Assembly: GCA_963718615.1 (NCBI GenBank)
Contig: OY970368.1
Span: forward strand, 2,976,001 to 3,040,000
DNA length: 64,000 bases
Reading direction: 5' to 3'
Source of the DNA: an uncultured cyanobacterium
Lineage (GTDB): Bacteria; Cyanobacteriota; Cyanobacteriia; PCC-9006; JAAUQQ01
Shown here: positions 1 through 64,000 of the stretch, in pieces
How the letters are laid out: each line of letters begins with the position of its first letter
How positions within the stretch are numbered: position 1 is the first letter of the stretch
The notes under the pieces: generated by a model
What the model was told of the DNA's origin: nothing
The model's input: only the letters and a program-made list of their open reading frames with translations
Database searches by the model: none
Made by a program: the position numbers and the translations under genes

Positions 1-807
1 CTGGGCGATCCAGAATTCGTCGATGTCCCCCTCGCTGGACTGCTCAGTTCGACCTACATCCGTCAGCGCCGCACCGATCTCCCCAAAACACCCCCGGCAA
101 ACGGAGCGAATTATCGGGCTGTATCAGGTAATCCGTTGCCCTATCAACAGGATCCGAGCCCTAGCTTAACGCTGTCGTCGACCTTGGCTCAACGCCCTGA
201 CACCGAAGGTCTATCCACCACCCATCTAACGGTGATCGATGGCAACGGCATGGCCGTCTCCTACACGATGACCATCGAATCAACCGGCGGTTCAGGCATT
301 GTCGTTCCCGGTTATGGCTTTCTCCTCAACAACGAACTCACCGACTTCGACCCCATCATCCCCCACCCCAATACCCCCGAACCCGGCAAACGCCCCCGTA
401 GCAGCATGGCCCCAACCATCGCCATCGCCCCCGACGGCACAGTTCTTGCCTTTGGTTCCCCTGGAGGCTCGACGATTATTACGACGGTGTTGGGGATGGC
501 GGTGAATCTGATGGACTTTGGCATGGGGTTGGAGGAGGCGATCGCCGCACCCCGAATTTCCCAACGCAACAGTGGCATAACCTTCGTAGAGGCAGGCTTT
601 GAACAAACTGATCTGGGGAAAAAACTAATGGCCAGGGGCCATCAGCTCCAATCCACTGCCGAAATTGGCGCGGCAACTGGAATTGTCCTGCGGCCTGATG
701 GGCGGCTAACAGCGGTAGCGGAGCCGGTACGACGGGGAGGCGGTAGTGCAAAGGTTATACAAACAATGGCTACCCAATCGTCCTTCCAACCGTCCTTGAA
801 CCGCTGA
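1..807 (+). CDS. ggt: gamma-glutamyltransferase, C-terminal part (5' end outside window)
   Basis: Frame is open from base 1 (LGDPEFVDVP...). It has the autocleavage motif STTHLTVID, plus GFLLNNELTDF, PGKRPRSSMAP and GSPGGSTI. Confidence 0.93.
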   Translation: MGDPEFVDVPLAGLLSSTYIRQRRTDLPKTPPANGANYRAVSGNPLPYQQDPSPSLTLSSTLAQRPDTEGLSTTHLTVIDGNGMAVSYTMTIESTGGSGIVVPGYGFLLNNELTDFDPIIPHPNTPEPGKRPRSSMAPTIAIAPDGTVLAFGSPGGSTIITTVLGMAVNLMDFGMGLEEAIAAPRISQRNSGITFVEAGFEQTDLGKKLMARGHQLQSTAEIGAATGIVLRPDGRLTAVAEPVRRGGGSAKVIQTMATQSSFQPSLNR

Positions 808-836
808 ACCCACCGAAGCCCTTTTCGACATCAGGC

Positions 837-3692
837 TTACCAGAACCGCAAGGCAAACTTGCTCAACCGCTCCTGGGCTTCATCAAACAGCGAATAGACC
901 ACCGGCACGACGATCAGGCTCAACAGGGTTGAAGTCGCAAGACCACCGATCGCCGCCACGGCTAAAGGCTGACGCAGCTCCGCTCCGGCTCCGAGGCCAA
1001 AGGCAATCGGCATCATCCCTAAAATAGTCGAGAGCGCCGTCATCAAAATCGGGCGTAAGCGGATAGGACCCGCCTGTAAAATCGCCTCCAGCTTCGAGAC
1101 CCCTTGATCCCGCAATTGATTGATGTAATCCACAATCAGAATCGCGCTTTTATCGACCAGGCCCATCAGCAAAATAATGCCAATTACCGCAATCATGCCA
1201 AAGTCGCTTTGGGTCACCACGAGGCCCAGCATAGCCCCGACGATGGCCAAGGGCAACGACAGCAAGACCACAAAGGGATCGAGCAACCGCCGGAACAGCG
1301 CCACCAACACCAGCAACATACAGCCGATCGACATAGCCAGCGTCAGGCCAAAGCTGCTCAAAACCTGATTGCTGCGGGCCGAATCTCCCCCCAAATTGAG
1401 TGTTACCCCAGCGGGTAGAAGACCTTGGGCTTCGGCGATCACCACATTCGTGGCATCGCCCAGGGCTTGGCCTTGGCTCAGATTAGCTGTGACGTAGACC
1501 GTACGTTGGCCGTCCTGGCGCTGAATTTCCTGAACATTCGCCACAGACTGGCCTTCGCTCGTCACCGTGACATCAACGAACCCTTTGGCGCGGACGCGAT
1601 CGCCAATCTTCTCCCCAGTCTCCAGCAACGCTTTCAGATCATTGCCTTGCAGCGCCACCTGCAAAGGTTTTTCACCGCCCGTATCAACAAACTGAATGTC
1701 TTCGACGCTGACCGTTGTATTATCCAACGTCGGTAAAGCCTGTCGTACCTGGTCTTGAATCTTAGCCGTATGGGCCGTGCGGTCCTCTTTGAGTTGTACA
1801 AACAGCCGCCCCTGATTGACCGCGCCCCGCTCTCCTAAGACTGCAAACACCGACTCCACATTGGGATTTTCACGGATCTTCGCTTCTAGCTCAGCGGCAA
1901 TAGTTTTGGATTCTGCTAGGGAGAATTGGGTGACCTCTGCGGGCGTCGGCTGGGGCTGCTGTCCCGACTGGGCCGCCGCTAGCGAGGCTGCACTAGGCAA
2001 CCGCAGGGTTTGACCCGGCTGCAATGGGCTGCGGGGATCAATCTGGTTGATCTGAGCAATTTGTCCGGCGGCAACGGGGGAGCCTAATCGTTGGATGGCG
2101 ATCGCCTCGAATGTATCTCCGGGCTGAACCCTGTAGGGCTCAAAGAGTTTTGCCTGAAACTGTTCCGACAGACTGGATTCGAGTCGCTGACTGGCGATCG
2201 CATAGGTCACATTAAACGTACCGCGATCGAGCTTGGGAATAAACCCCTTAGGAATCAGCGGCACCAGCGCAATCCCTGCCACCAAGCTCAGCACCGCCAG
2301 CGACACCACCAGCCAGCGATGGCCCAAGGACCAGTTCAACAACTGCCGATAGCGTTTCATCACCCCATTCCAGAAGCCAGTGCCCTGCTGCTCTCGGATT
2401 TGGGCACGTTGGACCGCTTCTGGATCGGCGCGGCGCAGCCAGAGCGACGCCAACACAGGGGACAATGTGCGCGAGACCAGTAGTGAAATCAGCACCGCCG
2501 CCGACACCGTAATCCCGAAGGGCTTGAAAAACTGGCCTATGGTTCCCCCCATTAAACCAATGGGCAAGAACACCGCCACAATGGTTAGCGTTGCCGCCGC
2601 AACCGTCAGGCCAATTTCGCTCGTGGCTTTGTGGGCCGCCCGTTTAGGAGACTCGCCGTTTTCGATGTGGCGCGTAATATTTTCTACATCAACAATGGCG
2701 TCGTCAATGATAATGCCAATCACCAGGGCCAGGGCCAGGAGCGTGATGGTTTCTAGGTTAAACCCGGCGATCGCCATGACAATAAACGTTCCCAGCAGGG
2801 AAATGGGAATGGCCAAGGCCGCAATAATCGTGGCTCGCCAGCTCCAGAGGAATGGAAAAATAATCAGGACCGCCAGTCCCATGGCCAGAAACAGATCCTC
2901 TAGGGTTGAGCGGGTAGCTTCCTTAATAAATTTGGCTTGGGTCGCCGCCTGACGAATCGTCAGGTCCGGTAGAGCCTTACGCAATTGGGCCACGGCCCGG
3001 TCCGATTGGGCCACCACTTCTAGGGTATTGGCCTCGCTGGTTTTGATCACCTCCAGGGCCAAGGCATCCTGGTCATTGAACCGCACCCTTGTATCCCCAT
3101 CGCCCCGGAGTTCAACTCGCAGGACCCCCGGAAGCTCTTCAAGCTTGGGAAGGAGGCGATCGCGCACCGTCGGCAACAACGACTCCGCTGATTTGCCCTC
3201 GCCATAGACCGCATAGCTGACCGCCGCCGACTCGTTCAAGTTGAAGGGCAGGACCTTAAATCTGGAGCCCTCGGGTAGCTTAACCCCAGACAGCGCTGCT
3301 TCCACCGCTGCTTCTGACTTTTTCAGATTTGAGCCCACTTCAAACGAGAGGGTCAGCGCGGCGCGACCTTTATAGCTCGATGTCTTGAGGCCATCCAAGC
3401 CATCCAGTTGTTCTAGGCGATTTTCTAGCGGAATGGCCAGCCGTTGTTCTGTGTCTAGGACCGTTTCCAGGGGAGCCTGGGCATCGACCACGACCACGGG
3501 GAAGGTAATATCTGGGAACAGCGCATACTTGAGAGAGCTAAAGGCCAGCAGGCCCGCCACCGAAACAGCGATCCAAAACCCGATGGTCAGCCAGGGGTAG
3601 GAAAGGGCTAACCGAGATAGGTTTAGGTGTTGCCGGAGGTCAGCATTATTCCGGTATGGCGGCACCATCGAAAATTTTTTCGCTAAAGACAT
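837..3692 (-). CDS. AcrB/AcrD/AcrF-family RND permease with shortened periplasmic domains and a LysM insertion
   Basis: RND motifs FPDITFP, IIIDDAIVDVENI, RLRPILMT and LLSLIVVPVVY; LysM-like segment at 1995-2135. Confidence 0.88.
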   Translation of the reverse strand: MSLAKKFSMVPPYRNNADLRQHLNLSRLALSYPWLTIGFWIAVSVAGLLAFSSLKYALFPDITFPVVVVDAQAPLETVLDTEQRLAIPLENRLEQLDGLDGLKTSSYKGRAALTLSFEVGSNLKKSEAAVEAALSGVKLPEGSRFKVLPFNLNESAAVSYAVYGEGKSAESLLPTVRDRLLPKLEELPGVLRVELRGDGDTRVRFNDQDALALEVIKTSEANTLEVVAQSDRAVAQLRKALPDLTIRQAATQAKFIKEATRSTLEDLFLAMGLAVLIIFPFLWSWRATIIAALAIPISLLGTFIVMAIAGFNLETITLLALALVIGIIIDDAIVDVENITRHIENGESPKRAAHKATSEIGLTVAAATLTIVAVFLPIGLMGGTIGQFFKPFGITVSAAVLISLLVSRTLSPVLASLWLRRADPEAVQRAQIREQQGTGFWNGVMKRYRQLLNWSLGHRWLVVSLAVLSLVAGIALVPLIPKGFIPKLDRGTFNVTYAIASQRLESSLSEQFQAKLFEPYRVQPGDTFEAIAIQRLGSPVAAGQIAQINQIDPRSPLQPGQTLRLPSAASLAAAQSGQQPQPTPAEVTQFSLAESKTIAAELEAKIRENPNVESVFAVLGERGAVNQGRLFVQLKEDRTAHTAKIQDQVRQALPTLDNTTVSVEDIQFVDTGGEKPLQVALQGNDLKALLETGEKIGDRVRAKGFVDVTVTSEGQSVANVQEIQRQDGQRTVYVTANLSQGQALGDATNVVIAEAQGLLPAGVTLNLGGDSARSNQVLSSFGLTLAMSIGCMLLVLVALFRRLLDPFVVLLSLPLAIVGAMLGLVVTQSDFGMIAVIGIILLMGLVDKSAILIVDYINQLRDQGVSKLEAILQAGPIRLRPILMTALSTILGMMPIAFGLGAGAELRQPLAVAAIGGLATSTLLSLIVVPVVYSLFDEAQERLSKFALRFW

Positions 3693-4224
3693 TGCGAGTC
3701 TCTCTCGATCCTAAAGGAAGATGGGCGTACAAGAAGATGGGCAGGCCAAGTTGCTTCCCAATCAGCTCTATATGGGATTCCTATGACTGTTCACGAAGCG
3801 AAAGGTGCCCTACCTCAAGTCCACAGGAGGAACCTGAGATATTACTGAACTTCGTCTGAAAAAGTGCCATTATGCAGGTTTCAGGTTCTCAGCTTCGGAA
3901 TCTAGAGCCTCAACTTCGTTGAACAATAAGCCTTCATGCAGGGGACCACAGACCGCAGCCACGAGAGCCAAAATTTTTGTGGATGCGCGGGAGGGAGAGG
4001 TTAGGGGGGCAAAAAATTGGCAAAAGCGGGAGGAATCGCGGGGGGCAGATTGGGCGATCGCTCCTCTTAATTTATGATTCCCCAAAAATCTAACTGTCCA
4101 TGACTTCCTAAATTCTCTATTCAAAAACTTTTTACTCCTATGATTTTATCGATAAGGATTAACAAAAAGAACAAATCAGCACAGCCCAGAATCAAGACAA
4201 AACGTTTGATAGACCGTTGAGAGA

Positions 4225-5001
4225 ATGTTGGAAAGAGACGCAATCACAATGCCAAGGGCGTTTGACGGAATTTTGGTGCCCCAGGGCGCAGAGGAACAGG
4301 CAGTCCGGCGAGGGATGCGGCGAGCCCAAGCTAACATCGAGATTTTGCCGCTGGCTATGGGGTCAGAGGCCACGCGCAGACGTTTGAAGGCAGCCCTTCG
4401 ACAGGGATGGCTGGGCGATCGCCAACGACTTTTGGTTTTGGGGGTGGCGGGGAGTCTGACGGCTCAGCTCAGGGTCGGGGATGGGGTGGTGTATCAAAGT
4501 GTTGTGGGGCCTGATGGGGAGGAGATTCCGCTGGGAGAAGCGGGGGAAATGGCGTTGGGCGTTTCCCGGCTCATGGCCCAGGTGCCCCAGCTTCAACCGG
4601 TGAAGGCGGTGAGTTGCGATCGCCTCATCCACCAAGCCCCAGCAAAACAGGCGCTCCAAGCCCAAACCGGAGCCCAGGTCGTGGATATGGAAGCAGCGGC
4701 GATCGCTCAGATCCTCGTGCCCTTGGGGATTGCGATCGCCACCGTGCGGGTGATTAGTGACGATGCCCAGGGGGATTTGCCGGATTTGAGTCAGGCGACA
4801 GGGGCCGATGGGCAGTTGCAGGGGGGAAAAATGGCGATTGCCTTTCTGCGTCAGCCGAGGGCGGCGGTGCGGTTAATCCGAGGCTCCCTGCAAGCTTTGC
4901 AACAATTAGAGGCAATTACGGCTCAGCTTTTGGCGTCTAGGCCACAGCCAGAAACAAACCCCCCACTGGGAGCAAGCGGGGGGCAACTAGGTTCACGCTA
5001 A
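4225..5001 (+). CDS. nucleoside phosphorylase/nucleosidase family protein (HpnG-like)
   Basis: Motifs LGVAGSL, VVDMEAAA and VRVISDDAQGDLPD of the PNP/UDP/MTAN fold. Start may be ATG 4249. Confidence 0.75.
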   Translation: MLERDAITMPRAFDGILVPQGAEEQAVRRGMRRAQANIEILPLAMGSEATRRRLKAALRQGWLGDRQRLLVLGVAGSLTAQLRVGDGVVYQSVVGPDGEEIPLGEAGEMALGVSRLMAQVPQLQPVKAVSCDRLIHQAPAKQALQAQTGAQVVDMEAAAIAQILVPLGIAIATVRVISDDAQGDLPDLSQATGADGQLQGGKMAIAFLRQPRAAVRLIRGSLQALQQLEAITAQLLASRPQPETNPPLGASGGQLGSR

Positions 5002-5236
5002 AAGCGTCTCGATGATGAATGCGACCTGAGTTTTATGGGTGTGTTGCGTCTAGAGAAGACATTCCCATATTTGGGCGGGGGGATCAGTGACCGCGATCGC
5101 AATTTTTGTGACAAATATCTCCAGTCACACCTTCCGATTCATAGGGGCTCCCCATAATCTACGGAACCGTCCGGTTTGAGGCTTTGGGTGGCTGCCATCA
5201 AAAATCCTCCCATCCCAATAAACAGAGCCAGCAGCG

Positions 5237-6043
5237 CTACGAGGACTGCGGTTCTTGCCCGTTGGCTGGAGACTTTCCCAAGACCTGAATCTCCCGCAGG
5301 GCTTCCTGGAGTTCGGCGGTGGTGCGCTGCTGGGCTTGGCCCAGATTGGCGGAGTGAATCATATATTCCAGTTTTTTGTCCTGGAGTTGCTTGGCTTTGA
5401 GCCTCAGGGCTTGGGCCGCTTCTTGGGTTTCCTGAAGCTGGTGGCGCTGCTGGCGAATATCGGCGTCCATCCCCGCGACGAGGGCTTCGATCGCATTCAT
5501 GGCTTGGGATACGACGGCACCGGGATCGTTGTAGCTGGCGATCGCCTCTTCCCCCCGAAACTTGGCCAAATCATAGGCATGGGGCATCGAAGGAGTTTCC
5601 AGGGTGCGGCGGTGATTACCCGTAGAAATTTCAATTTCACCTCGCCAAGGATTTTGCACGGTGGCGGGTGCAGACGGCACGGAGGGTTGGGGAACCGGCT
5701 GGATGGGCCGGGGACCGGGTACGGGAAAGGGTTGCAGAGTAGGCTGTGGGGGAGCCGATTGTGAAGGAGCCGATTGTAAAGGAGCCGATTGTGGGGGAGT
5801 CGATTGAGCCTCTTCTTCTAACGGTCCCTCTAGATAGTCCAAAATCTGCTCCTGGTCTTCAGGCAACAACAGCACCGGCTTTCCCCGACCCTGGGATTGA
5901 CTCTGGATCGAGAGCTGGCGCATGGCCTGCCGAACCTCGGCCTCCGGGTGGTCGTAATAGTGGGCAAAGTCTCGAATGGTGAGCGGCTGCGTGGGAAAAG
6001 CAGGCGCAGTCCCATCGGGTGAACCTGAAATGAAATCCTGCAT
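5237..6043 (-). CDS. hypothetical protein: helical N-terminal domain, Pro/Gln linker, C-terminal coiled coil
   Basis: Long ORF (track start 6064 is TTG; ATG 6043 preferred) with QSAP repeats and a Q/E/L heptad-like C-terminus. Confidence 0.65.
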   Translation of the reverse strand: MQDFISGSPDGTAPAFPTQPLTIRDFAHYYDHPEAEVRQAMRQLSIQSQSQGRGKPVLLLPEDQEQILDYLEGPLEEEAQSTPPQSAPLQSAPSQSAPPQPTLQPFPVPGPRPIQPVPQPSVPSAPATVQNPWRGEIEISTGNHRRTLETPSMPHAYDLAKFRGEEAIASYNDPGAVVSQAMNAIEALVAGMDADIRQQRHQLQETQEAAQALRLKAKQLQDKKLEYMIHSANLGQAQQRTTAELQEALREIQVLGKSPANGQEPQSS

Positions 6044-6137
6044 GGCGACAAACTCTAACTTCAATACACTTGTACCATAAAAACAAAGATCAATACAAAT
6101 GTATTGAATAATCGACCGGAGAACTGCTTGAAGAATT

Positions 6138-6177
6138 GGTTAGGAAATCGGTTAGGAAATCGGTTAGGCCATCGGTT
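6138..6177. repeat. 12-bp tandem repeat GGTTAGGAAATC, about 3 copies
   Basis: Read directly in the intergenic sequence. Confidence 0.8.
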
Positions 6178-6347
6178 CGAGGATGCCGCGAAGCATCTTG
6201 CACGATTTCGCAGTTTCGCAATTTCGCAGCCAATTTTGCCGTCAAATCGGCACGGCAGCGGTAGGATTGAACTTTCTTAGCGCAAGCTTGGCGCAAATTA
6301 ATTTGGCACCAAGTAACATCATCTACCGCAATTATTGGGAGTGAGGC

Positions 6348-7271
6348 ATGATGGGGGCTCTCCAGGGGAAAGACTTTTTAACATTGGCCGATATCACCGC
6401 AGCGCAGCTCCGGGAGTTGCTCGGCTTAGCGGCGGATCTGAAAACCGGAAAACTTAAACCCCAGGCCAATCGAACCCTGGGCCTCATTTTTTCCAAGGCT
6501 TCTACCCGAACCCGCGTTAGTTTTTCCGCCGCGATGTACCAGATTGGGGGGCAGGTGTTGGACCTCAACCCGCTGGTCACCCAGGTAGGACGGGGCGAGC
6601 CGATCGCCGATACGGCCAGGGTTCTGAGTCGCTATCTCGATGTTTTGGCCATCCGCACGTTTGAGCAAACGGATCTTGAAACCTATGCTCAATACGCCGA
6701 TATCCCGGTCATTAATGCCCTGACGGATCTCTATCATCCCTGCCAGATTTTGGCGGATCTGCAAACCATCCGAGAAAACTTTCAAGATTTGCAAGGGCTA
6801 ACCCTGTGCTATTGCGGCGATGGCAATAACATGGCCCATTCACTAATGCTGGGCTGCGCGCTGAGTGGCATGAACGTTCGCATTGCTTCCCCAGAGGACT
6901 ATAGCCCGCTGCCTGAAATTGTCGCAAAAGCCCAGGACCTCAGCGGTGGCACCAGCGAGGTGCTCGTCACGACCGACCCGGAGCTTGCGGCGAAGGGTGC
7001 CCATGTGGTCTATACGGATGTTTGGGCCAGTATGGGTCAAGAGGATGAAGCGGATTCTCGCCTACCGGTGTTTCAGCCCTATCAGGTGAATGAAGCATTA
7101 TTGGCGTTGGCAGATCCTGAGGCGATCGTCCTCCATTGCCTCCCTGCCCACCGAGGGGAAGAAATTACCGAAGCGGTGATGGAAGGACCGCGATCGCGCC
7201 TTTGGGATCAAGCCGAAAACCGGCTCCATGCGCAAAAAGCCCTGCTCGTAAGCCTATTGGGCCTAGTTTAG
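6348..7271 (+). CDS. argF: ornithine carbamoyltransferase
   Basis: Motifs STRTR, HPCQ, DVWASMG, HCLP and QAENR. Confidence 0.97.
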   Translation: MMGALQGKDFLTLADITAAQLRELLGLAADLKTGKLKPQANRTLGLIFSKASTRTRVSFSAAMYQIGGQVLDLNPLVTQVGRGEPIADTARVLSRYLDVLAIRTFEQTDLETYAQYADIPVINALTDLYHPCQILADLQTIRENFQDLQGLTLCYCGDGNNMAHSLMLGCALSGMNVRIASPEDYSPLPEIVAKAQDLSGGTSEVLVTTDPELAAKGAHVVYTDVWASMGQEDEADSRLPVFQPYQVNEALLALADPEAIVLHCLPAHRGEEITEAVMEGPRSRLWDQAENRLHAQKALLVSLLGLV

Positions 7272-7326
7272 GATGGCCGCCAGTTTGACCCAAAAGCTTG
7301 ACCCAAACAGAGTACAGTCAAAACAT

Positions 7327-7373
7327 AGTACAGGAGTATGGACATTTGTCAGCGTATGCGATACAAATGTTCT
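7327..7373 (+). promoter_or_regulatory. two putative cyanobacterial LexA boxes upstream of lexA
   Basis: AGTACAGGAGTATG (7327-7340) and GATACAAATGTTCT (7360-7373) are each one mismatch from RGTAC-N3-DGTWCB, and lie upstream of lexA. Confidence 0.6.
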
Positions 7374-7500
7374 GGAGTCTCCGTGAATCAGGCCTGAATC
7401 ATTCTCACCCAGACTTTTGGGCATCCCCTTGGGGTCGCTCAGGTTCTGTTGTGTATTTTTGTGCCCATTCACTGTCCGACATATTTGTCTGACCCCGATC

Positions 7501-8109
7501 ATGGAAAAGCTTACCGAGGCCCAGCAAGAGCTGTTTGATTGGCTCCTGCTCTATATCCGCGAAAATCAGCATCCGCCTTCGATTCGGCAAATGATGCGAG
7601 CGATGGATTTGCGATCGCCCGCCCCTGTCCAAAGCCGCCTCAAGCATTTGCAGAAAAAGGGCTATATCGACTGGAATGAGGGCCGTGCCCGCACGATTCG
7701 GGTGTTGACGGAGAAGGGAATTCCCCTGGAGGGGGCGATCGCTGCCGGTAGTCTGATCGATGTCTTTCCCGACAGCGTGGAGCGCTTGGATTTATCGGAT
7801 GTCTTCCAAAATCCGGACTGCTACGCTCTGCGGGTGCGCGGCGACAGCATGATCGAAGCCCACATTGATAGCGGCGATATTGTCATCATGCAGAAGGTCA
7901 AGGATCCGTCGCGGGTCAAGGATGGCACCATCGTAGCCGCTCGGGTAGAGAGCCAAACAACGCTTAAATATCTTCACTATCAGGGTAAGAAAGCGATTCT
8001 CAAACCGGCCAACAGTAATTACGACCCCATTGAAGTATCTACCGAAAATTTAGAGATTCAGGGGGTGCTGGTGGGCGTTTGGCGGGGGTATGGCGTCACA
8101 GACCTCTAA
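7501..8109 (+). CDS. lexA: LexA repressor
   Basis: MEKLTEAQQEL...PPSIRQM wHTH, Ala-Gly cleavage site (IAAG), catalytic Ser (GDSM) and Lys (TLK). True start is ATG 7501. Confidence 0.95.
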   Translation: MEKLTEAQQELFDWLLLYIRENQHPPSIRQMMRAMDLRSPAPVQSRLKHLQKKGYIDWNEGRARTIRVLTEKGIPLEGAIAAGSLIDVFPDSVERLDLSDVFQNPDCYALRVRGDSMIEAHIDSGDIVIMQKVKDPSRVKDGTIVAARVESQTTLKYLHYQGKKAILKPANSNYDPIEVSTENLEIQGVLVGVWRGYGVTDL

Positions 8110-8138
8110 TAACCGACAGATCTCTAATCATCCGCTAT

Positions 8139-10478
8139 CTAACCGTTCATCACCTGGGTTGGAAACCGCTGTGCTAAGGCCGTGAGTGCGGGGCAGGCGG
8201 GTTTGCTGTCCAGGTTTTCGGGTTTGTTCCAGCTAAAGGGGGCCTGTTTGGCGGCGGCCAGCCAGAGTAATCGCTTGGCACGGGTCATGGCGACGTAGAG
8301 CAGACGAAATTCTTCCGCCTGTTTGAGCTGGCTGGCTTTTCTCCAAGCGCTGTCTAGATCGGGCAAGATTGCCTGGGGTTGCTCGCGATCGCCTCCTAAA
8401 ACCACCCCATTCTGTAAAACCCCATTCTGTAAGTGGGTGCGGATCTGGGCGCGGGCCACCTCTGCCAACGTAAAATCCCCCAGAAACTGACTCTGCGGGG
8501 GCACCCAACTTTGTCCCGGAATCGTTTGGGCCTGTAAAAAGGGCAAAAAGACATGGTCCCAATCCAGCCCTTTGGCTTTGTGCATCGTAATAATCGTGAC
8601 TTGGCCAGGGCGAGTATAGCGGGATTCAGAGTCTTCTAAATCAACCCCCTCAAACCGTTCGGCGCTGACAATTTCGCTCAGCGTCACCACAATCATGCCA
8701 AGGGACAAATCACCGCTGGCCCGACGGGCGACCTGTTCTAGGAGCTTGTCGGCGGTGGCCAGCTCCGGGGCGTCGTAATTGAGCGTCAGCGCTAAAAATG
8801 CAATGAGCTGGAGCGGTGGCAGCGCCAAGCGTGCCTGGAGTAAGCCTTTGCAGTAGCGGCGGGCCTCGCGTACGACATGGGCTTGGGGCGGCTCTAGGGC
8901 GCTGGGATAGAGAAATTGCTCCGGGGCGATCGCCAGGGCATTGAGATCCTGGCTGGGAATGAGCTGTCGCTTCATCAGCACAGTCAGCGCCCCCTTAAGC
9001 AAATCGGGAGAATGGGGTCGCTGGATAAATTGCAGCAGGATTAAAATTTCGCTGGGGATATGGGAGCGGCGATCGCGTTGCCCCACTTCGTAGATGGGAA
9101 TCCCATGGGTTTTCTCAAGGGCTTCGAGCCTCTGGGCCAAAAATCGTCCCTGTTTGTTTTCGCGAACTAAAATTGCCGCCTGGGTTTGGTCATCTTGGCT
9201 AAAGAGCTTAATCAGCCTCTGGCGAAGCATGGCAACGGTGTCCACGGTCGTTTCCGGAAACCAGAGCTCTAGCCCTCGACCCTGGGGGGCTGGATTGGCC
9301 TGGGGTTGGGGGTCACCCTTGGGAACGGGCTGAATATGCTGGGGTCGGAAGGGTTCGTTGGGATAGTTGCGGTTGACCCAGTCCAGGACAAAATTGGCAG
9401 CATCGAGAATAATCGGGCTGCTGCGACCGGCGCGGTCCATGGTGACGAGGCGGTTTTGGGTTTGGCAGCGATCGCAAAACTCCCGAAAGAAAATGGGGTC
9501 CGCCGGGGTAAAGGTGGAATTAATCGCTTGATTGGGGTCACCAACGCGCAGGAGATTGGGGGGGGCAGTGGGGCGGTCGGCATCACGACCAAGAATATCG
9601 AGCAGGCGCGACTGTAGCGGCGTTGAATCCTGGGCTTCGTCTTCAAATACGGCGAAGGTTTGGCGTTGCCAAAGGGCGCGAATTTCAGCATTGTCTAACA
9701 CCCGCAACGCCGCCAAAATCATGTCGTCGTAGTCGATCAGGCCCCGTTTTTGCAGAAGGGCCTGGTAGCGTTCGTAGAGACCAGCGGCGATCGCCAAGAC
9801 CGCATATTCGGTCGAGCCCATTGCCCCGGCGTCCGTCGAATCCGCTGCCGACCCTTCCGTTTCAGCCTGCAATGCCCACAGATCCTGGGGCCGTAGGCCT
9901 GAACTTTTAGCCTCATGAATCACCGTATTGGCGAGAGTTGGCAGCACTTCCGTCCGTAGGACCCCCTGTCGTCGTAGCCGTTCGGTGTCTTCACCATCGA
10001 AGCTGCGGCCTGAAATCAGGGTTTGATAGAGCGCCGGAAAATCCGCAATCCATTGGTCTACGCAGGCTCGCAGGAGACGGTGATTGCGAGCCGGGGTAAT
10101 GAGTGCCTGGTCTTCTAGGTTGAGCCCCGATTGTTCCGGGTGACGGCTGGCGATCGACAGGGCCAATCCGTGGAGTGTATGAACCGAAAACCCCGTCACC
10201 GGTAGCGAGAGAGTCCGTAATAAATCGCGAATTTTGAGTTTGAGGTTGGCCGCCGCCGAACGGGTAAAGGTGACTAAAACCAATTGTCGGCGTAGGGTCA
10301 AGCGATTGCGGGCGATGGCGATCGCCGCTGCCCCCGCCATCCCCGTCGATTTTCCGGCCCCCGGTACTGCCGAGACCGCCAGCTCTCCCCCTTGCCAATC
10401 AGCCATTTGCTGTTGACCCGTACGGAGGCGATCGCGAATGTCCTGGATCGCCCGTTCTAACTCCTCTGAGGCAGACAT
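8139..10478 (-). CDS. UvrD/REP-family ATP-dependent DNA helicase
   Basis: Motifs AVPGAGKS, VTFTRSAA, DEAQD, VGDPNQAI, TMHKAKGLDW and LLYVAMTRAK. Confidence 0.92.
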   Translation of the reverse strand: MSASEELERAIQDIRDRLRTGQQQMADWQGGELAVSAVPGAGKSTGMAGAAAIAIARNRLTLRRQLVLVTFTRSAAANLKLKIRDLLRTLSLPVTGFSVHTLHGLALSIASRHPEQSGLNLEDQALITPARNHRLLRACVDQWIADFPALYQTLISGRSFDGEDTERLRRQGVLRTEVLPTLANTVIHEAKSSGLRPQDLWALQAETEGSAADSTDAGAMGSTEYAVLAIAAGLYERYQALLQKRGLIDYDDMILAALRVLDNAEIRALWQRQTFAVFEDEAQDSTPLQSRLLDILGRDADRPTAPPNLLRVGDPNQAINSTFTPADPIFFREFCDRCQTQNRLVTMDRAGRSSPIILDAANFVLDWVNRNYPNEPFRPQHIQPVPKGDPQPQANPAPQGRGLELWFPETTVDTVAMLRQRLIKLFSQDDQTQAAILVRENKQGRFLAQRLEALEKTHGIPIYEVGQRDRRSHIPSEILILLQFIQRPHSPDLLKGALTVLMKRQLIPSQDLNALAIAPEQFLYPSALEPPQAHVVREARRYCKGLLQARLALPPLQLIAFLALTLNYDAPELATADKLLEQVARRASGDLSLGMIVVTLSEIVSAERFEGVDLEDSESRYTRPGQVTIITMHKAKGLDWDHVFLPFLQAQTIPGQSWVPPQSQFLGDFTLAEVARAQIRTHLQNGVLQNGVVLGGDREQPQAILPDLDSAWRKASQLKQAEEFRLLYVAMTRAKRLLWLAAAKQAPFSWNKPENLDSKPACPALTALAQRFPTQVMNG

Positions 10479-10530
10479 TTCTGGCTGAATCGCATTAGGT
10501 TTCTAGTTAAGTTTCTGGTTAAGCTTTTGG

Positions 10531-10791
10531 CTAGGTTTTTGGGTTTTTATCACCGCGAACGGGCAAGATAGAGCTCGCAGCCCTGAAGGGCTTGGGCAGT
10601 AGCTGACGCAGTCCTTGCTTGAGCGAACGGATGCGATCGCCAAACAAGCGGTCCAGCAAGGGCACGCGTTCCGCCGTGACCAACAGCATGGCCAAGGAGG
10701 CCAACACCACCTTCGGTACAACAAAGACGACTAAACCCACCGTTAATAGCCAATCTGTCCCCGTTCCTTCCAAACCTTCGAGAAATGACAC
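10531..10791 (-). CDS. small hypothetical membrane protein
   Basis: GTG-start ORF with a hydrophobic segment, co-oriented between tatA and the helicase. Confidence 0.4.
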   Translation of the reverse strand: MSFLEGLEGTGTDWLLTVGLVVFVVPKVVLASLAMLLVTAERVPLLDRLFGDRIRSLKQGLRQLLPKPFRAASSILPVRGDKNPKT

Positions 10792-10826
10792 AGGCGTAAA
10801 TTCCGTTGCGAAAAAAGTCCGTTGAC

Positions 10827-11027
10827 TTAGCGATCGATAATCTTGGGCTCAGGCTTTGATGAATCGAGCTGGGTTTGCACCTCAGCAGTCTCTGTTCCTT
10901 GAAGTTCTTCCTTGAACCCTCGGAGCGTTTTGCCAAAGGCGCTGCCCAGTTGTGGAATTTTCTTAGGACCAAAGACAATTAGAGCCACCCCTACTACGAG
11001 GGCAACTTCAACCCAACCGATATTCAT
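10827..11027 (-). CDS. tatA: twin-arginine translocase TatA/E subunit
   Basis: IGWVEVALVVGVALIVFGPKKIPQLGSAFGKTLRGFKEE; AGGAG RBS upstream. Confidence 0.92.
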   Translation of the reverse strand: MNIGWVEVALVVGVALIVFGPKKIPQLGSAFGKTLRGFKEELQGTETAEVQTQLDSSKPEPKIIDR

Positions 11028-11421
11028 TGAAAAACTCCTGCTTGCCCCAGTCGAGCTCCGGTAATTTTTCCGGCGACTACTGTTTAGATATATTAAAGCG
11101 CGATTCGGGTTTCTCAGAAACCTTGAGGGGGGTTTACTGAACTTTTACCCGCCCTTTCACCCGACCTGTGCTGACCTATTGGCCAATAAATCCTGAGAGC
11201 AGAATCAATACCCCCAGGAGGCCAGCCCCGATGAGCAGGACCTTTCCTGCGTTGGGACTGCCCTTCCATGAATAGTTTTTATCTGGCATCGCAACCTCTT
11301 GGCTTCAGACCATGGCGTGACGGTCCTTCAAATGTAACAATTCGTAGAGCAGTTGGGTTGGGCTTTAGTCGAGCAGCGGCAATCCGCTAAAGTGAACTCC
11401 AGCGCCCATTGCTTGTAGTCT

Positions 11422-12195
11422 ATGACCCACACACGGCAGCCCACGACACAGCCCACGACACAGCCCACGACGGCCTCCTCCCTGCGACAGCAACAGCATC
11501 CGCTCATTCGTCGACTGGCTGACCGAATTGAAACGATCTGGGCGCAGTACCTGACGCTGACCCCCTACGAAATGCCCGAGGACCTGGGCTATGTGGAAGG
11601 GCGACTTGAGGGCGAGAAGGTTGCCATCGAGAATCGCTGTTTTCAAACGCCTGAGTTTCGCAAGCTGCATTTGGAACTGGCCAAGGTTGGTCCAGGGCTG
11701 GATATTTTGCATTGCGTTATGTTTCCGCGATCGCGCTATCCCTTACCCATGTTTGGGGCCGACCTCGTGGGCAGTCGTGCCGGTATTAGTGCGGCGATTG
11801 TAGATCTCTCGCCGGTGAATGGGGAGCGCAAACTGGCGGAGAATTACGATCGCAAACTCGCGGCCCTTCCCCAAGACAAGTTTTCTCAACATCGGGATTT
11901 ACCCGGCTGGGGTGATATTTTCTCGCCCTACTGCGTTTTTGTGCGCCCTGCCGATGAGGACGAGGAGCTAGATTTTCTGGCACGGGTGGAGTCATTTTTG
12001 ACCATTCACTGTCAACATGCGATTCGCACCGAGCCCGTTCATACCCCTGAGGAAGAGGCAGAACTGCTCGCAGCCCAGCGGTACTACTGCCAAAAACAGC
12101 AGGAAAATGACAAGACCCGTCGGGTTCTAGAAAAAGCCTTTGGCGATGCCTGGGCAGAACGCTACATGACCCAAATGCTGTTTGATATGCCTTAG
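11422..12195 (+). CDS. pcyA: phycocyanobilin:ferredoxin oxidoreductase
   Basis: Motifs IENRCFQTPEFRKLHLELA, LDILHCVMFP, PMFGADLV and QQENDKTRRVLEKAFG. Confidence 0.96.
   Translation: MTHTRQPTTQPTTQPTTASSLRQQQHPLIRRLADRIETIWAQYLTLTPYEMPEDLGYVEGRLEGEKVAIENRCFQTPEFRKLHLELAKVGPGLDILHCVMFPRSRYPLPMFGADLVGSRAGISAAIVDLSPVNGERKLAENYDRKLAALPQDKFSQHRDLPGWGDIFSPYCVFVRPADEDEELDFLARVESFLTIHCQHAIRTEPVHTPEEEAELLAAQRYYCQKQQENDKTRRVLEKAFGDAWAERYMTQMLFDMP
11437..11472. repeat. 12-bp tandem repeat CAGCCCACGACA x3 (QPTT) at the PcyA N-terminus
   Basis: Read directly; in frame. Confidence 0.8.
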
Positions 12196-13166
12196 GCCGG
12201 TTGCGATTGCGGGTTTGATTGCGGGTTTGATTGCCGGTGTAATCGCGAGTGCAGTCGGCGGGGGGAAATCAGCAGACCCAGGAGCGTTTTAGCCAGGGTG
12301 ATCGCCATGAGTTTGGTGCGCTGGCGCAGTAGTTGGGGCCGGTAGCGAATGGCCAGGAGCCAAAACCGTAGGCTATCGAGGTACTGGCGGCGGGTGTGGC
12401 CTAGGCTGAGGGAACGAAAGGTGAGGTATTGGTAGAGGTGGCTGAGGCTGGCGTTGAGGTGAGGGGTGAGCTGTTCGGGCGATCGCGCCACCGCCCCCTG
12501 GATCACCTTAAGGGTGTTACACTCCTGCCGCACAAAATTGCTGGAAATGGATTGGGGCATCACGCGATAGAGAATCTGGGGCTTGGGCACGACGACGAAG
12601 ACGGACTGTAACGCTAGTCGCAGCCAGAGATCCCAATCATGGACTGAGGCTAGATCGGGGTCAAACAGACCGACGCGCTGGAGTGCAGTGGCCCGGACCA
12701 TCAAGTTCGAGCCGTTTTCAATAAAATTTTGTTGGAACAGCGCGGCATAAACATTGCCCTGGTGGCGCGTGTAGGCTCCGCCATAGAGCCGCTGACCCGA
12801 CGGATCGATATAGTCCGTCCAGCTATAGACCACATCCGCTTCAGGATGGGCTTGGAGGGCGGCGACTTGGTCCTGGAGTTTCTCGGCTGTCCACAGGTCA
12901 TCGGCGTCCAGAAAGGTAATCAATTCACCGGTGGCCTGTTCGATACCTCGATTGCGGGCGATCGCTGCGCCTCCATTGGTCGTAGTCAATAGCCGAATCC
13001 GCTGATCTTGGGTCTGCTGCACAATTGCGCCAGTTTCATCGCTAGAGCCATCATCCACAACAATGATTTCAAAATCAGAGAAGGTTTGCGCCAGAACGGA
13101 CTGGAGCGTTTCTCCCAGGGTTGCGGCGGCATTGTAAGCCGGAATAATTACTGAAACAGTTGCCAT
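12192..13166 (-). CDS. family 2 glycosyltransferase
   Basis: Motifs VSVIIPAYN, VVDDGSSD, FLDADD and HDWDLWLRLA. Confidence 0.92.
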   Translation of the reverse strand: MATVSVIIPAYNAAATLGETLQSVLAQTFSDFEIIVVDDGSSDETGAIVQQTQDQRIRLLTTTNGGAAIARNRGIEQATGELITFLDADDLWTAEKLQDQVAALQAHPEADVVYSWTDYIDPSGQRLYGGAYTRHQGNVYAALFQQNFIENGSNLMVRATALQRVGLFDPDLASVHDWDLWLRLALQSVFVVVPKPQILYRVMPQSISSNFVRQECNTLKVIQGAVARSPEQLTPHLNASLSHLYQYLTFRSLSLGHTRRQYLDSLRFWLLAIRYRPQLLRQRTKLMAITLAKTLLGLLISPRRLHSRLHRQSNPQSNPQSQPA

Positions 13167-13291
13167 AGCACTCTAGCAATCAAGCTAATCACAATTCTCT
13201 TTAGTAGTGCCCTAGGACTAGCGTGGTTACTTCAGTAAATTTTCGATCAGCAGGCATCTTAAAAATCATCGATGGAAGGGTTTCATCCCAT

Positions 13292-14173
13292 TTACCGGCT
13301 TGTTTTGGTTTCCGCCTCTAGGGCCTGTTGGGCTGCTTGCAATTCTTGCCGTTGGGTTTCGCTGAGCTCTGGATAGTGCAATTTCAAGTTTTTTAAGGTA
13401 TTGCCAATGATATCGGCAACAGCCCAGCGGGTAAACCATTTGTGGTCCGCTGGAATCACATACCAGGGCGCATGATCGGTACTGGTGTGGCTAAGCATAT
13501 CTTCGTAAGCCGCCATGTAGTCATTCCAAAAGGCTCGTTCTCGCACATCTGCTGCGGAAAATTTCCAGTTTTTTTCGGGGCGCTGAATGCGATCGAGAAA
13601 ACGTTGCTTTTGTTCTTCTTTAGAAACATATAGAAAAAACTTTATGACGATTGTACCGTTGTCATAGAGATATTTTTCAAAGTGATTAATTTCTTCAAAC
13701 CGTTGTTGCCAAATCTTGGGATTTTTCTTGATGGGCTCTGGTAGCTGTTGGTGTTGTAGAATCTCCGGATGAACCCGAACCACAAGGACTTCTTCATAGT
13801 AGGAGCGATTGAAAATGCCAATCCGACCTCGCTCCGGAAGAGCCTTCATATTTCGCCACAAATAGTCATGATCTCGCTCTTCCTCCGACGGAGCCTTGAA
13901 GCTAAAGACCTGACAGCCCTGGGGATTAACGCCTGACATGACATGTTTGATCGTGCTATCTTTACCGGCTGCATCCATCGCCTGAAAGATCAATAGGAGT
14001 GAATAGGTATTCTGGGCATAGAGGACGTCTTGATATTGGCTAAGGGCTTCCACGCCTGCGGTCAGCTTATCTTTAGCTTCCTGTTTGTTGTGCAGATTGC
14101 CGGTGTAGGCGGGGTTGTGATCCTTGAGCGAAACGGAGGTTCCGGGCTTAATGCGAAAATCGCTAGATTTCAT
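13292..14173 (-). CDS. ppk2: polyphosphate kinase 2 family protein
   Basis: Motifs [27 protein letters not shown] and [11 protein letters not shown]. Confidence 0.92.
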
Positions 14174-14721
14174 AAGTTTGGGGACTGATTGCTAGACAGA
14201 GGGTTTTGCTGTGTTCCTAAAATATACCGTGATGGAACCATCCTTTTTTTACAATCGTTTTTTTGCAATCGTTTTTTACAGGCGGTTGATACTGGACAAA
14301 TGCTGAGAACCGAATCTTTTCAGCCATTTTGCTCAGACATTTTGCTCAACGAATTAATGCGTCCTTCTGGGATGCGTTTTTTCTTCGACCGATTATCTTG
14401 ATTTCTCTATTTAAACAATTTAAATTGATCGACGCAAAACCTTGCTTTTAGACCCATTACTTACTCTTGCGGACAAAAAACTCGTCTAGCATTTACAAAT
14501 ATCGCCATCATTTTGCCGAGTTTTTACGGATGAATCCTGGGTTTTTGTTTATGGTTATGAGTATCAAGCAGGAAGCGTGAGATTGGCGATCGCTTACCCT
14601 ATCGCTTCTACCCTATTGAGTCCAGGGGATCGTACCCATCAATCCTTGCGAAGGACATTCCATTGAGTCAGGGGGCAATATCTGCCTTCGGCCCTTCGTG
14701 CTAGATCCTCAGGAGTTTTTC

Positions 14722-15609
14722 ATGATGAATAGGAATACGGCTCAAGCTATGTTCGGTAAAGGCTTGCCTCTCGTCGTTATGACGGCAATAGTGTCGCTAC
14801 CCGCCCAGGCGGCTACCCTGGCCGGTGCCAGTAGTCAGTCCGAATTATTTAACTTTATGCTCAATGGGGTGACCACGTTGCCCCTTTCAACGGATACCGC
14901 AACAGATACCCATACGCTGGTCATTGGTGGAGAATCGTCCGTTGTTAGCGTGAGCGATGCAACTGCAACCTTTCAAGTCGATCCTCCTGTCGCTCAGGCT
15001 CAGTCAATCGGAATTTCCCAAGGCGATGGACCAACCTCGTATTTCGGTTCCGCTGATGGCACAGCAGAAGCCTTGGGGCTCTTTTGGGTGGAGGGTCTGT
15101 TTTCCTTCGATTTCACGTCGGATCTGGAACTGTTGACGAGCCTTGACGATCCGCATTATGAATCCATCTGGGCTACGGGCAGCACGCTGTTTTCACTCTA
15201 TGGATCCGAAAGTCCCGATAGCCAACCTGTCTTGATTGATTTCTTTTCCCTCGATGGTGAGATTTCCTCGACCAGTTTCGGCGATGCCTTAGCAGTAGGC
15301 TATAGCTCTCATATTTCTCTAGCACCAGAGGATTGTAATGCCATCGAGCCCCTGGCTTGCCTGCAGCAAAACGATGGTGGCAATACAGAATCGGCCTTAG
15401 CCCATCTTACAGGCTCCTACGAACGCAATTTTGATACGCCCCTTTGGATTACCCTGGTCAAATCCCAGTTTGTTGCAGCCCAGGTTCAGAAGACGCCAGA
15501 AAGTACCAGCTCTCTTAGCTTTCTGCTACTGCTCGCCTTCGGTGGGTTTCGCTTCGGACACAAATCATCGGCTCGTCCTGCGGATCCTGACATTAGCGTT
15601 GATGAGTAA
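14722..15609 (+). CDS. exported acidic Ser/Thr-rich protein with PEP-CTERM-like sorting signal
   Basis: AGGAG RBS at 14711; signal peptide ending PAQA-A; C-terminal TPES, hydrophobic helix (LSFLLLLAFGG) and basic tail (FRFGHK..R). Confidence 0.7.
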   Translation: MMNRNTAQAMFGKGLPLVVMTAIVSLPAQAATLAGASSQSELFNFMLNGVTTLPLSTDTATDTHTLVIGGESSVVSVSDATATFQVDPPVAQAQSIGISQGDGPTSYFGSADGTAEALGLFWVEGLFSFDFTSDLELLTSLDDPHYESIWATGSTLFSLYGSESPDSQPVLIDFFSLDGEISSTSFGDALAVGYSSHISLAPEDCNAIEPLACLQQNDGGNTESALAHLTGSYERNFDTPLWITLVKSQFVAAQVQKTPESTSSLSFLLLLAFGGFRFGHKSSARPADPDISVDE

Positions 15610-15728
15610 TTTGATGAGTAAAAGGATGGCTTAATCAGCAGGTTCGTGGCCTGTGGAGGCGTTGGACAGGCAAGAGGCTAGGCCAATCGTCCCGTCCTAT
15701 GCCTCTAACTACGCCTCTACAGTAGCGC

Positions 15729-16076
15729 CTATCTACCGGTCCATAGCTCAACGGTTAACGTTGTGGCACTACCCACTAATCCGGTAAAGTTGCCAGCCCC
15801 GTAATAGCCCGCAGAAACGGTTATTCCCTGGGATTGGGCAAAGGCATCGCCTCGGGCTCGGGCGCTGCTCGTGGCATATTGCGCGCCTAGGACTGCTCTA
15901 GTACGAGTATCCGCCCCCGCAAAGCTCACCGTTCCTAGGGCCAAGGAGGATGCATCGGCAAGACCATAACCATAACCCACTGCCACATTGCCATCGGCGG
16001 TTGCTTGAGGTCCAGCTGCACCCTGAAGTTTGGCCGACGCCGCTGGATTGCAGAACTTCAAATCTTGAATCTTCAT
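15729..16076 (-). CDS. double-glycine-type leader small protein (precursor 5)
   Basis: GGAGA RBS then MKIQDLKFCNPAASAKLQGA (20-aa leader) and an Ala/Gly/Ser/Thr-rich core. The leader is shared with four neighbours. Confidence 0.75.
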   Translation of the reverse strand: MKIQDLKFCNPAASAKLQGAAGPQATADGNVAVGYGYGLADASSLALGTVSFAGADTRTRAVLGAQYATSSARARGDAFAQSQGITVSAGYYGAGNFTGLVGSATTLTVELWTGR

Positions 16077-16238
16077 AGGTCTCCAGTCGCTGAAATATCT
16101 TAGCGATCGCAAGGATTATTCGACAGATTTAAGGCTGGGTTCAGCGGTGGGTGATCTCTGGGAGAACTTTTAAGGCTTGCCCCAGAGATAACATAATGAT
16201 GCGTCGAAAGACTAACCGTTGACGCCGAACCCCAAGAT

Positions 16239-16541
16239 TTATTTCGCTAAATTAATCACAGCAACAGAAGCACTGGCGGAGTAAGAACCACCAAGGAATG
16301 TAGCTAGCGCAACTGAATCACCCCGAGTAAAGGAAAAAGTAGGTAGACTGGTATTGTTAATGGCTTCCGCGCTGCCAGTCGCGGCTGCACTATTACTGCC
16401 TGCTAGTGGAGTGTTGATCAAGGTGGTAAAACTGCTGCTGCTGCCAACAGACAAAAGGCGATAGCCTGCGGCTCCCTTCATCTTGGCACCGAGATGAGTC
16501 TGAGAAAGCCTGTCGATGTAGTCTAAATCGGCAATCTTCAT
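16239..16541 (-). CDS. double-glycine-type leader small protein (precursor 4)
   Basis: Leader MKIADLDYID...KMKGA, Ser/Thr/Ala-rich core, GGAGA RBS. Confidence 0.78.
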   Translation of the reverse strand: MKIADLDYIDRLSQTHLGAKMKGAAGYRLLSVGSSSSFTTLINTPLAGSNSAAATGSAEAINNTSLPTFSFTRGDSVALATFLGGSYSASASVAVINLAK

Positions 16542-16635
16542 AGGTATAATTCTCCAGCACTAATTTGATTTTTCTCTTTTGGCTATTAAATTAGCCATTC
16601 TCCAAAAATAATACTCGCTTTAAGAGTGTAAAGAC

Positions 16636-16648
16636 TGCCAAATTGGCA
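16636..16648 (-). promoter_or_regulatory. TGCCA-N3-TGGCA palindrome, copy 1
   Basis: TGCCAAATTGGCA; minus-strand -10 TATTAT (16613-16608) follows after a 22-nt spacer. Confidence 0.65.
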
Positions 16649-16699
16649 ATTTAAAATATTATCTTATCAAGATAGAGCGATCGACAAAAAAATCAGATT

Positions 16700-17530
16700 T
16701 TAACGATGGGCGATGCGGTGATTTTCATTTTTTGCTGCGCCCATAGATCGACTAGAAGATTGGCGGACTAGATTCGGATCTGCAATAATTTCATCTTTTT
16801 CATAATGGACATAGTGACTCAGTTCTCGTTGTAGCCACTCTTGGAAGAGCTGCTCTAGGATACCCTGGCGAACGTCATCTGTTAGTTCCGCCAGTAGAAA
16901 AGATTCTGGTAAAAGCAAATGATAGCCATGTTCCGTTTGAATCGGATAGATTAGTTCGTTAGGATTTGCGCCAAAAACGGCAGCGGCTAGGGCTGCCGGT
17001 AAGGCATTGCGCTGGACTAAACCTTCATAGCCGCAGCGAGACCGCCGTTCTTCATTGACATCATAAATATGAGCTGCCTCATAGAAGCTAATCTCTTCTT
17101 CTTCGACTTGATAAAATAGCTCCTGGGCGAGTTGCTCATAGGGGACGATAATTTGATAGAGCAGCACTTTATCAAAGGTAATTCGATTTTCATAAAAGAA
17201 TTTTTCGACATCTTTTTCAAACAGCGTTTCCTTGAGCTTTTGGATAAGAAGGCGATCGCGAATTCCCTCTTCCCAGTCATTAGGACTAATTCCTTCGCTC
17301 TCCAGCCAGTCAAACGTGTCCGATGCTTTTTCTAGCTTCATTTGACGACGAAGCTGGTCGACTTCGGCCTGAATCTCCTTCTCATCAATGGCCAATTCAT
17401 GACTAGAGGCTTTCTCTTCCACAATCCGTTTTGACAAAATGTGATGGCAAACGGATTTAAATTGGATATTTCGCTTTAGGAAACTCACAATTTGGTCTTG
17501 GCTCACCAACTTTTCTAACGGATTTGTCAT
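16700..17530 (-). CDS. PpiC/rotamase-type peptidylprolyl isomerase-like chaperone
   Basis: SurA-like N-terminal helices plus AQELFYQVEEEEISFYEAAHIY, GYEG and PIQTEHGYHLL. This type is often linked to cyanobacterial peptide-export clusters. Confidence 0.85.
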   Translation of the reverse strand: MTNPLEKLVSQDQIVSFLKRNIQFKSVCHHILSKRIVEEKASSHELAIDEKEIQAEVDQLRRQMKLEKASDTFDWLESEGISPNDWEEGIRDRLLIQKLKETLFEKDVEKFFYENRITFDKVLLYQIIVPYEQLAQELFYQVEEEEISFYEAAHIYDVNEERRSRCGYEGLVQRNALPAALAAAVFGANPNELIYPIQTEHGYHLLLPESFLLAELTDDVRQGILEQLFQEWLQRELSHYVHYEKDEIIADPNLVRQSSSRSMGAAKNENHRIAHR

Positions 17531-17615
17531 AGGTAGGAAGGCTGCGTTTTAGGACGAGTCAAACGTATTCAACAAAATATTAAACTTAGGATATCTCTAA
17601 GTTCGACCTGCGTGT

Positions 17616-17660
17616 GGCCATTTTGGCAACTGCCCTGCCTAGATTTCTGCCAGAATGGCA
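17616..17660. promoter_or_regulatory. TGCCA-N3-TGGCA palindrome, copies 2 and 3, in a divergent promoter
   Basis: GGCCATTTTGGCA (17616-17628) has minus-strand -10 TATCCT at 17593-17588 after 22 nt; TGCCAGAATGGCA lies at 17648-17660. Confidence 0.65.
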
Positions 17661-17743
17661 ACCGGGCTCGGTGCATTTCTGCTTTGATGGAGCCGATGAT
17701 TCTTGCTAAAGCAGGATTACCCTCAATATCTCGGGGTTTGGTC

Positions 17744-20014
17744 ATGACTGCAGGACAGCATTCTGAGACGCGTTCTGAGCCAGAGGTGAAGACTTGCTTG
17801 AAAGCGGCGATCGAGCAGCATCGCGCAGGACAGCTTATTCAGGCGGAGAAGCTCTATCAAAGGGTTCTCCAACATCCGTCCTGCGATCGCCAACAGCGGG
17901 CAGAAGCTTATAATAATCTGGGAATTACCCTCCAGCAGCAAAACAAATGGCAAGAGGCTGCCGGGGCTTATCGCAGGGCGATGGAGGAAATGCCCACCTT
18001 GGTTGAGGCTTACTTCAATTTAGGGACTGTGCTGCAGGCGCAGGAGCGATCTTCAGCAGCTATCCTGGCCTATCAGGAGGCGGTGCAGCTTCAGCCAGAT
18101 TATATTGAAGTGTATTACAACTTAGGTCGGCTTTATCATCAACAGGGATTGCTGTTAGAGGCTGAGCAGACCTATCGACAGGGACTAAACTATCGTCCTG
18201 ATGACGTCGAAGTTCAGAAGGCATTGGGTCATCTTTGTTATGAACAGCATCGCTTGGAAGAGGCACAAAATGCCTATGAGAAAGTGATTCAGATTGATCC
18301 TCAAGATGCTAAGGCTCACTATAGTCTAGGGGTTACTTTAAAAGCTCTGGGAAATTCATCAGCCGCAATTCAAGCCTATGTACAAGCCTTGCGCTGCAAT
18401 CCAGATTATTTTGAAGCCCATAATAATCTAGGGACGCTTCTCCAGGAAGCGGGGCGGTTTGATCTCGCAATTCAGGCCTTTCAGCAGGCGCTTAAGTGTC
18501 AGCCCAACTACGCCAGAGGTTATGCTAATTTGGGGGCTATCCTCAAAAGCCAAAATCGCCTAACGGAAGCGATGAAAGCCTATGGCCAAGCGCTTGTGCT
18601 ACAGCCGAGTTTGTTCCAGGCTCGATTGGGCTTGTGCATCAGTCAACTGCCAATTATCTATGAAAGTGCAGCAGAGGTTGAAGAGCGGCGTGGACAATAT
18701 CATCAACAGTTACAGGCGCTTTTTGACTATTACCAAAAAGCGCTACCTCAGGAACGGGCTGAGGCGGCGCGCGATATTGGCCTAGTCCAGCCCTTTTATC
18801 TCACTTATCAAGGACAAAATGATCGAGAACTCCAGGCTCTATACGGTCAGCTCATGACTCAGCTAATGGCCTGCCGTTTTCCTCAATGGAGTCAACCGTT
18901 GGCAAAACGTAAGGTTCAATCCCATGAGAAGATTCGGGTTGGCATCGTTTCTGGTTTCTTTCATAATCATTCCAATTGGAAAATTCCGATTAAGGGGTGG
19001 GTACAACAGCTAGATCGCGATCGCTTTGAGCTGTGGGGATACTATACCCGTGCAAGACAAGATGAAGAGACAGCGATCGCAGCCCAGTCCTTTGATTCCT
19101 TTATTCAGGGGCCTTTGGCACTAGAAGAATGGGCGAAGTTAATTCAGGCAGATCAGCTTGATGTCTTAATTTTTCCTGAATTTGGCATGGATATGACAAC
19201 CTTGCAGTTGGGATGTTTACGACTTTCTCCCACGCAAGTGACGTCCTGGGGACATCCAGAAACGAGTGGTTTGCCGACGATTGACTATTGCCTCAGTAGT
19301 GACTTGATGGAACCACCCCAGGGGCAAGAATATTACACAGAAAATCTTGTCCGGCTGCCAAATCTGTCCATTTATTATGAACCTTTAGCGCTTTCCATAG
19401 ACAGGATTTCTAAAGCAGATATTGGTCTTGAAGAACAACAGACTCTCTATTGGTGTTGTCAATCACTTTACAAATATCTACCCCAGCATGATGATATATT
19501 TCCACGTATTGCAAAGCAAGTCGATCATGCTCGCTTTGTGTTTATCGCTCATCATAGCGATCCGGTAAATGAAGTTTTTCGAAAGCGATTACATCTTGCT
19601 TTTCAAGCGGAAGGTCTTGATCATGAAACCTATTGCATATTTTTACCTGAGATGAAGGTTAATCGCTTTGCGGGCGTTGCTGCGATCGCTGATGTTTTTT
19701 TGGATAGCTTAGGCTGGTCAGGGTGCAATTCAAGTTTTGAGTCTTTGGCCCACCAGACGCCAATTGTGACTTGTCCTGGAGAACTGATGCGTAGTCGTCA
19801 TACCTTGGCAATATTGAAAATGATGGAGCTTGAGGAGGCGATCGCCTATGACAAGTCAGAATATATCAGGATCGCGATCAGACTTGGGCTAGATCCGGTG
19901 TATCGGATGTCCATCGCCCAAAAAATTGCTATGAATAGGCATCGACTTTATTGGGATCTTGAAGCGATTCAGGCTCTAGAAGCCTTTTTGTTAGAATCAG
20001 TCGAACAAGTATAG
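17744..20014 (+). CDS. TPR-repeat GT41 (OGT/SPINDLY/HMW1C-type) protein glycosyltransferase
   Basis: About 8 TPRs, then KIRVGIVSGFFHNHS, LDVLIFPEFGMD, QVTSWGHPETSG, CQSLYKY and DVFLDSLGWSGCNS. ATG 17744 is preferred because the track start overlaps the palindromes. Confidence 0.88.
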   Translation: MTAGQHSETRSEPEVKTCLKAAIEQHRAGQLIQAEKLYQRVLQHPSCDRQQRAEAYNNLGITLQQQNKWQEAAGAYRRAMEEMPTLVEAYFNLGTVLQAQERSSAAILAYQEAVQLQPDYIEVYYNLGRLYHQQGLLLEAEQTYRQGLNYRPDDVEVQKALGHLCYEQHRLEEAQNAYEKVIQIDPQDAKAHYSLGVTLKALGNSSAAIQAYVQALRCNPDYFEAHNNLGTLLQEAGRFDLAIQAFQQALKCQPNYARGYANLGAILKSQNRLTEAMKAYGQALVLQPSLFQARLGLCISQLPIIYESAAEVEERRGQYHQQLQALFDYYQKALPQERAEAARDIGLVQPFYLTYQGQNDRELQALYGQLMTQLMACRFPQWSQPLAKRKVQSHEKIRVGIVSGFFHNHSNWKIPIKGWVQQLDRDRFELWGYYTRARQDEETAIAAQSFDSFIQGPLALEEWAKLIQADQLDVLIFPEFGMDMTTLQLGCLRLSPTQVTSWGHPETSGLPTIDYCLSSDLMEPPQGQEYYTENLVRLPNLSIYYEPLALSIDRISKADIGLEEQQTLYWCCQSLYKYLPQHDDIFPRIAKQVDHARFVFIAHHSDPVNEVFRKRLHLAFQAEGLDHETYCIFLPEMKVNRFAGVAAIADVFLDSLGWSGCNSSFESLAHQTPIVTCPGELMRSRHTLAILKMMELEEAIAYDKSEYIRIAIRLGLDPVYRMSIAQKIAMNRHRLYWDLEAIQALEAFLLESVEQV

Positions 20015-20157
20015 AGTCAATTTTGCCAAGCGTCGAATCGTCATAAGATTTCAATACGCTGACCGCCCTAGTCTTATCCAAAAAGATATGTTTGTAATTT
20101 TATTTTTTCTTTAGAAAAATAATCAAATTAGATATTGTTTTGATCGCGAAAAGAAGA

Positions 20158-20198
20158 TGCCAAAATGGCAACATAGCGTGATAGAAGATTCGTATATT
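20158..20198 (+). promoter_or_regulatory. TGCCA-N3-TGGCA palindrome, copy 4, with -10 box
   Basis: TGCCAAAATGGCA (20158-20170), a 22-nt spacer, then TATATT (20193-20198). Confidence 0.65.
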
Positions 20199-20258
20199 GG
20201 TTGCAGTGAATCGAACAGATTCCTGGCTTAAGTTCCTACATCAACGGGAGAAACTCCA

Positions 20259-20549
20259 ATGATTATTTCTGATCTTTCCTACCTGGATAACGTTGCTGAA
20301 GAGCAAGTTGTGGGTGGTTTTTCGTTTAGTGCTAACAAGAATGTCGACATCAGCATCGGTGTTAACGAAACCATCAACATCAACAAGAATGTCAACTCTG
20401 CTGTGAACATCAGCGGCAACCTCGCAACGGCTGAGTCTGGCGCAACTGCTTTCGGCAACAACACCATTGCTGAAGCCTTTGGTTTCACCTACACGGATGC
20501 TGGTAGCTCTGCTGCTAACGCCTTCTCCGTTTCCGCTACCAACGACTAA
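20259..20549 (+). CDS. double-glycine leader small protein (precursor 1)
   Basis: GGAGA RBS; leader MIISDLSYLDNVAEEQVVGG (20 aa) and a 76-aa Asn/Ser/Thr/Ala-rich core. Confidence 0.88.
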   Translation: MIISDLSYLDNVAEEQVVGGFSFSANKNVDISIGVNETININKNVNSAVNISGNLATAESGATAFGNNTIAEAFGFTYTDAGSSAANAFSVSATND

Positions 20550-20559
20550 TTAATTAGTC

Positions 20560-20585
20560 ATTCCGAGGTCTTCGGTCCTCGGAAT
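20560..20585 (+). terminator. cUUCGg stem-loop after precursor 1 (stabiliser or partial terminator)
   Basis: ATTCCGAGGTC-TTCG-GTCCTCGGAAT, one mismatch in the stem. Confidence 0.65.
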
Positions 20586-20664
20586 TGTTTGGTCATTATG
20601 GCAGGTTTGAAAAACAGATTGCCATTCTTTTATTCCCTTAATTTCCACTTGAAGGAGAACTCCA

Positions 20665-20955
20665 ATGATTATTTCTGATCTTTCCTACCTGGATAACGTT
20701 GCTGAAGAGCAAGTTGTGGGTGGTTTTTCGTTTAGTGCTAACAAGAATGTCGACATCAGCATCGGCGTCAACGAAACCATCAACATCGACAAAAATGTTA
20801 CCTCCGTTGTAAGCATCAGCGGCAATCTCGCAACAGCTGAGTCTGGCGCAACTGCTTTCGGCAACAACACTATTGCTGAAGCCTTTGGCTTCACCTACAC
20901 GGATGCTGGTAGCTCTGCTGCTAACGCCTTCTCCGTTTCCGCTACCAACGACTAA
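20665..20955 (+). CDS. double-glycine leader small protein (precursor 2, near-identical duplicate of precursor 1)
   Basis: 92 of 96 aa identical to 20259-20549; GGAGA RBS. Confidence 0.88.
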   Translation: MIISDLSYLDNVAEEQVVGGFSFSANKNVDISIGVNETINIDKNVTSVVSISGNLATAESGATAFGNNTIAEAFGFTYTDAGSSAANAFSVSATND

Positions 20956-20966
20956 TTAATTAGTCA

Positions 20967-20990
20967 ATCCGAGGCCTTCGGGCCTCGGAT
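20967..20990 (+). terminator. cUUCGg stem-loop after precursor 2
   Basis: ATCCGAGGCC-TTCG-GGCCTCGGAT, a perfect 10-bp stem. Confidence 0.7.
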
Positions 20991-21141
20991 ATTTGGGTTG
21001 ACGGGAAGACATTAAATGGCAATTATTGCTGTTGTTTTACCGATTAAGAATTTTGAGTCGAGATTGCTCTACTTCGAAGACCATAACTCTAAACGGCTAT
21101 TCTTCGTGTCTGTTTAACTGAGCTTTTGAAGAGAGACTCTC

Positions 21142-21438
21142 ATGATTATTGCTGATCTAAACTATTTTGAAAATGCTGATGACCGACCGACCTATGGTGG
21201 GTTTTATGTTGGGGAATCTAAAAAAATTGGAATTGAAGTTAACATAGCAGAAAATGTCTTAATTGGTAAAAATCTCAAGGCTGTTCTTTTGCTCCAGGGT
21301 AATTTGTCTACGGCGGAAGCAGGCGCAACGGCTTTTGGTAAGAACACTCTGGCTGAAGCCTTTGGGTTTACCTATACCGACCATAACGGTTCTTCCTCCA
21401 ACTCCTTCTCGATTTCTGCAACCTCCTCTGGAGCTTAA
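21142..21438 (+). CDS. double-glycine leader small protein (precursor 3, divergent paralogue)
   Basis: Leader MIIADLNYFENADDRPTYGG; its C-terminal half (GNLSTAEAGATAFGKNTLAEAFGFTYTD) matches precursors 1 and 2. Confidence 0.85.
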   Translation: MIIADLNYFENADDRPTYGGFYVGESKKIGIEVNIAENVLIGKNLKAVLLLQGNLSTAEAGATAFGKNTLAEAFGFTYTDHNGSSSNSFSISATSSGA

Positions 21439-21443
21439 GAACG

Positions 21444-24400
21444 ATGAATCAGCTTAGGCATAATGCAGCTTTTTCCATGGATACAGTTGTGCTGAATCAT
21501 CAAGTTGCTGTAGTGACTGGAGGAGGAAGGGGTCTGGGTCAAGCCTATGCCTTAGCCTTAGCCACATCGGGTGCAAAAGTTGCGGTGATTGCTCGTTCTT
21601 TCCAACAGCTTGAAGACACTGTTAACGCTATTCAAACTTTAGGTGGGCAGGCGATCGCTATTCCTGCTGATGTCACGGAGCCGAAAACCTGCGAGCAGGC
21701 GATCGCTCAAATTCAGGATCAGCTAGGGCCGATTGACCTGCTGATTAACAATGCCGGTGTGTTTACGCCCATTGGTCCACTGTGGCAGACTTCGCCCCAG
21801 GATTGGTGGCAAACCCTTGAAGTCAATCTTAAAGGCTCCTTTCTATATAGCCATGCCATTCTATCGTCAATGGTGGCTCGTCAACAGGGTCGCATTATTA
21901 ATGTGGTGAGTGAGGCAGGTCTCTTAGGAATTCCTTACTGTTCATCCTATGGGGTTAGCAAAACGGCGCTAATTCGCTTGAGTGAAACCTTGGCTTTAGA
22001 GGCTGCGACCCACAACGTCTACATTTTTGCACTGGATCCTGGAGCCGTTCGAACGACGATGACCGATATTCGGCATTCCCCTGAAGCGCAACAGTGGATT
22101 CCCTGGTGTAATCAAGCCTTTGGGCAGAATCAAGACGTTTCCCTGCAACGGGTTGCTGATGTGATACTACGTCTAGCTTCGGGTCAGTACGACGCTTTGT
22201 CAGGGCGATATCTTCATGCAACAGATGACCTAGCGGCTTTGCTTCAGAAAAGTTCAGAAATTCAAAACCAGCAAGCCTATGTTCTTCGACTAGGTCGATT
22301 AGACCTACCTCTTGTGTCAACAACTCCTATTGATGAGCTTTTGCAACAGGCGATCGCAGTAGAGCCGCAGGATATTGACCAAGCCCAACAACTCTATCAT
22401 CGTATACTAACGGCACAGCCCCATCATCAGGATGTTCTTTATCGCCTCGGTCATTTAGCCCAGCGCCAGGGTCAGCCGAAAGAGGCTATGCAATGGTGGC
22501 AAAGGCTTTTGAATGTCAACTCCCATTCGCTTAAAGCCTGGTTTAGCTTAGGCAATCTCTATCAGGCTGAAGGAGATTTACAGGCTGCTGAAATGGCCTA
22601 CCGTCAAGCCCTTGTGCTTCAGCCACAGCAGGGAGTTCTCTACAATAATTTAGGTTATGTGCTTCATCAACAGACTCGACTTGATGAAGCTATTGTCTGT
22701 TACCAAACGGCTCTAAAACTTCAACCGACCAGTGTCGAAACCGAGGCTAATCTCGGTCACACATTACAGGCACAGGGAGAGCTCTCTTCAGAACAACAGG
22801 CCTATTATGGAGCGCTCAATTATCGGTTGGGTGTTCATCGGCATCAGAGGGGAGATAAAGCAACTGCGGAAGTTTATTATCGACGGGCGATCGCTCTAGA
22901 TCCTACCGTAATTGATTTTTATCTCTCTCTGGGTCAACTATTGCAAGAACAGTGCAAGTTGGATGAAGCGATCCTATCCTTAGAAAAGGCTCTGGTCCTG
23001 CTTGGCGCTCAGTCTCAGGCCCAAACTCAAGTCCAAGCTCCAACCCAACCTCAACCTCAGAAACCTCAGATTCAATCTGAACAACGCCAGACTCAAGAGA
23101 TTAAAACCTATTTTAAACTCGGTCAGCTCTACCAATATCAACGTCAACTGAAGAATGCCGTTGTGATGTATCGGCAGGGGCTGATTCTGGCGAATCCTCA
23201 CTATGCTCAAGCGATCGCAGCCCAGCCTGCTCATGCTAGCGAATTGGTGACCGACGTTCCCACGACACCTTCTATTTCACTCGGAGAAGTGAGGGTGGGA
23301 GACTATCTATTTCCTGCAATTCCTGCGGTTCAAGACTTGGAAACCTCTCGACCTTTTTGGTCTGTTGTAATTCCGGTTTATCGTCGTACGGATTATGTAT
23401 TGGAGGCGATCGCCAGTGTGCTCAGGCAATGGCCTGGCCCAGCAGCTATGGAAATTTTGGTAATGGATAATGCCAGCGATCCACCTCTGTTCGAATGGGT
23501 AAATCAGCTCGGTCAAGGAATTATTCGTTACTATCGTAATTCTCAAAATGTGGGTGTAGTCAACAACTCTAACCTAGGCATTGCTCTGAGTCGAGGGCAA
23601 TGGATTCACGTTCTGCATGATGATGATTGTGTTTTGCCCGGATTCTATCAGAATCTTCAAGCGAGTTTAGAGTCTTGTCCGGACTCTGTTGGAGTTGCCT
23701 GCACTGGCTTTGAATATTTTGATGAGATGGGCAATGCTTTAGAGACTGGCGAAGTCAGTTCAATCTACGGTTCCAATCGGGGGATCATGCAAGATTGGCT
23801 AGCTCGGATTGGAGTCTGTGGTTTGGTGACGATTCCTGCCATGGTGGTGCGTCGCGCAACCCATGAACATTTGGGTGGGTACTATCCGGCGTTGCCAGAA
23901 ATTGCGGACTGGGAAATCTTTAAGCGTTATGCGTCCTTTTATGATTGGTGGTACGAGCCAGGAATTTTAGCCCGTTATCGTGAACATACGCGAAAAATGA
24001 CGCCGGAGAATTGGCGCACGGGAACCATCGCAGAATCAATTCGCTTGGCGATCGAAGTGTCTGATAGCTATTTTCCAGAAGCGCAGCGTCAGGCGATTTC
24101 GCTCAGTGCACGTCGTCATAATTTTAACTATTGCCTGAGTCGGTTATCTATTCCGTTAGAAATGGGCAATCAGGCCGGTGCCCTGCGAATTTTGCGAGAG
24201 GTTCTCAAGATTGATCAGTCGACGGCAGCGATCGCCAAGCTCTTGACTTGGTTGAAGGAAAAGCAAGCAGAGCCGATACGCGAACTCATTTTCTCTCAAC
24301 TATTCTCCCTAAATAGCGAGACTGAAAAATCGAGCAGAGTAGAATTATCCCAAAATCCTTTGCTTTCCTGTGCCGCTAATCAATCAACTTTTTCATCTAG

Positions 24401-25457
24401 TTCTCAGTCCATAACGATTGGCAATACTCAGTTTCCGGCAATTCCTCCCCTACCCACCATTGCGGTTGAACGACCCTTTTGGAGCGTTATTATTCCGGTC
24501 TATAATCGGATTGATTATCTATCCGAATGTCTGAACAGTGTGCTTTCCCAGGATCCTGGAGCAGACAGAATGGAAATTCTAGTCATGGACGACGCTAGTC
24601 TGGAATTATCGGAGACAATTCATGCTCTAGTCAGCTCCTTAGGAAAAGGCCGGGTGCGTTATTTTCGCAATGCCCAGCGTCAAGGTTTACCCGGTAATTG
24701 GAATTGTGGACTTTTGCATAGTCGGGGTCAATGGATTCATGTGTTGCATGATGATGATTATGTACTTCCCGGATTCTATAACCATCTCCAGAAGAGCTTA
24801 GAAGATGCTCCAGTTTCTGTCGGTGCTGCATTTACGGGTTACGAAAATATTGATGAAGCAGGAAAGACAATCTTTACCCGTAGTTATGGGGATTCCCAGG
24901 GTATTGTGCAAAATTGGCTTCAAACCATTGGCGTTTCTAATCCTTTAAATATGCCTGCCGTTGTCATCCGTCGTTCGGTCCATGAGCAGCTTGGGGGATA
25001 TCATCCTCAACTGACCTATACCAGCGATTGGGAGCTGTACAAGCGGATCGCCTCTTTTTATGATTGGTGGCATGAGCCTGGAATTTTGGCGCGGTATCGT
25101 GAACATCGTCAAAGTAAGACTTCGGAGCTTTTTCTCAGTGGTGCTCAGGTGGATTCGATTCGACAGGCGATCGAGATATCTACGGGATATCTTCCTGCTG
25201 AGTGTAATGAATATGTAACCGAAAAGTCGCGCCAGTACTACGTTGCTTACTGTTTGAAGCTTGCATCAATTCCGCTTCAGGCCGGAATGACAGAAAATGC
25301 TTGGAGACTCGTTCAAGAAACATTCAAAATTGATCAATCTCCAACCTCAGTCTCTCGGTTCTTTGACTGGCTAACCCAGACTGATCAATCGTTAATTCAG
25401 TCAGAATTTCTGCCTAGACTTATAGATTTAGAATTGGATAAAGGTCGTCTGCAATGA
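21444..25457 (+). CDS. SDR oxidoreductase-TPR-GT2-GT2 fusion protein
   Basis: SDR motifs TGGGRGLG, NNAG and YGVSK; TPR block; two GT2 domains each with RPFWSV.IPVY...WIHVLHDDD...DWE. Confidence 0.85.
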   Translation: MNQLRHNAAFSMDTVVLNHQVAVVTGGGRGLGQAYALALATSGAKVAVIARSFQQLEDTVNAIQTLGGQAIAIPADVTEPKTCEQAIAQIQDQLGPIDLLINNAGVFTPIGPLWQTSPQDWWQTLEVNLKGSFLYSHAILSSMVARQQGRIINVVSEAGLLGIPYCSSYGVSKTALIRLSETLALEAATHNVYIFALDPGAVRTTMTDIRHSPEAQQWIPWCNQAFGQNQDVSLQRVADVILRLASGQYDALSGRYLHATDDLAALLQKSSEIQNQQAYVLRLGRLDLPLVSTTPIDELLQQAIAVEPQDIDQAQQLYHRILTAQPHHQDVLYRLGHLAQRQGQPKEAMQWWQRLLNVNSHSLKAWFSLGNLYQAEGDLQAAEMAYRQALVLQPQQGVLYNNLGYVLHQQTRLDEAIVCYQTALKLQPTSVETEANLGHTLQAQGELSSEQQAYYGALNYRLGVHRHQRGDKATAEVYYRRAIALDPTVIDFYLSLGQLLQEQCKLDEAILSLEKALVLLGAQSQAQTQVQAPTQPQPQKPQIQSEQRQTQEIKTYFKLGQLYQYQRQLKNAVVMYRQGLILANPHYAQAIAAQPAHASELVTDVPTTPSISLGEVRVGDYLFPAIPAVQDLETSRPFWSVVIPVYRRTDYVLEAIASVLRQWPGPAAMEILVMDNASDPPLFEWVNQLGQGIIRYYRNSQNVGVVNNSNLGIALSRGQWIHVLHDDDCVLPGFYQNLQASLESCPDSVGVACTGFEYFDEMGNALETGEVSSIYGSNRGIMQDWLARIGVCGLVTIPAMVVRRATHEHLGGYYPALPEIADWEIFKRYASFYDWWYEPGILARYREHTRKMTPENWRTGTIAESIRLAIEVSDSYFPEAQRQAISLSARRHNFNYCLSRLSIPLEMGNQAGALRILREVLKIDQSTAAIAKLLTWLKEKQAEPIRELIFSQLFSLNSETEKSSRVELSQNPLLSCAANQSTFSSSSQSITIGNTQFPAIPPLPTIAVERPFWSVIIPVYNRIDYLSECLNSVLSQDPGADRMEILVMDDASLELSETIHALVSSLGKGRVRYFRNAQRQGLPGNWNCGLLHSRGQWIHVLHDDDYVLPGFYNHLQKSLEDAPVSVGAAFTGYENIDEAGKTIFTRSYGDSQGIVQNWLQTIGVSNPLNMPAVVIRRSVHEQLGGYHPQLTYTSDWELYKRIASFYDWWHEPGILARYREHRQSKTSELFLSGAQVDSIRQAIEISTGYLPAECNEYVTEKSRQYYVAYCLKLASIPLQAGMTENAWRLVQETFKIDQSPTSVSRFFDWLTQTDQSLIQSEFLPRLIDLELDKGRLQ

Positions 25458-26524
25458 ATATTAATTTTTGGCAAGGAAAACGGGTTTTAGTCACTGGGCA
25501 TACTGGTTTTAAGGGCAGTTGGCTGTCGCTGTGGTTACAATCCATGGGGGTCGAATTGTTAGGGTATGCTTTGCAGCCTCCGACAAATCCTAGTCTCTTT
25601 GAAGTGGCAAGCGTTGCAGAAGGGATGACCTCAATTCTTGGAGATGTCGGAGACGCTCAGCATTTGCATTCGGTATTGGCTGAGTTTCAGCCGGAAATAG
25701 TGCTACATCTTGCAGCTCAGTCCGTTGTTCACACGTCCTATTTAGATCCAGTTACTACCTATCATTCAAATGTGATGGGGACTATCTATCTGCTCGAAGC
25801 GATTCGCCAAGTTCCCAGCGTTCGCTCGGTTGTCATTGTGACTTCAGATAAATGCTATGAAAACCGAGAATGGGTTTGGGGCTATCGAGAAACAGATACG
25901 CTAGGGGGCTATGATCCTTACAGCAGCAGCAAAGCCTGTGCTGAACTCGTTACCGCTGCCTATCGCAATTCTTTTTTTAATCCCAATGACTACGCTGAAC
26001 ATGGTGTGGCGATCGCCACAGCCCGAGCTGGAAACGTCATTGCTGGCGGCGATTGGACTGCGGATGGATTAATTGCAGATATTGTCCGTGCGCTGCTACA
26101 AAACCAGATTGTTCAAATTCGCAATCCCTATTCAACCCGTCCTTGGCAGCATGTCTTGAATGCCCTAGAGGGGTATCTTACTCTTGCAGAAAGACTTTAC
26201 TGCCAAGGCATTGCTTTTACGGGGGCTTGGAACTTTGGTCCCTATGAATCTTTTGTTAAACCTGTCGGTTGGATTGTCGAACAAATGCTTACGAGTTGGG
26301 GTGAGGGTAGCAGTTGGCAAGCGAATCAAACTCAATATTTTCATGAGCAAATTGCCTTGAGCCTAGATAGTTCAAAGGCACGATTCAAGCTGAACTGGCG
26401 GCCTCAGCTTTCCTTAGAAGACTCTCTAGATCAGATCATTTCCTGGACTAAAGCATATCGAGCCCAAGAAAATATGCGGCAAGTCAGTCTGGAAACTATT
26501 GCTCAGTTTCTGCGGAAAAGTTGA
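25454..26524 (+). CDS. rfbG: CDP-glucose 4,6-dehydratase
   Basis: Motifs VTGHTGFKGSWL, TSDKCYEN, DPYSSSKA and RPWQHVL; ATGA overlap with the upstream gene. Confidence 0.93.
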   Translation: MNINFWQGKRVLVTGHTGFKGSWLSLWLQSMGVELLGYALQPPTNPSLFEVASVAEGMTSILGDVGDAQHLHSVLAEFQPEIVLHLAAQSVVHTSYLDPVTTYHSNVMGTIYLLEAIRQVPSVRSVVIVTSDKCYENREWVWGYRETDTLGGYDPYSSSKACAELVTAAYRNSFFNPNDYAEHGVAIATARAGNVIAGGDWTADGLIADIVRALLQNQIVQIRNPYSTRPWQHVLNALEGYLTLAERLYCQGIAFTGAWNFGPYESFVKPVGWIVEQMLTSWGEGSSWQANQTQYFHEQIALSLDSSKARFKLNWRPQLSLEDSLDQIISWTKAYRAQENMRQVSLETIAQFLRKS

Positions 26525-26563
26525 TCTTCTGCCAAATTTAAATCTTTTTCTTGCTCAAAATTC

Positions 26564-27850
26564 ATGACAGCTCATTCCTTAACCCCCTCCTTATCCCGAG
26601 ATACAATTGGCCTAAACAAAGTTTCTCAGTGCCAGTTTTGCCACACGCCACTGCAGCATACGTTTGTCGACTTAGGCATGTCTCCTTTGTGCGAAAGCTA
26701 CATCAGTGTTGATCAACTCAATCAAATGGAGCCTTTTTATCCGCTTCATGTCCGCGTATGTCATCATTGTTTCTTGGTTCAGCTAGAAGCTTATGTAAGC
26801 CCGGAAGAAATTTTTACGGAGTATGCTTATTTTTCATCCTATGCAGATACTTGGCTTAAGCATTGCCAAGCCTACACAGATATGATTATTGAGCGATTTC
26901 AGCTCGGTCAAAACAGTCAGGTGATTGAACTGGCGAGTAATGACGGTTATTTACTTCAGTACTTTATCGAACGTCAGATTCCGGTATTGGGCATTGAACC
27001 TGCTAGCAACATTGCGAAGGTGGCGATCGCCAAAAATATTCCTACACTCAACGCCTTTTTTGGTAAGACCTTAGCCCAAACCCTTGTACAGCAAGGACAA
27101 CAAGCAAATCTCATCGTCGCCAACAATGTCCTCGCCCATGTTCCTGATTTGAACGATTTTGTCGCAGGAATTAAGACACTGCTGAAACCTCAAGGGGTTG
27201 CGACCGGAGAGATTCAACATTTGTTGCGCTTAATGGCCTCTAATCAGTTTGATACGATTTACCATGAGCACTTTTGTTACCATACGTTGACAACGCTAGA
27301 AACTATCTTTTCAGCCCATGGCTTGACTCTATTTGATGTGGAAGAATTGCCGACCCATGGAGGCTCATTACGAATCTATGCGAGACATCTAGAAGATCAG
27401 TCTAAAGCCCTGAGCGATCGCCTAGTCCATCTCAAACAGCGAGAACAGGACGAGGGATTCACCTGCCTAGAACGTTACGTTAACTTTGATGAGCAGGTTC
27501 GAGAAACGAAACGTAAGCTCATTGAGTTTTTGATTCAGGCTAAACGAGCGGGGAAACGCATTGCAGGATATGGTGCTCCCGGCAAGGGTAACACACTATT
27601 AAATTACTGTGGTATTCGTACAGATTTTTTAGATTATACGGTCGATCGCAATCCTTATAAGCATGGTAAGTTTTTGCCGGGAACCCATATCCCTATTTAC
27701 GCACCTCACAAAATTCTAGAAACTAAGCCTGACTATGTCCTAATTTTGCCTTGGAATTTCAAAGAAGAAATCATGGAGCAAATGAGTTCGATTCGTACCT
27801 GGGGTGGTCAGTTTTTGGTGCCTATTCCAGAGCTTACTGTCTATTCTTAA
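26564..27850 (+). CDS. NDP-hexose C-methyltransferase (class I SAM, Zn-binding N-terminus)
   Basis: Motifs CQFC...VCHHC, ELASNDG, IYHEH, THGGSLR, GYGAPGKG and ILPWNF. Confidence 0.88.
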   Translation: MTAHSLTPSLSRDTIGLNKVSQCQFCHTPLQHTFVDLGMSPLCESYISVDQLNQMEPFYPLHVRVCHHCFLVQLEAYVSPEEIFTEYAYFSSYADTWLKHCQAYTDMIIERFQLGQNSQVIELASNDGYLLQYFIERQIPVLGIEPASNIAKVAIAKNIPTLNAFFGKTLAQTLVQQGQQANLIVANNVLAHVPDLNDFVAGIKTLLKPQGVATGEIQHLLRLMASNQFDTIYHEHFCYHTLTTLETIFSAHGLTLFDVEELPTHGGSLRIYARHLEDQSKALSDRLVHLKQREQDEGFTCLERYVNFDEQVRETKRKLIEFLIQAKRAGKRIAGYGAPGKGNTLLNYCGIRTDFLDYTVDRNPYKHGKFLPGTHIPIYAPHKILETKPDYVLILPWNFKEEIMEQMSSIRTWGGQFLVPIPELTVYS

Positions 27851-27895
27851 TGCTCAATGATTTTATTGACTCCTTTAGAAGGGAAGTAAGATTGA

Positions 27896-29254
27896 ATGAT
27901 AAAATCTATGCCTTTAACGATCAATACTTTACATCTCGATGACTCACCATCTATCGGCTTAGATCTGCACGAACTCATCACAGAGCTATATCCCATTTGC
28001 CGTAGTATTACGGGGAACGGCGTTCGAGAATCCCTTAAAATCCTCCAAAACCACATTCCTGTCAAGATGTTTGAAGTGCCAAGTGGTACACCGGTGTTTG
28101 ATTGGATTGTTCCTCAGGAATGGAACATTCGTGAGGCATATGTGAAAAATAGTCAGGGAGAAAAGATTATTGACTTTAGAAAATCTAATCTACATGTTCT
28201 AAACTACAGCATACCGATTCACCAAAAAGTGTCATTGCAGGAACTAAAAGAGCATCTCTTTAGTATTCCTGAACATCCAGAATGGATTCCCTATCGTACC
28301 TCCTATTATCGAGAGAACTGGGGCTTTTGCCTCAGCCATCATGAGCTTCAATCTTTAGAAGAAGATGAGTATGAAGTTTTTATTGATTCATCCTTAGAGA
28401 AGGGCTCGCTGACCTATGGAGAATATTATCTACCAGGACAACATCAAGACGAAATTATCCTATCTTGCCATCATTGCCATCCTTCGCTTTGCAATGATAA
28501 TTTGTCTGGAATGGCGGTTACAGCCTTTGTGGCTCGTTATTTGACTACGCTTACAGAACGGCAGTATTCTTATCGCTTCTTGTTTATTCCGGGAACCATC
28601 GGCTCTATCACCTGGCTGTGTCTTAATCAACAGAAAACTCAGTACATTAAACATGGCTTAGTAATTTCAGGCGTCGGTGATTCTGGAACGATCACCTATA
28701 AAAAAAGTCGTCGAGGCAATGCTGAAATCGATCGGGCTGCTATACAGATCTTGAAGGATACAGAGATGACCTATCAGATTGAGCAGTTTTCTCCCTATGG
28801 ATATGATGAACGGCAATATTGCTCACCAGGATTTAACTTACCCGTGGGTCGTTTTAGCCGAACTCCCTTTGGTCAATATCCTGAGTATCATACGTCCGCC
28901 GATAATCTTAATTTTGTAAAAGCTGAATCACTCGAAGCCTCTTATCTAAATATTGTAAATGTTCTTGATCTATTAGAAAACAATTTTATATACATTAATA
29001 CCCATCCTTATTGTGAACCTCAGCTAGGCAAACGGGGATTGTATGGTTCTGTGGGTGGAGAACAGGAAAAGAAAAGTCAAGAGATGGCGATTCTTTGGAT
29101 TTTAAACCTTTCGGATGGTAAGCATTCACTGCTCGATATTGCTGAGCGTTCTGGTCTAAAATTTGCACAACTTCAAGCGGCTGCTCAGACATTGTACCGC
29201 TCTGGGCTATTAATCTACTCAAATTCATCTGTTTTGGAGGAAAATTTAAAATGA
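27896..29254 (+). CDS. DUF4910 (M28-like fold, DUF2172 and wHTH) protein
   Basis: Motifs LYPICRSITG, IPYRTSYY, CHPSLCNDNLSG, GYDERQY, YHTSADN and EPQLGKRGLY. Confidence 0.85.
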   Translation: MIKSMPLTINTLHLDDSPSIGLDLHELITELYPICRSITGNGVRESLKILQNHIPVKMFEVPSGTPVFDWIVPQEWNIREAYVKNSQGEKIIDFRKSNLHVLNYSIPIHQKVSLQELKEHLFSIPEHPEWIPYRTSYYRENWGFCLSHHELQSLEEDEYEVFIDSSLEKGSLTYGEYYLPGQHQDEIILSCHHCHPSLCNDNLSGMAVTAFVARYLTTLTERQYSYRFLFIPGTIGSITWLCLNQQKTQYIKHGLVISGVGDSGTITYKKSRRGNAEIDRAAIQILKDTEMTYQIEQFSPYGYDERQYCSPGFNLPVGRFSRTPFGQYPEYHTSADNLNFVKAESLEASYLNIVNVLDLLENNFIYINTHPYCEPQLGKRGLYGSVGGEQEKKSQEMAILWILNLSDGKHSLLDIAERSGLKFAQLQAAAQTLYRSGLLIYSNSSVLEENLK

Positions 29255-30096
29255 AAGTTGTTCTATTTTGTGGTGGCCTTGGAACAAGGCTGCGAGAATA
29301 TTCTGAAACGATTCCTAAGCCCATGGTAGAGATCGGCTATCGACCTATAATCTGGCATTTGATGCGATATTATGCATACTTTGGTCATAAGGACTTCATT
29401 CTGTGCTTAGGTTACAAAGGTGATTATATTAAGGAATATTTTCTCCATTACAATGAATGTCTCTCTAATAACTTTACGCTCTCCAAGGGCGGCAGAAGTA
29501 TTGAGCTACATTCCAGCGATATTGAGGATTGGACGATTTCATTCGTTGATACGGGTCTTCAATCTAATATTGGTCAGCGCTTGATGGCTGTAAAACCTTA
29601 TCTTAAAGATGAAGAAGTTTTTCTCGCTAACTATGCAGATGGTCTCAGCGATCTAGATCTGGATCTTTACCTTGATCATTTTGATGCACAAGATAGGGTT
29701 GCAAGTTTTCTGGCAGTACAGCCCTCCCAATCATTTCACGTTGTCTCCCTCAATGGTGAATCTCAGGTAGATAAGATCCAACCTGTTGGTGCTTCTGATC
29801 TGTGGATTAATGGAGGATTCTTTGCATTTAAGCAAGCGATATTTGACTATATTAAACCGGGTGAGGAGTTAGTTCTAGAACCTTTTCAACGATTGATTCA
29901 ACGAAAAGAGCTAATCGCCTATCGTAATCCTGGCTTTTGGGCCTGCATGGATACGTTTAAGGAGAAAATGATGCTTGATGAAATGTATGCATCAGGCAAG
30001 ACGCCTTGGGCGCTTTGGGAAAAGGAGCGTCAACTACATCGTTATCCTGGGGCAACGCTGGGTGAAACTCACCGCCAGCAGCATGCCAATGTATAG
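29251..30096 (+). CDS. rfbF: glucose-1-phosphate cytidylyltransferase
   Basis: Motifs FCGGLGTRL, PKPMVEIG, WINGGFF and GFWACMDT; ATGA overlap. Confidence 0.85.
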   Translation: MKVVLFCGGLGTRLREYSETIPKPMVEIGYRPIIWHLMRYYAYFGHKDFILCLGYKGDYIKEYFLHYNECLSNNFTLSKGGRSIELHSSDIEDWTISFVDTGLQSNIGQRLMAVKPYLKDEEVFLANYADGLSDLDLDLYLDHFDAQDRVASFLAVQPSQSFHVVSLNGESQVDKIQPVGASDLWINGGFFAFKQAIFDYIKPGEELVLEPFQRLIQRKELIAYRNPGFWACMDTFKEKMMLDEMYASGKTPWALWEKERQLHRYPGATLGETHRQQHANV

Positions 30097-30131
30097 ATTT
30101 TCATTGATGCTTAGTTTCCAGCTTAGTTCCC

Positions 30132-30791
30132 ATGATTCAACTCTTGTCCTCTTCCCAAGCCCCCAGGTCTCTTCGCTGTGTGCTTTGCTTAGGAGCACAC
30201 AGTGACGATATTGAGATCGGCTGTGGAGGAACGATCCTAAAACTCATTGAACAGTTTCCTGATCTAAGTTTTTATTGGGTTGTTTTTGGGGCATCGGGTG
30301 CTCGCGAAGCAGAAGCGATCGCCAGTGCCCAAACCTTTTTGAAGGATGCTAAGCACAGTAAGGTCATCGTCAAGGAATTCCGAGATGGTTTTTTCCCTTA
30401 TTCTGGCATTGATATTAAAGAAACTTTCGAACAATTAAAACAAGAGATTTCTCCGGATTTGATTTTCACCCATTATCGTCATGATGCCCATCAAGACCAT
30501 CGCCTGATCGCAGAGCTGACCTGGAATACCTTTCGCGATCACTGGATCTTAGAATATGAAATCCCAAAATATGATGGTGATTTAGGTCAACCTAATACCT
30601 TTACTCATTTAAGTGCTTCCATTTGCGATCGCAAAATTTCGTATTTGATGCAATTTTTCTCGACCCAGAAAAATCGAACTTGGTTTGATGAAGATACTTT
30701 CTGTTCAATTATGCGATTGCGAGGCATTGAATCTAACTCACCGAGCAACTATGCGGAAGCTTTCCATTGTCGTAAGACAATTTTATTTTAA
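30132..30791 (+). CDS. PIG-L/LmbE-family deacetylase
   Basis: Metal-binding motifs GAHSDDIEIGCGG and HQDH. Confidence 0.88.
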   Translation: MIQLLSSSQAPRSLRCVLCLGAHSDDIEIGCGGTILKLIEQFPDLSFYWVVFGASGAREAEAIASAQTFLKDAKHSKVIVKEFRDGFFPYSGIDIKETFEQLKQEISPDLIFTHYRHDAHQDHRLIAELTWNTFRDHWILEYEIPKYDGDLGQPNTFTHLSASICDRKISYLMQFFSTQKNRTWFDEDTFCSIMRLRGIESNSPSNYAEAFHCRKTILF

Positions 30792-31055
30792 ATTTATTTA
30801 ACTAGACAGTGGCCGATTGACTGCCTCGGTCAGAATGAAATATCAATCCTTTGGGTGAGGCTTGACGCTGGCCTAAGGCTGCTTTCAATGCCGTCAGAAC
30901 TAGCTCGGTACGTATGTGGTCTGCCATGGACCAACCCACTACTCAACGAGAAAATAGTTTGTCATTTGAACATTCTCCTTCATTGGCGACTCATTGGGAA
31001 TGCCCACTTTCTTGGGGAAAGGTCATTTATTTTAGGCGATCGGATCAGTAAAAAA

Positions 31056-31146
31056 TCCGGATGGCCAAAACGTACTGATGCAAAATATATCCATGGCGAG
31101 TCAGTATAACCACATAAATATGAGTTGTTTGACTCCCATGCCATAA
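31056..31146 (+). promoter_or_regulatory. conserved upstream element of FHA gene 1
   Basis: Aligns without gaps to 34281-34371 (TCCGGA, TGCAAAATATA, TCAGTATAA, CATAAATATGAGTTGTTT, CCATAA). Confidence 0.65.
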
Positions 31147-31164
31147 GCGGTCTCACGGAAACCT

Positions 31165-34100
31165 ATGGATAAGCGCAGGTGCCAACTGTTAGGGCTCTAT
31201 CTCAATGTGATCAATATTTTTCTCGGTGTGCAGCCAGCCTGGAGTCAAGCTGTGCCAGATACCACGCTGGGTTCGGAACTCTCCGGGGTCAATGGTTCCG
31301 GGGTTAATGGTTTTGCAGCACAGCCGGAGCGGGAACTGGTCACGGGCGGGGCTGTGCGGGGAAAGGTTCTGTTTCATAGTTTTTCTGAATTGAATGTGGG
31401 GGAGGGGCGATCGCTCTATTTCACCCACCCCAGCGGCATCAGCCAAATCTTCAGCCGCGTTACCGGCAGCAGTCCGTCCAAGATCAACGGCACCCTCGGC
31501 GTTCTCGGCAATGCTGATCTGTATTTGCTCAACCCCAATGGGGTGTTATTTGGGCCGAATGCGCGGTTGGATTTGAGCGGGAGTTTTACCGCAACGACGG
31601 CGACGAGTGTGAAGATCGGAGGACTGGAGTTTAGTGCGGTTTCTCCCTCGGCCCCGCCATTCCCGCCATTGTTGAATCTGTCGGTGCAGCCAGGGTTGCA
31701 GTGGGGGGCTGTGGCGAGTGATTCACGCCTTCAAAATCAAGGCTCCTTGGCCGTAGAAGCGGGGCGATCGCTCTCCTTCATGGCGGGGCAAATCGATCAG
31801 ACGGGAACAATCCTGGCACCGGGCGGAACGGTGACGTTGCAGGGTGAAACCTTTAGCTTAACGGGGAGCATTGATACCCGAGATAGCCTAGGAAAAGCGG
31901 GAGCGTTGCGACTGATTTCGCCTCTGGATTTGCAGATTAAACCGACGGGACCGCTGACGAATGGGGCGATCGCCCAAGCCCTTCTGAGCAATAGTGTGGT
32001 GATCGAAGCCGCAGGCGATTTGACCTTAGCCGGTCCCCTATCAAGCACCGTTTCCTCACCTCTCACCTTACAGGCGGGCAATGACCTGTTCCTAACACCT
32101 GGTAATCGAATACTCGCAGGGGATGTAACGCTGATCAGTGGCCGAGATATCAGTATCACCGATACACTCAAGCTGAATGGCGCTCAACCCCACCAATTGA
32201 CGATTCAGGCAGGGGGCGATGTGCGCTTGCAGAATGCCGCATTGCCCAATGATACGGTTGGGGATCAGCGTTCAAATCCGCCCTCTTTAACGACGATCCA
32301 AGCAAATAATTTGATGCTGGATAACACTGAATTGTCCGGCTTTATCTATGGCCTTGGAGACGGAGCCAATCTCGTGATTCAGGTGCAGGATACCGTCGTG
32401 CTTCAGGGATCAATTATTCTTACTTTTGTGTCTGCGGGGAGTTTGGGAAATGCGGGAGGTATCACGATTCAAGCCCGCCGGCTTCAGCTGGATGGCTCCT
32501 CGGGTCAGCGCTCTTCTATCGCATCAACAACAGATCTTTTGACCCCTGGTAATGCGGGAAATATTACCCTTGATGCTTCGGACTCGATTGAGTTGGTGGG
32601 GAGTCTTCCGGGTCCCTTTAATGCAGTGGCTTTTCGGGCTGCTGAGCTGATTGACTTGGCACAGGCAGGCACGACGATTACCTCTTCGGCCTTTGGGGCT
32701 GGTCAGTCGGGCAACATCACGATCGAGACCGATCGCTTGCTCATGCGGGATGGTGTTGCCCTTGGGATTGTGCCGGGAATTTTTGCCACCGCCCGAGGCC
32801 AAGAGGGCAATGTGACGATCGCCGCCCGAGAGACCCAGCTACAAGGGCTGGCGGTGATTGGATCCTTAACTTTAGGCGCAACCGATGCGGGGGATGTGAC
32901 GATCCGGGGCGATCGCCTCAGCCTCAACGATGGGGCGGTGATGAGTGTCAATAGTATTGGCGTAAATACCCTGGCGGGAAGTGGCGATGCGGGGGAACTG
33001 CGAGTCGATGTCAGGGAGCTGAATGTTCTAAAGGGTTCATTTTTGAGTGCGGGAACCGATACCCCAGGAGCAGGGGGGAATTTAATCGTGAATGCAGATA
33101 CCGTAACTGTGGCAGGGACATCAGCGGATGGGATTTTCCCCTCGGCACTGCGGACGGATGTGGGGACGGGCTTTGGCCTGTTGGATCCGGCGATCGCCAC
33201 CGGCAAAGGCGGCCAACTCATCCTCAATGCCAACCAACTGCAAGTCTTCGATGGGGCCCAAATCTTGGCCAGCACCAACAGCAAGGGCGATGCGGGTAAC
33301 GTTGAGATTACTGCCAAAACCGTCGAAGTGAGGGGCACGGGTCCGAGCGGTATACCCAGTTTGCTGGCGGCAGAATCCAATGGCATGGGGGCTGCTGGAA
33401 CGTTGAAGGTGACGGCGGATCAGTTGACGATTCGCGATCGCGCCCAGGCTAGCACCCAATCCCGCCAGGGGGATGGCGGCAATATCAACCTTTCCCTCAC
33501 CGACGTTCTCTATCTTCGCCGCCAGGGACGGATCACCGCCACCGCTGGCATTGATGGAGCCGGGGGAGACGGCGGCAACATTAACATTAAAGCTGGATTT
33601 ATCGTAGCGCCGCCCAATGAAGATACCGATATCAGTGCCAATGCCTTTGAGGGGAGTGGTGGAAACGTCACCATTCAGACAAACACCCTCTTGGGGGCAG
33701 AACCGCGCGATCGCGCCACCCCTCGCAGTGACATCACCGCCAGCTCAGAACTGGGGGTCAGGGGTCAGGTTACTGTTGATGTACTGGCACCCCAGCCAGA
33801 TTCCGGCTTGGTGGAATTACCCATTGCCTTGCTGAATGAATCTCAGCAGGTGGCCAACGAATGCAAAAGTACGGCTCAATCTCGTTTCGTTTTGACAGGG
33901 CGAGGTGGCATTCCGGCGGATCCTCGTCAGCAGTTGCAGGGACAAATGCTCCTTCAGGATTGGCGAGGGCTAGAGAACGGGGCTAGCGCTGGCACTGGGG
34001 CTGGACGAACGGCGGTTCGTCCCTACGGTGGTTCTATGATCTTGCACCGACCGATTGAAGCCCAGGCCCTGAGACGCGATCGCCAAGGCCGCATCCAACT

Positions 34101-34236
34101 CGTCAGCCAACGGCCCCAAATCCCAGCAACGGCAAGGCTCTCCTGCTCAATGATCGAGCAAGCAAACCAGCCAAAATCAGATCAGCCAGAATTAGAGGAT
34201 CAGATCCAGGGCCTGAGTTACCCAAAGACTGAATGA
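31165..34236 (+). CDS. filamentous haemagglutinin N-terminal domain (TpsA-like) exoprotein 1
   Basis: Signal peptide; LFHSFSEL, SRVTG and LLNPNGVLFG; GNAGNITI beta-helix repeats; C-terminal C...FVLTGRGGIP..P motif. Confidence 0.9.
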   Translation: MDKRRCQLLGLYLNVINIFLGVQPAWSQAVPDTTLGSELSGVNGSGVNGFAAQPERELVTGGAVRGKVLFHSFSELNVGEGRSLYFTHPSGISQIFSRVTGSSPSKINGTLGVLGNADLYLLNPNGVLFGPNARLDLSGSFTATTATSVKIGGLEFSAVSPSAPPFPPLLNLSVQPGLQWGAVASDSRLQNQGSLAVEAGRSLSFMAGQIDQTGTILAPGGTVTLQGETFSLTGSIDTRDSLGKAGALRLISPLDLQIKPTGPLTNGAIAQALLSNSVVIEAAGDLTLAGPLSSTVSSPLTLQAGNDLFLTPGNRILAGDVTLISGRDISITDTLKLNGAQPHQLTIQAGGDVRLQNAALPNDTVGDQRSNPPSLTTIQANNLMLDNTELSGFIYGLGDGANLVIQVQDTVVLQGSIILTFVSAGSLGNAGGITIQARRLQLDGSSGQRSSIASTTDLLTPGNAGNITLDASDSIELVGSLPGPFNAVAFRAAELIDLAQAGTTITSSAFGAGQSGNITIETDRLLMRDGVALGIVPGIFATARGQEGNVTIAARETQLQGLAVIGSLTLGATDAGDVTIRGDRLSLNDGAVMSVNSIGVNTLAGSGDAGELRVDVRELNVLKGSFLSAGTDTPGAGGNLIVNADTVTVAGTSADGIFPSALRTDVGTGFGLLDPAIATGKGGQLILNANQLQVFDGAQILASTNSKGDAGNVEITAKTVEVRGTGPSGIPSLLAAESNGMGAAGTLKVTADQLTIRDRAQASTQSRQGDGGNINLSLTDVLYLRRQGRITATAGIDGAGGDGGNINIKAGFIVAPPNEDTDISANAFEGSGGNVTIQTNTLLGAEPRDRATPRSDITASSELGVRGQVTVDVLAPQPDSGLVELPIALLNESQQVANECKSTAQSRFVLTGRGGIPADPRQQLQGQMLLQDWRGLENGASAGTGAGRTAVRPYGGSMILHRPIEAQALRRDRQGRIQLVSQRPQIPATARLSCSMIEQANQPKSDQPELEDQIQGLSYPKTE

Positions 34237-34280
34237 TCTGCTGACGCTTCTCTAGTGGAGGTCGGTGACAGGAAAAAGCG

Positions 34281-34371
34281 TCCGGACAGGCAAATCCAGT
34301 GAGTGCAAAATATACTTAAATTAACTCAGTATAATTCCATAAATATGAGTTGTTTAACCCCGAACCCATAA
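34281..34371 (+). promoter_or_regulatory. conserved upstream element of FHA gene 2 (contains TATAAT)
   Basis: Second copy of 31056-31146. Confidence 0.65.
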
Positions 34372-34440
34372 ACAGCTGACAAAAGTTTCTGGGGTTTATC
34401 ATTTTTTGGATTATTCAAAGTCCCATACCGGTGATGGCCC

Positions 34441-37400
34441 ATGAAAAAGAATCTGTTTTATGCCCTTTTCCTATGGCCCTTGAGTATCAGTCCCCAAATC
34501 GTTTGTGCTCAAATCATCCCCAATAATCCCCTTGAGACTGAGGCTTCACAACTCATCCCCCTGGGCAATGGTGAAACACTGATTGGTGGGGGTGCACTGC
34601 GGGGAGACAATTTGTTTCATAGTTTTGAAGAATTTAATATTGGGACGGGAGAACTCGTCTTATTTGGAGATCCGGGGGGAATCAAACGGATTTTTAGCAA
34701 GGTAATTGGGGGGAGTCCTTCGCAGATCGATGGGGAATTTGGCGTGGTGGATTTGGCGACGGGGGCGCTGACGGGGGCGGATTTATTTTTGCTCAATCCG
34801 GGTGGGATAGTGTTAGGGCCGAGAGCGCGATCGCTGGTCTTGGGTTCATTGTTTTTAACCAGTGCCGAGCGGGTCCAGTTTGAAAATTACAACTTTACTG
34901 CGGCTTCCCCTGATTTACCGCCGCCATTGCTCAGTATTGGTGTGCCAGTGGGGTTGCAGATGGGCGCAAGGCCGGGGCCAATCGTCCAGGAATCAGCGGA
35001 GTTTGGGGCAGGGTTGTCCGTTGCACTGGGGCGATCGCTTACCCTCCTCGGCGGCGATATTACCCTAGCCGGTAACGCCTTCGGAAATCTGGCCGGAGGA
35101 CGCCTAGAACTAGGAGCCGTTGGCCCGGAGAGTGTCGTGGCTTTGCTGCCGGTCGATCGAGGCTATGGGCTGGACTATACCCAGGTCAAGGGATTTCAAG
35201 ATATTCAGCTCTTGCAAACTGTCATTCTCGATCCGGGAGCTGTCAATGGCCTGGACGCTGCTTTCCAAGGCCGAACGATTACATTGGAAGAAGCGGAATT
35301 TGCCACGGCTGCCATTGGTGATCAGCCGGGGGGAGCAATTCAGATTCGAGCCACGGAAGCGGTCAAGCTCATCGGTTCTGCCATTCCCAGTTTGTTGATA
35401 ACCGATGTTCTGCCGGAGGCAACGGGACGGGGCGGTGATATCACGATCGAAGCTCCGATGATTGCCTTAGAAACCGGCGGGCAAATTGGGACTTTGACCG
35501 AAGGGCAGGGAGATGCAGGAGATATTTGGCTGAAAAGCGCAGACTCCCTAACCCTGAGTGGGACGACAACCGCTAGTCTGGACTCTCCTGATGAGTTTTC
35601 TAGCTTGATTTTCTCCGCTGTAGCATCGGGGGCTACAGGCGGCGGCGGTCACGTTTGGATTAAGACGCCTCGGTTGGCCTTGGAGAACGGCAGTCAGATC
35701 GGTTCATCGACGCTCAGCACCAGCAATGCAGGCAACATTACAGTCAGTGCTGAGCAAGTTGAGGTCATCGGCACGACGACTAACACCCTTACCAGCAGGA
35801 TTACGTCAATCGTACTGCCCGGTGCGGAAGGCCATGGCGGATCGGTAGACCTTGTCGCCGATCGCGTCCGATTGCTTGCCGGAGGCCAGATTGCGACGGT
35901 GACCCTTGGGCTGGGCAAGGCGGGAGATATCCGGGTTGAGGCCCAGCAGTTTGAAGCTGAAGATCAGCTGAATCCCCCCAATATCTCACCGGCTGGACTC
36001 ATCTCCACGGTTTCCCCAGGAGCCCTGGGGAATGGGGGCAATGTGCAACTGTGGGCGGAGGATATTCGCTTGACGAGGGGAGCACAGGTTGCTTCCAGTA
36101 CCCTTAGCCAGGGAAATACGGGACGGTTAGAGGTCAATGCCACCCGGATTGATTTACAAGGCACCGCTACGGGCGGCCCTTTCCCAACGGGATTCTTTGT
36201 AACGGTGGAGCCCGGTGCCTCGGGTAATGGGGATGCCTTGCGGATCACCACGGATTCTCTGCGTTTGACCGAGGGAGCTGCCATCCAAACCAACACCTTT
36301 GGCCCAGGACAGGCTGCGACGCTGGAGATCCAAGCCAGGGACCGCATTGTGCTCCAGGGGCGCAATCCTCAAAATGGCTTATCGAGTGCCATTTCCAGTA
36401 GTACGGACACAGAAATCTTGGCGGCTTTCGGATTTCCCCCCACCGCTGGGGGCCAGGGGGGATCGCTGCGGATTCAAACGCCGCTGTTGCGGCTGGAACA
36501 GGGAGCGGTCATCGCCGCTAAAAGTCGTAGTGACGGGGCCGGGGGGAACGTGGTTTTAGACCTCGATCGCCTAGAACTGTTGAGTGGATCTCAAATTCAG
36601 GCTTCGGCGTTCAATCAGGGGGATAGCGGCACGATTGAGATTACAGCGGCTGAGGCGATCGCGATCGCCGGTCAAGACCCGATCTATGCCGAGCAGTTGG
36701 CCCAGTTTGGCAACTCCCTCTCTAACTCACCGGAAAGTGAAGAGAGTGCGATCGCCGTCCGTTCCTTTGGGTCTGGCGCGGCCCGACAAATTAGCTTACA
36801 AACGCCCCTGTTAAAAGTACAAGACCAAGGACTGATCAGCGTCAGCAGCAAAGGGACCGGACCGGCGGGCAACTTAGCGATTGGGGCCAACCAAGTCCTT
36901 TTGGATGGGGGGTCACTGCAAGCCAATACAGAGATCGGAGAACAGGGCGGGATTGCCATTACGGGGGCTGATTGGCTGTTGCTGCGCCGGAGTGGTGCCA
37001 TCACAACCAATGCTGGAGCCGATAGTACTGGCGGCAATATCAACATTGCTGCTGGCTTCATCGTCGCCCCTGCCCACGAAAACAGCGATATCACCGCCAA
37101 TGCGATGCGAGGGCAAGGGGGCAAGATCAGCATTCAAACCCAGGGTCTGTTTGGGATTGAGTTTCGTGATCGCCCCACCCCCCAAAGCGACATCACCGCC
37201 AGCTCTGATACGGGACTGAAGGGCACCGTCAATATCGCGCTGTTGGCCATCGACCCTAACCCCGGCTTAGTTGAACTACCGATTGCGCTTCTGAACTCCA
37301 GCGATGCAATCACAAACGCCTGTCGGCAAACGTTCCCCTCTAAATTTATCGTTAGCGGTCGTAATGGACTCCCTAGCGACCCTCGCCAAACCCTAACCTC

Positions 37401-37623
37401 TGCCTCAGCCCAGCAGGATTGGCGCAATGGACTGCTTGCCTCATCCCCAGGGTCGTCTGTTTCAACTTCATCTCCCTCTTTTCCCTCTTTCACCCAGCCC
37501 TCCCTCGAAGCCCAGAGCCTTACCATCAGCCCCCAGGGGCAAGTCCGGCTCATTTCCCATCTTCCTCAAACCCTGTCTAGCCAGTCGCTAAATTGTCAAA
37601 TTCTCCAGGAGCAACACCCATGA
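34441..37623 (+). CDS. filamentous haemagglutinin N-terminal domain (TpsA-like) exoprotein 2
   Basis: NLFHSFEEF, LLNPGGIVLG, beta-helix repeats, SDITASS, C...FIVSGRNGLP. Confidence 0.9.
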   Translation: MKKNLFYALFLWPLSISPQIVCAQIIPNNPLETEASQLIPLGNGETLIGGGALRGDNLFHSFEEFNIGTGELVLFGDPGGIKRIFSKVIGGSPSQIDGEFGVVDLATGALTGADLFLLNPGGIVLGPRARSLVLGSLFLTSAERVQFENYNFTAASPDLPPPLLSIGVPVGLQMGARPGPIVQESAEFGAGLSVALGRSLTLLGGDITLAGNAFGNLAGGRLELGAVGPESVVALLPVDRGYGLDYTQVKGFQDIQLLQTVILDPGAVNGLDAAFQGRTITLEEAEFATAAIGDQPGGAIQIRATEAVKLIGSAIPSLLITDVLPEATGRGGDITIEAPMIALETGGQIGTLTEGQGDAGDIWLKSADSLTLSGTTTASLDSPDEFSSLIFSAVASGATGGGGHVWIKTPRLALENGSQIGSSTLSTSNAGNITVSAEQVEVIGTTTNTLTSRITSIVLPGAEGHGGSVDLVADRVRLLAGGQIATVTLGLGKAGDIRVEAQQFEAEDQLNPPNISPAGLISTVSPGALGNGGNVQLWAEDIRLTRGAQVASSTLSQGNTGRLEVNATRIDLQGTATGGPFPTGFFVTVEPGASGNGDALRITTDSLRLTEGAAIQTNTFGPGQAATLEIQARDRIVLQGRNPQNGLSSAISSSTDTEILAAFGFPPTAGGQGGSLRIQTPLLRLEQGAVIAAKSRSDGAGGNVVLDLDRLELLSGSQIQASAFNQGDSGTIEITAAEAIAIAGQDPIYAEQLAQFGNSLSNSPESEESAIAVRSFGSGAARQISLQTPLLKVQDQGLISVSSKGTGPAGNLAIGANQVLLDGGSLQANTEIGEQGGIAITGADWLLLRRSGAITTNAGADSTGGNINIAAGFIVAPAHENSDITANAMRGQGGKISIQTQGLFGIEFRDRPTPQSDITASSDTGLKGTVNIALLAIDPNPGLVELPIALLNSSDAITNACRQTFPSKFIVSGRNGLPSDPRQTLTSASAQQDWRNGLLASSPGSSVSTSSPSFPSFTQPSLEAQSLTISPQGQVRLISHLPQTLSSQSLNCQILQEQHP

Positions 37624-40247
37624 GCTGGCCCACCCTGAAACACCCCCGACGGGCAAAATATTGGCTCCTAGCCTGGATGAGTTGCTGGCTTTTGCTCACC
37701 CTTGCTCCCGCCCATGCCACCGCCCATGCCACCTCGATCGCCGCTGCTCGGATTCAGACCCCAGCCGCCCAGCCCGCCGTCCCACCAACCGTCCCAACCC
37801 CAGATTTAGTCACCCAAGGCAAACAACTTTACGATGCCGGTCGCCTAGAAGAAGCGATCGCCCTCTGGCAAAACGCCGCCAATCAATTCGCCCAGCAACA
37901 CCAACCCGAACAACAGGCCCAAGTCCTGCGGTATCTGGCGATCGCCCACCAAGACCTCGGTCAATTCTCCGCCGCCCAAAAAGCCCTCACTCAAGCCCAA
38001 ACCCTTGCGCCAACGGCTTTTCTGTTTCAGGCTCAACTCTTAGGAACCCAAGCCTCTCTCTACCAAGCCCAAGGCCAATTTGAAACCGCCCACAGCACCT
38101 ATCAAGAGGCCGAGAAACGCTACGCCAGCCAGGGCGATCGCCTAGGGGTTTCCCTCAGCCAACTCAACCAATCCCAAGTCCTCCAGTCCCTCGGATTTTA
38201 TAGCCGAGCCCAGACCCTACTGCTCAAGCTGCGTCAGGATTTGACCCAAGAAATTGAGGCATCCCCCCAAGATCTCTCGGTCCAGCGCCAATCGATTCAA
38301 GCCCAGACTTCGCGGCAGTTAGGGGCGATCGCCCAATCTCTCGGGAATCTGACTGAAGCCGAGACCCATCTCCAGGAGAGTCTCAAGCAATTCGGGCAAC
38401 TGGGGGCGGTGGCCGAGCTGGCCCCGACGCTGTTGCTTCTGGGAGATTTGGAACTAGCGCGGGAAAATTCGGCGGGGGCGATCGCCACCTACCAACAGGC
38501 CCAAACCTTTGCCGTCAACCCGCAAGTTCAGCTCGACGCCCAGCTCAAACAGCTCCGGTTGCTGGCGCTCCAGAAAGGCACCCCATCGCCAACCCTCCAG
38601 ACGCTGCTCCAGAGCATTCCCCCCCTGCTCAAAACCCTGCCGCCGACCCACGGGGGCATCTATGCCCAGGTCAATTTTGCGGAAAGCCTGCGGTTGCGGG
38701 GTCAGACCCAGGAGGCGATCGCCCACCTCACCCCCGTCCTGCGCCAAGCCCAAACCCTCGGCGATCAGCGCGCCGAATCTTATGTGCTGGGGCAACTGGG
38801 TAGCCTCTACGAAACCCAGGGCCACTGGACCGAAGCGCTGCAATTGACCCGCCAAGCCTACCAGCAGGCTACCGCCATTCAGGCCGAAGAGATTGCGGTG
38901 TCTTGGCTGTGGCAGGAAGGCCGGATTCTCAAAGCTCAGGGAAAATTATCCGAGGCGATCGCCCCCTACCGAGCCGCCGTCAAGCTGCTACAAACCCTCC
39001 GCCAAGACCTCGTCGCCATGGCTCCCGATGTGCAGTTTAGCTTCCGCGACCAAGTGGAACCGATCTATCGGCAATTGGCTCAGATCCTACTCACGGAGGT
39101 AGACCGGTTACCGAGTTCAGAACAACAAGGCCGCCTAGAAGAATCCCGACAAACCATCGAAGCCCTGCAACTGGCGGAGCTGCAAAACTTTTTCCGGGAA
39201 GCCTGCGAAACCTATGAGGCTCAGTCCATTGACCAAATTGATCCGGAGGCAGCGGTCATTTATTCCATCGTTGTGGGCGATCGCCTAGAAGTGATCCTCT
39301 CCGCCCCTCACCAACCCCTCCAGCACTACGGAACCGCCTTAACCGCCGACGCAGCCACAGAACTGGCCGCTCAGGTGCGTCAATCCCTCAATCCCGCCTT
39401 TTTGCCCGAGGAAGGTTTACCTGCGGCCCAAAAGCTTTACGACGCACTGATTCGACCGGCGCAACCCACTTTGCAAACCCAGTCGATTAAAACCCTGGTG
39501 TTTGTCCTGGATGACTTTTTGCGGACGATTCCCATGGCGGTGTTGCATGATGGCGATCGCTACTTGATCGAAACCTACCAAATTGCCCTCACTCCGGGAC
39601 TACAACTGTTTGAATCTACCCCCATTTCATCTACCCAAAATTCGCTTTTAGTCGGAGGATTAACAGAAGCTCGCCAAGGATTTTCGGCCTTGCCTGGAGT
39701 GTCCCAGGAAGTCGAGGCGATCGCCCAAAACCCGCACACTAAAGTACTGCTCAATCAGGATTTCATTCAAACCAATCTGGCTCAAACCGTCCAAAAAAAG
39801 CCTTTTTCCATCATTCACCTAGCGACCCATGGCCAGTTTAGCTCCCGCGCCCAAGATACGTTTTTGCTGACTTGGCAGGAGCGGCTCGGAGTTCAGGATT
39901 TAGAAAATTGGCTGGATTTGCAGTTAACAGCCTTGCAGACCGGACAGCAAACGTCTGTCGAACTCCTCGTGTTGAGCGCTTGCCAGACCGCCAAAGGCGA
40001 TGCCAGGGCTGGGCTGGGTCTGGCGGGGATGGTGGTGCGATCGGGGGCTCGCAGTGCGATCGCCACCCTCTGGGCAGTGCAAGATCAATCCACAGCGGAT
40101 TTGATGGCGGTGTTCTATCACAATTTACTCCAGGCGGGTATGGATCGAGGCGAAGCCCTGCGTCAAGCCCAGCTCAGTTTAATGAAAGGCTCCTATGCCC
40201 ATCCTTACTATTGGGCTCCCTTTGTTTTGGTGGGGAATTGGCAATAG
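37620..40247 (+). CDS. TPR-CHAT domain (caspase-HetF-like) protein with signal peptide
   Basis: ATGA overlap with FHA2; TPRs; catalytic His in IHLATHGQF and Cys in LVLSACQTA; C-terminal HPYYWAPFVLVGNW. Confidence 0.92.
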   Translation: MSWPTLKHPRRAKYWLLAWMSCWLLLTLAPAHATAHATSIAAARIQTPAAQPAVPPTVPTPDLVTQGKQLYDAGRLEEAIALWQNAANQFAQQHQPEQQAQVLRYLAIAHQDLGQFSAAQKALTQAQTLAPTAFLFQAQLLGTQASLYQAQGQFETAHSTYQEAEKRYASQGDRLGVSLSQLNQSQVLQSLGFYSRAQTLLLKLRQDLTQEIEASPQDLSVQRQSIQAQTSRQLGAIAQSLGNLTEAETHLQESLKQFGQLGAVAELAPTLLLLGDLELARENSAGAIATYQQAQTFAVNPQVQLDAQLKQLRLLALQKGTPSPTLQTLLQSIPPLLKTLPPTHGGIYAQVNFAESLRLRGQTQEAIAHLTPVLRQAQTLGDQRAESYVLGQLGSLYETQGHWTEALQLTRQAYQQATAIQAEEIAVSWLWQEGRILKAQGKLSEAIAPYRAAVKLLQTLRQDLVAMAPDVQFSFRDQVEPIYRQLAQILLTEVDRLPSSEQQGRLEESRQTIEALQLAELQNFFREACETYEAQSIDQIDPEAAVIYSIVVGDRLEVILSAPHQPLQHYGTALTADAATELAAQVRQSLNPAFLPEEGLPAAQKLYDALIRPAQPTLQTQSIKTLVFVLDDFLRTIPMAVLHDGDRYLIETYQIALTPGLQLFESTPISSTQNSLLVGGLTEARQGFSALPGVSQEVEAIAQNPHTKVLLNQDFIQTNLAQTVQKKPFSIIHLATHGQFSSRAQDTFLLTWQERLGVQDLENWLDLQLTALQTGQQTSVELLVLSACQTAKGDARAGLGLAGMVVRSGARSAIATLWAVQDQSTADLMAVFYHNLLQAGMDRGEALRQAQLSLMKGSYAHPYYWAPFVLVGNWQ

Positions 40248-40328
40248 GTTCTAGGGAATAAACCTTAGGTAATAAATCGTAGGCAATAAATCCTAAGCAA
40301 TAAATCCTAAGCAATAAATCCTAGAACC
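40247..40328. repeat. five 14-bp tandem units (AATAAATCCTAAGC consensus) bracketed by 9-bp inverted repeats
   Basis: Units span 40257-40326; GGTTCTAGG (40247-40255) pairs with CCTAGAACC (40320-40328). Confidence 0.75.
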
Positions 40329-40520
40329 CTCACTGTGTAAAATGATTTCCTGTGTTGATTTCATAAACTTTTCATCAAGGGTTTCGCATCTGTCCTTATT
40401 AAATTTTGAGCGTTAGAAAATAGATTTATGAGAAGTTTGTGTGAGCTCATTTGCGACGTGAACTCATTTACTGTGTGAACGAGTTCCAATCCCTTCCTGT
40501 TGTTTTTTGGAGGTTTTGTG

Positions 40521-41267
40521 ATGAACCTGTTGCGATCGCTAACGAATCAACTCCCCCAACGTCTTTGCTTCGCTGGGATTTTGCTCCTGGCCTGTTCCCC
40601 CGCTGGACTCGCCTCGCCGCTGCCCTGGGTTGGCTTGCAAGCTAACTTACAATCTAAGGCACTTGCGGATAGCCCAGAGATCTCCCCATTTTATTGGCTG
40701 AAGCGGCTGCAAACCCAGTTCACCCCGCCCAAGAACGATGCGCCCCGCTCAACCGCAGGTACAGGAACTCGGAATGGTTTGCGCTGTCAGGCTGAAGAAC
40801 CAGCGATCGCCGCCCTAACGCCCCCCGGCAATTACAGTTTGACCCTAGGACAGCCGCCGACTCTATCCCTCTATATGGGTCAGGCCAGCGCAACGCGGGT
40901 AGCCATAGTCCTGCAAAATGAGTCCGGCAGCTTTTACAAACGAACAATGTTGCCGATTCCGGATTCCGCCTCGGGCTGGGTCAATTTTCAGCCTCCCGCA
41001 TCCATGGTGGTGTTGGAACCCGGCCAGCTTTACCGTTGGTCCCTGGTGGTCGTGTGTGGCCAAACGCCCCAGCCCGATGATCCCCTCTTTACCGGTTGGA
41101 TTCGACCGATGCCGCCTGCATCGGGGATTCATCAGGAACTCCAGAAAAAAACGCTAGCAGAGCAGATGCAGTGGTACGGCCAAAACGGCTATTGGTATGA
41201 CCTGGTTCAAGCGGCATTGAGCCAAGACCGTGAACTGAAATCCCGAGATCAATCTCACCCTCAATAG
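40521..41267 (+). CDS. DUF928 domain protein
   Basis: GGAGG RBS; FTPP..APRSTAGTGTR..C, LEPGQLYRWSLVVVC and YGQNGYWYD; usual position after a CHAT gene. Confidence 0.85.
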   Translation: MNLLRSLTNQLPQRLCFAGILLLACSPAGLASPLPWVGLQANLQSKALADSPEISPFYWLKRLQTQFTPPKNDAPRSTAGTGTRNGLRCQAEEPAIAALTPPGNYSLTLGQPPTLSLYMGQASATRVAIVLQNESGSFYKRTMLPIPDSASGWVNFQPPASMVVLEPGQLYRWSLVVVCGQTPQPDDPLFTGWIRPMPPASGIHQELQKKTLAEQMQWYGQNGYWYDLVQAALSQDRELKSRDQSHPQ

Positions 41268-41515
41268 TGATACCGGCATTGCGCGATGAGCAAATCTTGG
41301 CCCCGAACCTGATACACCAACCGATGTTCATCATTAATCCGGCGGCTCCAGTAACCGCTGAGGGCATGTTTGAGCGCTTCTGGTTTGCCCACTCCTTCAA
41401 AGGGCGTCCTCGCAATTTCCTTGAGCAGTTGATTGACTCGCTTCAGGGTCTTGCGGTCATGGGCAACCCAGTACTGGTAATCTTCCCAAGCTTGTTCCGA
41501 GAAAATAAACCTCAT
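41261..41515 (-). CDS. yoeB: Txe/YoeB toxin
   Basis: FSEQAWEDYQYW, GKPEALKH.LSGYWSRRINDEHRLVY, CRYHY. Confidence 0.95.
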   Translation of the reverse strand: MRFIFSEQAWEDYQYWVAHDRKTLKRVNQLLKEIARTPFEGVGKPEALKHALSGYWSRRINDEHRLVYQVRGQDLLIAQCRYHY

Positions 41516-41775
41516 GCATCGTTGTTGTCTTGGAGCGCTCGGACTTGGCCACCCTCTGCTTCGAGCTGGGCGATCGCATCTAACAAACGTCGGGCATTCT
41601 GGGGACTCCGGAGCAAATAGGCGGTTTCTTGCAACGCATGAAAATCTTCCAGTGAAATCAACACCACGGACTGTTCACGCTTGCGGGTGATGATGATCGG
41701 CGCATGGTCGTTGCAAACCTGAGCCATGGTTTGCGCCAAGTTCTCGCGGGCGGCAGTGTAAGAAATCGCTTCCAT
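41512..41775 (-). CDS. yefM: Phd/YefM antitoxin
   Basis: MEAISYTAARENLA, PIIITR and ETAYLLRSP.NARRL; ATGA overlap with the toxin; true start 41775. Confidence 0.93.
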   Translation of the reverse strand: MEAISYTAARENLAQTMAQVCNDHAPIIITRKREQSVVLISLEDFHALQETAYLLRSPQNARRLLDAIAQLEAEGGQVRALQDNNDA

Positions 41776-41800
41776 AGCAAACGGGGCGATCAGGACAGTA

Positions 41801-41818
41801 TGTACAGAATAACGTACA
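41801..41818. promoter_or_regulatory. YefM operator
   Basis: TGTACA (41801-41806) and CGTACA (41813-41818), 12 bp centre to centre as in the E. coli yefM-yoeB operator. Confidence 0.7.
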
Positions 41819-41920
41819 GGAATAATCCTGTCGAGGTCGCAAGCGTTAGGCAAAATTTAGGCTGTTCGTCCCCAAAAGGCGTGGGCTTTACTATTCTTAA
41901 GAAAAGACCTCAGAAGCCCC

Positions 41921-43135
41921 ATGCACCAATCCTCCACTGCGCAGACTGCTGGACCGGACTATCGCATTCGATGGATTGACCGCATCAGCGACATTCCCCG
42001 CGACGCCTGGGACGCCCTTGCCCAGCCGCTGAAAACCCCATTTTTTGAATGGGACTGGCTGCACAACCTAGAAGCCTCTAAGAGCGCAACGGCCCAGACC
42101 GGCTGGCAGCCGATTCACCTGACGGTTTGGCAAGGTGCTGATTTAGTTGCGGCAGCACCACTCTACGTCAAGGGCCACAGCTATGGGGAATTTGTCTTTG
42201 ACCACCAGTGGGCGGACCTGGCCAATCATCTCGGGTTGTCCTACTATCCCAAGCTTCTGGGGATGTCACCCTTTACGCCAGCGGTGGGCTATCGCTTTTT
42301 AATTGCACCCGGTGAAGACGACCGTGCGATGACCGAGGTGATGATGGCGGCGATCGACCAGTTTTGCGATCGCAACAATATCCTCAGTTGCAACTTCCTC
42401 TACGTCGATCCTGATTGGAAACCCCTAGTGGAACGCTGCGGTTTTACTCCCTGGCTGCACCATAATTCTGTTTGGCATAACCAAGGCTTTCAAACCTACG
42501 ACGATTATCTCAAAATGTTCAACGCCAATCAGCGGCGCAATATCAAGCGGGAAATGCAGGCGGTGACGCAGACCGGGCTAAAGATGACCACGTTTACGGG
42601 AGAGGATATTTCCCCGGACCTGATGCAGCGCATGTATCGGTTTTATAGCCATCATTGTGAAAAGTTTGGTTGGTGGGGCAGCAAATATCTCACCAAACAG
42701 TTTTTTGAGCAACTGCATGCAGACTTTCGCCATCGACTGCTTTTGGTCGCGGCAGTGACCGAAGAGGAACCCACTAAACCCGTGGGGATGTCCTTTTGTG
42801 TGTATAAGGGCGATCGCCTCTACGGTCGCTACTGGGGCTGTTTTCAAGAGTACGATTGTCTCCATTTCAACGCCTGTTATTACAAGCCGATTGAGTGGGG
42901 CATTGCCCAGGGGATTCAGGTATTTGATCCGGGAGCAGGGGGCAGCCACAAAAAACGCCGGGGCTTTCCTGCAACCCCCCACCACAGTCTACATCGGTTT
43001 TATGACTCTAAACTGGGCTCAATTTTGCGCAACCATTTATTGCAGGTGAATGAGTTAGAAATGCAGGAAATCGAAGCGATCAATCATGAAATGCCCTTTA
43101 ATAAACGGGAAGTCGAATTAAAACTCCATTTGTAA
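41921..43135 (+). CDS. GNAT/FemAB-like protein (DUF482 type)
   Basis: Motifs HSYGEFVFDHQWA, YYPKL, LYGRYWG, LHFNACYY and GAGGSHK. Confidence 0.88.
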   Translation: MHQSSTAQTAGPDYRIRWIDRISDIPRDAWDALAQPLKTPFFEWDWLHNLEASKSATAQTGWQPIHLTVWQGADLVAAAPLYVKGHSYGEFVFDHQWADLANHLGLSYYPKLLGMSPFTPAVGYRFLIAPGEDDRAMTEVMMAAIDQFCDRNNILSCNFLYVDPDWKPLVERCGFTPWLHHNSVWHNQGFQTYDDYLKMFNANQRRNIKREMQAVTQTGLKMTTFTGEDISPDLMQRMYRFYSHHCEKFGWWGSKYLTKQFFEQLHADFRHRLLLVAAVTEEEPTKPVGMSFCVYKGDRLYGRYWGCFQEYDCLHFNACYYKPIEWGIAQGIQVFDPGAGGSHKKRRGFPATPHHSLHRFYDSKLGSILRNHLLQVNELEMQEIEAINHEMPFNKREVELKLHL

Positions 43136-44365
43136 AACACAATCGATCAGTAGTCCTGCGATCGCCCCCAACGGTACCAGTTGCCAAGTGGGGAGTTTGT
43201 AGCGTATCAGCCCGATGAGCGCAGCCAGACCCATACAGACCGCGATCGCCGATTGCCCCAGGGTTGGTAATCCCACAGCGGTTTTGATCAGTGGGAACGT
43301 TGCAGCGGCGATCGCCCCCAATACCCCCGGTGTCACGCCCTGAACAAAGGCTCGAACCCAGGTATTCTGCCGCAGGCGGCGTAGGAGCGGTGCCGCCACC
43401 ATGATGAAGGCGAAGGAGGGGGTGAAGATGGCGATCGCCGCAACCAAGGCTCCCCAAAAACCAGCCACTTTATACCCCACAAAGGCGGCGGTCAGGACCA
43501 CAGGCCCCGGAGAAAGCTGCCCAATGGCAACGCCGTTGATAAATTCCTGGGGCGTAAGCCAGTGGAGGGTGTGCACAATTTCGGCTTCGAGCAGGGGAAT
43601 AATCACCAGGCCACCGCCGAAGATAAAGCTGCCCACTTTGAGGAAAAATAGCGCCAGGGGCAGGGCGAATTGGGCAAGGCGCTCGGTGCCCCAAAAGCTT
43701 GCGAGGGAAAGGGTTTCAGGGGGAAGGGTCAGAAGTATCGGCGCAAGCGGTAGCCGGAACATGGCAGGACTGGCAACCAGCGGGATAAGGGCGGTGGTGG
43801 TTTTGGGGCGGTGGCGCAGGATACCGATGAGTCCTGCGAGCAGGAATTGTAGGATGAGGCTGAGGGGCGTTAGGAGGGTGAGGAGGAAGAGGGTGAGGGC
43901 GATCGCCCCATCCCAACCACTGCGAATCGATTTTTTACCCAGCTTCCAACAAAACGCCAGGACGATCGCCACAACCACGGGGGAGATCCCAAAAAACAGG
44001 GCATCCAGTTGGGGCAAGTCTTGAAAGCGGAAATACCCCCAGCTCAAAACGACCACAATCCCAAAGGCAGGCGCAATGAAACAAAACCCAGCCACCAGAG
44101 CCCCCATCTGCCCTGCGCGCAGGTAGCCGCTATAAATCCCCAGTTGGGTGGAGGCGGGTCCGGGTAGCATTTCGCACAGGGCGAGACCTTCGCTAAATTC
44201 CTCCGGGCTAAACCACTGCCGCCGCACCACCAGTTCATCGTTCATTAGCGCCATGTGGGCTTGGGGGCCGCCAAAGCCGATAGTGCCCAATTTGAGAAAG
44301 ATCTGGGCGAGTTCGCCTAAAGCTCGGCGGCGCAACTGGGGAGGGAGGGAGGGAGCGTTTGCCAT
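43118..44365 (-). CDS. chrA: chromate efflux transporter
   Basis: Two CHR halves: FGGPQAH...LPGPAS and FGGGLVI...SPGPV. Confidence 0.92.
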   Translation of the reverse strand: MANAPSLPPQLRRRALGELAQIFLKLGTIGFGGPQAHMALMNDELVVRRQWFSPEEFSEGLALCEMLPGPASTQLGIYSGYLRAGQMGALVAGFCFIAPAFGIVVVLSWGYFRFQDLPQLDALFFGISPVVVAIVLAFCWKLGKKSIRSGWDGAIALTLFLLTLLTPLSLILQFLLAGLIGILRHRPKTTTALIPLVASPAMFRLPLAPILLTLPPETLSLASFWGTERLAQFALPLALFFLKVGSFIFGGGLVIIPLLEAEIVHTLHWLTPQEFINGVAIGQLSPGPVVLTAAFVGYKVAGFWGALVAAIAIFTPSFAFIMVAAPLLRRLRQNTWVRAFVQGVTPGVLGAIAAATFPLIKTAVGLPTLGQSAIAVCMGLAALIGLIRYKLPTWQLVPLGAIAGLLIDCVLQMEF

Positions 44366-44419
44366 GGTTGATCGAGGGATAGTCTAGAAATTTTCCCTAT
44401 CCTCGGCCAAGTCCAGTCC

Positions 44420-45019
44420 CTAAAGCGGTATCAACTCCGGAAAATTTTCCAGCACTTGATCCGCCGCCAGAGATTCTCCCAAAGCCGCCGGTGAAAAATG
44501 GACCTGAATGGCTCGCAGGCGCTCTTGGTAATTCAAGTTGATCAGCGTTTTCAAGCCCTGCCTCAAGGCTCCTAGATCCGCTAGGTTGGTTTCTAGGGCC
44601 GTTTCCTCTCCTTCGTAGGCTACCGTGATCATCACCACTAGGTTTTGGGTAATGGGAATTTGAAAATCCTCTGGGCTGGGGTCCTCCCCTGCCAGCGTAT
44701 CCCCACTGAGATAGCGTTCGCCGGAGTCCGTAAAGAGCTCGGTGAATAGGTCGTCCGCATCGGCCTCACTCCAGCAGACATCCCCCTCGTTGGCTGCGGC
44801 CTGCCAGTAAATTTCATGGTGCAGCAGCGACTGGGCAATTTCTACCAGACCTTCCCCCACCGTAGCAAGCTCCCCCTCGGCCTCTAGGGCACGGAACGCC
44901 GCTTGGTTGAGCACACCCAGGAGAGGGGCAACCTCGTCTCCCGCCAAATGCAGGATGAGCCGCGCCACGACGAGGCGGGTTTTGCCAGTGAATGCGTTGA
45001 AGCGATCGCGAAGTCCCAT
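44420..45019 (-). CDS. DUF1517-like cyanobacterial protein
   Basis: GKTRLVVARLILHLAG, ELFTDSGERY and VLENFPELIPL resemble the DUF1517 family. Confidence 0.7.
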   Translation of the reverse strand: MGLRDRFNAFTGKTRLVVARLILHLAGDEVAPLLGVLNQAAFRALEAEGELATVGEGLVEIAQSLLHHEIYWQAAANEGDVCWSEADADDLFTELFTDSGERYLSGDTLAGEDPSPEDFQIPITQNLVVMITVAYEGEETALETNLADLGALRQGLKTLINLNYQERLRAIQVHFSPAALGESLAADQVLENFPELIPL

Positions 45020-45045
45020 GGCTGGTCAAGAGGCAATGAATTAGC

Positions 45046-45260
45046 CTCCCCATTGTAGGGATTGACGCTCATCCACCCAATCGCTAGGCGATATGGATGG
45101 AGATTCCTGTTTCACAGACTCTTGGCTAGATAACAGCACCTTCATGCCGCCACCCCCGCTAGACCGTCTCCACAAGCCTTTTCTTGAACCGTGCGCCCCA
45201 CGGCTCTTTGTTTGATTACAATTGCACTCGCAATGTCCCGAGGCATCGATGACCCGCAAT
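45046..45260 (-). ncRNA. putative TnpB omega/reRNA with flanking guide (5' boundary approximate)
   Basis: Inferred from TnpB biology: it overlaps the tnpB 3' end and right-end hairpin, and the guide would begin UCCCUACAAUGGGGAG. Confidence 0.5.
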
Positions 45261-46329
45261 GGGGACAATTATGCCAACGGTCTGAAAGCGTCTTTTTGAC
45301 AGCATGACCACAATCAGGGCATTGCTGAGAGGTTCCACGGGCATCCACTTTTAGATACCCCTTCCCTCGCTTAAAACACACCCAGGGCAAAATCTGATTC
45401 AGGAACTGTCCCAAGCCAGCATCGAGCATGTGTTTGCCTAAAATGCCACGGGACAAGCCCACTAGATTCAGATTCTCCACCACAATCACATCGCTCCGGT
45501 CACAGAGCAGATGAGCAATCTTGAAGTGGAAATCCTTGCGAGTGTTGCTGATTCGTTCATGCAGTTTTGCGATCTTAAGCTGAAGCTTTTTCCAGTTCTT
45601 CGACCCCAGCACCTTTTTCTTGAGTCTGCGTTGCAGCAATTTCAGCTCGCTTTGCAGGTCAACGAAAAACCGAGGACAATGAACTTGCAAGCCATCCGAG
45701 GCTGACAGGAAATATTCCAACCCTACATCGACACCCACACACTGACCTACCAATGGCACATCGGGAATGGACAACTCCGCTTGAAAACAGAGCACCACAT
45801 AAAACCCTGACGCCCGCTTCACTATCCTGGCCTGCTTCACCTGGAAGCCTTCGGGATAGGGCCGAGACTGCCGGATAGCAGTTTTCCCAATACTGGGAAG
45901 ATTTACCCACCCGTCTCCCAGTGGAGTCTTACCCAATTGAGGAAACAGAAACGACTTCATCTGACCGGGCTTCTTAAACCGAGGAAACCCAAAACCCCGC
46001 TCTGCCCTATCCTTGAATGCTTTTTCTAAAGTCTTCAGCACTTGCTGAAGGGATTGAGCATTGACAGACTTGAGGTCAGGATTAGTCTTCTTGGCTTGGG
46101 TCAGGGATTTGCACTGGTGAGCAAAACCGGGATAGGGAGCATCCGCCGCCATGATGTACTCACCCCGAATTGAGCATGCATTGATAGGACACTTTCTTGA
46201 AGCAATCCAGTCCTTGCGCTCTTTCAGGGCATAATTCCAAACCTTTCGGCAGACATCCAAGCTATTTTCTAGCTCCTCAATCTGCTGAGTGGTTGGCTTC
46301 AGCTTGTACTCATAGGTCAGTGTTAGCAT
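45142..46329 (-). CDS. tnpB: RNA-guided endonuclease TnpB
   Basis: N-terminal YEYKLKPT HTH; RuvC D (GVDVG), E (VVENL) and D (PRDIAS); Zn finger CPDC...CPHC. Confidence 0.95.
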   Translation of the reverse strand: MLTLTYEYKLKPTTQQIEELENSLDVCRKVWNYALKERKDWIASRKCPINACSIRGEYIMAADAPYPGFAHQCKSLTQAKKTNPDLKSVNAQSLQQVLKTLEKAFKDRAERGFGFPRFKKPGQMKSFLFPQLGKTPLGDGWVNLPSIGKTAIRQSRPYPEGFQVKQARIVKRASGFYVVLCFQAELSIPDVPLVGQCVGVDVGLEYFLSASDGLQVHCPRFFVDLQSELKLLQRRLKKKVLGSKNWKKLQLKIAKLHERISNTRKDFHFKIAHLLCDRSDVIVVENLNLVGLSRGILGKHMLDAGLGQFLNQILPWVCFKRGKGYLKVDARGTSQQCPDCGHAVKKTLSDRWHNCPHCGSSMPRDIASAIVIKQRAVGRTVQEKACGDGLAGVAA

Positions 46330-46356
46330 GGTCTTATGCTAGCTTAGTCGCCTACA

Positions 46357-46769
46357 ATGTCGCAACCGTTAAATACCTCCACCACTGCTCCTATAATCTT
46401 CAGTTCCACTTAGTCGCTTGCACTAAGTACCGACGAAAGTGCATCACAAAACCCATGCTGGAAAGGATGCGAGAGATATTCGCGCAGACGCTCGTTAAGT
46501 GGGATGGCAACCTGCTTGAGTTTAATGGGGAGGCTGACCATGTTCATCTTCTTATCTCGATCAATCCCAAGGTTCAGCCGTCAAAGTTGGTGAACAACTT
46601 AAAAACTGTCTCTAGTCGGTTACTCAGGAAAGAGTTTGGTGAACACCTTAATCAGATCTACCGAGATAAGCCGATTTTTTGGAGTCGTTCCTACTGCATT
46701 ATTTCTTGTGGCGGAGCCCCTATATCTGTTCTCAGGCAATATATTCAACAGCAGGCCGAGATTGATTAG
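46357..46769 (+). pseudogene. tnpA: Y1 HUH transposase TnpA, apparently frameshifted near codon 7
   Basis: HUH motif (DHVHLL) and catalytic Tyr (RQYIQQQ) are present. The natural ATG at 46357 is out of frame and stops at 46413. Confidence 0.75.
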
Positions 46770-46888
46770 TTGCTTCCTGCGGTCGCGCTCCGCTTCACCA
46801 CCCCCTAACCCTTCGGGTATAGGCGGAGCACTGCGGAAATTTCCGGTAGGGAGGAGCGGAGTCTCCTTGTCTCTTGCAATCAACTTCT

Positions 46889-47809
46889 TTAATAAACTTC
46901 AAACTCAGAGAAAGCCCTGGGAATGCTTCTTAGCAAACAGTTCAAGTCCCTAAAGAGAGACCATTGCTTGAAATAGCGCGGGTCGAGTTGTCTGACGCTT
47001 TCTAACTCAAGAACCGCAGAACCATCAGCGAGCGGACTCAGCGATCGCCCCCGCAGAGGCACTAAACCAATCATCCCTGGCAATGCATTCAGCCATGGGA
47101 GCTGTTCCGGCTCAATCCGGGCCACATCCGCCAAGGCCCAAGGCTGTGGACCCACGAGGCTCATGTCTCCGCGCAGGACATTGATGAGCTGCGGCAGTGC
47201 ATCTAAGCCATAGCGCAAAAGCCATTGCCCCAGAGGGGTAAGCTGGGACGTTGAGCGGGGACTCGCAGCAAACGTCATCGCCTCTGCCACCGCCACGCTG
47301 CGAAATTTTAAGCCTTGAAACAGTTGACCCCGTTGACCCACACACCACTGCCGTAAAAAAATCGGCCCTGGAGTTGTGAAGAGGATTAAGAGCGCGATCG
47401 CCCAAAACACCGGCCCTAATAGCGCCAGCAACAACGCGGCCAATCCCCGATCAATGCTTCCCTTCAGCCACCAGGCCCAAGGTTGGGAGCGTTGGGGCAA
47501 CCCTGGCATTGAGGGCAGGCGGAGATAGGCGGTCTTACCGGTTTGCTGGCACAGCTCGGCCCAAAATTGTAAATCGGTCTCGGCAAGCTGAGGGTCTAGC
47601 AAAACCCCTTGAGCAGGCGATCGCGCCAAACATTGACGAATGCGATCATCTTCATCCTCAACCACCCAAGAGCGATTTGGGTTGCAGTGCTCTAGGACCG
47701 ATTCAACGATCAGCCAGTGTCGCCGCCACCTCAAGGCATAGCGGCGACGAACGCGGGGGAGCGCTGCTTCAGCAGCCACAAGGGAAAAAGGAGAGGACAC
47801 GACATCCAT
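46889..47809 (-). CDS. hepC: HepC-like bacterial sugar transferase (degenerate catalytic motifs)
   Basis: N-terminal extension plus KFRSV, LDALPQLINVLRGDMSLVGPQP and WSLFRDL; gene order GT-wzc-hepC. Confidence 0.7.
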   Translation of the reverse strand: MDVVSSPFSLVAAEAALPRVRRRYALRWRRHWLIVESVLEHCNPNRSWVVEDEDDRIRQCLARSPAQGVLLDPQLAETDLQFWAELCQQTGKTAYLRLPSMPGLPQRSQPWAWWLKGSIDRGLAALLLALLGPVFWAIALLILFTTPGPIFLRQWCVGQRGQLFQGLKFRSVAVAEAMTFAASPRSTSQLTPLGQWLLRYGLDALPQLINVLRGDMSLVGPQPWALADVARIEPEQLPWLNALPGMIGLVPLRGRSLSPLADGSAVLELESVRQLDPRYFKQWSLFRDLNCLLRSIPRAFSEFEVY

Positions 47810-47944
47810 AATTCGTTACGTTGCGCTGCGCCAACGCTCTATCGATTACTAGCTCATCCATAACTCCAAATGCCTTCGCATTTCGATGAGAACATCAACA
47901 GGAATCACAATCTCACACCTCAATTACACCTTGGGCATTACACC

Positions 47945-50176
47945 TTAGGCATTAGCGACATAGGCGTATTGCTGGCGCAAGCGAGACACGCCATTGGCCA
48001 CCACCCCAATCACATTCAAATGCCTGAGATTTTCGAGGGACTGAGTAAGTTCTGTTTTCGTCAGGCGATCCATGCGGCCCACCATCAAAACGCCATCACA
48101 ATGGGTAGCTGTCACGATTGCATCCACCATTCCCGAAGCCGGAGGCGCATCCACAATCACCAAATCGTAATACTGCTCGAACGACTCCATCATCTCCCGC
48201 ATGCGACGGGAGCTGAGCAGCTTGGCGGGATCCCCCGGAATGGGTCCTGCGGTGAGAACCGAAACCCCGGTACGCCCCGCTTCCTCCGCCGTTACGGGCA
48301 GTAGATGAGGCGGCAGTTTGCCGTCTTCGGTCAAAAAGGTTGAAAGACCCTCTTGATTGGGCAGATTCATCAGCTTGTGGAGACTGGGACGCCTGAGATC
48401 CCCATCAATCAGGAGCACTCGACGATGAAGACGCGCTGCACTAAAGGCCAATCCCAGAGCCAGAGTCGATTTACCTTCACCAGGTAAGGCCGAGGTCACA
48501 ACCAATGATTTGAGCGCACCGCTGGCATTGACCAAGTGAATATTTTGGTAAACCAAATCCATGGCTTCCCGGAAGCCCTGCCAGCGCAGAATCGATTTCA
48601 TTGCGGGCGCGAGGGCTGCATCTTCTGCCCCTAGGTGGCGGGGCGATCGCCCAAAATCGCTGCCTTCAACCCGAATGACTGGCACCATCCCCAAGAGGGG
48701 AATCGGCACCTGTTTTTGTAAATCCGCTGAGGTGTGGACCAAGTCGTCTAGGGCTTCTCGGCCAAACGCTGCCATACCGCCCACCATGAACCCAGCCACA
48801 GCGCCTAGGAGCAGATTCTTCTTAAAGTCGGGACCAATCTTGTAGCCATAGAGCGGTTCTTCAACGACTTTCCAATCAAACCCCCCTTTGGCAATTTCCA
48901 ACCCCAACTCTTGCTGGGCTTTGAGTAAAAGCTGGAGGGTTTCCCGATTGGTCACAATTTCGGGTAACAGTCGTCCATACTCGGCCAATAAAGACGGATA
49001 GCGACGAATTTCTGACACCAGTTGTTGACGAGCCCGGAGTAGGCTCTGCTGACGCGCCACTGCGGTATCAAGGTTGAGTCGAGCTCCGATTAATTCATTA
49101 ATCGCATCCACATCGGAGGCCGAAAGCTGCCCTTGAAATAACAATCCTTCCCCATTTCCCCCGCCCACTTCCGTATTGAGCGCACGGCCCATTTCCATAG
49201 CGAGCTGGCCTAGCTGTTGCTGCCGTTGCTCACTCAATTGTTGAACCTGGGGTGTGAGTTCGGTAAAGCGCAGTTTTTGCTGGATAATTGCCAGTTCCGT
49301 TTCCTGGATTTGGTTAAGGATGGCTTGATAGCGGGAGGATTGGGTCAAGCGAGAGGCCAACAGGGCTTGCTCCGGTGACATTCCCACCTGTTGTAATAGC
49401 CCCTGGTAGCGGGTGTTGAGTTCCCGTAGCTGCGAGTCATTCACCCGCAGATCCTGATCCACGGTATTGATCATCGCCACATGGGCCTGGGCCTGTTGCT
49501 CCGGGTCAATCACGCCCTGGTTCTGGCGAAACCGCTCCAGAGCCGTTTCGGCCTGGGTCACCTGATCTCGTGCTTCTGGTAGCTGTTTGTTAATAAAATC
49601 TAATCCTTTAACCAAACGCTCCTCTTGCTGTTCTAGGTTGTAGTCCTGATAGACCTTTTGAACCGCCTGAAGAACCTGCTGGGTTTTGATGGGATCGTTG
49701 TCGACGTAGTCCACCTGAAAAATTTTCGTTGCGCTTCCGGCTTTCTTGTCGCCGCTGCCGACTTGGCTAAGCTTGAGGGATTTGCGAAAGGCAATAAACG
49801 AAGCCGGATCTTGGGGATTAAACTCGTCGGGATAGTTCTCTTTGAGCGCTAGCATCGCCCGCTGAATCAAGCTGGAGCTTTGCATCAAACTCAGTTGGGT
49901 GGCCATATCGCTTTGGATATTGACATCAATGATATCGCCCCCGGCATCATTCTTCTTGCTCTGATAGTTCGATTCCACCAGGAGCTGCATGGAGCTGATG
50001 TACACCGGATCCTGGCGAACGGTATGAACGACGGCGATCGCCAAAGCCGCTACCACTGCCCCCAAGACCCAAAACTTGCGGCGTACCAAAATGGCAAAAA
50101 GCTGCCCATAGCCTAGATCATTGTCTGTGTCTAGGTTTTGATTGAGGGTTTGAAATGGCATGTTTGTTGCGGTCAT
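47945..50176 (-). CDS. wzc: polysaccharide co-polymerase/tyrosine autokinase (Wzc/GumC)
   Basis: Two TM segments flanking a coiled coil; TSALPGEGKST, LIDGDLRRP and VIVDAPP; short Tyr tail. Confidence 0.9.
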   Translation of the reverse strand: MTATNMPFQTLNQNLDTDNDLGYGQLFAILVRRKFWVLGAVVAALAIAVVHTVRQDPVYISSMQLLVESNYQSKKNDAGGDIIDVNIQSDMATQLSLMQSSSLIQRAMLALKENYPDEFNPQDPASFIAFRKSLKLSQVGSGDKKAGSATKIFQVDYVDNDPIKTQQVLQAVQKVYQDYNLEQQEERLVKGLDFINKQLPEARDQVTQAETALERFRQNQGVIDPEQQAQAHVAMINTVDQDLRVNDSQLRELNTRYQGLLQQVGMSPEQALLASRLTQSSRYQAILNQIQETELAIIQQKLRFTELTPQVQQLSEQRQQQLGQLAMEMGRALNTEVGGGNGEGLLFQGQLSASDVDAINELIGARLNLDTAVARQQSLLRARQQLVSEIRRYPSLLAEYGRLLPEIVTNRETLQLLLKAQQELGLEIAKGGFDWKVVEEPLYGYKIGPDFKKNLLLGAVAGFMVGGMAAFGREALDDLVHTSADLQKQVPIPLLGMVPVIRVEGSDFGRSPRHLGAEDAALAPAMKSILRWQGFREAMDLVYQNIHLVNASGALKSLVVTSALPGEGKSTLALGLAFSAARLHRRVLLIDGDLRRPSLHKLMNLPNQEGLSTFLTEDGKLPPHLLPVTAEEAGRTGVSVLTAGPIPGDPAKLLSSRRMREMMESFEQYYDLVIVDAPPASGMVDAIVTATHCDGVLMVGRMDRLTKTELTQSLENLRHLNVIGVVANGVSRLRQQYAYVANA

Positions 50177-50354
50177 GCAGGCTCCCGATGGTCATCGATA
50201 ACGGTCAACAATAATTCAATCTCTAAGCGCCAAAAGACTCACTATTTGAGATTCCGAGCATTTTTCCTTGGAGTCCGGATAGATTCCTCTAAACCTCAAT
50301 TCTTGACGCAATCTTTAAATAGAGGTAAATACAGGCCCGTGGCTTAGATTGTTC

Positions 50355-51443
50355 CTAAGCCAGGGCGAGATAGGGAGACAAAATTTGATCAACCTGACTA
50401 AAAAAGGCCCGTTGCGAAAACTGATTCACCGCATGGTCTCGGATCATCTGGTAGTTCCAGGCTCGGCCCCTAAACTCGCTTAAGGCCGCTAGCAAGGACT
50501 CTGGACTCTGGCGTTCAAATAACAATCCGGTTTTGCCATGGACTTGCGTATCTAACACCCCTCCCGCACCGTAGGCAACGACCGGTGTTCCGCTGGCATT
50601 GGCTTCAATGGGAACCAGACCATAGTCCTCTAAGGCCGCGACAATCACGGCTTTGGCATTGGCCATGAGCGATCGCCGTTCTGCATCACTCACATGTCCT
50701 AAAAACTTGACATTGGGCAGCGCCTGACGTTCTAGGCGATCGCGCTCGGGACCATCCCCAGTGATATATAGGGGCCATCCCAGCCAATTAAACGCTTCGA
50801 TAATGACATCGATCCGCTTATAGCTCAGGAGTCGAGCTGAAACCAGATAAAACTCTTCTTTAATCTCCGAAAAGGCAAATTGCCGGTCATCAATAGGATA
50901 GTTAATGACTAGGGCATCTTGGCCATAGACGCGGCGAATCCGCTCGGCGACGGTCGTAGAGTTGGCAATATAAAGGTCAGGTTCTTGGGAGTACTTGAGG
51001 TCTAGCGCTCGCATCGGTTGAAAAATTGCCTCCAGGGCAGGTTTGAGCAATTTAAACCCGCTAAACTCGCGCAAATAGGTATCCGTATCCCACAGAAAAC
51101 GGGTGACATTATGACAAAAGCAGATGTGCTTCGCATCAGGCCGTTTCCGAACGGATTTGGCAAAGCTGGTCGAGCTGCTGATAATCAAATCGTAAGCTTG
51201 CAAATCAAGGGATCGAAAGGCAGGAAAGTAAAGCGGAGCCATCAGGCGAAAATGCTGTTTTGCACCTGGAATATGCTGAAGCCAGGTCGTGTTGATGGTC
51301 CGATGCTGAAAATTAACCGTCTGACTCGGGTTATAGAGAGAGGTAAAAATATCTGCCGTTGGATACCGCTGACAAAGCAGCTCAAAGACCCGCTCTGCCC
51401 CACCCGGCTGGGTGAGGTAGTCGTGCACCAGTGCAACTTTCAT
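50355..51443 (-). CDS. family 4 glycosyltransferase
   Basis: Motifs MKVALVHDYL..GGAERV, RLLSYKR and EDYGLVPIEANASG. Confidence 0.92.
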   Translation of the reverse strand: MKVALVHDYLTQPGGAERVFELLCQRYPTADIFTSLYNPSQTVNFQHRTINTTWLQHIPGAKQHFRLMAPLYFPAFRSLDLQAYDLIISSSTSFAKSVRKRPDAKHICFCHNVTRFLWDTDTYLREFSGFKLLKPALEAIFQPMRALDLKYSQEPDLYIANSTTVAERIRRVYGQDALVINYPIDDRQFAFSEIKEEFYLVSARLLSYKRIDVIIEAFNWLGWPLYITGDGPERDRLERQALPNVKFLGHVSDAERRSLMANAKAVIVAALEDYGLVPIEANASGTPVVAYGAGGVLDTQVHGKTGLLFERQSPESLLAALSEFRGRAWNYQMIRDHAVNQFSQRAFFSQVDQILSPYLALA

Positions 51444-51714
51444 GGAATAAAACTATGCCTCCACATCAGTTAAGGCATTCCACCGATGAAGCATCCGTAG
51501 AACACCTCAGCCCTTTAATGAATCTGGACTTGGAGGTAGGCAGCCTGACTGATCGTATTATTGACGATCTAAGAGTAAATATTGTCGCTTAGTGATTACT
51601 TTATCCTATCCTGACGTAAATTGCCTAATTTCATATAGGCAGTATCAAAAAGCATAGACCTCTCACTGATTCTTGGTGAAATGCTGCTATTTCGTGATCC
51701 CAGACATTCCTCTC

Positions 51715-51730
51715 TGTGACTTAAATCACA
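51715..51730. promoter_or_regulatory. CRP-family binding site
   Basis: TGTGA-CTTAAA-TCACA, a perfect TGTGA-N6-TCACA, upstream of GT4-wzc-hepC. Confidence 0.65.
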
Positions 51731-51809
51731 TTTTTGTGGGCGCGATACTGTTGTGATCAAGGCTCGATTTTAGGTCGGAAAACGTTTTTAATGAGATATG
51801 AATGCAGTC

Positions 51810-51849
51810 AAAAAAACTTTCTGGATGTCTTTGACTTCACACCAGAAAG
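51810..51849 (-). terminator. probable intrinsic terminator downstream of wza
   Basis: Minus-strand CTTTCTGG...CCAGAAAG hairpin followed by a T run. Confidence 0.55.
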
Positions 51850-51911
51850 CTTTTGAAATGGAATAATAATTGCCGATTTGAAACTTCAAAATGAATCAAG
51901 AGGCAACCCCT

Positions 51912-51944
51912 ATCCCAGGGACAAACCGCGTTTGTCCCTGGGAT
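51912..51944. repeat. perfect 15-bp inverted repeat 3' of wza
   Basis: ATCCCAGGGACAAAC-CGC-GTTTGTCCCTGGGAT. Confidence 0.8.
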
Positions 51945-52018
51945 CTGATACCCACTCAACTCTGTTGTCGGTTGGATGAAGCAAGGTAAAATTCAACCTA
52001 ACACTGCTAAGGGATTAA

Positions 52019-53566
52019 CTAGTTGTTACCCCCAAAAAACAGATTGCGGATGAGATTGAAGAAGCCAAAACCGCCTACGACTGGATTGAGGACCTTACCA
52101 AAAATATCTGTGGCGGTGCTAAATCGAGATCGAGCAATCACCAGCGTATCGCCATTGCGCAATGGGGGATTTTGGTTTGAATTGACGGCAGCAGCCAAAT
52201 CAATATTGATTTCTCGTTTCTCTACAGACCCATTGGGATTGAGGCGAAGCAGCGTGACCTGACCCGTTTGGGCGCGATCATTGTAGCCGCCAGCCGACAA
52301 TAATGCCTGATTGAGTGGCGCATTGGGCTTCAGTTCAACGGGACCGGGTTTCACGACTTCACCCGCAACATTGACCAAAATACTGTTGGGAGAGAAGCTT
52401 GCTGTTGCAATGTCCGTCAGATCAGCCTCGTTGAGGGTATCGGCTTTAGCAATGACAATTGTGTCACCATCTTGCAGGGGCAGATCTTGACGGAATTCAC
52501 CGGATTTAAGCAAATCCCAGAAATTCAGCGTGGTTTCTTGAGTGTTGCCGCTGCGAGTGGTTCGGCGGATTTGGATAGACCGCACATCTGCTTGTTGGGT
52601 AATGCCGCCCGCCTGCTGAATCGCTTTGGTGACCGTGGGAGCACTGATGGTAACGGTGTTGCCATCGCGATCGCGGAAAGGTTCCCCGGTTAATGTGTAA
52701 GGACCGGGTCGGTTGACCTCACCCACAATAGAAACCGTCAAAGGCTGATTGGGGGAGGTGGCAAAGGGAGCCTTAGCCAACAGCCAGGACCGATCCACGT
52801 CGATTTCTTGGGTGGAGGGGACATAAATGCTGTCGCCATCCCGCAAGCGTAAATCCTGGCTAATATCGCCTCGCTGCAGCAAATCCCATAAATCCACGGT
52901 GATGATTTGAGGTTGTCCCTGGGCGGAGGCGAGGGGACGACGAATTTGAACATTGCGTAAATCCGCAGCGAGGGTTACCCCCTGGGCGAGGCGCAGCATC
53001 CGGGTCACCGTTGGGGTCACATTGCCGCCCGCCGCTGCATTTTCACTGGCTAAATTGTAGGAACCGGCTTGGTTAACTTCCCCAGCCACTGCAATGTTAA
53101 TTGGGCGTGCTGCAACCAGGCTGACCGTCACCACGGGGTAGCGCAGCAGCGCAGCAGCCTTGCCGCCAATCAGATTTTCCGCTTGGCTCAGGGTGCGACC
53201 TCGGACGGAAACAGACCCGATTTGGGGAACATTCACGGTGCCATTGGGCAGGACCTGAAATTCACCGCTGAGTTCTGGCACATTAAAAAAGTCGATCCGC
53301 ACGCGATCGCCCGCACCCAGCAAATAATCCTCAGAAACAGCGCCCACCCCTGCACCACTCAACTGAGGCAGAGGGGCTTGATTGGGAAAAGACTGAGCCA
53401 AGACAGCAGGTTGAATCGCCCCGAGTAGCAAAGCAGACAATAATGCCGGATAGCGAAGACTCCGTCGGTTTCTGCGGCTCTGATCGCCTCTCTCCACAGC
53501 AGTTTTGCCTGTCTCCTGAACCGAGACAACGATTTCTTTAGAAGCACTCATGTATTTAGATTTCAT
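52019..53566 (-). CDS. wza: polysaccharide export protein (Wza/OPX, SLBB repeats)
   Basis: YLLGAGDRVRI Poly_export domain and three V.GEV..PG SLBB repeats. Start uncertain (53551, 53566 or 53632). Confidence 0.9.
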   Translation of the reverse strand: MKSKYMSASKEIVVSVQETGKTAVERGDQSRRNRRSLRYPALLSALLLGAIQPAVLAQSFPNQAPLPQLSGAGVGAVSEDYLLGAGDRVRIDFFNVPELSGEFQVLPNGTVNVPQIGSVSVRGRTLSQAENLIGGKAAALLRYPVVTVSLVAARPINIAVAGEVNQAGSYNLASENAAAGGNVTPTVTRMLRLAQGVTLAADLRNVQIRRPLASAQGQPQIITVDLWDLLQRGDISQDLRLRDGDSIYVPSTQEIDVDRSWLLAKAPFATSPNQPLTVSIVGEVNRPGPYTLTGEPFRDRDGNTVTISAPTVTKAIQQAGGITQQADVRSIQIRRTTRSGNTQETTLNFWDLLKSGEFRQDLPLQDGDTIVIAKADTLNEADLTDIATASFSPNSILVNVAGEVVKPGPVELKPNAPLNQALLSAGGYNDRAQTGQVTLLRLNPNGSVEKREINIDLAAAVNSNQNPPLRNGDTLVIARSRFSTATDIFGKVLNPVVGGFGFFNLIRNLFFGGNN

Positions 53567-54214
53567 AGTGTAATTTTGAAGCTCTCCCACAATCCCACGG
53601 GTCGTCAATTTGATTGAATCGCGACTGGACAAACCTTGAGCGAACAGTTAACGCCCCAGCCTCTATTATCTCCATAAAGAATTGGTCTCTTTCCTATAGA
53701 ACCCAAGCAATCCGCCCGTTACACTGAGGTGGCAATATTTTTCAGTAGCATTTTTCATCCGTACTCATTTTACGAATCCCAGTGTAAGCGGTCTTCTAGA
53801 GAAAATGCCATGGCTCTGGCCTGGATTAGACACATCGCTGAGGACAGCGTCCGCAAAATTTCTGAATGGACCAACAAAAGTTATCGAGACCCGGTCGGTA
53901 ACTCAGAGAGTCCACCGAGCTCTGAGACCGAGGATAAGCCGGTGGGGCGATCGCTCAATCTTCCTGTTGTTCCTCATCCAGACCATTTCCCAAACCCAAT
54001 CGAAGCCTCCTGACACTAGTCTGCCTATGACTTCTCCGAGTCAGGTTGAGTTCCGGATTTTTTATTCTGCAAACTTGCGGATCTTGCTCAGAAGTCCTGA
54101 AGTAATCATTAAGACGAGTTTCTAGCTAAGGAGACAACCTGTGTCGTCGGGCACCTTTGCCCTCGCCAGTTTCTTCTCCGTCGCAATGGCTGACTGCAGG
54201 AGCTGCAATCTGTA

Positions 54215-56062
54215 ATGAAGGACTTTCAACACCCATCCGACCACGACCCGCTGAATGAAGACTTTTTGGGGGACGCTGGGGAACCCACTGAGACCTCTGC
54301 TACAAATACCGCTGACGATCTTCACGAATCCTCGGAACCTACCGAGGGGACGGTTGACACCATCGGGGAAGTAATGGAGGTTGAAGTGCTGGACGAATCC
54401 GGTCAGGAGCGCTCCTACGAGGTCTATCAAGAAGGCTCTCTTACCTACTTCCGTTATTACTTGGACGACGAGGAAAACGGCACCGACTACTATGGCATGG
54501 GCGATCGCGAAGCGGGAATTTCCCCTCGTCCATTTCTCTCCGCTGGCGCGGTAGGGGTTGGCGTTCTCGCCGCTACCTTTGGAGTAGGCCTCTTGGTCGC
54601 AGAAATGACGAATCGGGGCTCCGAGGCCAAGGTTGCAAACGATGATGCCGAGCAACGCCCCATTGGCGGCAAGGAGCTCACGGCGGCGGCCAAGGTTGCC
54701 ACCACTGCACCCGAAGCCGGTAAGCCAGATTGGTCTTCGCCCAACAAAACATTAGCAACCAAGGCCGGGTCTTCAAAAACCGATAGCTTGTTGACTGCTG
54801 CGTCCGCCGACAAGATTTCTAGCGCAGCGACGAAGTTAGAGGCCCAGGTTAAAACCGCTACAAAACCGACCGCGAATCCCCTGGGTGCTGCCGCCATGGC
54901 CTCCACTTGGGGAGTCTCAGGGGCTGCAACACCGGTGGGAGCAAGCAATCCCTATCTAGCTCCTGTGGCCTCTGCCACCTCAGCAGCCCGACCGAACTAT
55001 CAGGTGGTCTCCATGAGTTCGCTGCCTCCCATCTCCCTGGGCCAGCGACCGGGTGCCCCTGGTCCAGCTGCTGCCGTGGCAGAAGAGCAGCGCCGTTTAG
55101 CCGCGCGGATGGCCGCCATCCGTAACGCTAACAATGCATCCATTGCCTCAGCGGATGTGGCTAGTGCCTCTACCTCAGATCCCTATACCCTGAGCGCAGC
55201 GGTCAGCCCCTGGCGTCCTGACCTGCCCAAGCGGACCTATGTAGCAGATCCCGTACAGCTTCCCCCGTCTAATGTTCGGGTTCAGCAACCGGAGGCGATC
55301 GCCGCAACGAGCACTCCGAGCTATGCTAATTCTGGACTCCTCGCGGCACCGGAAACGAATCCGGTCTCAGCAGCTGCGATGCAACGGGCCGAGGAACAAA
55401 AGCAAAAGCTCACCCAAGCGATTGCGAAACCAGTGGCTGGGCTTCTCCTGGTTTCGGTAGATGGTCAGACCCCTACAGCGACTCAACCTAGCCTGCAGGC
55501 TCAGCCGTTGCCCGTTGCCCCTCCGGCACCAGCGGTTCAGACCCCGGTTATTCAGCCCATCATGGAAGAGAATCCTACGAATGAGGATGAGGATTTGCTT
55601 CAGGCCCAAGGGATCGCTGAACCGGCAGGTCTGGTTCAAAGCCTTCAACAGCTAATCACCTTGGCCCAAAGTTCATCGTCGATCCCCAAATCCTATCCGC
55701 TCACCCAGGAAGTCGCCCAAGAAGCCCTGCGTTCTAGCAATCAACTCGCCCAATTTCGGGTTTTATCGCTCAACGCGACGGACTATCAGCAGCTTTGGCG
55801 CATGACTGCCCAATCTGCCGATCGCCTTCTGGCTCCGATGCATGGATTTGTGGACTATCAACGTCATGTGATTGCAGTGGTTGATGGTGATGTGAATGCA
55901 GCTCTGCCGGAAACGACGACAGCCGTTGCCCTATCCGACAGTCCTGCCATTGCGAATAACTTGACCTCGGGATTTGATTTTCAAGAGGACAAGGTACAGG
56001 CTCTCGCTCAGGCATTAACGCCTCAGACCGGTCGTTTAGTACCGGATGACCAAAAACTCTAG
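54215..56062 (+). CDS. hypothetical single-pass membrane protein with acidic N-terminus and Ala/Pro/Ser-rich region
   Basis: 615-aa ORF with one hydrophobic segment (AGAVGVGVLAATFGVGLLV), followed by a terminator. Confidence 0.75.
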   Translation: MKDFQHPSDHDPLNEDFLGDAGEPTETSATNTADDLHESSEPTEGTVDTIGEVMEVEVLDESGQERSYEVYQEGSLTYFRYYLDDEENGTDYYGMGDREAGISPRPFLSAGAVGVGVLAATFGVGLLVAEMTNRGSEAKVANDDAEQRPIGGKELTAAAKVATTAPEAGKPDWSSPNKTLATKAGSSKTDSLLTAASADKISSAATKLEAQVKTATKPTANPLGAAAMASTWGVSGAATPVGASNPYLAPVASATSAARPNYQVVSMSSLPPISLGQRPGAPGPAAAVAEEQRRLAARMAAIRNANNASIASADVASASTSDPYTLSAAVSPWRPDLPKRTYVADPVQLPPSNVRVQQPEAIAATSTPSYANSGLLAAPETNPVSAAAMQRAEEQKQKLTQAIAKPVAGLLLVSVDGQTPTATQPSLQAQPLPVAPPAPAVQTPVIQPIMEENPTNEDEDLLQAQGIAEPAGLVQSLQQLITLAQSSSSIPKSYPLTQEVAQEALRSSNQLAQFRVLSLNATDYQQLWRMTAQSADRLLAPMHGFVDYQRHVIAVVDGDVNAALPETTTAVALSDSPAIANNLTSGFDFQEDKVQALAQALTPQTGRLVPDDQKL

Positions 56063-56072
56063 TTCATAGATT

Positions 56073-56103
56073 GGGGGACAGGATGTGATTCTGTCCCCTT
56101 TTT
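56073..56103 (+). terminator. intrinsic terminator
   Basis: GGGGACAG...CTGTCCCC followed by a T run. Confidence 0.75.
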
Positions 56104-58636
56104 AGCGATTTCGTTGACTGAGAAACTGGATGGTATTCCATGCCCTGAGCAGGTTGCCTTGCATTAGACCAATAACACCATCCAAGACTCGAATTTCGAA
56201 TTGCTGGGGGGCGATCGCCTGGGCAGGCTCCAAGGCTCGCGCTGCCGCCCTCGGTTGAAAACCGTAGAGATGCACAAAGGCGAGATAGGCATGGGCAAAG
56301 GGGTTATCGGGATCCAATTGGGTAACCCTTTCGAGAGCGGCGATCGCCCCTGGAATATCCTGCTGTAAAATCTGAGCCAAGGCTAAGGCATAGGCATTGT
56401 TGAGATGATTAGGGTCTTGGGTTAGGCGATACCGCAGCGAAAGTTCCGCCTGTTTCAAATAATCCGGGCTGGGAACGATTTGGTTCACCCGAGAAATTGC
56501 CTCGAACGTAGGGCCAAAGACGGCAGGCCCCCCCGGCATTGACTTTGCCCAAGTGCGGAGTTGGGTCAGCCAATCCAGTTCGGGGGCGACGCTTGCAGGA
56601 GCCGCAGGATTCAAGGTCAGCGTTGTTTTAGGAATCGTCAGGAGCTGCGTTTGACCATTGTTGCGATCGAGATAGGCAGCCCATAGCTGATATTCGCCCA
56701 AAGGTCCTTCCGGTAGCATCGCTAGGCGCTCGGTCAAGATCACCACTTCATCTGGAGATTGGTCCGGCGCAACCAGCAGTTGCCCCAGGGCTGGAGCGTG
56801 GTCATGAATCCAGCGATCGCCCCGCCCCGACTGCCAGCTCAGAGCCAAAATACCGTTTTGCAAAGCCCGCAGCGAACCCGACCAGCGATAGGTCACCGCC
56901 ACGGGCTGATTGGGCGGTACCTGGGCAGGCACATTCACCGACAGCAACTGAACCCCTGAGGGCGTATTGGCTGGGGCCGGTTCAAGGGTGAACGGAGGCT
57001 GAGTCCGGTGCCAAAGCTTGACGGTACTGCTATCGGGCAAGGGCCACTGGCCAGCGACGGCAAACTCAGGACTGGTTTCGACGGTATAAACCATGAGTGG
57101 CTGGGAGTCGGGGATGGAGCCCTGGCCACCGGTTTTGGTCAGAAACCATTCGAGGGACCGCCCATCCTGCTCGACAAATTCTTCCTGGGTCCCCACTTGC
57201 CGTCCGGCTACTCGGAAATTCGCCAAATTGCCGTAGAGGCTGAGATTATGTTGGTTGACCGCTGGTGTTGAGGGTAAAACGCCGAGGGTCGACCGGAGAT
57301 TGGGTTCGGTGGTAACGATGGTTTCGATGATTTGACGATGGGGCCAAGTCTGGCCAATCTGGGGCCATGGAGGTTGGGCAGGACCGAGTCGGGAACCCAG
57401 GGCTGCTCCCAGCGGATTAGGAATGAATAACAACAATAGGGAAAGGACGATCGCCCCCAGGGGAATCCAACGCAGCCGCCAAGACCAGAGGTTTAGTCCT
57501 GCGGCCAAGAGCAGCGAGATCGCGGGTAAATAGGGCACGATATAGCGTGCATCCTTATTGGGATTGAGGCTACAGAAGACGTAGGCCCCCAGGATAAACA
57601 GCAACAACCAAAGAACTGCGGGAAGGATGGATTGCTTGTTAGCCGTTGTCGGCACCGTCTTCGGCACCGTCTTCGGCACTGTTTTCGTCACCGTCTTTGC
57701 CTGCCAGCGACGGAGGATGGCTCGAATCAGCCAAAACAAAACCCCGGCGATCGCCGCCAACCCAATAGGCCAAGTCACCTGCTGAGGTAATTGTTGTAGG
57801 TAATACAACCAAGCCGCCGGACTCCACAGCGACGGATCACCCTCCTTGATCGCCGAATCCACCGTGGCCCGCTTACTAGAGGTCAAAATCAACAGCCAGT
57901 TGGTCATCACCCAGGGGCGAATCACCAGCAAAGCCGTAATCCCACAGGCCAGTCCCTGCAACAGCCGCTGCCCGTTCAACTGCCAAAGCGCTTTTAATCC
58001 CATGGCCAGCAGCGGGACCAGCAAAAACAGCAGCGCTGTCTGCTTAGTCAAAATCGAGAGACCCAGACATAATCCCGTGGCGATCGCCCGAGGCCAAGCC
58101 CAGCGCCAATCTCGGCTGCGTGCCCAGCTCGTCATCAGCAAAAACGTAAACGTCACCATGGCCGCGACGGGATAGTCCAGTAAATATTCCAGCCGTAGCG
58201 GATACAGTCCTGGTAAAACTGCACAGATCGCCGCTGCCCACAGTCCCACAGAGCGACTAAAGAGAATTTTCCCTAACCCGTAAACCCCACTTAAGAGCAG
58301 CGCACTGTAAATGAGCTGGACCAGCATGGCGGTATCGGGACTGGGGCCAAAGAGTTGAAAAAACGGCAGCGTCAGCCCATAGGTCAAGGGGGGAATCTTC
58401 GGGGCAGCCGACCAAAACTGCTGCCACCAGTCAGGGCTGAACCGATCGCCCAAGCCCCACAACCGCCAATATTCCAGTGCCCCATTGAGGTAGTCCGCTT
58501 GATCCCAGGCGGGCATCGACTGATCTAACGCCAGCCACAGGCGATCGCCCAGGGCGCTGAGCAACCAAAGTCCCAGCAAAATCCAAAGGGGTTGGGCGAA
58601 CCATCGCCGAGTTTCTTGCCGTGTCACTTTACTCAC
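56102..58636 (-). CDS. ArnT/GT39-like lipid-carrier-dependent glycosyltransferase with C-terminal TPR
   Basis: PAWDQADYL, KIPPLTY, multiple TM helices, NKDARY and C-terminal TPRs. Confidence 0.82.
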   Translation of the reverse strand: MSKVTRQETRRWFAQPLWILLGLWLLSALGDRLWLALDQSMPAWDQADYLNGALEYWRLWGLGDRFSPDWWQQFWSAAPKIPPLTYGLTLPFFQLFGPSPDTAMLVQLIYSALLLSGVYGLGKILFSRSVGLWAAAICAVLPGLYPLRLEYLLDYPVAAMVTFTFLLMTSWARSRDWRWAWPRAIATGLCLGLSILTKQTALLFLLVPLLAMGLKALWQLNGQRLLQGLACGITALLVIRPWVMTNWLLILTSSKRATVDSAIKEGDPSLWSPAAWLYYLQQLPQQVTWPIGLAAIAGVLFWLIRAILRRWQAKTVTKTVPKTVPKTVPTTANKQSILPAVLWLLLFILGAYVFCSLNPNKDARYIVPYLPAISLLLAAGLNLWSWRLRWIPLGAIVLSLLLLFIPNPLGAALGSRLGPAQPPWPQIGQTWPHRQIIETIVTTEPNLRSTLGVLPSTPAVNQHNLSLYGNLANFRVAGRQVGTQEEFVEQDGRSLEWFLTKTGGQGSIPDSQPLMVYTVETSPEFAVAGQWPLPDSSTVKLWHRTQPPFTLEPAPANTPSGVQLLSVNVPAQVPPNQPVAVTYRWSGSLRALQNGILALSWQSGRGDRWIHDHAPALGQLLVAPDQSPDEVVILTERLAMLPEGPLGEYQLWAAYLDRNNGQTQLLTIPKTTLTLNPAAPASVAPELDWLTQLRTWAKSMPGGPAVFGPTFEAISRVNQIVPSPDYLKQAELSLRYRLTQDPNHLNNAYALALAQILQQDIPGAIAALERVTQLDPDNPFAHAYLAFVHLYGFQPRAAARALEPAQAIAPQQFEIRVLDGVIGLMQGNLLRAWNTIQFLSQRNR
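57649..57696. repeat. 12-bp tandem repeat x4 encoding KTVP/KTVT
   Basis: TCGGCACCGTCT-type units read directly. Confidence 0.8.
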
Positions 58637-58693
58637 AGGCCCACTTCCCGAGTCTCGTAGATGCCCCTAGCCAATGAGGGGAGAATGCAAAAA

Positions 58694-59161
58694 TCACTCT
58701 ACCGCTTCGAGCGATCGCTGCATCTTGAGATGTTCGATTCCTGCTTCCCAAAAGGGTTCCCCCTGGGGGATGAAGTCGAGGCGGTCGTACAGGGGTTGAA
58801 TATAGCGTTGGGCGTGGACGATGACGGTTTGGATCCCTTGCGATCGCAATTCTTCTAGAGCTACAACCATTAATTGATGAGCAATGCCTTGGCGACGGTA
58901 GGCGGCTAGGACCGCAAGACGCTCGATTTTAGCAAGGGTTCCATCAAGGCAACGGAGGCGCAGCGTCGCGACAGCCTGCTGATCGACATAGGCCAGTAAA
59001 TGCTGAGCGGTTGGATCCTGGCCATCAATATCGAGCGATTCCGGCACGTTTTGCTCTTGCGAAAAAACGCGGCGACGGATGCTTTGGATGGCAGCGGCCT
59101 CAGTGGCATAGTTGGCGATCTGGATCTGGAGTGACATCTGGAGTGACATAGGGCAAGGCAT
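58694..59161 (-). CDS. GNAT N-acetyltransferase (ElaA/YjcF-like)
   Basis: IRRRVFSQEQ, KIERLAVLAAYRRQGIA and EAGIEHLKM. Start may be 59149 or 59137. Confidence 0.88.
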   Translation of the reverse strand: MPCPMSLQMSLQIQIANYATEAAAIQSIRRRVFSQEQNVPESLDIDGQDPTAQHLLAYVDQQAVATLRLRCLDGTLAKIERLAVLAAYRRQGIAHQLMVVALEELRSQGIQTVIVHAQRYIQPLYDRLDFIPQGEPFWEAGIEHLKMQRSLEAVE

Positions 59162-59285
59162 GACACCACTCTATAATCTCTGGATAATCCCTAACTGAAG
59201 CACCAACTGCTTCCCCATCGTGACGCCATTCGGTAAAATGGGGACCAACAGAAACCTCTTTAACAAAATATCTGAGGGAAAACCA

Positions 59286-59405
59286 ATGGACTGGCGCGTT
59301 CTGCTTGTGCTTGCACCCATCCTCCTCGCTGGCGGCTGGGCTGTTTTCAATATCGGTAAAGCTGCTCTAGGACAACTTCAAGGGATGTTGGACCGTCGCG
59401 CCTAG
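59286..59405 (+). CDS. psbY: photosystem II protein Y
   Basis: [32 protein letters not shown]; GAGG RBS. Confidence 0.93.
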
Positions 59406-59454
59406 AATCGGACCAATAATCGGGCCAATAGGCCAATAATTGGGCCAACAAACC

Positions 59455-59492
59455 AAAGAGCGATCGCTTCATTCGGGGGCGATCGCTCTTTT
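59455..59492. terminator. bidirectional terminator built from two HIP1 sites
   Basis: AAAGAGCGATCGC...GCGATCGCTCTTTT between convergent genes. Confidence 0.7.
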
Positions 59493-59522
59493 CATTCGAG
59501 GGTTGTCTGAGGCAGGGGTTCT

Positions 59523-60512
59523 CTACAGCGCTTGCAACAACGCTTTGGTATCCGCTGTAGCCATGCGTGCACCTAGATGGGTCACCAGCTTCGCTGCGGC
59601 CAAAGACCCCAATCGTCCTGCATCGGCCCAGCTCAATCCATTGGTAATGCCGTAGAGCACGGCTCCAGCGTACATATCTCCGGCTCCCACCGTGTCAATA
59701 GCCTTGACCGGGTGCGGCGCGATTTCAATCAGGTTTTCTCCGTCAAAGATCACGGACCCCTGGGCACCACGGGTAATGGCAAAGGTTTTCGCCAGGGGTT
59801 TGAGGGCGGCGATCGCCTCCTTCAAATCCGTTGTTCCTGCCATTTCCAGTGCCTCGCTCTCATTGGCAAACAGCAAATCTACCCCCGGCCCAATCATCTC
59901 CAAGAGTCCTTCCTTAAAGAACTTGGTCATATTGAAATCCGACAGCGTCAATGCAGCTTTTTGACCCGCAGCTTGGGCCATTTCGCGGGCTTTGATCGCG
60001 GCTTGACGGGCAGCCTCTCCAGTAACGAGGTAGCCTTCGATATAGGTGTAGGTGGAATCGGCGATCGCCTCCGGCACCAGTTCCTGTTCAGAAAATCCAC
60101 CGGAAATTCCTAGGAACGTATTCATCGTGCGATCGGCATCCGGCGTCACAAACACCAGGCACTTGCCCGTAATGCCGGATTCTGGTTCGTGGGTTTGGAG
60201 ATTCGTCCCAACGCCGCAACGAACCAAATCATCAAAATAAAATTGACCCGGCTCATCATTGGCGACTTTGCAGGAGTAGTAGGCTTTGCCGCCAAACTGG
60301 CTAACCGCAATAATCGTATTCGCCGCCGAGCCCCCGGAAGAGCGCTTGGTGGAATGGTCTGAGAGTCGCGCCAGAATGTTGTTTTGGCTCTCCTCATCCA
60401 GGAGGGTCATGACGCCCTTATCAATTCCCAGCTCCTGAAGCCATTCGGGAGTCACCTCGCATTCAATATCGAGTAGGGCATTGCCAAGGCCGTAGACATC
60501 GTAGCGCGCCAT
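59523..60512 (-). CDS. PfkB-family carbohydrate/adenosine kinase
   Basis: Motifs GGSAANT, DADRTMNTFLG, FANESE and DTVGAGDMYAG. Confidence 0.9.
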   Translation of the reverse strand: MARYDVYGLGNALLDIECEVTPEWLQELGIDKGVMTLLDEESQNNILARLSDHSTKRSSGGSAANTIIAVSQFGGKAYYSCKVANDEPGQFYFDDLVRCGVGTNLQTHEPESGITGKCLVFVTPDADRTMNTFLGISGGFSEQELVPEAIADSTYTYIEGYLVTGEAARQAAIKAREMAQAAGQKAALTLSDFNMTKFFKEGLLEMIGPGVDLLFANESEALEMAGTTDLKEAIAALKPLAKTFAITRGAQGSVIFDGENLIEIAPHPVKAIDTVGAGDMYAGAVLYGITNGLSWADAGRLGSLAAAKLVTHLGARMATADTKALLQAL

Positions 60513-60621
60513 AAACGTTCCTCTAACCGTGATAGGTCTTGATATAGGTCTTAAAGCAGGTGTTCTTGATCATCAAAATTGATGACCAAAACAGAAGGGT
60601 CTCAACGGACCCTTCTCATTA

Positions 60622-61836
60622 CTACTGAGCTAGGCTCATTTGGGCCAGTGCAGTGTTTTGGTAGTAGTACCCCAAAATTTGCTGATAGGATTGCCCCTGT
60701 TTGGCCATACCCAGCGCTCCGTACTGGCTCATGCCGATGCCGTGACCAAACCCCCGACCTTGAAACACAAACGTCGTATTGCTGGCTTTGGTACCCCCTT
60801 GGGGCACGACGCTAAACAAAGTGCTGCGCAGATCTAGGGCTTGGCGCACTTTGGTTGCTGAAACCGTTCGGCTGCCTTGCTCACCCTGAATCCGGACTGT
60901 TTTTAGTCGTCCTGTAGGACTCGTGACAGCAGGGGCGATCGCAACAATATTGCCAATCCCAGAGACTTCAGAACCCAAGTAAGATGCAATCTTACTCGTG
61001 AGCTGTTGGCCCGTAAACTGTTTGCTCCAGCTAAACACCGGAGCCTCTTGGTCATAGTCGGGAACACCGCGCAGATAGGGCAGCGGCGAAGACCAAACAT
61101 CTTCAGAGTTTTCCGTGTGCCCCCCGGAAGAGGAGTGAAAAACCGCTTCGATCACCTGACCGCTGTAGGTCAAGATCTGGCCCGCTGTGCTCTTGACTGC
61201 GGTTCGGGTTGAGTCGGTTTCTGCGGCTGCGCCTTTATACACCTGGGAGGCCGTTGTGTCGCTCACGTCAAATAGACTACCGGTTTTGGTATCCCGTTTC
61301 TTAAGGGCATAGGAACGCGCCGCAACTGCTTGGGATTTGAGGGCTTCCTGGGGCCAACTCGGCGGCATTTCGCTGGCGACAACACTGTAAAGATATTCTT
61401 CGACATCGACATAGTTAACAGCGGTCAGCCCTTGGCCCTTGGGCGTCAGGAGGACCTTGCCGCGATACCAGCGATCGCCAATCCAAATCAGCCCATCTCC
61501 ACTAGGCTCCACCCAGACCTGGCTACCATTCCAAGGTCCAAGGGTCACTTGCCCCCGCTGTACCTGAGCATTATTGCCGGTCATAGCCTGGAGTCGACCG
61601 AGGACCTGGCCCGAGGTGTTCTTGATGATGGCGGTTGTGGAAGCACCGACCTGAACCTGGCTGGCATTTTCTTCGACCGCGACCCGCATATCCAGGGCTT
61701 GGGCTGGAGCTGCAACGAGCAGAAAAACGAGTACACCGAGCCAACGCAGTTTAGAGAACGCGGAGGATTGAAACAGGAGTGAAAGCAGACGGTGTCCCTG
61801 ACCAACGGAACCCGCCATTGCAGTTGCAGCGGTCAT
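60622..61836 (-). CDS. SpoIID/LytB domain protein
   Basis: EEYLYSVVASEMP.SWPQEALKSQAVAARSYA, SQVYKG and GFGHGIGMSQYGA. Confidence 0.93.
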   Translation of the reverse strand: MTAATAMAGSVGQGHRLLSLLFQSSAFSKLRWLGVLVFLLVAAPAQALDMRVAVEENASQVQVGASTTAIIKNTSGQVLGRLQAMTGNNAQVQRGQVTLGPWNGSQVWVEPSGDGLIWIGDRWYRGKVLLTPKGQGLTAVNYVDVEEYLYSVVASEMPPSWPQEALKSQAVAARSYALKKRDTKTGSLFDVSDTTASQVYKGAAAETDSTRTAVKSTAGQILTYSGQVIEAVFHSSSGGHTENSEDVWSSPLPYLRGVPDYDQEAPVFSWSKQFTGQQLTSKIASYLGSEVSGIGNIVAIAPAVTSPTGRLKTVRIQGEQGSRTVSATKVRQALDLRSTLFSVVPQGGTKASNTTFVFQGRGFGHGIGMSQYGALGMAKQGQSYQQILGYYYQNTALAQMSLAQ

Positions 61837-62358
61837 AGAATCTCCCTATAGAAAGACGCAAAAAAGACAGGAAAAACTTGGCGTTAACGCAGTTCAACAG
61901 CTTGACGCTGAGTCTGGAATGCAGCGATTCAAGCGCTACAGTTGTTTGCGTTACCCTGTTCTAGCGGACGCAGAAGTTGCAAGTTCAGTTCCACTCCTGT
62001 TGAGGATTTGCATATCGGATGGCATATCGGATTTGTATAGTTCGCGATCGCACGAGTAACCACACTACCCTAAAACTTGCTCGGCTCAGGATCAGAATGC
62101 CCCTGGGAGACTAGATTATCGCCTAGGGAGAATATTGCAATGTTGCCCCTAGGGCAATTCACCAAATCTTTATGGGGTACGGCCTGGGAATAAACAAGCC
62201 CTAAACAAGCTCGGGACGAACAAGCTCGGGACGAACAGGTTAGGATGGTCAAGGGTTGGGCAGTCTTGGGCCTAGACCCGAAAAATGCCAAGGCAAAACG
62301 CCCAGATAAAACGCCCAGATAAAACGCCAAGACCATTCGCTCGCTCGGGACATTTGCT

Positions 62359-63291
62359 GTGCAGCTCACGTTTTTAGGAACCAGTTCAGGGGTACCAACC
62401 CGCGCCCGCAATGTCTCGGCGATCGCCCTGCGACTTCCCCAACGGGCAGAGGTCTGGCTGTTTGACTGCGGCGAGGGAACCCAGCACCAGTTTTTACGCA
62501 GCGATTTGCGAGTGGGCCAACTGCGCCGGATTTTCGTGACCCATATGCATGGAGACCACACATTTGGATTAATGGGTCTCTTGGCAAGCTGCGGTTTGGC
62601 AGGCAATCCCGAGCGGATCGATATCTATGGCCCTCGCCCCCTCAATGACTATCTCAAAGCCTGTGGACTCCATTCCCAAACCTATTTTTCCTATCCACTT
62701 AAGGTCCATGGCGTGAAGCCAGGGCTGTTATTTGAGGATGAAGATTATCGGGTACATTGTGGCCCGCTCAAACACCGGGTTCCAGCTTTTGGTTATCGGG
62801 TAGAAGAGAAGGACAAACCGGGGCGGTTTGACTTGGCCAAGGCTCAGGCCCTCGGAATTCCGCCTGGACCGGTTTACGGGGAGCTCAAAGCCGGTAAAAC
62901 GGTCACGCTAGAGGACGGTCGAATGATTCGGGGCACGGAACTCTGCGGACCAATCCGCCCAGGTCGGACGCTGGTTTACTGTACGGACACGGTTTTTTGT
63001 GAGGAGGCGGTTGAGCTGGCCCAGGGGGCAGATGTGCTGATCCACGAGGCGACGTTTGCTCACCAGGATGCAGAACTGGCCTTTCAGCGGCTCCACTCCA
63101 CTTCGACGATGGCGGCCCAAGTGGCCCTCGCCGCAGGCGTTAAGCAATTGATCATGACCCACTTCAGTCCTCGCTACGCCCCTGGCAACGCGCTGACGTT
63201 GGACAATCTGCGGGAAGAAGCCCAGGCGATTTTTCCCAACACGCTGTTGGCCCACGACTTTATGAGCTATGAAATTCCGTCCGCCGATTGA
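62359..63291 (+). CDS. rnz: ribonuclease Z
   Basis: Motifs [30 protein letters not shown] and THFSPRY; GTG start. Confidence 0.96.
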
Positions 63292-63624
63292 CGGAGCGTT
63301 AGGCGCAGGTGCCGATATTCCTCACCAAATCCAGTAAAACTACGTACGTCAAATCTCCTGGTTTTTCTAGGGATGAGAAAGAATTCATCTGTCTTTGCTT
63401 CTCGCTGTAAATACTGAGAAGAAAGTGTATTTATTGACAGTAAAACTGGCGATCGCCACGGTGCCATGACAAGCTAGGTCCATCGCAATAAAGCACCTAT
63501 TCAAGCTTTGGACGCGCGAGAATACGGATTGTAGTCGATCAATTTTGACCGAAATTGCAAGGCTAGACTCTGTATTTATCGCTACGACACTCCAAGCATC
63601 GGCATTTTGAGGAGAAGTTGAGTT

Positions 63625-64000
63625 ATGGTGTCCGGTTCTAGGTCTTCCCAAGTTTCCTATAGCAGCCCCTTTGTGCGGGAGCAGGCGATCGCCCTACGCA
63701 AACGGGCTGAGCTCAAAGCCTCAGAGCGAGCGGCCTCACGGGCTGCTGCCATCGCCAAAAGCGCTGAAGCGGAGCAGGCTCCCAAAAATGTGATGGAAGT
63801 GCTGGTTGAATCCGAAATTGAAGCCCAGCTTGAGCATTTGTCGCCTAAAGAGCGGGCGACGGTTAAAGCTCCTCAGATTATGGCCTACGCCCTCAATCGC
63901 TTACCGGGACTCTATGTGACCAGCGAAAAAGGCTGGGAACGTCAGTGGAATCAGGGCCAAAGCCGCTTGGCAAAGGAAATCAAAACAGCAGTTCGCCAGG
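63625..64000 (+). CDS. ComFB-family (late competence) domain protein, partial at window end
   Basis: Translated by hand from ATG 63625: ...KNVMEVLVESEI...MAYALNRLPGLYVTSEKGW...; GAGGAG RBS upstream; absent from the ORF track. Confidence 0.85.
   Translation, partial: MVSGSRSSQVSYSSPFVREQAIALRKRAELKASERAASRAAAIAKSAEAEQAPKNVMEVLVESEIEAQLEHLSPKERATVKAPQIMAYALNRLPGLYVTSEKGWERQWNQGQSRLAKEIKTAVRQ

Follow-up and report, generated by a model that had tools for sequence, protein, structure and literature searches.

Small leader-bearing proteins linked to TPR-glycosyltransferases and a sugar cassette: a candidate version of a widespread cyanobacterial export system

We analysed a gene island at 14.7-30.8 kb of the window (the whole 64,000-nucleotide stretch of DNA under study), and we favour the view that it represents one form of an export system for small leader-bearing proteins that is widespread in cyanobacteria. 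Judging from sequence comparisons, the island enzymes probably decorate the neighbouring leader proteins with an unusual methylated sugar. The small ORFs are interspersed with a PpiC-like gene, a TPR-GT41 gene, an SDR-TPR-GT2-GT2 fusion gene and a CDP-sugar cassette; every element listed in a preliminary description of this DNA was recovered in its place. Comparison with related loci supports a functional link between the leader proteins and PpiC, TPR-glycosyltransferases and sugar genes, and the linkage of the island genes is not due to chance. The preliminary description had also stated that no known pathway has this combination; that statement does not hold, since there are precedents in the clusters of Wang, Fewer and Sivonen 2011 (PMC3140520) and in the Microcystis CT pilus, as described in PMC12397347. 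The system is not unprecedented: an export core and a GT41-adjacent, O-glycosylated pilin have already been described. What appears novel here is the cargo family, the explicit link between leader and export, and a dedicated 3-C-methyl-6-deoxyhexose pathway.

Three of the small ORFs lie on the plus strand: P1 (20259..20549; 96 aa, with a 20-aa leader ending in GG and a 76-aa core), P2 (20665..20955; 96 aa, 96% identical to P1) and P3 (21142..21438; 98 aa, 49% identical to P1). Stem-loops stand directly 3' of P1 (20560..20585, plus strand, 9 pairs) and P2 (20967..20990, plus strand, 10 pairs, 7 of them G-C). The leaders of P2 and P3 likewise end in GG, whereas those of two putative cargo ORFs on the minus strand, m1 (15729..16076; 115 aa) and m2 (16239..16541; 100 aa), both downstream of the PpiC-like gene, end in GAAG. 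It had been proposed that all five share one leader. All five are present and have M-x-I-x-D-L in common, with M1, I3, D5 and L6 invariant in a five-way alignment, but only the plus-strand three form a clear single family (the P family). When an HMM of 116 leaders from that family was searched against the whole host genome, P1-P3 scored at E values of 5e-9, 6e-9 and 2e-4, and neither m1 nor m2 was recovered at E<=10. Besides location, m1 and m2 share with P1-P3 only a short M-x-I-x-D-L-x-(F/Y) pattern and composition. The weakest member of the set is m1, for which we found no homologue at 1e-5 in 77 related loci. For m2, weak homologues were detected in 2 of 30 relatives searched (E values of 4.5e-6 and 1e-4): in one (G006) the homologue has a P-family gene on one side and a PpiC gene on the other, and in the second (G008) it adjoins a P-family gene, with a PpiC gene elsewhere on the same contig.

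At E<=1e-3, a profile of the P family matches 433 representative clusters; among the matches listed, almost every short member carries the same leader. We collected 147 P relatives from species-representative genomes, kept 77 loci, all titled cyanobacterial or unassigned, and clustered all their ORFs to count neighbour families. P cluster members were present in 72 of the 77 loci, PpiC in 60, RTX-repeat proteins in 57, a cNMP-C39-ABC exporter in 52 and HlyD likewise in 52; among the 45 loci that span 18 kb or more, the counts were 43 for PpiC, 41 for the ABC exporter, 38 for HlyD and 37 for RTX proteins. Neither a TPR-GT nor a TPR-GNAT was found in 27 of 77 loci (15 of the 45 long ones), and hence glycosylation is an optional module of the system. 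Lack of co-occurrence had been named beforehand as grounds for rejecting a link; across the 77 loci, the leader family does co-occur with PpiC, TPR-glycosyltransferases and sugar genes. The core of precursor, SurA/PpiC, long C39-ABC and HlyD is that of the group I/II 'bacteriocin' clusters (PMC3140520). In the host genome, the C39-ABC/HlyD exporter lies outside the window, about 1.5 Mb away and unlinked to the island; a single long C39-ABC there has a strong C39 domain, and its neighbours are HlyD and a HetP-like protein that bears a leader-like motif. The island PpiC/SurA-like rotamase (16700..17530, minus strand; PF00639 at 37.8 bits) shares 60% identity with its syntenic counterpart in relatives and matches the 'peptide maturation system' model TIGR04500 at 53 bits, under its cut-off of 180. 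It has no signal peptide, like every other island enzyme as read from the sequences, and is presumed to be a cytoplasmic chaperone for the cargo.

A leader combined with a C39-ABC exporter is the logic of class II bacteriocins and glycocins. The same biosynthetic scheme could yield glycosylated antimicrobials, either a large glyco-RiPP or a glycocin-like bacteriocin, with a killing or signalling role; clusters sharing this export core were indeed classed as bacteriocin clusters by Wang, Fewer and Sivonen (PMC3140520). In the ESM Atlas listing, rank 12 (score 0.85) goes to a cluster labelled 'cyanobacterial tandem bacteriocin' (PF28158), which we treat purely as a lead. However, glycocins are short hairpins stapled by disulfides, whereas the five island cores are 74-93 residues long, of low charge, and as S/T/N/A-rich and Cys-free as first described (0 Cys; S/T/N/A/G fraction 0.54-0.64; 16-23 Ser+Thr per core). 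There is no SunS-like chain among 14 PDB matches of the GT2 region, and Pfam and NCBIfam revealed no immunity-like gene in the scanned ORFs. Moreover, the P core, without its leader, heads acidic proteins of 277-569 aa and occurs within one protein of 1109 aa; by eye, some of the proteins it heads have RTX-type (GGxGxD-like) or SdrD-like repeats. These large, adhesin-like proteins, together with the RTX neighbours, favour a structural role over a peptide antibiotic, and we consider an antimicrobial product unlikely.

Among the genes that suggest glycosylation of the leader proteins is the TPR-GT41 gene (17744..20014, plus strand; possible GTG start at 17612). Its product matches several TPR families and PF13844 (67.5 bits; cut-off 25), and its PDB matches, among them human OGT, plant SPINDLY, T. 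terrenum OGT and XcOGT, cover both the TPR and the catalytic regions. This is the sole GT41 gene in the 6.1-Mb host genome, and P1 lies 245 bp downstream of it. TPR-GT41 genes occur in 30 of 77 loci, 25 of which have the gene no more than 700 bp from a P gene; such genes are found in 21 of the 22 loci with P most like that of the window (L004-L025), versus 9 of the 55 others. GT41-linked P proteins have more Ser/Thr at core positions 77-94 (0.72-0.96 versus 0.30-0.62), a comparison confounded by relatedness. HMW1C-type enzymes are also members of GT41, and two ORFs with TPS domains (filamentous-haemagglutinin-like; 31165-34236 and 34441-37623) come right after the island; the GT41 enzyme might serve these, as HMW1C acts on the HMW1 adhesin in Haemophilus. 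A weak match to the NCBIfam NGTferase model is in line with this idea, but it reaches 37 bits against a cut-off of 1000, and the architecture of the enzyme is OGT/SPINDLY-like. In addition, the TPS genes are outside the low-GC island, and the first TPS protein was found by tblastn in none of the 77 loci, versus 30 for GT41. We regard TPS-domain substrates as very improbable.

The fusion gene (21444..25457, plus strand; 1337 aa) begins 5 bp after the end of P3, exactly as first noted. By Pfam, its product consists of adh_short (residues 20-208), TPRs (about 300-450) and two Glycos_transf_2 stretches; its SDR domain belongs to the classical FabG type, unlike the extended type usual in NDP-sugar reductases, and PDB matches of the GT2 region are limited to generic GT2 chains. 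The cassette that follows, all on the plus strand, encodes a CDP-glucose 4,6-dehydratase (rfbG; 25454..26524; TIGR02622 at 481.7 bits, cut-off 278), an NDP-hexose 3-C-methyltransferase (26564..27850; PF08421 and PF08484), a DUF4910/DUF2172/HTH_47 (M28-peptidase-like, by Pfam) protein (27896..29254), a glucose-1-phosphate cytidylyltransferase (rfbF-like; 29251..30096; TIGR02623 at 237.9 bits, under its cut-off of 300) and a PIG-L family de-N-acetylase (30132..30791; PF02585 at 58.3 bits). Pfam and NCBIfam searches therefore bear out the earlier list of enzyme genes, from PpiC to PIG-L. The methyltransferase is homologous over its full length to solved 3-C-methyltransferases, namely MtmC (4rv9, 2.9e-80), KijD1 (5t64) and TcaB9, and the DUF4910 protein matches PDB 3k9t, a 'putative peptidase', at 4e-154. 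Sugar genes of the C-methyltransferase/rfbF/rfbG set adjoin the P family in at least six other genomes, with a C-methyltransferase beside P in 6 of 77 loci (L006, L008, L009, L018, L041 and L043). Two genomes, Scytonema and Nostoc P943, have an extended cassette in the order C-methyltransferase, rfbF, PIG-L, DUF4910 at 60-68% identity (64-67% for PIG-L, 60-62% for DUF4910); in Scytonema only, an SDR gene sits between PIG-L and DUF4910.

Sets of rfbF, rfbG and C-methyltransferase genes are typically found in O-antigen loci. An alternative is that the sugar genes and GT2 domains of the island assemble EPS, LPS O-antigen or sheath, as a polysaccharide or a lipid-linked glycan, or that they glycosylate another protein, for instance the RTX or 303-aa accessory proteins; proximity to the leader genes would then reflect a shared surface function and no substrate relationship. 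The best matches of the GT2 region are to lipid-linked-glycan and polysaccharide GT2 enzymes, and the distance from a GT2 gene to its nearest P gene is 276-9313 bp, a looser linkage than that of GT41. EPS export genes (Wzz/BY-kinase-like and Wza-like) are located 17-22 kb downstream, and further glycosyltransferase genes elsewhere in the window; given the export genes, the sugar genes may have a polysaccharide role. On the other hand, in the 77 loci all GT41 and all GT2 matches fall in a TPR-containing cluster and 4 of 5 GT4 matches are TPR fusions, a protein-binding architecture. GT2 was never seen without GT41 (17 of the 17 loci with TPR-GT2, out of 77), and the two appear to be fused in a single protein in four loci (L041, L043, L052 and L078 by tblastn, with Pfam confirmation for L041). 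Furthermore, the scanned island ORFs include no priming transferase, flippase, polymerase or polysaccharide ABC exporter, and the module travels with the P family across distant cyanobacteria. We regard glycan assembly or modification of another protein as rather unlikely.

We propose that P1-P3, and probably m1 and m2, are made with a double-glycine-type leader of about 20 residues and would be held by the PpiC-like chaperone in the cytoplasm. There, the TPR-fused glycosyltransferases (one GT41 and two GT2 domains) would O-glycosylate Ser/Thr of the cargo, with the TPR arrays docking on the precursor; FlmG, a cytoplasmic O-glycosyltransferase, is described as binding its flagellin substrate through its N-terminal domain (PMC7591256). 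The donor would be made in the locus from glucose-1-P by way of CDP-glucose (rfbF) and CDP-4-keto-6-deoxyglucose (rfbG), followed by 3-C-methylation by the MtmC/TcaB9-type enzyme and keto-reduction by the SDR domain or the methyltransferase itself, to give CDP-3-C-methyl-6-deoxyhexose. The distant cNMP-C39-ABC transporter and HlyD would then export the modified cargo and cleave it after GG; outside the cell, the glycoprotein would be part of the surface or matrix, perhaps as a fibre. Glycosylation of the cargo is itself inferred, as are its sites, the identity of the sugar, the order in which the glycosyltransferases act (GT41 priming and GT2 extending, in the preliminary description), what PIG-L and DUF4910 do, and the function outside the cell. 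AlphaFold2 gave no confident model for P (pLDDT 58 and 50) and so lends no structural support to the fibre role. The suggested function parallels those described for the EbfG proteins of Synechococcus elongatus, which are exported by the C39 transporter PteB and form an amyloid-like matrix (PMC9981879), and for the Microcystis CT pilus (2025), in which a secreted pilin carries ten O-linked monosaccharides and an O-GlcNAc transferase is encoded alongside (PMC12397347). The island resembles the latter arrangement of sugar-coated tubular pili in its GT41-adjacent cargo, but the protein family differs. In the PDB sequence set, P, p7 and p8 profiles matched no chain, the CT pilin 9BTQ included.

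The island opens with a putative accessory secreted protein (14722..15609, plus strand; the ORF runs from a GTG at 14698, with a likely ATG start at 14722), which has no Pfam or NCBIfam match. From its sequence, it has a putative signal-like hydrophobic stretch at the N-terminus and a PEP-CTERM-like C-terminal tail. Residues 62-255 are 32% identical (E 2e-12) to the N-terminal domain of an RTX protein from a Nostoc JL33 cluster, and tblastn detected homologues in 19 of the 77 loci.

The island at 14.7-30.8 kb lies in a low-GC tract (about 14000-32000) with values of 0.40-0.50, compared with 0.52-0.57 across the 10 kb to each side. Every gene that the preliminary description had listed for it was present, and the flanking genes were confirmed by Pfam and NCBIfam. 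The island encodes a PpiC/SurA-type rotamase (16700-17530; PF00639); a GT41 enzyme with TPR repeats and a 1337-aa SDR-TPR-GT2-GT2 fusion protein (21444-25457, plus strand), both recognised by Pfam and NCBIfam; a CDP-glucose 4,6-dehydratase above the NCBIfam equivalog cut-off; an rfbF-like cytidylyltransferase under its NCBIfam cut-off; and, from Pfam, a two-domain sugar C-methyltransferase (26564-27850, plus strand), a DUF4910/DUF2172/HTH_47 protein and a PIG-L protein. Alongside these are five small ORFs, namely P1 (20259-20549), P2 (20665-20955) and P3 (21142-21438) on the plus strand and two on the minus strand (15729-16076 and 16239-16541). All five have M1, I3, D5 and L6 in common, with an aromatic residue at position 8, and their leaders end in GG in the plus-strand ORFs and in GAAG in the minus-strand pair. 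The cores, 74-93 residues long, contain no Cys and consist of 54-64% S/T/N/A/G. P1 starts 245 bp past the end of the GT41 gene, and a 5-bp gap separates the P3 stop codon from the fusion gene. GC-rich, near-identical stem-loops are found 11 bp past the stop codons of P1 (20560-20585, 9 pairs) and P2 (20967-20990, 10 pairs), with no such structure after P3. Either as attenuators or as mRNA-stabilising hairpins, they might keep the subunits in large excess over the enzymes. No RNA run is listed as containing the stretch, only three metagenome DNA runs with small shares.

A single leader had been proposed for all five small proteins. This stands for P1-P3, which form one solid family, but the minus-strand pair has the short leader pattern only. 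From the leaders of 116 family members we built an HMM, scanned the whole genome with it in six frames, and recovered P1-P3 at E values of 5e-9, 6e-9 and 2e-4; the next and last match was a HetP-like protein beside an exporter (E 1.1), and neither minus-strand ORF was recovered. One of the latter has weak homologues in two of 30 relatives, situated in one genome (G006) between a P-like gene and a PpiC gene, and in the other (G008) adjacent to a P-like gene on a contig that also has PpiC.

A word-indexed search yielded only 22 relatives of P. When 1.84 billion representatives were searched exhaustively with a profile, 433 clusters passed E ≤ 1e-3, of which 149 also passed E ≤ 1e-10. Among the short members listed (85-125 aa), nearly all begin with the leader consensus M-I-I-S-D-L-N-Y-L-E ... 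V-V-G-G, the terminal GG of which is conserved throughout the family alignment, and the core has two conserved motifs, G-N-L-A-x-A-E and A-x-A-x-G-x-N-T. A leaderless P core occurs in the set P0035, P0048, P0055, P0067, P0069, P0113 and P0105, either at the extreme N-terminus of acidic proteins of 277-569 aa, some of which have, as read by eye, RTX-type (GGxGxD-like) or SdrD-like repeats, or at residues 826-891 of a 1109-aa protein. Several leaderless proteins start with M-G-D-I, the exact start expected of a cleaved core. None of the 10 clusters of distant P-core relatives that we checked has an informative name. Other P-core relatives (P0100, P0136, P0138, P0144, P0157, P0167 and P0171) have a Sec-type signal peptide followed by a GG leader of the classical kind, E-P-M-x-L-T-x-x-Q-M-D-x-V-T-A-(A)-G, and then the core, an arrangement that amounts to two export signals in series. 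The same leader is also carried by unrelated or distantly related cores, those of the small-protein families p7, p8, c25 and c28; in hhalign comparisons, P aligned with p8 over the leader and one motif, and with p7 over the leader only. The cyanobacterial tandem bacteriocin model (PF28158, CTB) gave no Pfam match at E ≤ 0.01 in a Pfam copy that may predate it, and its place at rank 12 in the Atlas, with a feature score of 0.85, is a lead only.

AlphaFold2 monomer models of P1, from alignments of 23 and 121 rows, had no confident fold (pLDDT 58 and 50) and showed just the leader helix or a C-terminal hairpin, at low confidence. A Foldseek search of the P1 model against the PDB returned nothing at E ≤ 0.001. 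Since the P1 model is poor, no fold can be claimed. Complex prediction with four copies of the P1 core scored 0.07 and gave no answer, which is evidence neither way.

If the leader proteins are substrates of the neighbouring enzymes, as the preliminary description proposed, the two should be linked elsewhere. We scanned for the P family using one genome per species, giving 147 relatives, and kept 77 loci, the titles of which are all cyanobacterial or unassigned MAGs; all ORFs of these loci were clustered, and cluster representatives were annotated. The loci encode PpiC (60 of 77), RTX-repeat proteins (57), a cNMP-C39-ABC transporter and HlyD (52 each), TPR proteins (51), and HetP-like proteins with a leader-like motif that is internal rather than N-terminal (29). 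The typical order is ABC - HlyD - (HetP-like) - PpiC - P - TPR-enzyme - RTX. Nostoc-type clusters also have, among their RTX genes, one gene for a Nif11-like leader peptide whose core is Pro-rich and one for a radical SAM/SPASM enzyme (12266-12682 and 13634-14899 in L012, with equivalents in L004, L010, L024 and L058); judged from the genes, the pair looks like a second RiPP-like module within the same cluster.

GT41 catalytic domains were identified in 30 of the 77 loci, in 25 of which a P gene lies within 700 bp. GT2 domains were seen only alongside GT41, in 17 loci, and GT4 in four loci. Every GT41 and GT2 match belongs to the TPR cluster, and four loci (L041, L043, L052 and L078) combine GT41 and GT2 in one ORF, as Pfam confirmed for L041. 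A further 20 loci, none overlapping the glycosyltransferase loci, encode a TPR-fused FemAB-like GNAT (Acetyltransf_6) beside the leader proteins, including L030, L036, L040, L042, L045-L047, L055, L057, L058, L061, L063-L065, L074, L075 and L080; that of L064, for example, is at 9041-10807. The TPR-GNAT enzymes suggest that the same chassis may also serve a different tailoring chemistry, acylation or aminoacylation. A TPR-fused glycosyltransferase or GNAT is present in 50 of the 77 loci. GT41 tracks the P subfamily, being present in 21 of the 22 loci with a P most like that of the island, as against nine of the 55 others, a contrast that is inflated by relatedness. We conclude from the co-occurrence of the P family and tailoring enzymes across related loci that their co-location is not due to chance, and the proposed linkage is backed by this comparison. 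Fusion of TPR repeats to enzymes of four families points to acceptors that are protein rather than lipid or polysaccharide, and the exported cargo is probably glycosylated, on the basis of these gene associations.

The island GT41 gene is the only one in the host genome. The PDB matches of its product (human OGT, plant SPINDLY and two bacterial OGTs) span both the TPR and the catalytic parts. We rejected an HMW1C/NGT-type GT41, a class without TPR (NF049992), because the island enzyme scored 37.2 bits against a cut-off of 1000 and has at least seven TPR repeats. HMW1C-like N-glycosylation of P was likewise rejected: the N-N-T at core residues 67-69 is not a conserved N-x-S/T sequon, since the first N varies.

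The sugar genes are also found with P elsewhere. The C-methyltransferase gene is beside P in six of the 77 loci, most of which also have rfbF and/or the dehydratase, and the flank limit ended several loci at that point. When we extended the Scytonema and Nostoc P943 loci, we found the C-methyltransferase, rfbF, PIG-L and then DUF4910 genes (60-68% identity); only Scytonema has an SDR gene between the last two. The C-methyltransferase has both the Zn-binding N-domain and the C-terminal domain (PF08421, PF13489 and PF08484), and is a full-length homologue of the solved 3-C-methyltransferases MtmC, KijD1 and TcaB9 (residues 19-425 of 428 aligned with 4rv9; 2.9e-80). The predicted product of the cassette is CDP-3-C-methyl-6-deoxyhexose, although we consider the case for this sugar class to be evenly balanced. 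Plant SPINDLY, a GT41 enzyme, transfers a 6-deoxyhexose (fucose). The SDR domain of the fusion protein is FabG-type, and the DUF4910 protein matches PDB entry 3k9t, annotated as a putative peptidase.

Glycocins (sublancin SunA/SunS/SunT and glycocin F) follow a similar logic: a GT2-type enzyme with a helical peptide-binding domain glycosylates a leader-bearing precursor in the cytoplasm, and a C39-ABC transporter then exports it and cleaves the leader. Glycocin cores are short and Cys-rich, with nested disulfides, whereas those of the island are Cys-free and 74-93 aa long, and the island has GT41 and a dedicated branched-sugar pathway in addition. No SunS/GccA-type enzyme was among the 14 PDB matches (E ≤ 0.01) of the fusion GT2 region, all of which are generic GT2 enzymes.

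We found no C39 transporter within the window. The host genome has five C39 matches, the strongest being a 1087-aa cNMP-C39-ABC protein with flanking genes for HlyD, a HetP-like protein and an RTX-type protein (1.463-1.471 Mb of the host contig; ABC and HlyD at 1.463-1.468 Mb). This exporter pair is unlinked to the island, about 1.5 Mb away; such a pair is linked to P in 52 of the 77 other loci. The HetP-like protein, of 170 aa, is encoded between HlyD and the long C39-ABC gene (about 1.4645-1.4651 Mb; 9556-10068 of the host locus L081), and has a leader-like motif, I-S-D-L-x-H-L ... G-G, near its C-terminus with only about 9 residues after it. Another long transporter, whose C39 domain is weak, adjoins a PpiC paralogue at 5.80 Mb. 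Group I and II cyanobacterial "bacteriocin" gene clusters were described by Wang, Fewer and Sivonen (PLoS One 2011; PMC3140520), and these, according to the main text of that paper, share with the P-family loci a double-glycine-leader precursor, a SurA/PpiC rotamase, a long CAP_ED-C39-ABC transporter and HlyD. On this description, the export core of the P-family loci is that of the group I/II clusters; group II has, in addition, several precursors and "other modification enzymes" (PMC3140520, main text). At the island, the GG-type leader and the rotamase gene are present, but CAP_ED-C39-ABC and HlyD genes are not in the window; the exporter pair is clustered in the group I/II loci of the main text, and unlinked in this genome. 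The terms "glycosyl" and "TPR" do not occur in the main text of PMC3140520, the Table S2 of which lists extra domains and may already name them. In the literature searched, we found no paper linking GG-leader/C39 export with TPR-glycosyltransferases in cyanobacteria, subject to the same Table S2. The GG-leader/PpiC/C39-ABC export logic is very probably correct for the island.

The same-family relative with a syntenic arrangement of PPK2, the 303-aa protein, PpiC and small leader proteins has a P that is far more distant from that of the island (profile E about 1e-8) than are the P proteins of Nostoc, Scytonema and the filamentous cyanobacterium CCP5, for which identity with the island P reaches 62-72%; the same-family genomes G006 and G010 show about 41-42% identity to P1. 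The P family was found in three of seven same-family genomes and in none of the 23 other families sampled in the class. The low GC content of the island, together with the closeness of its P to Nostocales sequences, suggests lateral acquisition, and we infer from these sequence comparisons that a GT41-P-fusion-sugar module was inserted into a resident PpiC/cargo locus.

Two other described systems resemble parts of the island. The EbfG1-4/PteB system of Synechococcus elongatus PCC 7942 comprises tandem small GG-motif proteins and a C39-peptidase transporter, and the EbfG proteins are extracellular matrix or amyloid-like components, not antibiotics (PMC9981879). The P proteins are likewise several small GG-motif proteins in tandem, with predicted C39-dependent export and a tentative matrix role; the passages on EbfG report neither glycosylation nor an adjacent TPR-glycosyltransferase. 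In Caulobacter, FlmG is a cytoplasmic, modular flagellin O-glycosyltransferase that binds the filament subunit through its N-terminal domain before export and uses an unusual, dedicated sugar from neighbouring genes (PMC7591256). It belongs to a different glycosyltransferase family, uses pseudaminic acid and serves the flagellar T3SS; by analogy, it sets a precedent for such an enzyme recognising its substrate through an N-terminal domain.

The closest described system, going by the main text of PMC12397347, is the CT pilus of Microcystis aeruginosa (pilin MrpC/BH695_0841; PDB 9BTQ; Ricca et al., Nat Commun 2025), which the island resembles in outline. The MrpC neighbours named there are a pilin-like paralogue, an O-GlcNAc transferase, an FkbM methyltransferase and beta-rich surface proteins. 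In both systems, a small secreted protein of a cyanobacterium is encoded beside a paralogue, a GT41/O-GlcNAc-transferase-type gene adjoins the subunit genes, and the cluster includes beta-rich accessory surface proteins. Ten monosaccharides are O-linked to the CT pilin, eight with a residue mass of 174 Da and two of 160 Da; for the island proteins, single sugars O-linked on Ser/Thr are predicted. An N-terminal segment appears to be missing from the mature CT pilin, judging from the 12,348-Da protein mass and the residue numbers to Ser138 in the text, which parallels the predicted loss of the leader from the island proteins. The authors declare biogenesis and secretion to be unknown, and "leader", "ABC transporter" and "double-glycine" do not occur in the main text, which names no secretion system. 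They read the sugars as processed or trimmed O-GlcNAc. However, mono- and di-methyl-6-deoxyhexose residues (160.07 and 174.09) have the masses of the CT sugars, and two of the former plus eight of the latter give 1712.9 Da, against 1712 reported; the masses in the text therefore fit methylated 6-deoxyhexoses, the class predicted for the island. Membership of the island in the CT pilus system nonetheless fails on pilin homology as tested by sequence: the 9BTQ chain was unmatched at E ≤ 10 by profiles of P, p7 and p8 or by single sequences (six queries, PDB sequence set). The mature core is 76 aa in the island P and about 12.3 kDa in the CT pilin described, and the C-terminal helix-turn-helix of that pilin is not predicted for P in our low-confidence models. 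An FkbM-type family is absent from the Pfam hits of the island ORFs, the sole methyltransferase being of the 3-C-methyltransferase type, and two TPR-GT2 domains and a CDP-sugar pathway are extra relative to the published CT locus.

The preliminary description knew of no pathway like this one. That has to give way for the export chassis, which was known from Wang 2011, and in outline for the CT pilus, so that the statement is only partly right. On a known GG-leader/PpiC/C39-ABC chassis, the island combines a distinct, large cargo family, GT41/TPR-GT2 tailoring and a dedicated branched-sugar pathway. We narrowly favour an explanation in which exported leader cargo is glycosylated with the predicted sugar class and has a fibre or matrix role, a role that, as a separate component, is tentative. 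A broader and rather unlikely reading is that leader-addressed cargo tailoring and export is cyanobacteria-wide and relies on one leader, M-I-I-S-D-L-x-Y-L-E ... G-G. This leader would dock interchangeable TPR-fused enzymes (GT41, GT2, GT4 and FemAB-like GNAT) and would also be the address for the cNMP-regulated C39-ABC/HlyD exporter; the P family would define a new class of extracellular, glycosylated subunits of fibres or matrix; 3-C-methyl-6-deoxyhexose would be put directly on Ser/Thr, possibly by GT41 in the way that SPINDLY transfers fucose; and the scheme would explain the 160/174-Da sugars and the secretion system of the CT pilus. If this were true, "bacteriocin-like" GG-leader clusters, EbfG biofilm proteins and the glycosylated CT pilus would be instances of one export-and-tailoring scheme across much of the phylum. 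The CT pilus would gain a concrete and testable candidate for its secretion route, and methylated 6-deoxyhexoses from CDP-glucose, not trimmed GlcNAc, would be candidates for its sugars. TPR-fused enzymes would then be leader- or cargo-recognising tailoring modules, with a bearing on protein glycoengineering and on cyanobacterial mats, sheaths and blooms.

Immediately downstream of the island, in DNA of normal GC content, are two ORFs with TPS (filamentous-haemagglutinin-like) domains, of 1023 and 1060 aa, and then an 884-aa TPR-CHAT protein (31165-40247). Further along are an IS605-type TnpB gene (45142-46329), a Wzz/P-loop (BY-kinase-like) gene (47945-50176), a Wza-like polysaccharide export gene (52019-53632) and a PMT-family glycosyltransferase gene with TPR (56102-58636). 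Upstream, a 951-aa AcrB-family transporter ORF (837-3692, minus strand) has a LysM match at residues 520-566, an unusual insertion.

Follow-up and report, generated by a model that had tools for sequence, protein, structure and literature searches.

A palindrome conserved ahead of cyanobacterial export genes as the probable site of a dimeric activator, most likely a HetP-family protein

Introduction

NtcA class-II promoters carry the box GTA-N8-TAC, with a -10 box of the form TAnnnT 22 nt downstream. Sigma-54 promoters have the consensus TGGCAC-N5-TTGCW with GG at -24 and GC at -12; sigma-54 is not known from cyanobacteria.

The gene clusters most closely related to the one studied here are the group II clusters of Wang et al. 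2011 (PMC3140520). In the accessible text of that paper these comprise a long ABC exporter with cNMP-binding and C39 domains, HlyD, a SurA-like isomerase, double-glycine precursors and HetP-like proteins carrying KIxDLxYLE-x10-GG. The HetP-like proteins are treated there as exported precursors and not as regulators, and the word 'promoter' occurs nowhere in the same text.

According to the available portions of two further papers, HetP of Anabaena/Nostoc PCC 7120 promotes promoter occupancy and transcription (PMC13342950, PMC10986499). It is described as a nonspecific DNA-binding protein that helps sigma-HetZ at TCCGGA promoters and is not known to have a specific site, and the ChIP peaks of sigma-HetZ vanish without HetP (PMC13342950, 2026); the DNA-binding claim is taken here from one sentence of PMC13342950, where a J. 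Bacteriol. 2018 paper is cited for it. Heterocyst-type HetP proteins (141-156 aa) carry IPYRTYNRLLKEN and KIKDL.YL..GG.

Results

We analyzed a 64 kb stretch of cyanobacterial DNA (the window) together with 77 related loci (1.25 Mb). The window contains a gene cluster that appears to be of the known "group II" cyanobacterial bacteriocin-like type. On the plus strand are three tandem precursor genes (20259..21438; 96, 96 and 98 aa; leader MIISDLSYL..VVGG) and a gene for a TPR plus glycosyltransferase family 41 protein (TPR-GT41; 17744..20014; PF13844, E 1e-18). On the minus strand are a PpiC-type peptidyl-prolyl isomerase (PPIase) with a SurA-like N-terminal part (16700..17530), orthologues of which occur in 61 of 78 sources (the 77 loci plus the window), and two divergent small proteins of 100 and 127 aa (15729..16541) that start with M-K-I-x-D-L and show a weak likeness to families c8 and c7 of the related loci. 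A stem-loop follows each of precursor genes 1 and 2. Compared with a group II cluster only part of the set is present; the isomerase and precursors are found while the ABC, HlyD and HetP-like genes are missing from the 64 kb, and exporter, HlyD and HetP-like queries gave no match in the window. In related loci the long cNMP-C39 ABC exporter, HlyD, the SurA-like isomerase and double-glycine precursors do occur side by side.

The palindrome TGCCA-N3-TGGCA occurs in the window as three exact copies and one copy with a single mismatch, at the four positions and with the sequences that an earlier note on this DNA had reported. Copy 1 (16636..16648, exact, TGCCAAATTGGCA) faces the divergent small-protein genes on the minus strand, copy 2 (17616..17628, one mismatch, GGCCATTTTGGCA on the plus strand) faces the PPIase gene on the minus strand, copy 3 (17648..17660, exact, TGCCAGAATGGCA) faces the TPR-GT41 gene, and copy 4 (20158..20170, exact, TGCCAAAATGGCA) is the canonical site ahead of precursor genes 1-3. 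All four are intergenic within the one gene cluster, and the distance from the proximal palindrome end to the start codon is 95, 86, 84 and 89 nt for copies 1, 2, 3 and 4, respectively. Only 0.10 exact copies (sd 0.33) are expected in the window and none of 100 dinucleotide shuffles reached 3; with one mismatch allowed there are 7 matches against 3.07 expected, a number reached by 2 of 100 shuffles. The three other one-mismatch matches (15981, 22489 and 50084) are inside ORFs, lack the -10 geometry described below and are probably due to chance. Two half-sites at other spacings (0-11) were not found in the window. With a scoring matrix made from 102 sites of other genomes, the site at 20158 has the best score of the window (34.6), followed by 17648 (16.4) and 17616 (11.5), with copy 1 at 16636 scoring below 8 because its flanks differ from the consensus. 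Matrix and two-mismatch scans of the whole window gave no more sites with promoter geometry except for a poor two-mismatch match at 51027, and neither scan placed a site ahead of the RTX-like gene (14698-15609).

Three of the four copies are followed after 22 nt by TAnnnT. These -10 boxes are TATTAT after copy 1 (16608..16613, minus strand, predicted start near 16601), TATCCT after copy 2 (17588..17593, minus strand, predicted start near 17581) and TATATT after copy 4 (20193..20198, plus strand, predicted start near 20205). Copy 3 is followed at the same distance by the weak -10-like sequence TTTGAT (17683..17688, plus strand), which does not fit TAnnnT, and this is therefore the weakest of the four predicted promoters. 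The hexamers at the -35 position in the window are poor (AGTCTT, CACACG, AACCGG and AACATA). The arrangement is that of class-II sigma-70 promoters, with a site centered ~41 bp ahead of the predicted start, a fixed distance to the -10 box and a weak or absent -35 hexamer, the last of these seen both in the window and in the 102-site consensus. A consensus scan near copy 1 also listed an alternative promoter, TTTACA-16-TATTTT, three bases beyond TATTAT.

Among the related loci the exact palindrome is present in 132 copies in 45 of 77, as compared with 0-6 copies for other half-site spacings and 0-4 for the inverted order. TAnnnT stands exactly 22 nt off, in one direction only, in 106 of the 131 sites with full flanks (it is missing from that position in the remaining 25), and the next best offsets account for 18, 15 and 13 sites. 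The genes within 300 bp downstream of sites are precursors (61), RTX (16), TPR-GT41 (7), HlyD (6) and PPIase (6). Sites face GT41 orthologues in L038, L040 and L065 and stand ahead of PPIase orthologues in L027, L039, L059 and L069. The oriented consensus of 102 distinct sites reads aaTC-TGCCAAAaTGGCA-ACa ... TAtatT and contains no conserved TTGACA-like hexamer; conservation is confined to the 13-mer and the -10 box, and the flanks vary. We conclude that the palindrome at its fixed distance is a genuine control site of promoters and that it is conserved widely. The earlier note had made conservation upstream of orthologues one test of its reading, and both the motif and the 22-nt spacing are kept in other genomes. 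It had also expected the palindrome to mark the missing exporter, which held for HlyD, preceded by a site in 6 loci, but never for the ABC gene. Several loci have two to four tandem palindrome copies, 80-190 bp apart. We did not find the palindrome in the searchable literature in a microbial context (TGCCAAAATGGCA, variants and written forms), the matches being primer sequences in unrelated papers.

Two promoter types were seen ahead of precursor genes. Palindrome-N22-TAnnnT stands ahead of 36 of 54 precursor genes in motif loci and 0 of 48 in motif-free loci, while TTGAC-N16-18-TAnnnT stands ahead of 5 of the 54 and 24 of the 48; no gene in either group has both. The poor -35 hexamers of the window, together with TTGAC-type boxes in palindrome-free orthologous promoters, fit an activator site centered near -41.

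The promoters with the palindrome resemble NtcA promoters in having a two-fold symmetric site 22 nt before TAnnnT that is centered near -41 and replaces the -35 box. They differ in their half-sites (TGCCA/TGGCA), in a 3-bp spacer that gives a 13 bp site with an odd center (the NtcA site has 14 bp), and in a regulon that is a secretion cluster rather than nitrogen genes. GTA-N8-TAC is found in none of the four copies nor in the 102-site consensus. The CRP/SYCRP1 site, TGTGA-N6-TCACA (16 bp), has different half-sites, the spacer here is 3 bp and other spacings are unenriched; moreover, half-site centers 8 bp apart are too close for a CRP-family dimer. The palindrome thus lacks the consensus elements of both NtcA and CRP sites, as had been noted earlier. 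Sigma-54 promoters have the pentamer TGGCA in common with the palindrome, but the 102-site consensus has no conserved bases at positions 19-24 after TGGCA and no conserved GC element 10-11 bp downstream, and its -10 box is of the sigma-70 type. Neither element of the sigma-HetZ (DIF1) promoter, given as TCCGGA-N16-17-TGNA in the available text of PMC13342950, occurs in the 102-site consensus.

The most likely reader of the palindrome is a HetP-family protein, a relative of heterocyst HetP. This candidate, encoded in related loci, matches NF037966 with E values of 1e-24 to 1e-35, and all three members tested scored above the curated cut-off of 45 bits (103.1, 120.8 and 84.7 bits). An alignment search returned 2,914 HetP relatives, and the source names among the best 120 of the 2,914 were those of the HetP family. 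The candidate and PCC 7120 HetP have in common a HetP-family domain with a conserved helix, as far as the latter is described in the available text (PMC13342950, PMC10986499), and both adjoin a cNMP-C39 ABC exporter. The setting is unlike that of heterocyst HetP in that many organisms here form no heterocysts. In 25 of 27 loci with both genes, the HetP-like gene lies downstream of HlyD in the same orientation, at a distance of 12-434 nt. HetP-like proteins are the only recurrent proteins of the motif loci with any link to DNA binding, in a regulator scan that covered the recurrent proteins encoded within the loci. LexA (7417-8106), the only Pfam DNA-binding protein near the cluster in the window, was set aside as reader, the boxes of cyanobacterial LexA being unlike the palindrome.

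Among 50 loci with HlyD, an exact site is present in 24 of 27 with a HetP-like gene versus 2 of 23 without, a table that largely represents one deep split between two system subfamilies because no more than 3 changes are required to place the HetP-like trait on the HlyD tree and only 3 independent pairs result, with which a sign test cannot reach significance. The Tyr before the R-T-(Y/S)-N-R-L helix is replaced by Q, R, R or H in L019, L028, L029 and L057, which are exactly the four HetP-like loci without an exact site in promoter geometry, whereas such a site accompanies 24 of the 25 HetP-like proteins with Tyr, the exception being on a 2,976-bp contig. This parallel between Tyr substitution and loss of the exact motif extends over 3 separate lineages. 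The two clade-A loci with a HetP-like gene (L019 and L076) both have sites ~150 bp or less from the gene. Counting against a HetP-like reader, the window has four sites yet no HetP domain in 64 kb, and ~20 motif loci have no HetP-like gene in the DNA examined, many of these being short or also without an exporter. A tblastn search with 29 HetP domains turned up no HetP gene that annotation had missed, either in the window or among the 48 loci lacking one. The window also has no recurrent regulator gene, so the earlier claim that the regulator is not encoded here stands.

A two-copy model of the HetP domain (residues 12-72) scored 0.54 versus 0.02 for the best of 3 controls. Of proteins with solved structures, 20 of 30 paired ones and 1 of 23 single-chain ones reached that mark. 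The runs share at least 68% of their contacts, with a partner pLDDT of at least 74. In the model helices 1 and 2 make up the interface, and the basic helix 3 takes no part in it. The model supports pairing, with the HetP domain predicted to form a symmetric dimer. Fold searches with the whole HetP-like model (best E 2.7) and with its three-helix domain alone (pLDDT 90.1, best E 7.7) gave no hit below 0.001, and a sequence search of solved structures with the HetP-like protein gave a best E of only 0.61. The predicted fold cannot be placed in any known DNA-binding family. A double-glycine leader-like motif is found in the HetP-like proteins as well as in the cargo.

Discussion

We consider it probable that the palindrome is the binding site of a dimeric activator at class-II promoters of an export-system regulon, with a HetP-family protein as the most likely reader. 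The putative activator would bind the 13-bp palindrome ending 22 nt before a sigma-70-type -10 box (TAnnnT), which places the site ~41 bp ahead of the predicted start and over the place of the -35 box. With no usable -35 box, these promoters probably depend on the bound protein to bring in RNA polymerase, in the manner of class-II promoters. The regulon would comprise genes for the cargo of an ABC export system with a peptidase and for the maturation of that cargo, namely double-glycine-leader peptides, RTX-repeat proteins, the PpiC-type isomerase and TPR-GT41, joined in some genomes by HlyD. The putative activator would be the HetP-family protein that is encoded directly after HlyD in related genomes and is absent from the window. 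That the protein activates and does not repress, where transcription starts and which protein binds are inferred. The activator interpretation of the earlier note gains support from conservation at orthologues, the 22-nt spacing, the poor -35 hexamers and the want of a regulator in the window.

It is possible, if rather unlikely, that the activator site is real but is read by an unlinked regulator encoded elsewhere, with the HetP-like protein being one more cargo or accessory of the exporter, found in the same subfamily of clusters. The motif loci without a HetP-like gene in the DNA examined, the window among them, would then be accounted for, the co-occurrence of HetP-like gene and motif shrinks to ~3 independent events, the fold searches yield no DNA-binding relative, and the HetP-like proteins share a leader-like motif with the cargo (also seen in the accessible text of PMC3140520). 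This is countered by the Tyr substitutions that parallel motif loss in 3 separate lineages, by the closeness of sites to the HetP-like gene in L019 and L076, and by the lack of any other recurrent regulator among the proteins encoded within the loci. HetP itself reportedly binds DNA and is needed for promoter occupancy by sigma-HetZ, in the available text of PMC13342950.

That the palindrome is instead a repressor operator, blocking polymerase at the -35 region, is improbable. Silencing is common among clusters for secreted peptides, the palindrome lies over the -35 position, and in palindrome-free loci an inverted repeat resembling a repressor operator flanks the TTGAC box on both sides. A steric block needs no such rigidity as the base-exact -10 spacing in 106 of 131 sites, and only promoters without the palindrome have strong -35 boxes; lacking a -35 hexamer, palindrome promoters would be weak with nothing bound. 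We regard as very improbable a direct reading of the conserved block, as an upstream promoter element, by an alternative sigma factor with no separate activator. The fixed distance to the -10 box would suit such an element, and there is precedent in the phylum, as HetZ reads a palindromic TCCGGA at -35 (PMC13342950, available text). The palindrome spans ~-47 to -35, so that its center is too far upstream for sigma region 4 at a spacer length of 16-18 nt; the -10 box has the usual TAnnnT form of primary-type sigma factors and not TGnA, and the two-fold symmetry suggests a dimer. A role of the palindrome at the RNA level, as a small hairpin or a terminator, is hardly credible, and so is a chance or mobile repeat. 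A consensus scan does report a single terminator-like element at 20170-20158 (minus strand), whose stem has 5 pairs and whose loop has 3 bases, and the tandem copies of several loci could recall a repeat. What is conserved is sequence rather than pairing (the ten outer bases are invariant by motif definition), the stem is followed by A-C-A and not a T-run, and the palindrome lies upstream of the predicted start. An Rfam search of 14000-22000 at E <=1 gave only one unrelated weak match (16346-16387), only the 13-mer and the -10 box are conserved between variable flanks, and no more than 0.10 copies are expected by chance in the window.

A broader and doubtful extension, which we offer tentatively, is that the HetP family as a whole consists of sequence-specific dimeric activators of TGCCA-N3-TGGCA. 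The internal, double-glycine leader-like I-x-D-L-x-Y-L-E ... G-G segment of HetP-family proteins follows the pattern of the N-terminal leader on the cargo peptides. On this reading the segment would let the C39 peptidase domain in the neighboring ABC exporter bind or cleave these proteins, and cargo transcription would be coupled to the state of the exporter. HetC-HetP would be a derived copy of the module, which would provide HetP, so far described in the available texts solely as binding DNA without specificity, with a specific target on DNA and HetC with a candidate substrate. The palindrome would be a concrete DNA probe for the molecular role of HetP and for what the HetC exporter recognizes, and it defines a cis-element and regulon for a widespread, uncharacterized class of cyanobacterial export cluster. 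With a scan for the palindrome, 22 nt and TAnnnT, dispersed genes of the system can be located in any genome, the exporter missing from the window among them. In most Nostocales loci the palindrome is swapped for a consensus -35 and a different inverted repeat, a clear natural case of promoter rewiring in one gene cluster.

Palindrome and promoter geometry in the window

Exact copies of the palindrome TGCCA-N3-TGGCA lie at 16636, 17648 and 20158, with none elsewhere in the 64-kb window; 0.10 exact copies are expected, and none of 100 shuffles contained three or more. A copy with one mismatch at 17616 lies 32 bp from that at 17648, and the remaining one-mismatch matches (15981, 22489 and 50084) fall within ORFs and lack the downstream geometry. 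As the earlier note reported with coordinates that all proved correct when we re-examined the sequence, each of the four copies has a hexamer exactly 22 nt away, towards the nearest gene, that reads TATTAT for 16636, TATCCT for 17616, TTTGAT for 17648 and TATATT for 20158. Transcription starts are predicted 6-8 nt past these boxes, near 20205 (+), 17695 (+), 17581 (-) and 16601 (-). The start codon follows the palindrome by 84-95 nt, and none of the sequences at the -35 position (AGTCTT, CACACG, AACCGG and AACATA) resembles TTGACA. The window is cyanobacterial in character, as judged from its G+C content of 52% and the 111 occurrences of GCGATCGC in the 64 kb.

The copy at 20158 stands before three tandem precursor genes (20259-21438, + strand), which encode proteins of 96-98 aa that start with MIISDLSYL and carry the double-glycine motif VVGG at residues 17-20. 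The copies at 17616 and 17648 are arranged back to back between, and face, the genes for a PpiC-type isomerase (16700-17530, - strand) and a TPR-GT41 glycosyltransferase (17744-20014, + strand), respectively, and that at 16636 stands ahead of two divergent genes for small proteins (- strand). LexA (7417-8106) is the sole Pfam-recognised DNA-binding protein near the cluster.

Conservation of the palindrome in related loci

The precursor family is small: with E up to 0.01 as the limit, it comprises 22 database clusters. With a 23-member precursor alignment we retrieved 77 related loci (L001-L077; coordinates following a locus name are locus-internal) from GTDB species genomes of Microcoleus, Tychonema, Planktothrix, Leptolyngbyaceae, Pleurocapsales, Chroococcidiopsidaceae, Nostocales and others. 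The motif is conserved upstream of orthologues, on which the earlier note had made its proposal depend: the 1.25 Mb of these loci contain 132 exact palindromes with the 3-bp spacer, spread over 45 of the 77 loci, as against 0-6 copies for each other spacer within 0-9 and 0-4 for the reversed half-site order. TAnnnT is found exactly 22 nt from the palindrome, in one direction only, at 106 of the 131 sites with full flanks; the next-best offsets account for 18, 15 and 13 sites. From 102 distinct sites we derived the oriented consensus aaTC-TGCCAAAaTGGCA-ACa, followed by ~19 unconserved bases and TAtatT. Genes within 300 bp downstream encode precursors (61), RTX-repeat proteins (16), TPR-GT41 (7), HlyD (6) and the isomerase (6), and the divergent layout with sites between GT41 and precursor genes recurs in L038, L040 and L065. 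The operator is real and strongly conserved; the motif was not found in the searchable literature.

This conservation rules out chance, a mobile repeat and an RNA hairpin as origins of the motif. In the related loci nothing but the 13-mer and the -10 box is kept, the flanks vary, and an Rfam search of 14000-22000 returned nothing relevant.

Some loci carry three or four tandem units of palindrome plus -10 box, 80-135 bp apart, before a single precursor gene (L045, L053 and L063 at 9742-9925, L058 at 9609-9924 and L044 at 4192-4508); these may be stacked promoters or may yield short transcripts.

Two types of precursor promoter

The exact site is absent from 32 loci, mostly Nostocales. Precursor promoters in these palindrome-free loci have the form TTGAC(T)-N17-TATAGT/TATATT, and their -35 box lies between the arms of another inverted repeat. 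Counting only precursor genes for which 200 nt or more of upstream sequence was available, palindrome-N22-TAnnnT precedes 36 of 54 in motif loci and 0 of 48 in motif-free loci, and TTGAC-N16-18-TAnnnT precedes 5 of 54 and 24 of 48, respectively; no gene carries both. The base-exact distance of a symmetric site to the -10 box, the lack of a -35 box and the presence of a consensus -35 box precisely where the site is missing together mark the palindrome as a predicted class-II activator site. The element would be of an ordinary kind, a class-II promoter with its activator site. NtcA promoters have the same 22-nt gap to the -10 box. The earlier note had called the spacing class-II and the motif neither NtcA nor CRP, and both statements agree with our counts and consensus comparison: the motif matches none of the NtcA, CRP and sigma-54 consensus sequences. 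Nor does it fit the sigma-HetZ promoter TCCGGA-N16-17-TGNA given in a 2026 paper (PMC13342950).

TTGACT-N17-TATAGT is seen at L015:9880-9940 and upstream of precursors in L004, L008-L010, L013, L017, L020-L022 and L031. The inverted repeat around its -35 box, approximately TTCCTCAAAAAAG ... TTTTTTGAGGAA, differs from the palindrome and looks like a repressor operator, so that the same gene cluster is apparently wired the opposite way in palindrome-free loci. A conserved ORF of 65-88 aa (MHPIELMRKYGWSY.KLAEEFGVSE...), confined to such loci, is situated between the HlyD and precursor genes (L011, L012, L014, L016, L033, L060 and L071; e.g. L014:7627-7845). It has no Pfam or NCBIfam match and could be the regulator of this subfamily.

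The export system of the related loci

Clustering the ORFs of all loci and scanning representatives defined a recurrent system consisting of an ABC exporter of ~1,030 aa with cNMP-binding and C39 peptidase domains (48 loci), HlyD (50), the isomerase (61), RTX-repeat proteins (51), either TPR-GT41 (29) or a GNAT-TPR protein (18), further small double-glycine proteins and a HetP-like protein of ~150 aa (29 loci; NCBIfam NF037966, HetP family, E 1e-24 to 1e-35). Wang et al. 2011 (PMC3140520) described this gene set as the "group II" bacteriocin-like cluster. Their paper, in which the word "promoter" is absent, notes KIxDLxYLE-x10-GG in HetP-like proteins and interprets these as precursors. Neither the exporter nor HlyD nor the HetP-like gene was found in the 64-kb window, so the cluster is split here, in keeping with the earlier note's view that the regulator is not encoded in this stretch.

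A family of 63-73 aa proteins that start K-V-(I/V)-x-K-R-(I/V)-V-S-P-D and end in a long serine-rich tail has no family match (L005, L025, L032, L043, L045, L063, L064 and L077; e.g. L032:646-849).

The HetP-like protein as candidate reader of the palindrome

In 25 of the 27 loci with both genes, the HetP-like gene and HlyD share a strand, with the former 12-434 nt downstream of the latter. Among the 50 HlyD loci, the exact site is present in 24 of 27 with a HetP-like gene versus 2 of 23 without (one site each), and the remaining three of the 27 have 3, 2 and 6 one-mismatch sites. The Fisher p of 9.5e-9 overstates this association because it rests on two deep clades of the HlyD tree, one with the HetP-like gene and the other almost without it; the trait needs just three changes on the tree, and there are just three independent pairs, too few for a test. 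The main rival reading is that an unlinked regulator encoded elsewhere reads the palindrome, the HetP-like protein being mere cargo or an accessory. Two observations are more telling than the 50-locus table. In the clade-A loci with a HetP-like gene (L019 and L076), sites lie within ~150 bp of that gene. Furthermore, four proteins from three lineages (L019, L028, L029 and L057) have Q, R, R or H instead of the Tyr that precedes the invariant helix R-T-x-N-R-L, and these four are exactly those without an exact site in promoter geometry, which is present for 24 of the 25 Tyr-bearing proteins. In L028 the precursor promoter has kept its geometry around a degenerate AGCCAAAATGACC. We regard the HetP-like protein as the leading candidate reader, with roughly an even chance of being the right one.

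The HetP-like domain is confidently predicted as three helices (pLDDT 90.1), which also appear within the whole-protein model; fold and sequence searches of solved structures returned nothing resembling it. A two-copy model of residues 12-72 scored 0.54, and the highest-scoring of three controls 0.02. The level of the two-copy model was attained by 20 of 30 pairs and 1 of 23 single chains among proteins of solved structure. The two-copy runs agreed in at least 68% of contacts, with partner pLDDT of at least 74. In this model a symmetric interface is built from helices 1 and 2, with the invariant Y-S-W-A-C among its residues, and helix 3, with the invariant R, T, R and K, is exposed. The modelling supports but does not show that the domain pairs as a dimer, and a compact dimer of this kind would suit half-sites 8 bp apart. 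HetP itself is called a "nonspecific DNA-binding protein" in the 2026 paper (PMC13342950), which also describes sigma-HetZ ChIP peaks as gone or greatly reduced in a hetP mutant.

About 40 residues past the HetP-like domain, 28 of 29 HetP-like proteins (the exception being L019) carry I-x-D-L-x-Y-L-E ... G-G, in which D, L, E and the two G vary little or not at all; the precursors' N-terminal leader shows this pattern. Heterocyst-type HetP proteins have both the R-T-x-N-R-L helix and the leader-like motif in common with them. According to PMC10986499, hetP adjoins hetC, which encodes a cNMP-C39 ABC exporter, in Nostoc PCC 7120, and HetP and HetC GFP fusions co-localise. From this shared pattern and gene adjacency we infer that the HetP-like protein, as the candidate regulator, may serve the peptidase domain of the exporter as ligand or substrate; if true, this would couple cargo transcription to export. 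The likely reader and the HetP/HetC link give the operator more than local interest.

Other features of the window

An SDR-TPR-GT2-GT2 fusion and sugar-nucleotide genes extend from the precursors to ~30.8 kb, followed at 31165-41264 by genes for two large TPS-domain (two-partner-secretion type) proteins, a TPR-CHAT protein and a DUF928 protein, none with a palindrome in front. The protein encoded at 14698-15609, which matched no Pfam family at E up to 0.001, clusters with the RTX-repeat family of 51 sources (50 loci plus the window); its gene lacks an upstream palindrome, whereas 16 RTX relatives have one. An IS200/IS605 pair at 45142-46769 consists of a TnpB-like OrfB (- strand) and a Y1 transposase (+ strand) whose ORF calls overlap.

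The precursor cores (20259-21438) are rich in N-x-S/T triplets (NET, NIS, NNT) and are encoded beside the GT41 enzyme (17744-20014). Against NF049992, a model for protein N-glucosyltransferases, this enzyme gives a weak partial match (E 1.4e-9, far under the cut-off of the model), and the peptides may undergo cytoplasmic N-glycosylation. Precursor genes 1 and 2 are each followed by a G+C-rich stem-loop with 9-10 pairs (20560-20585 and 20967-20990), which may attenuate read-through into the later precursor genes.
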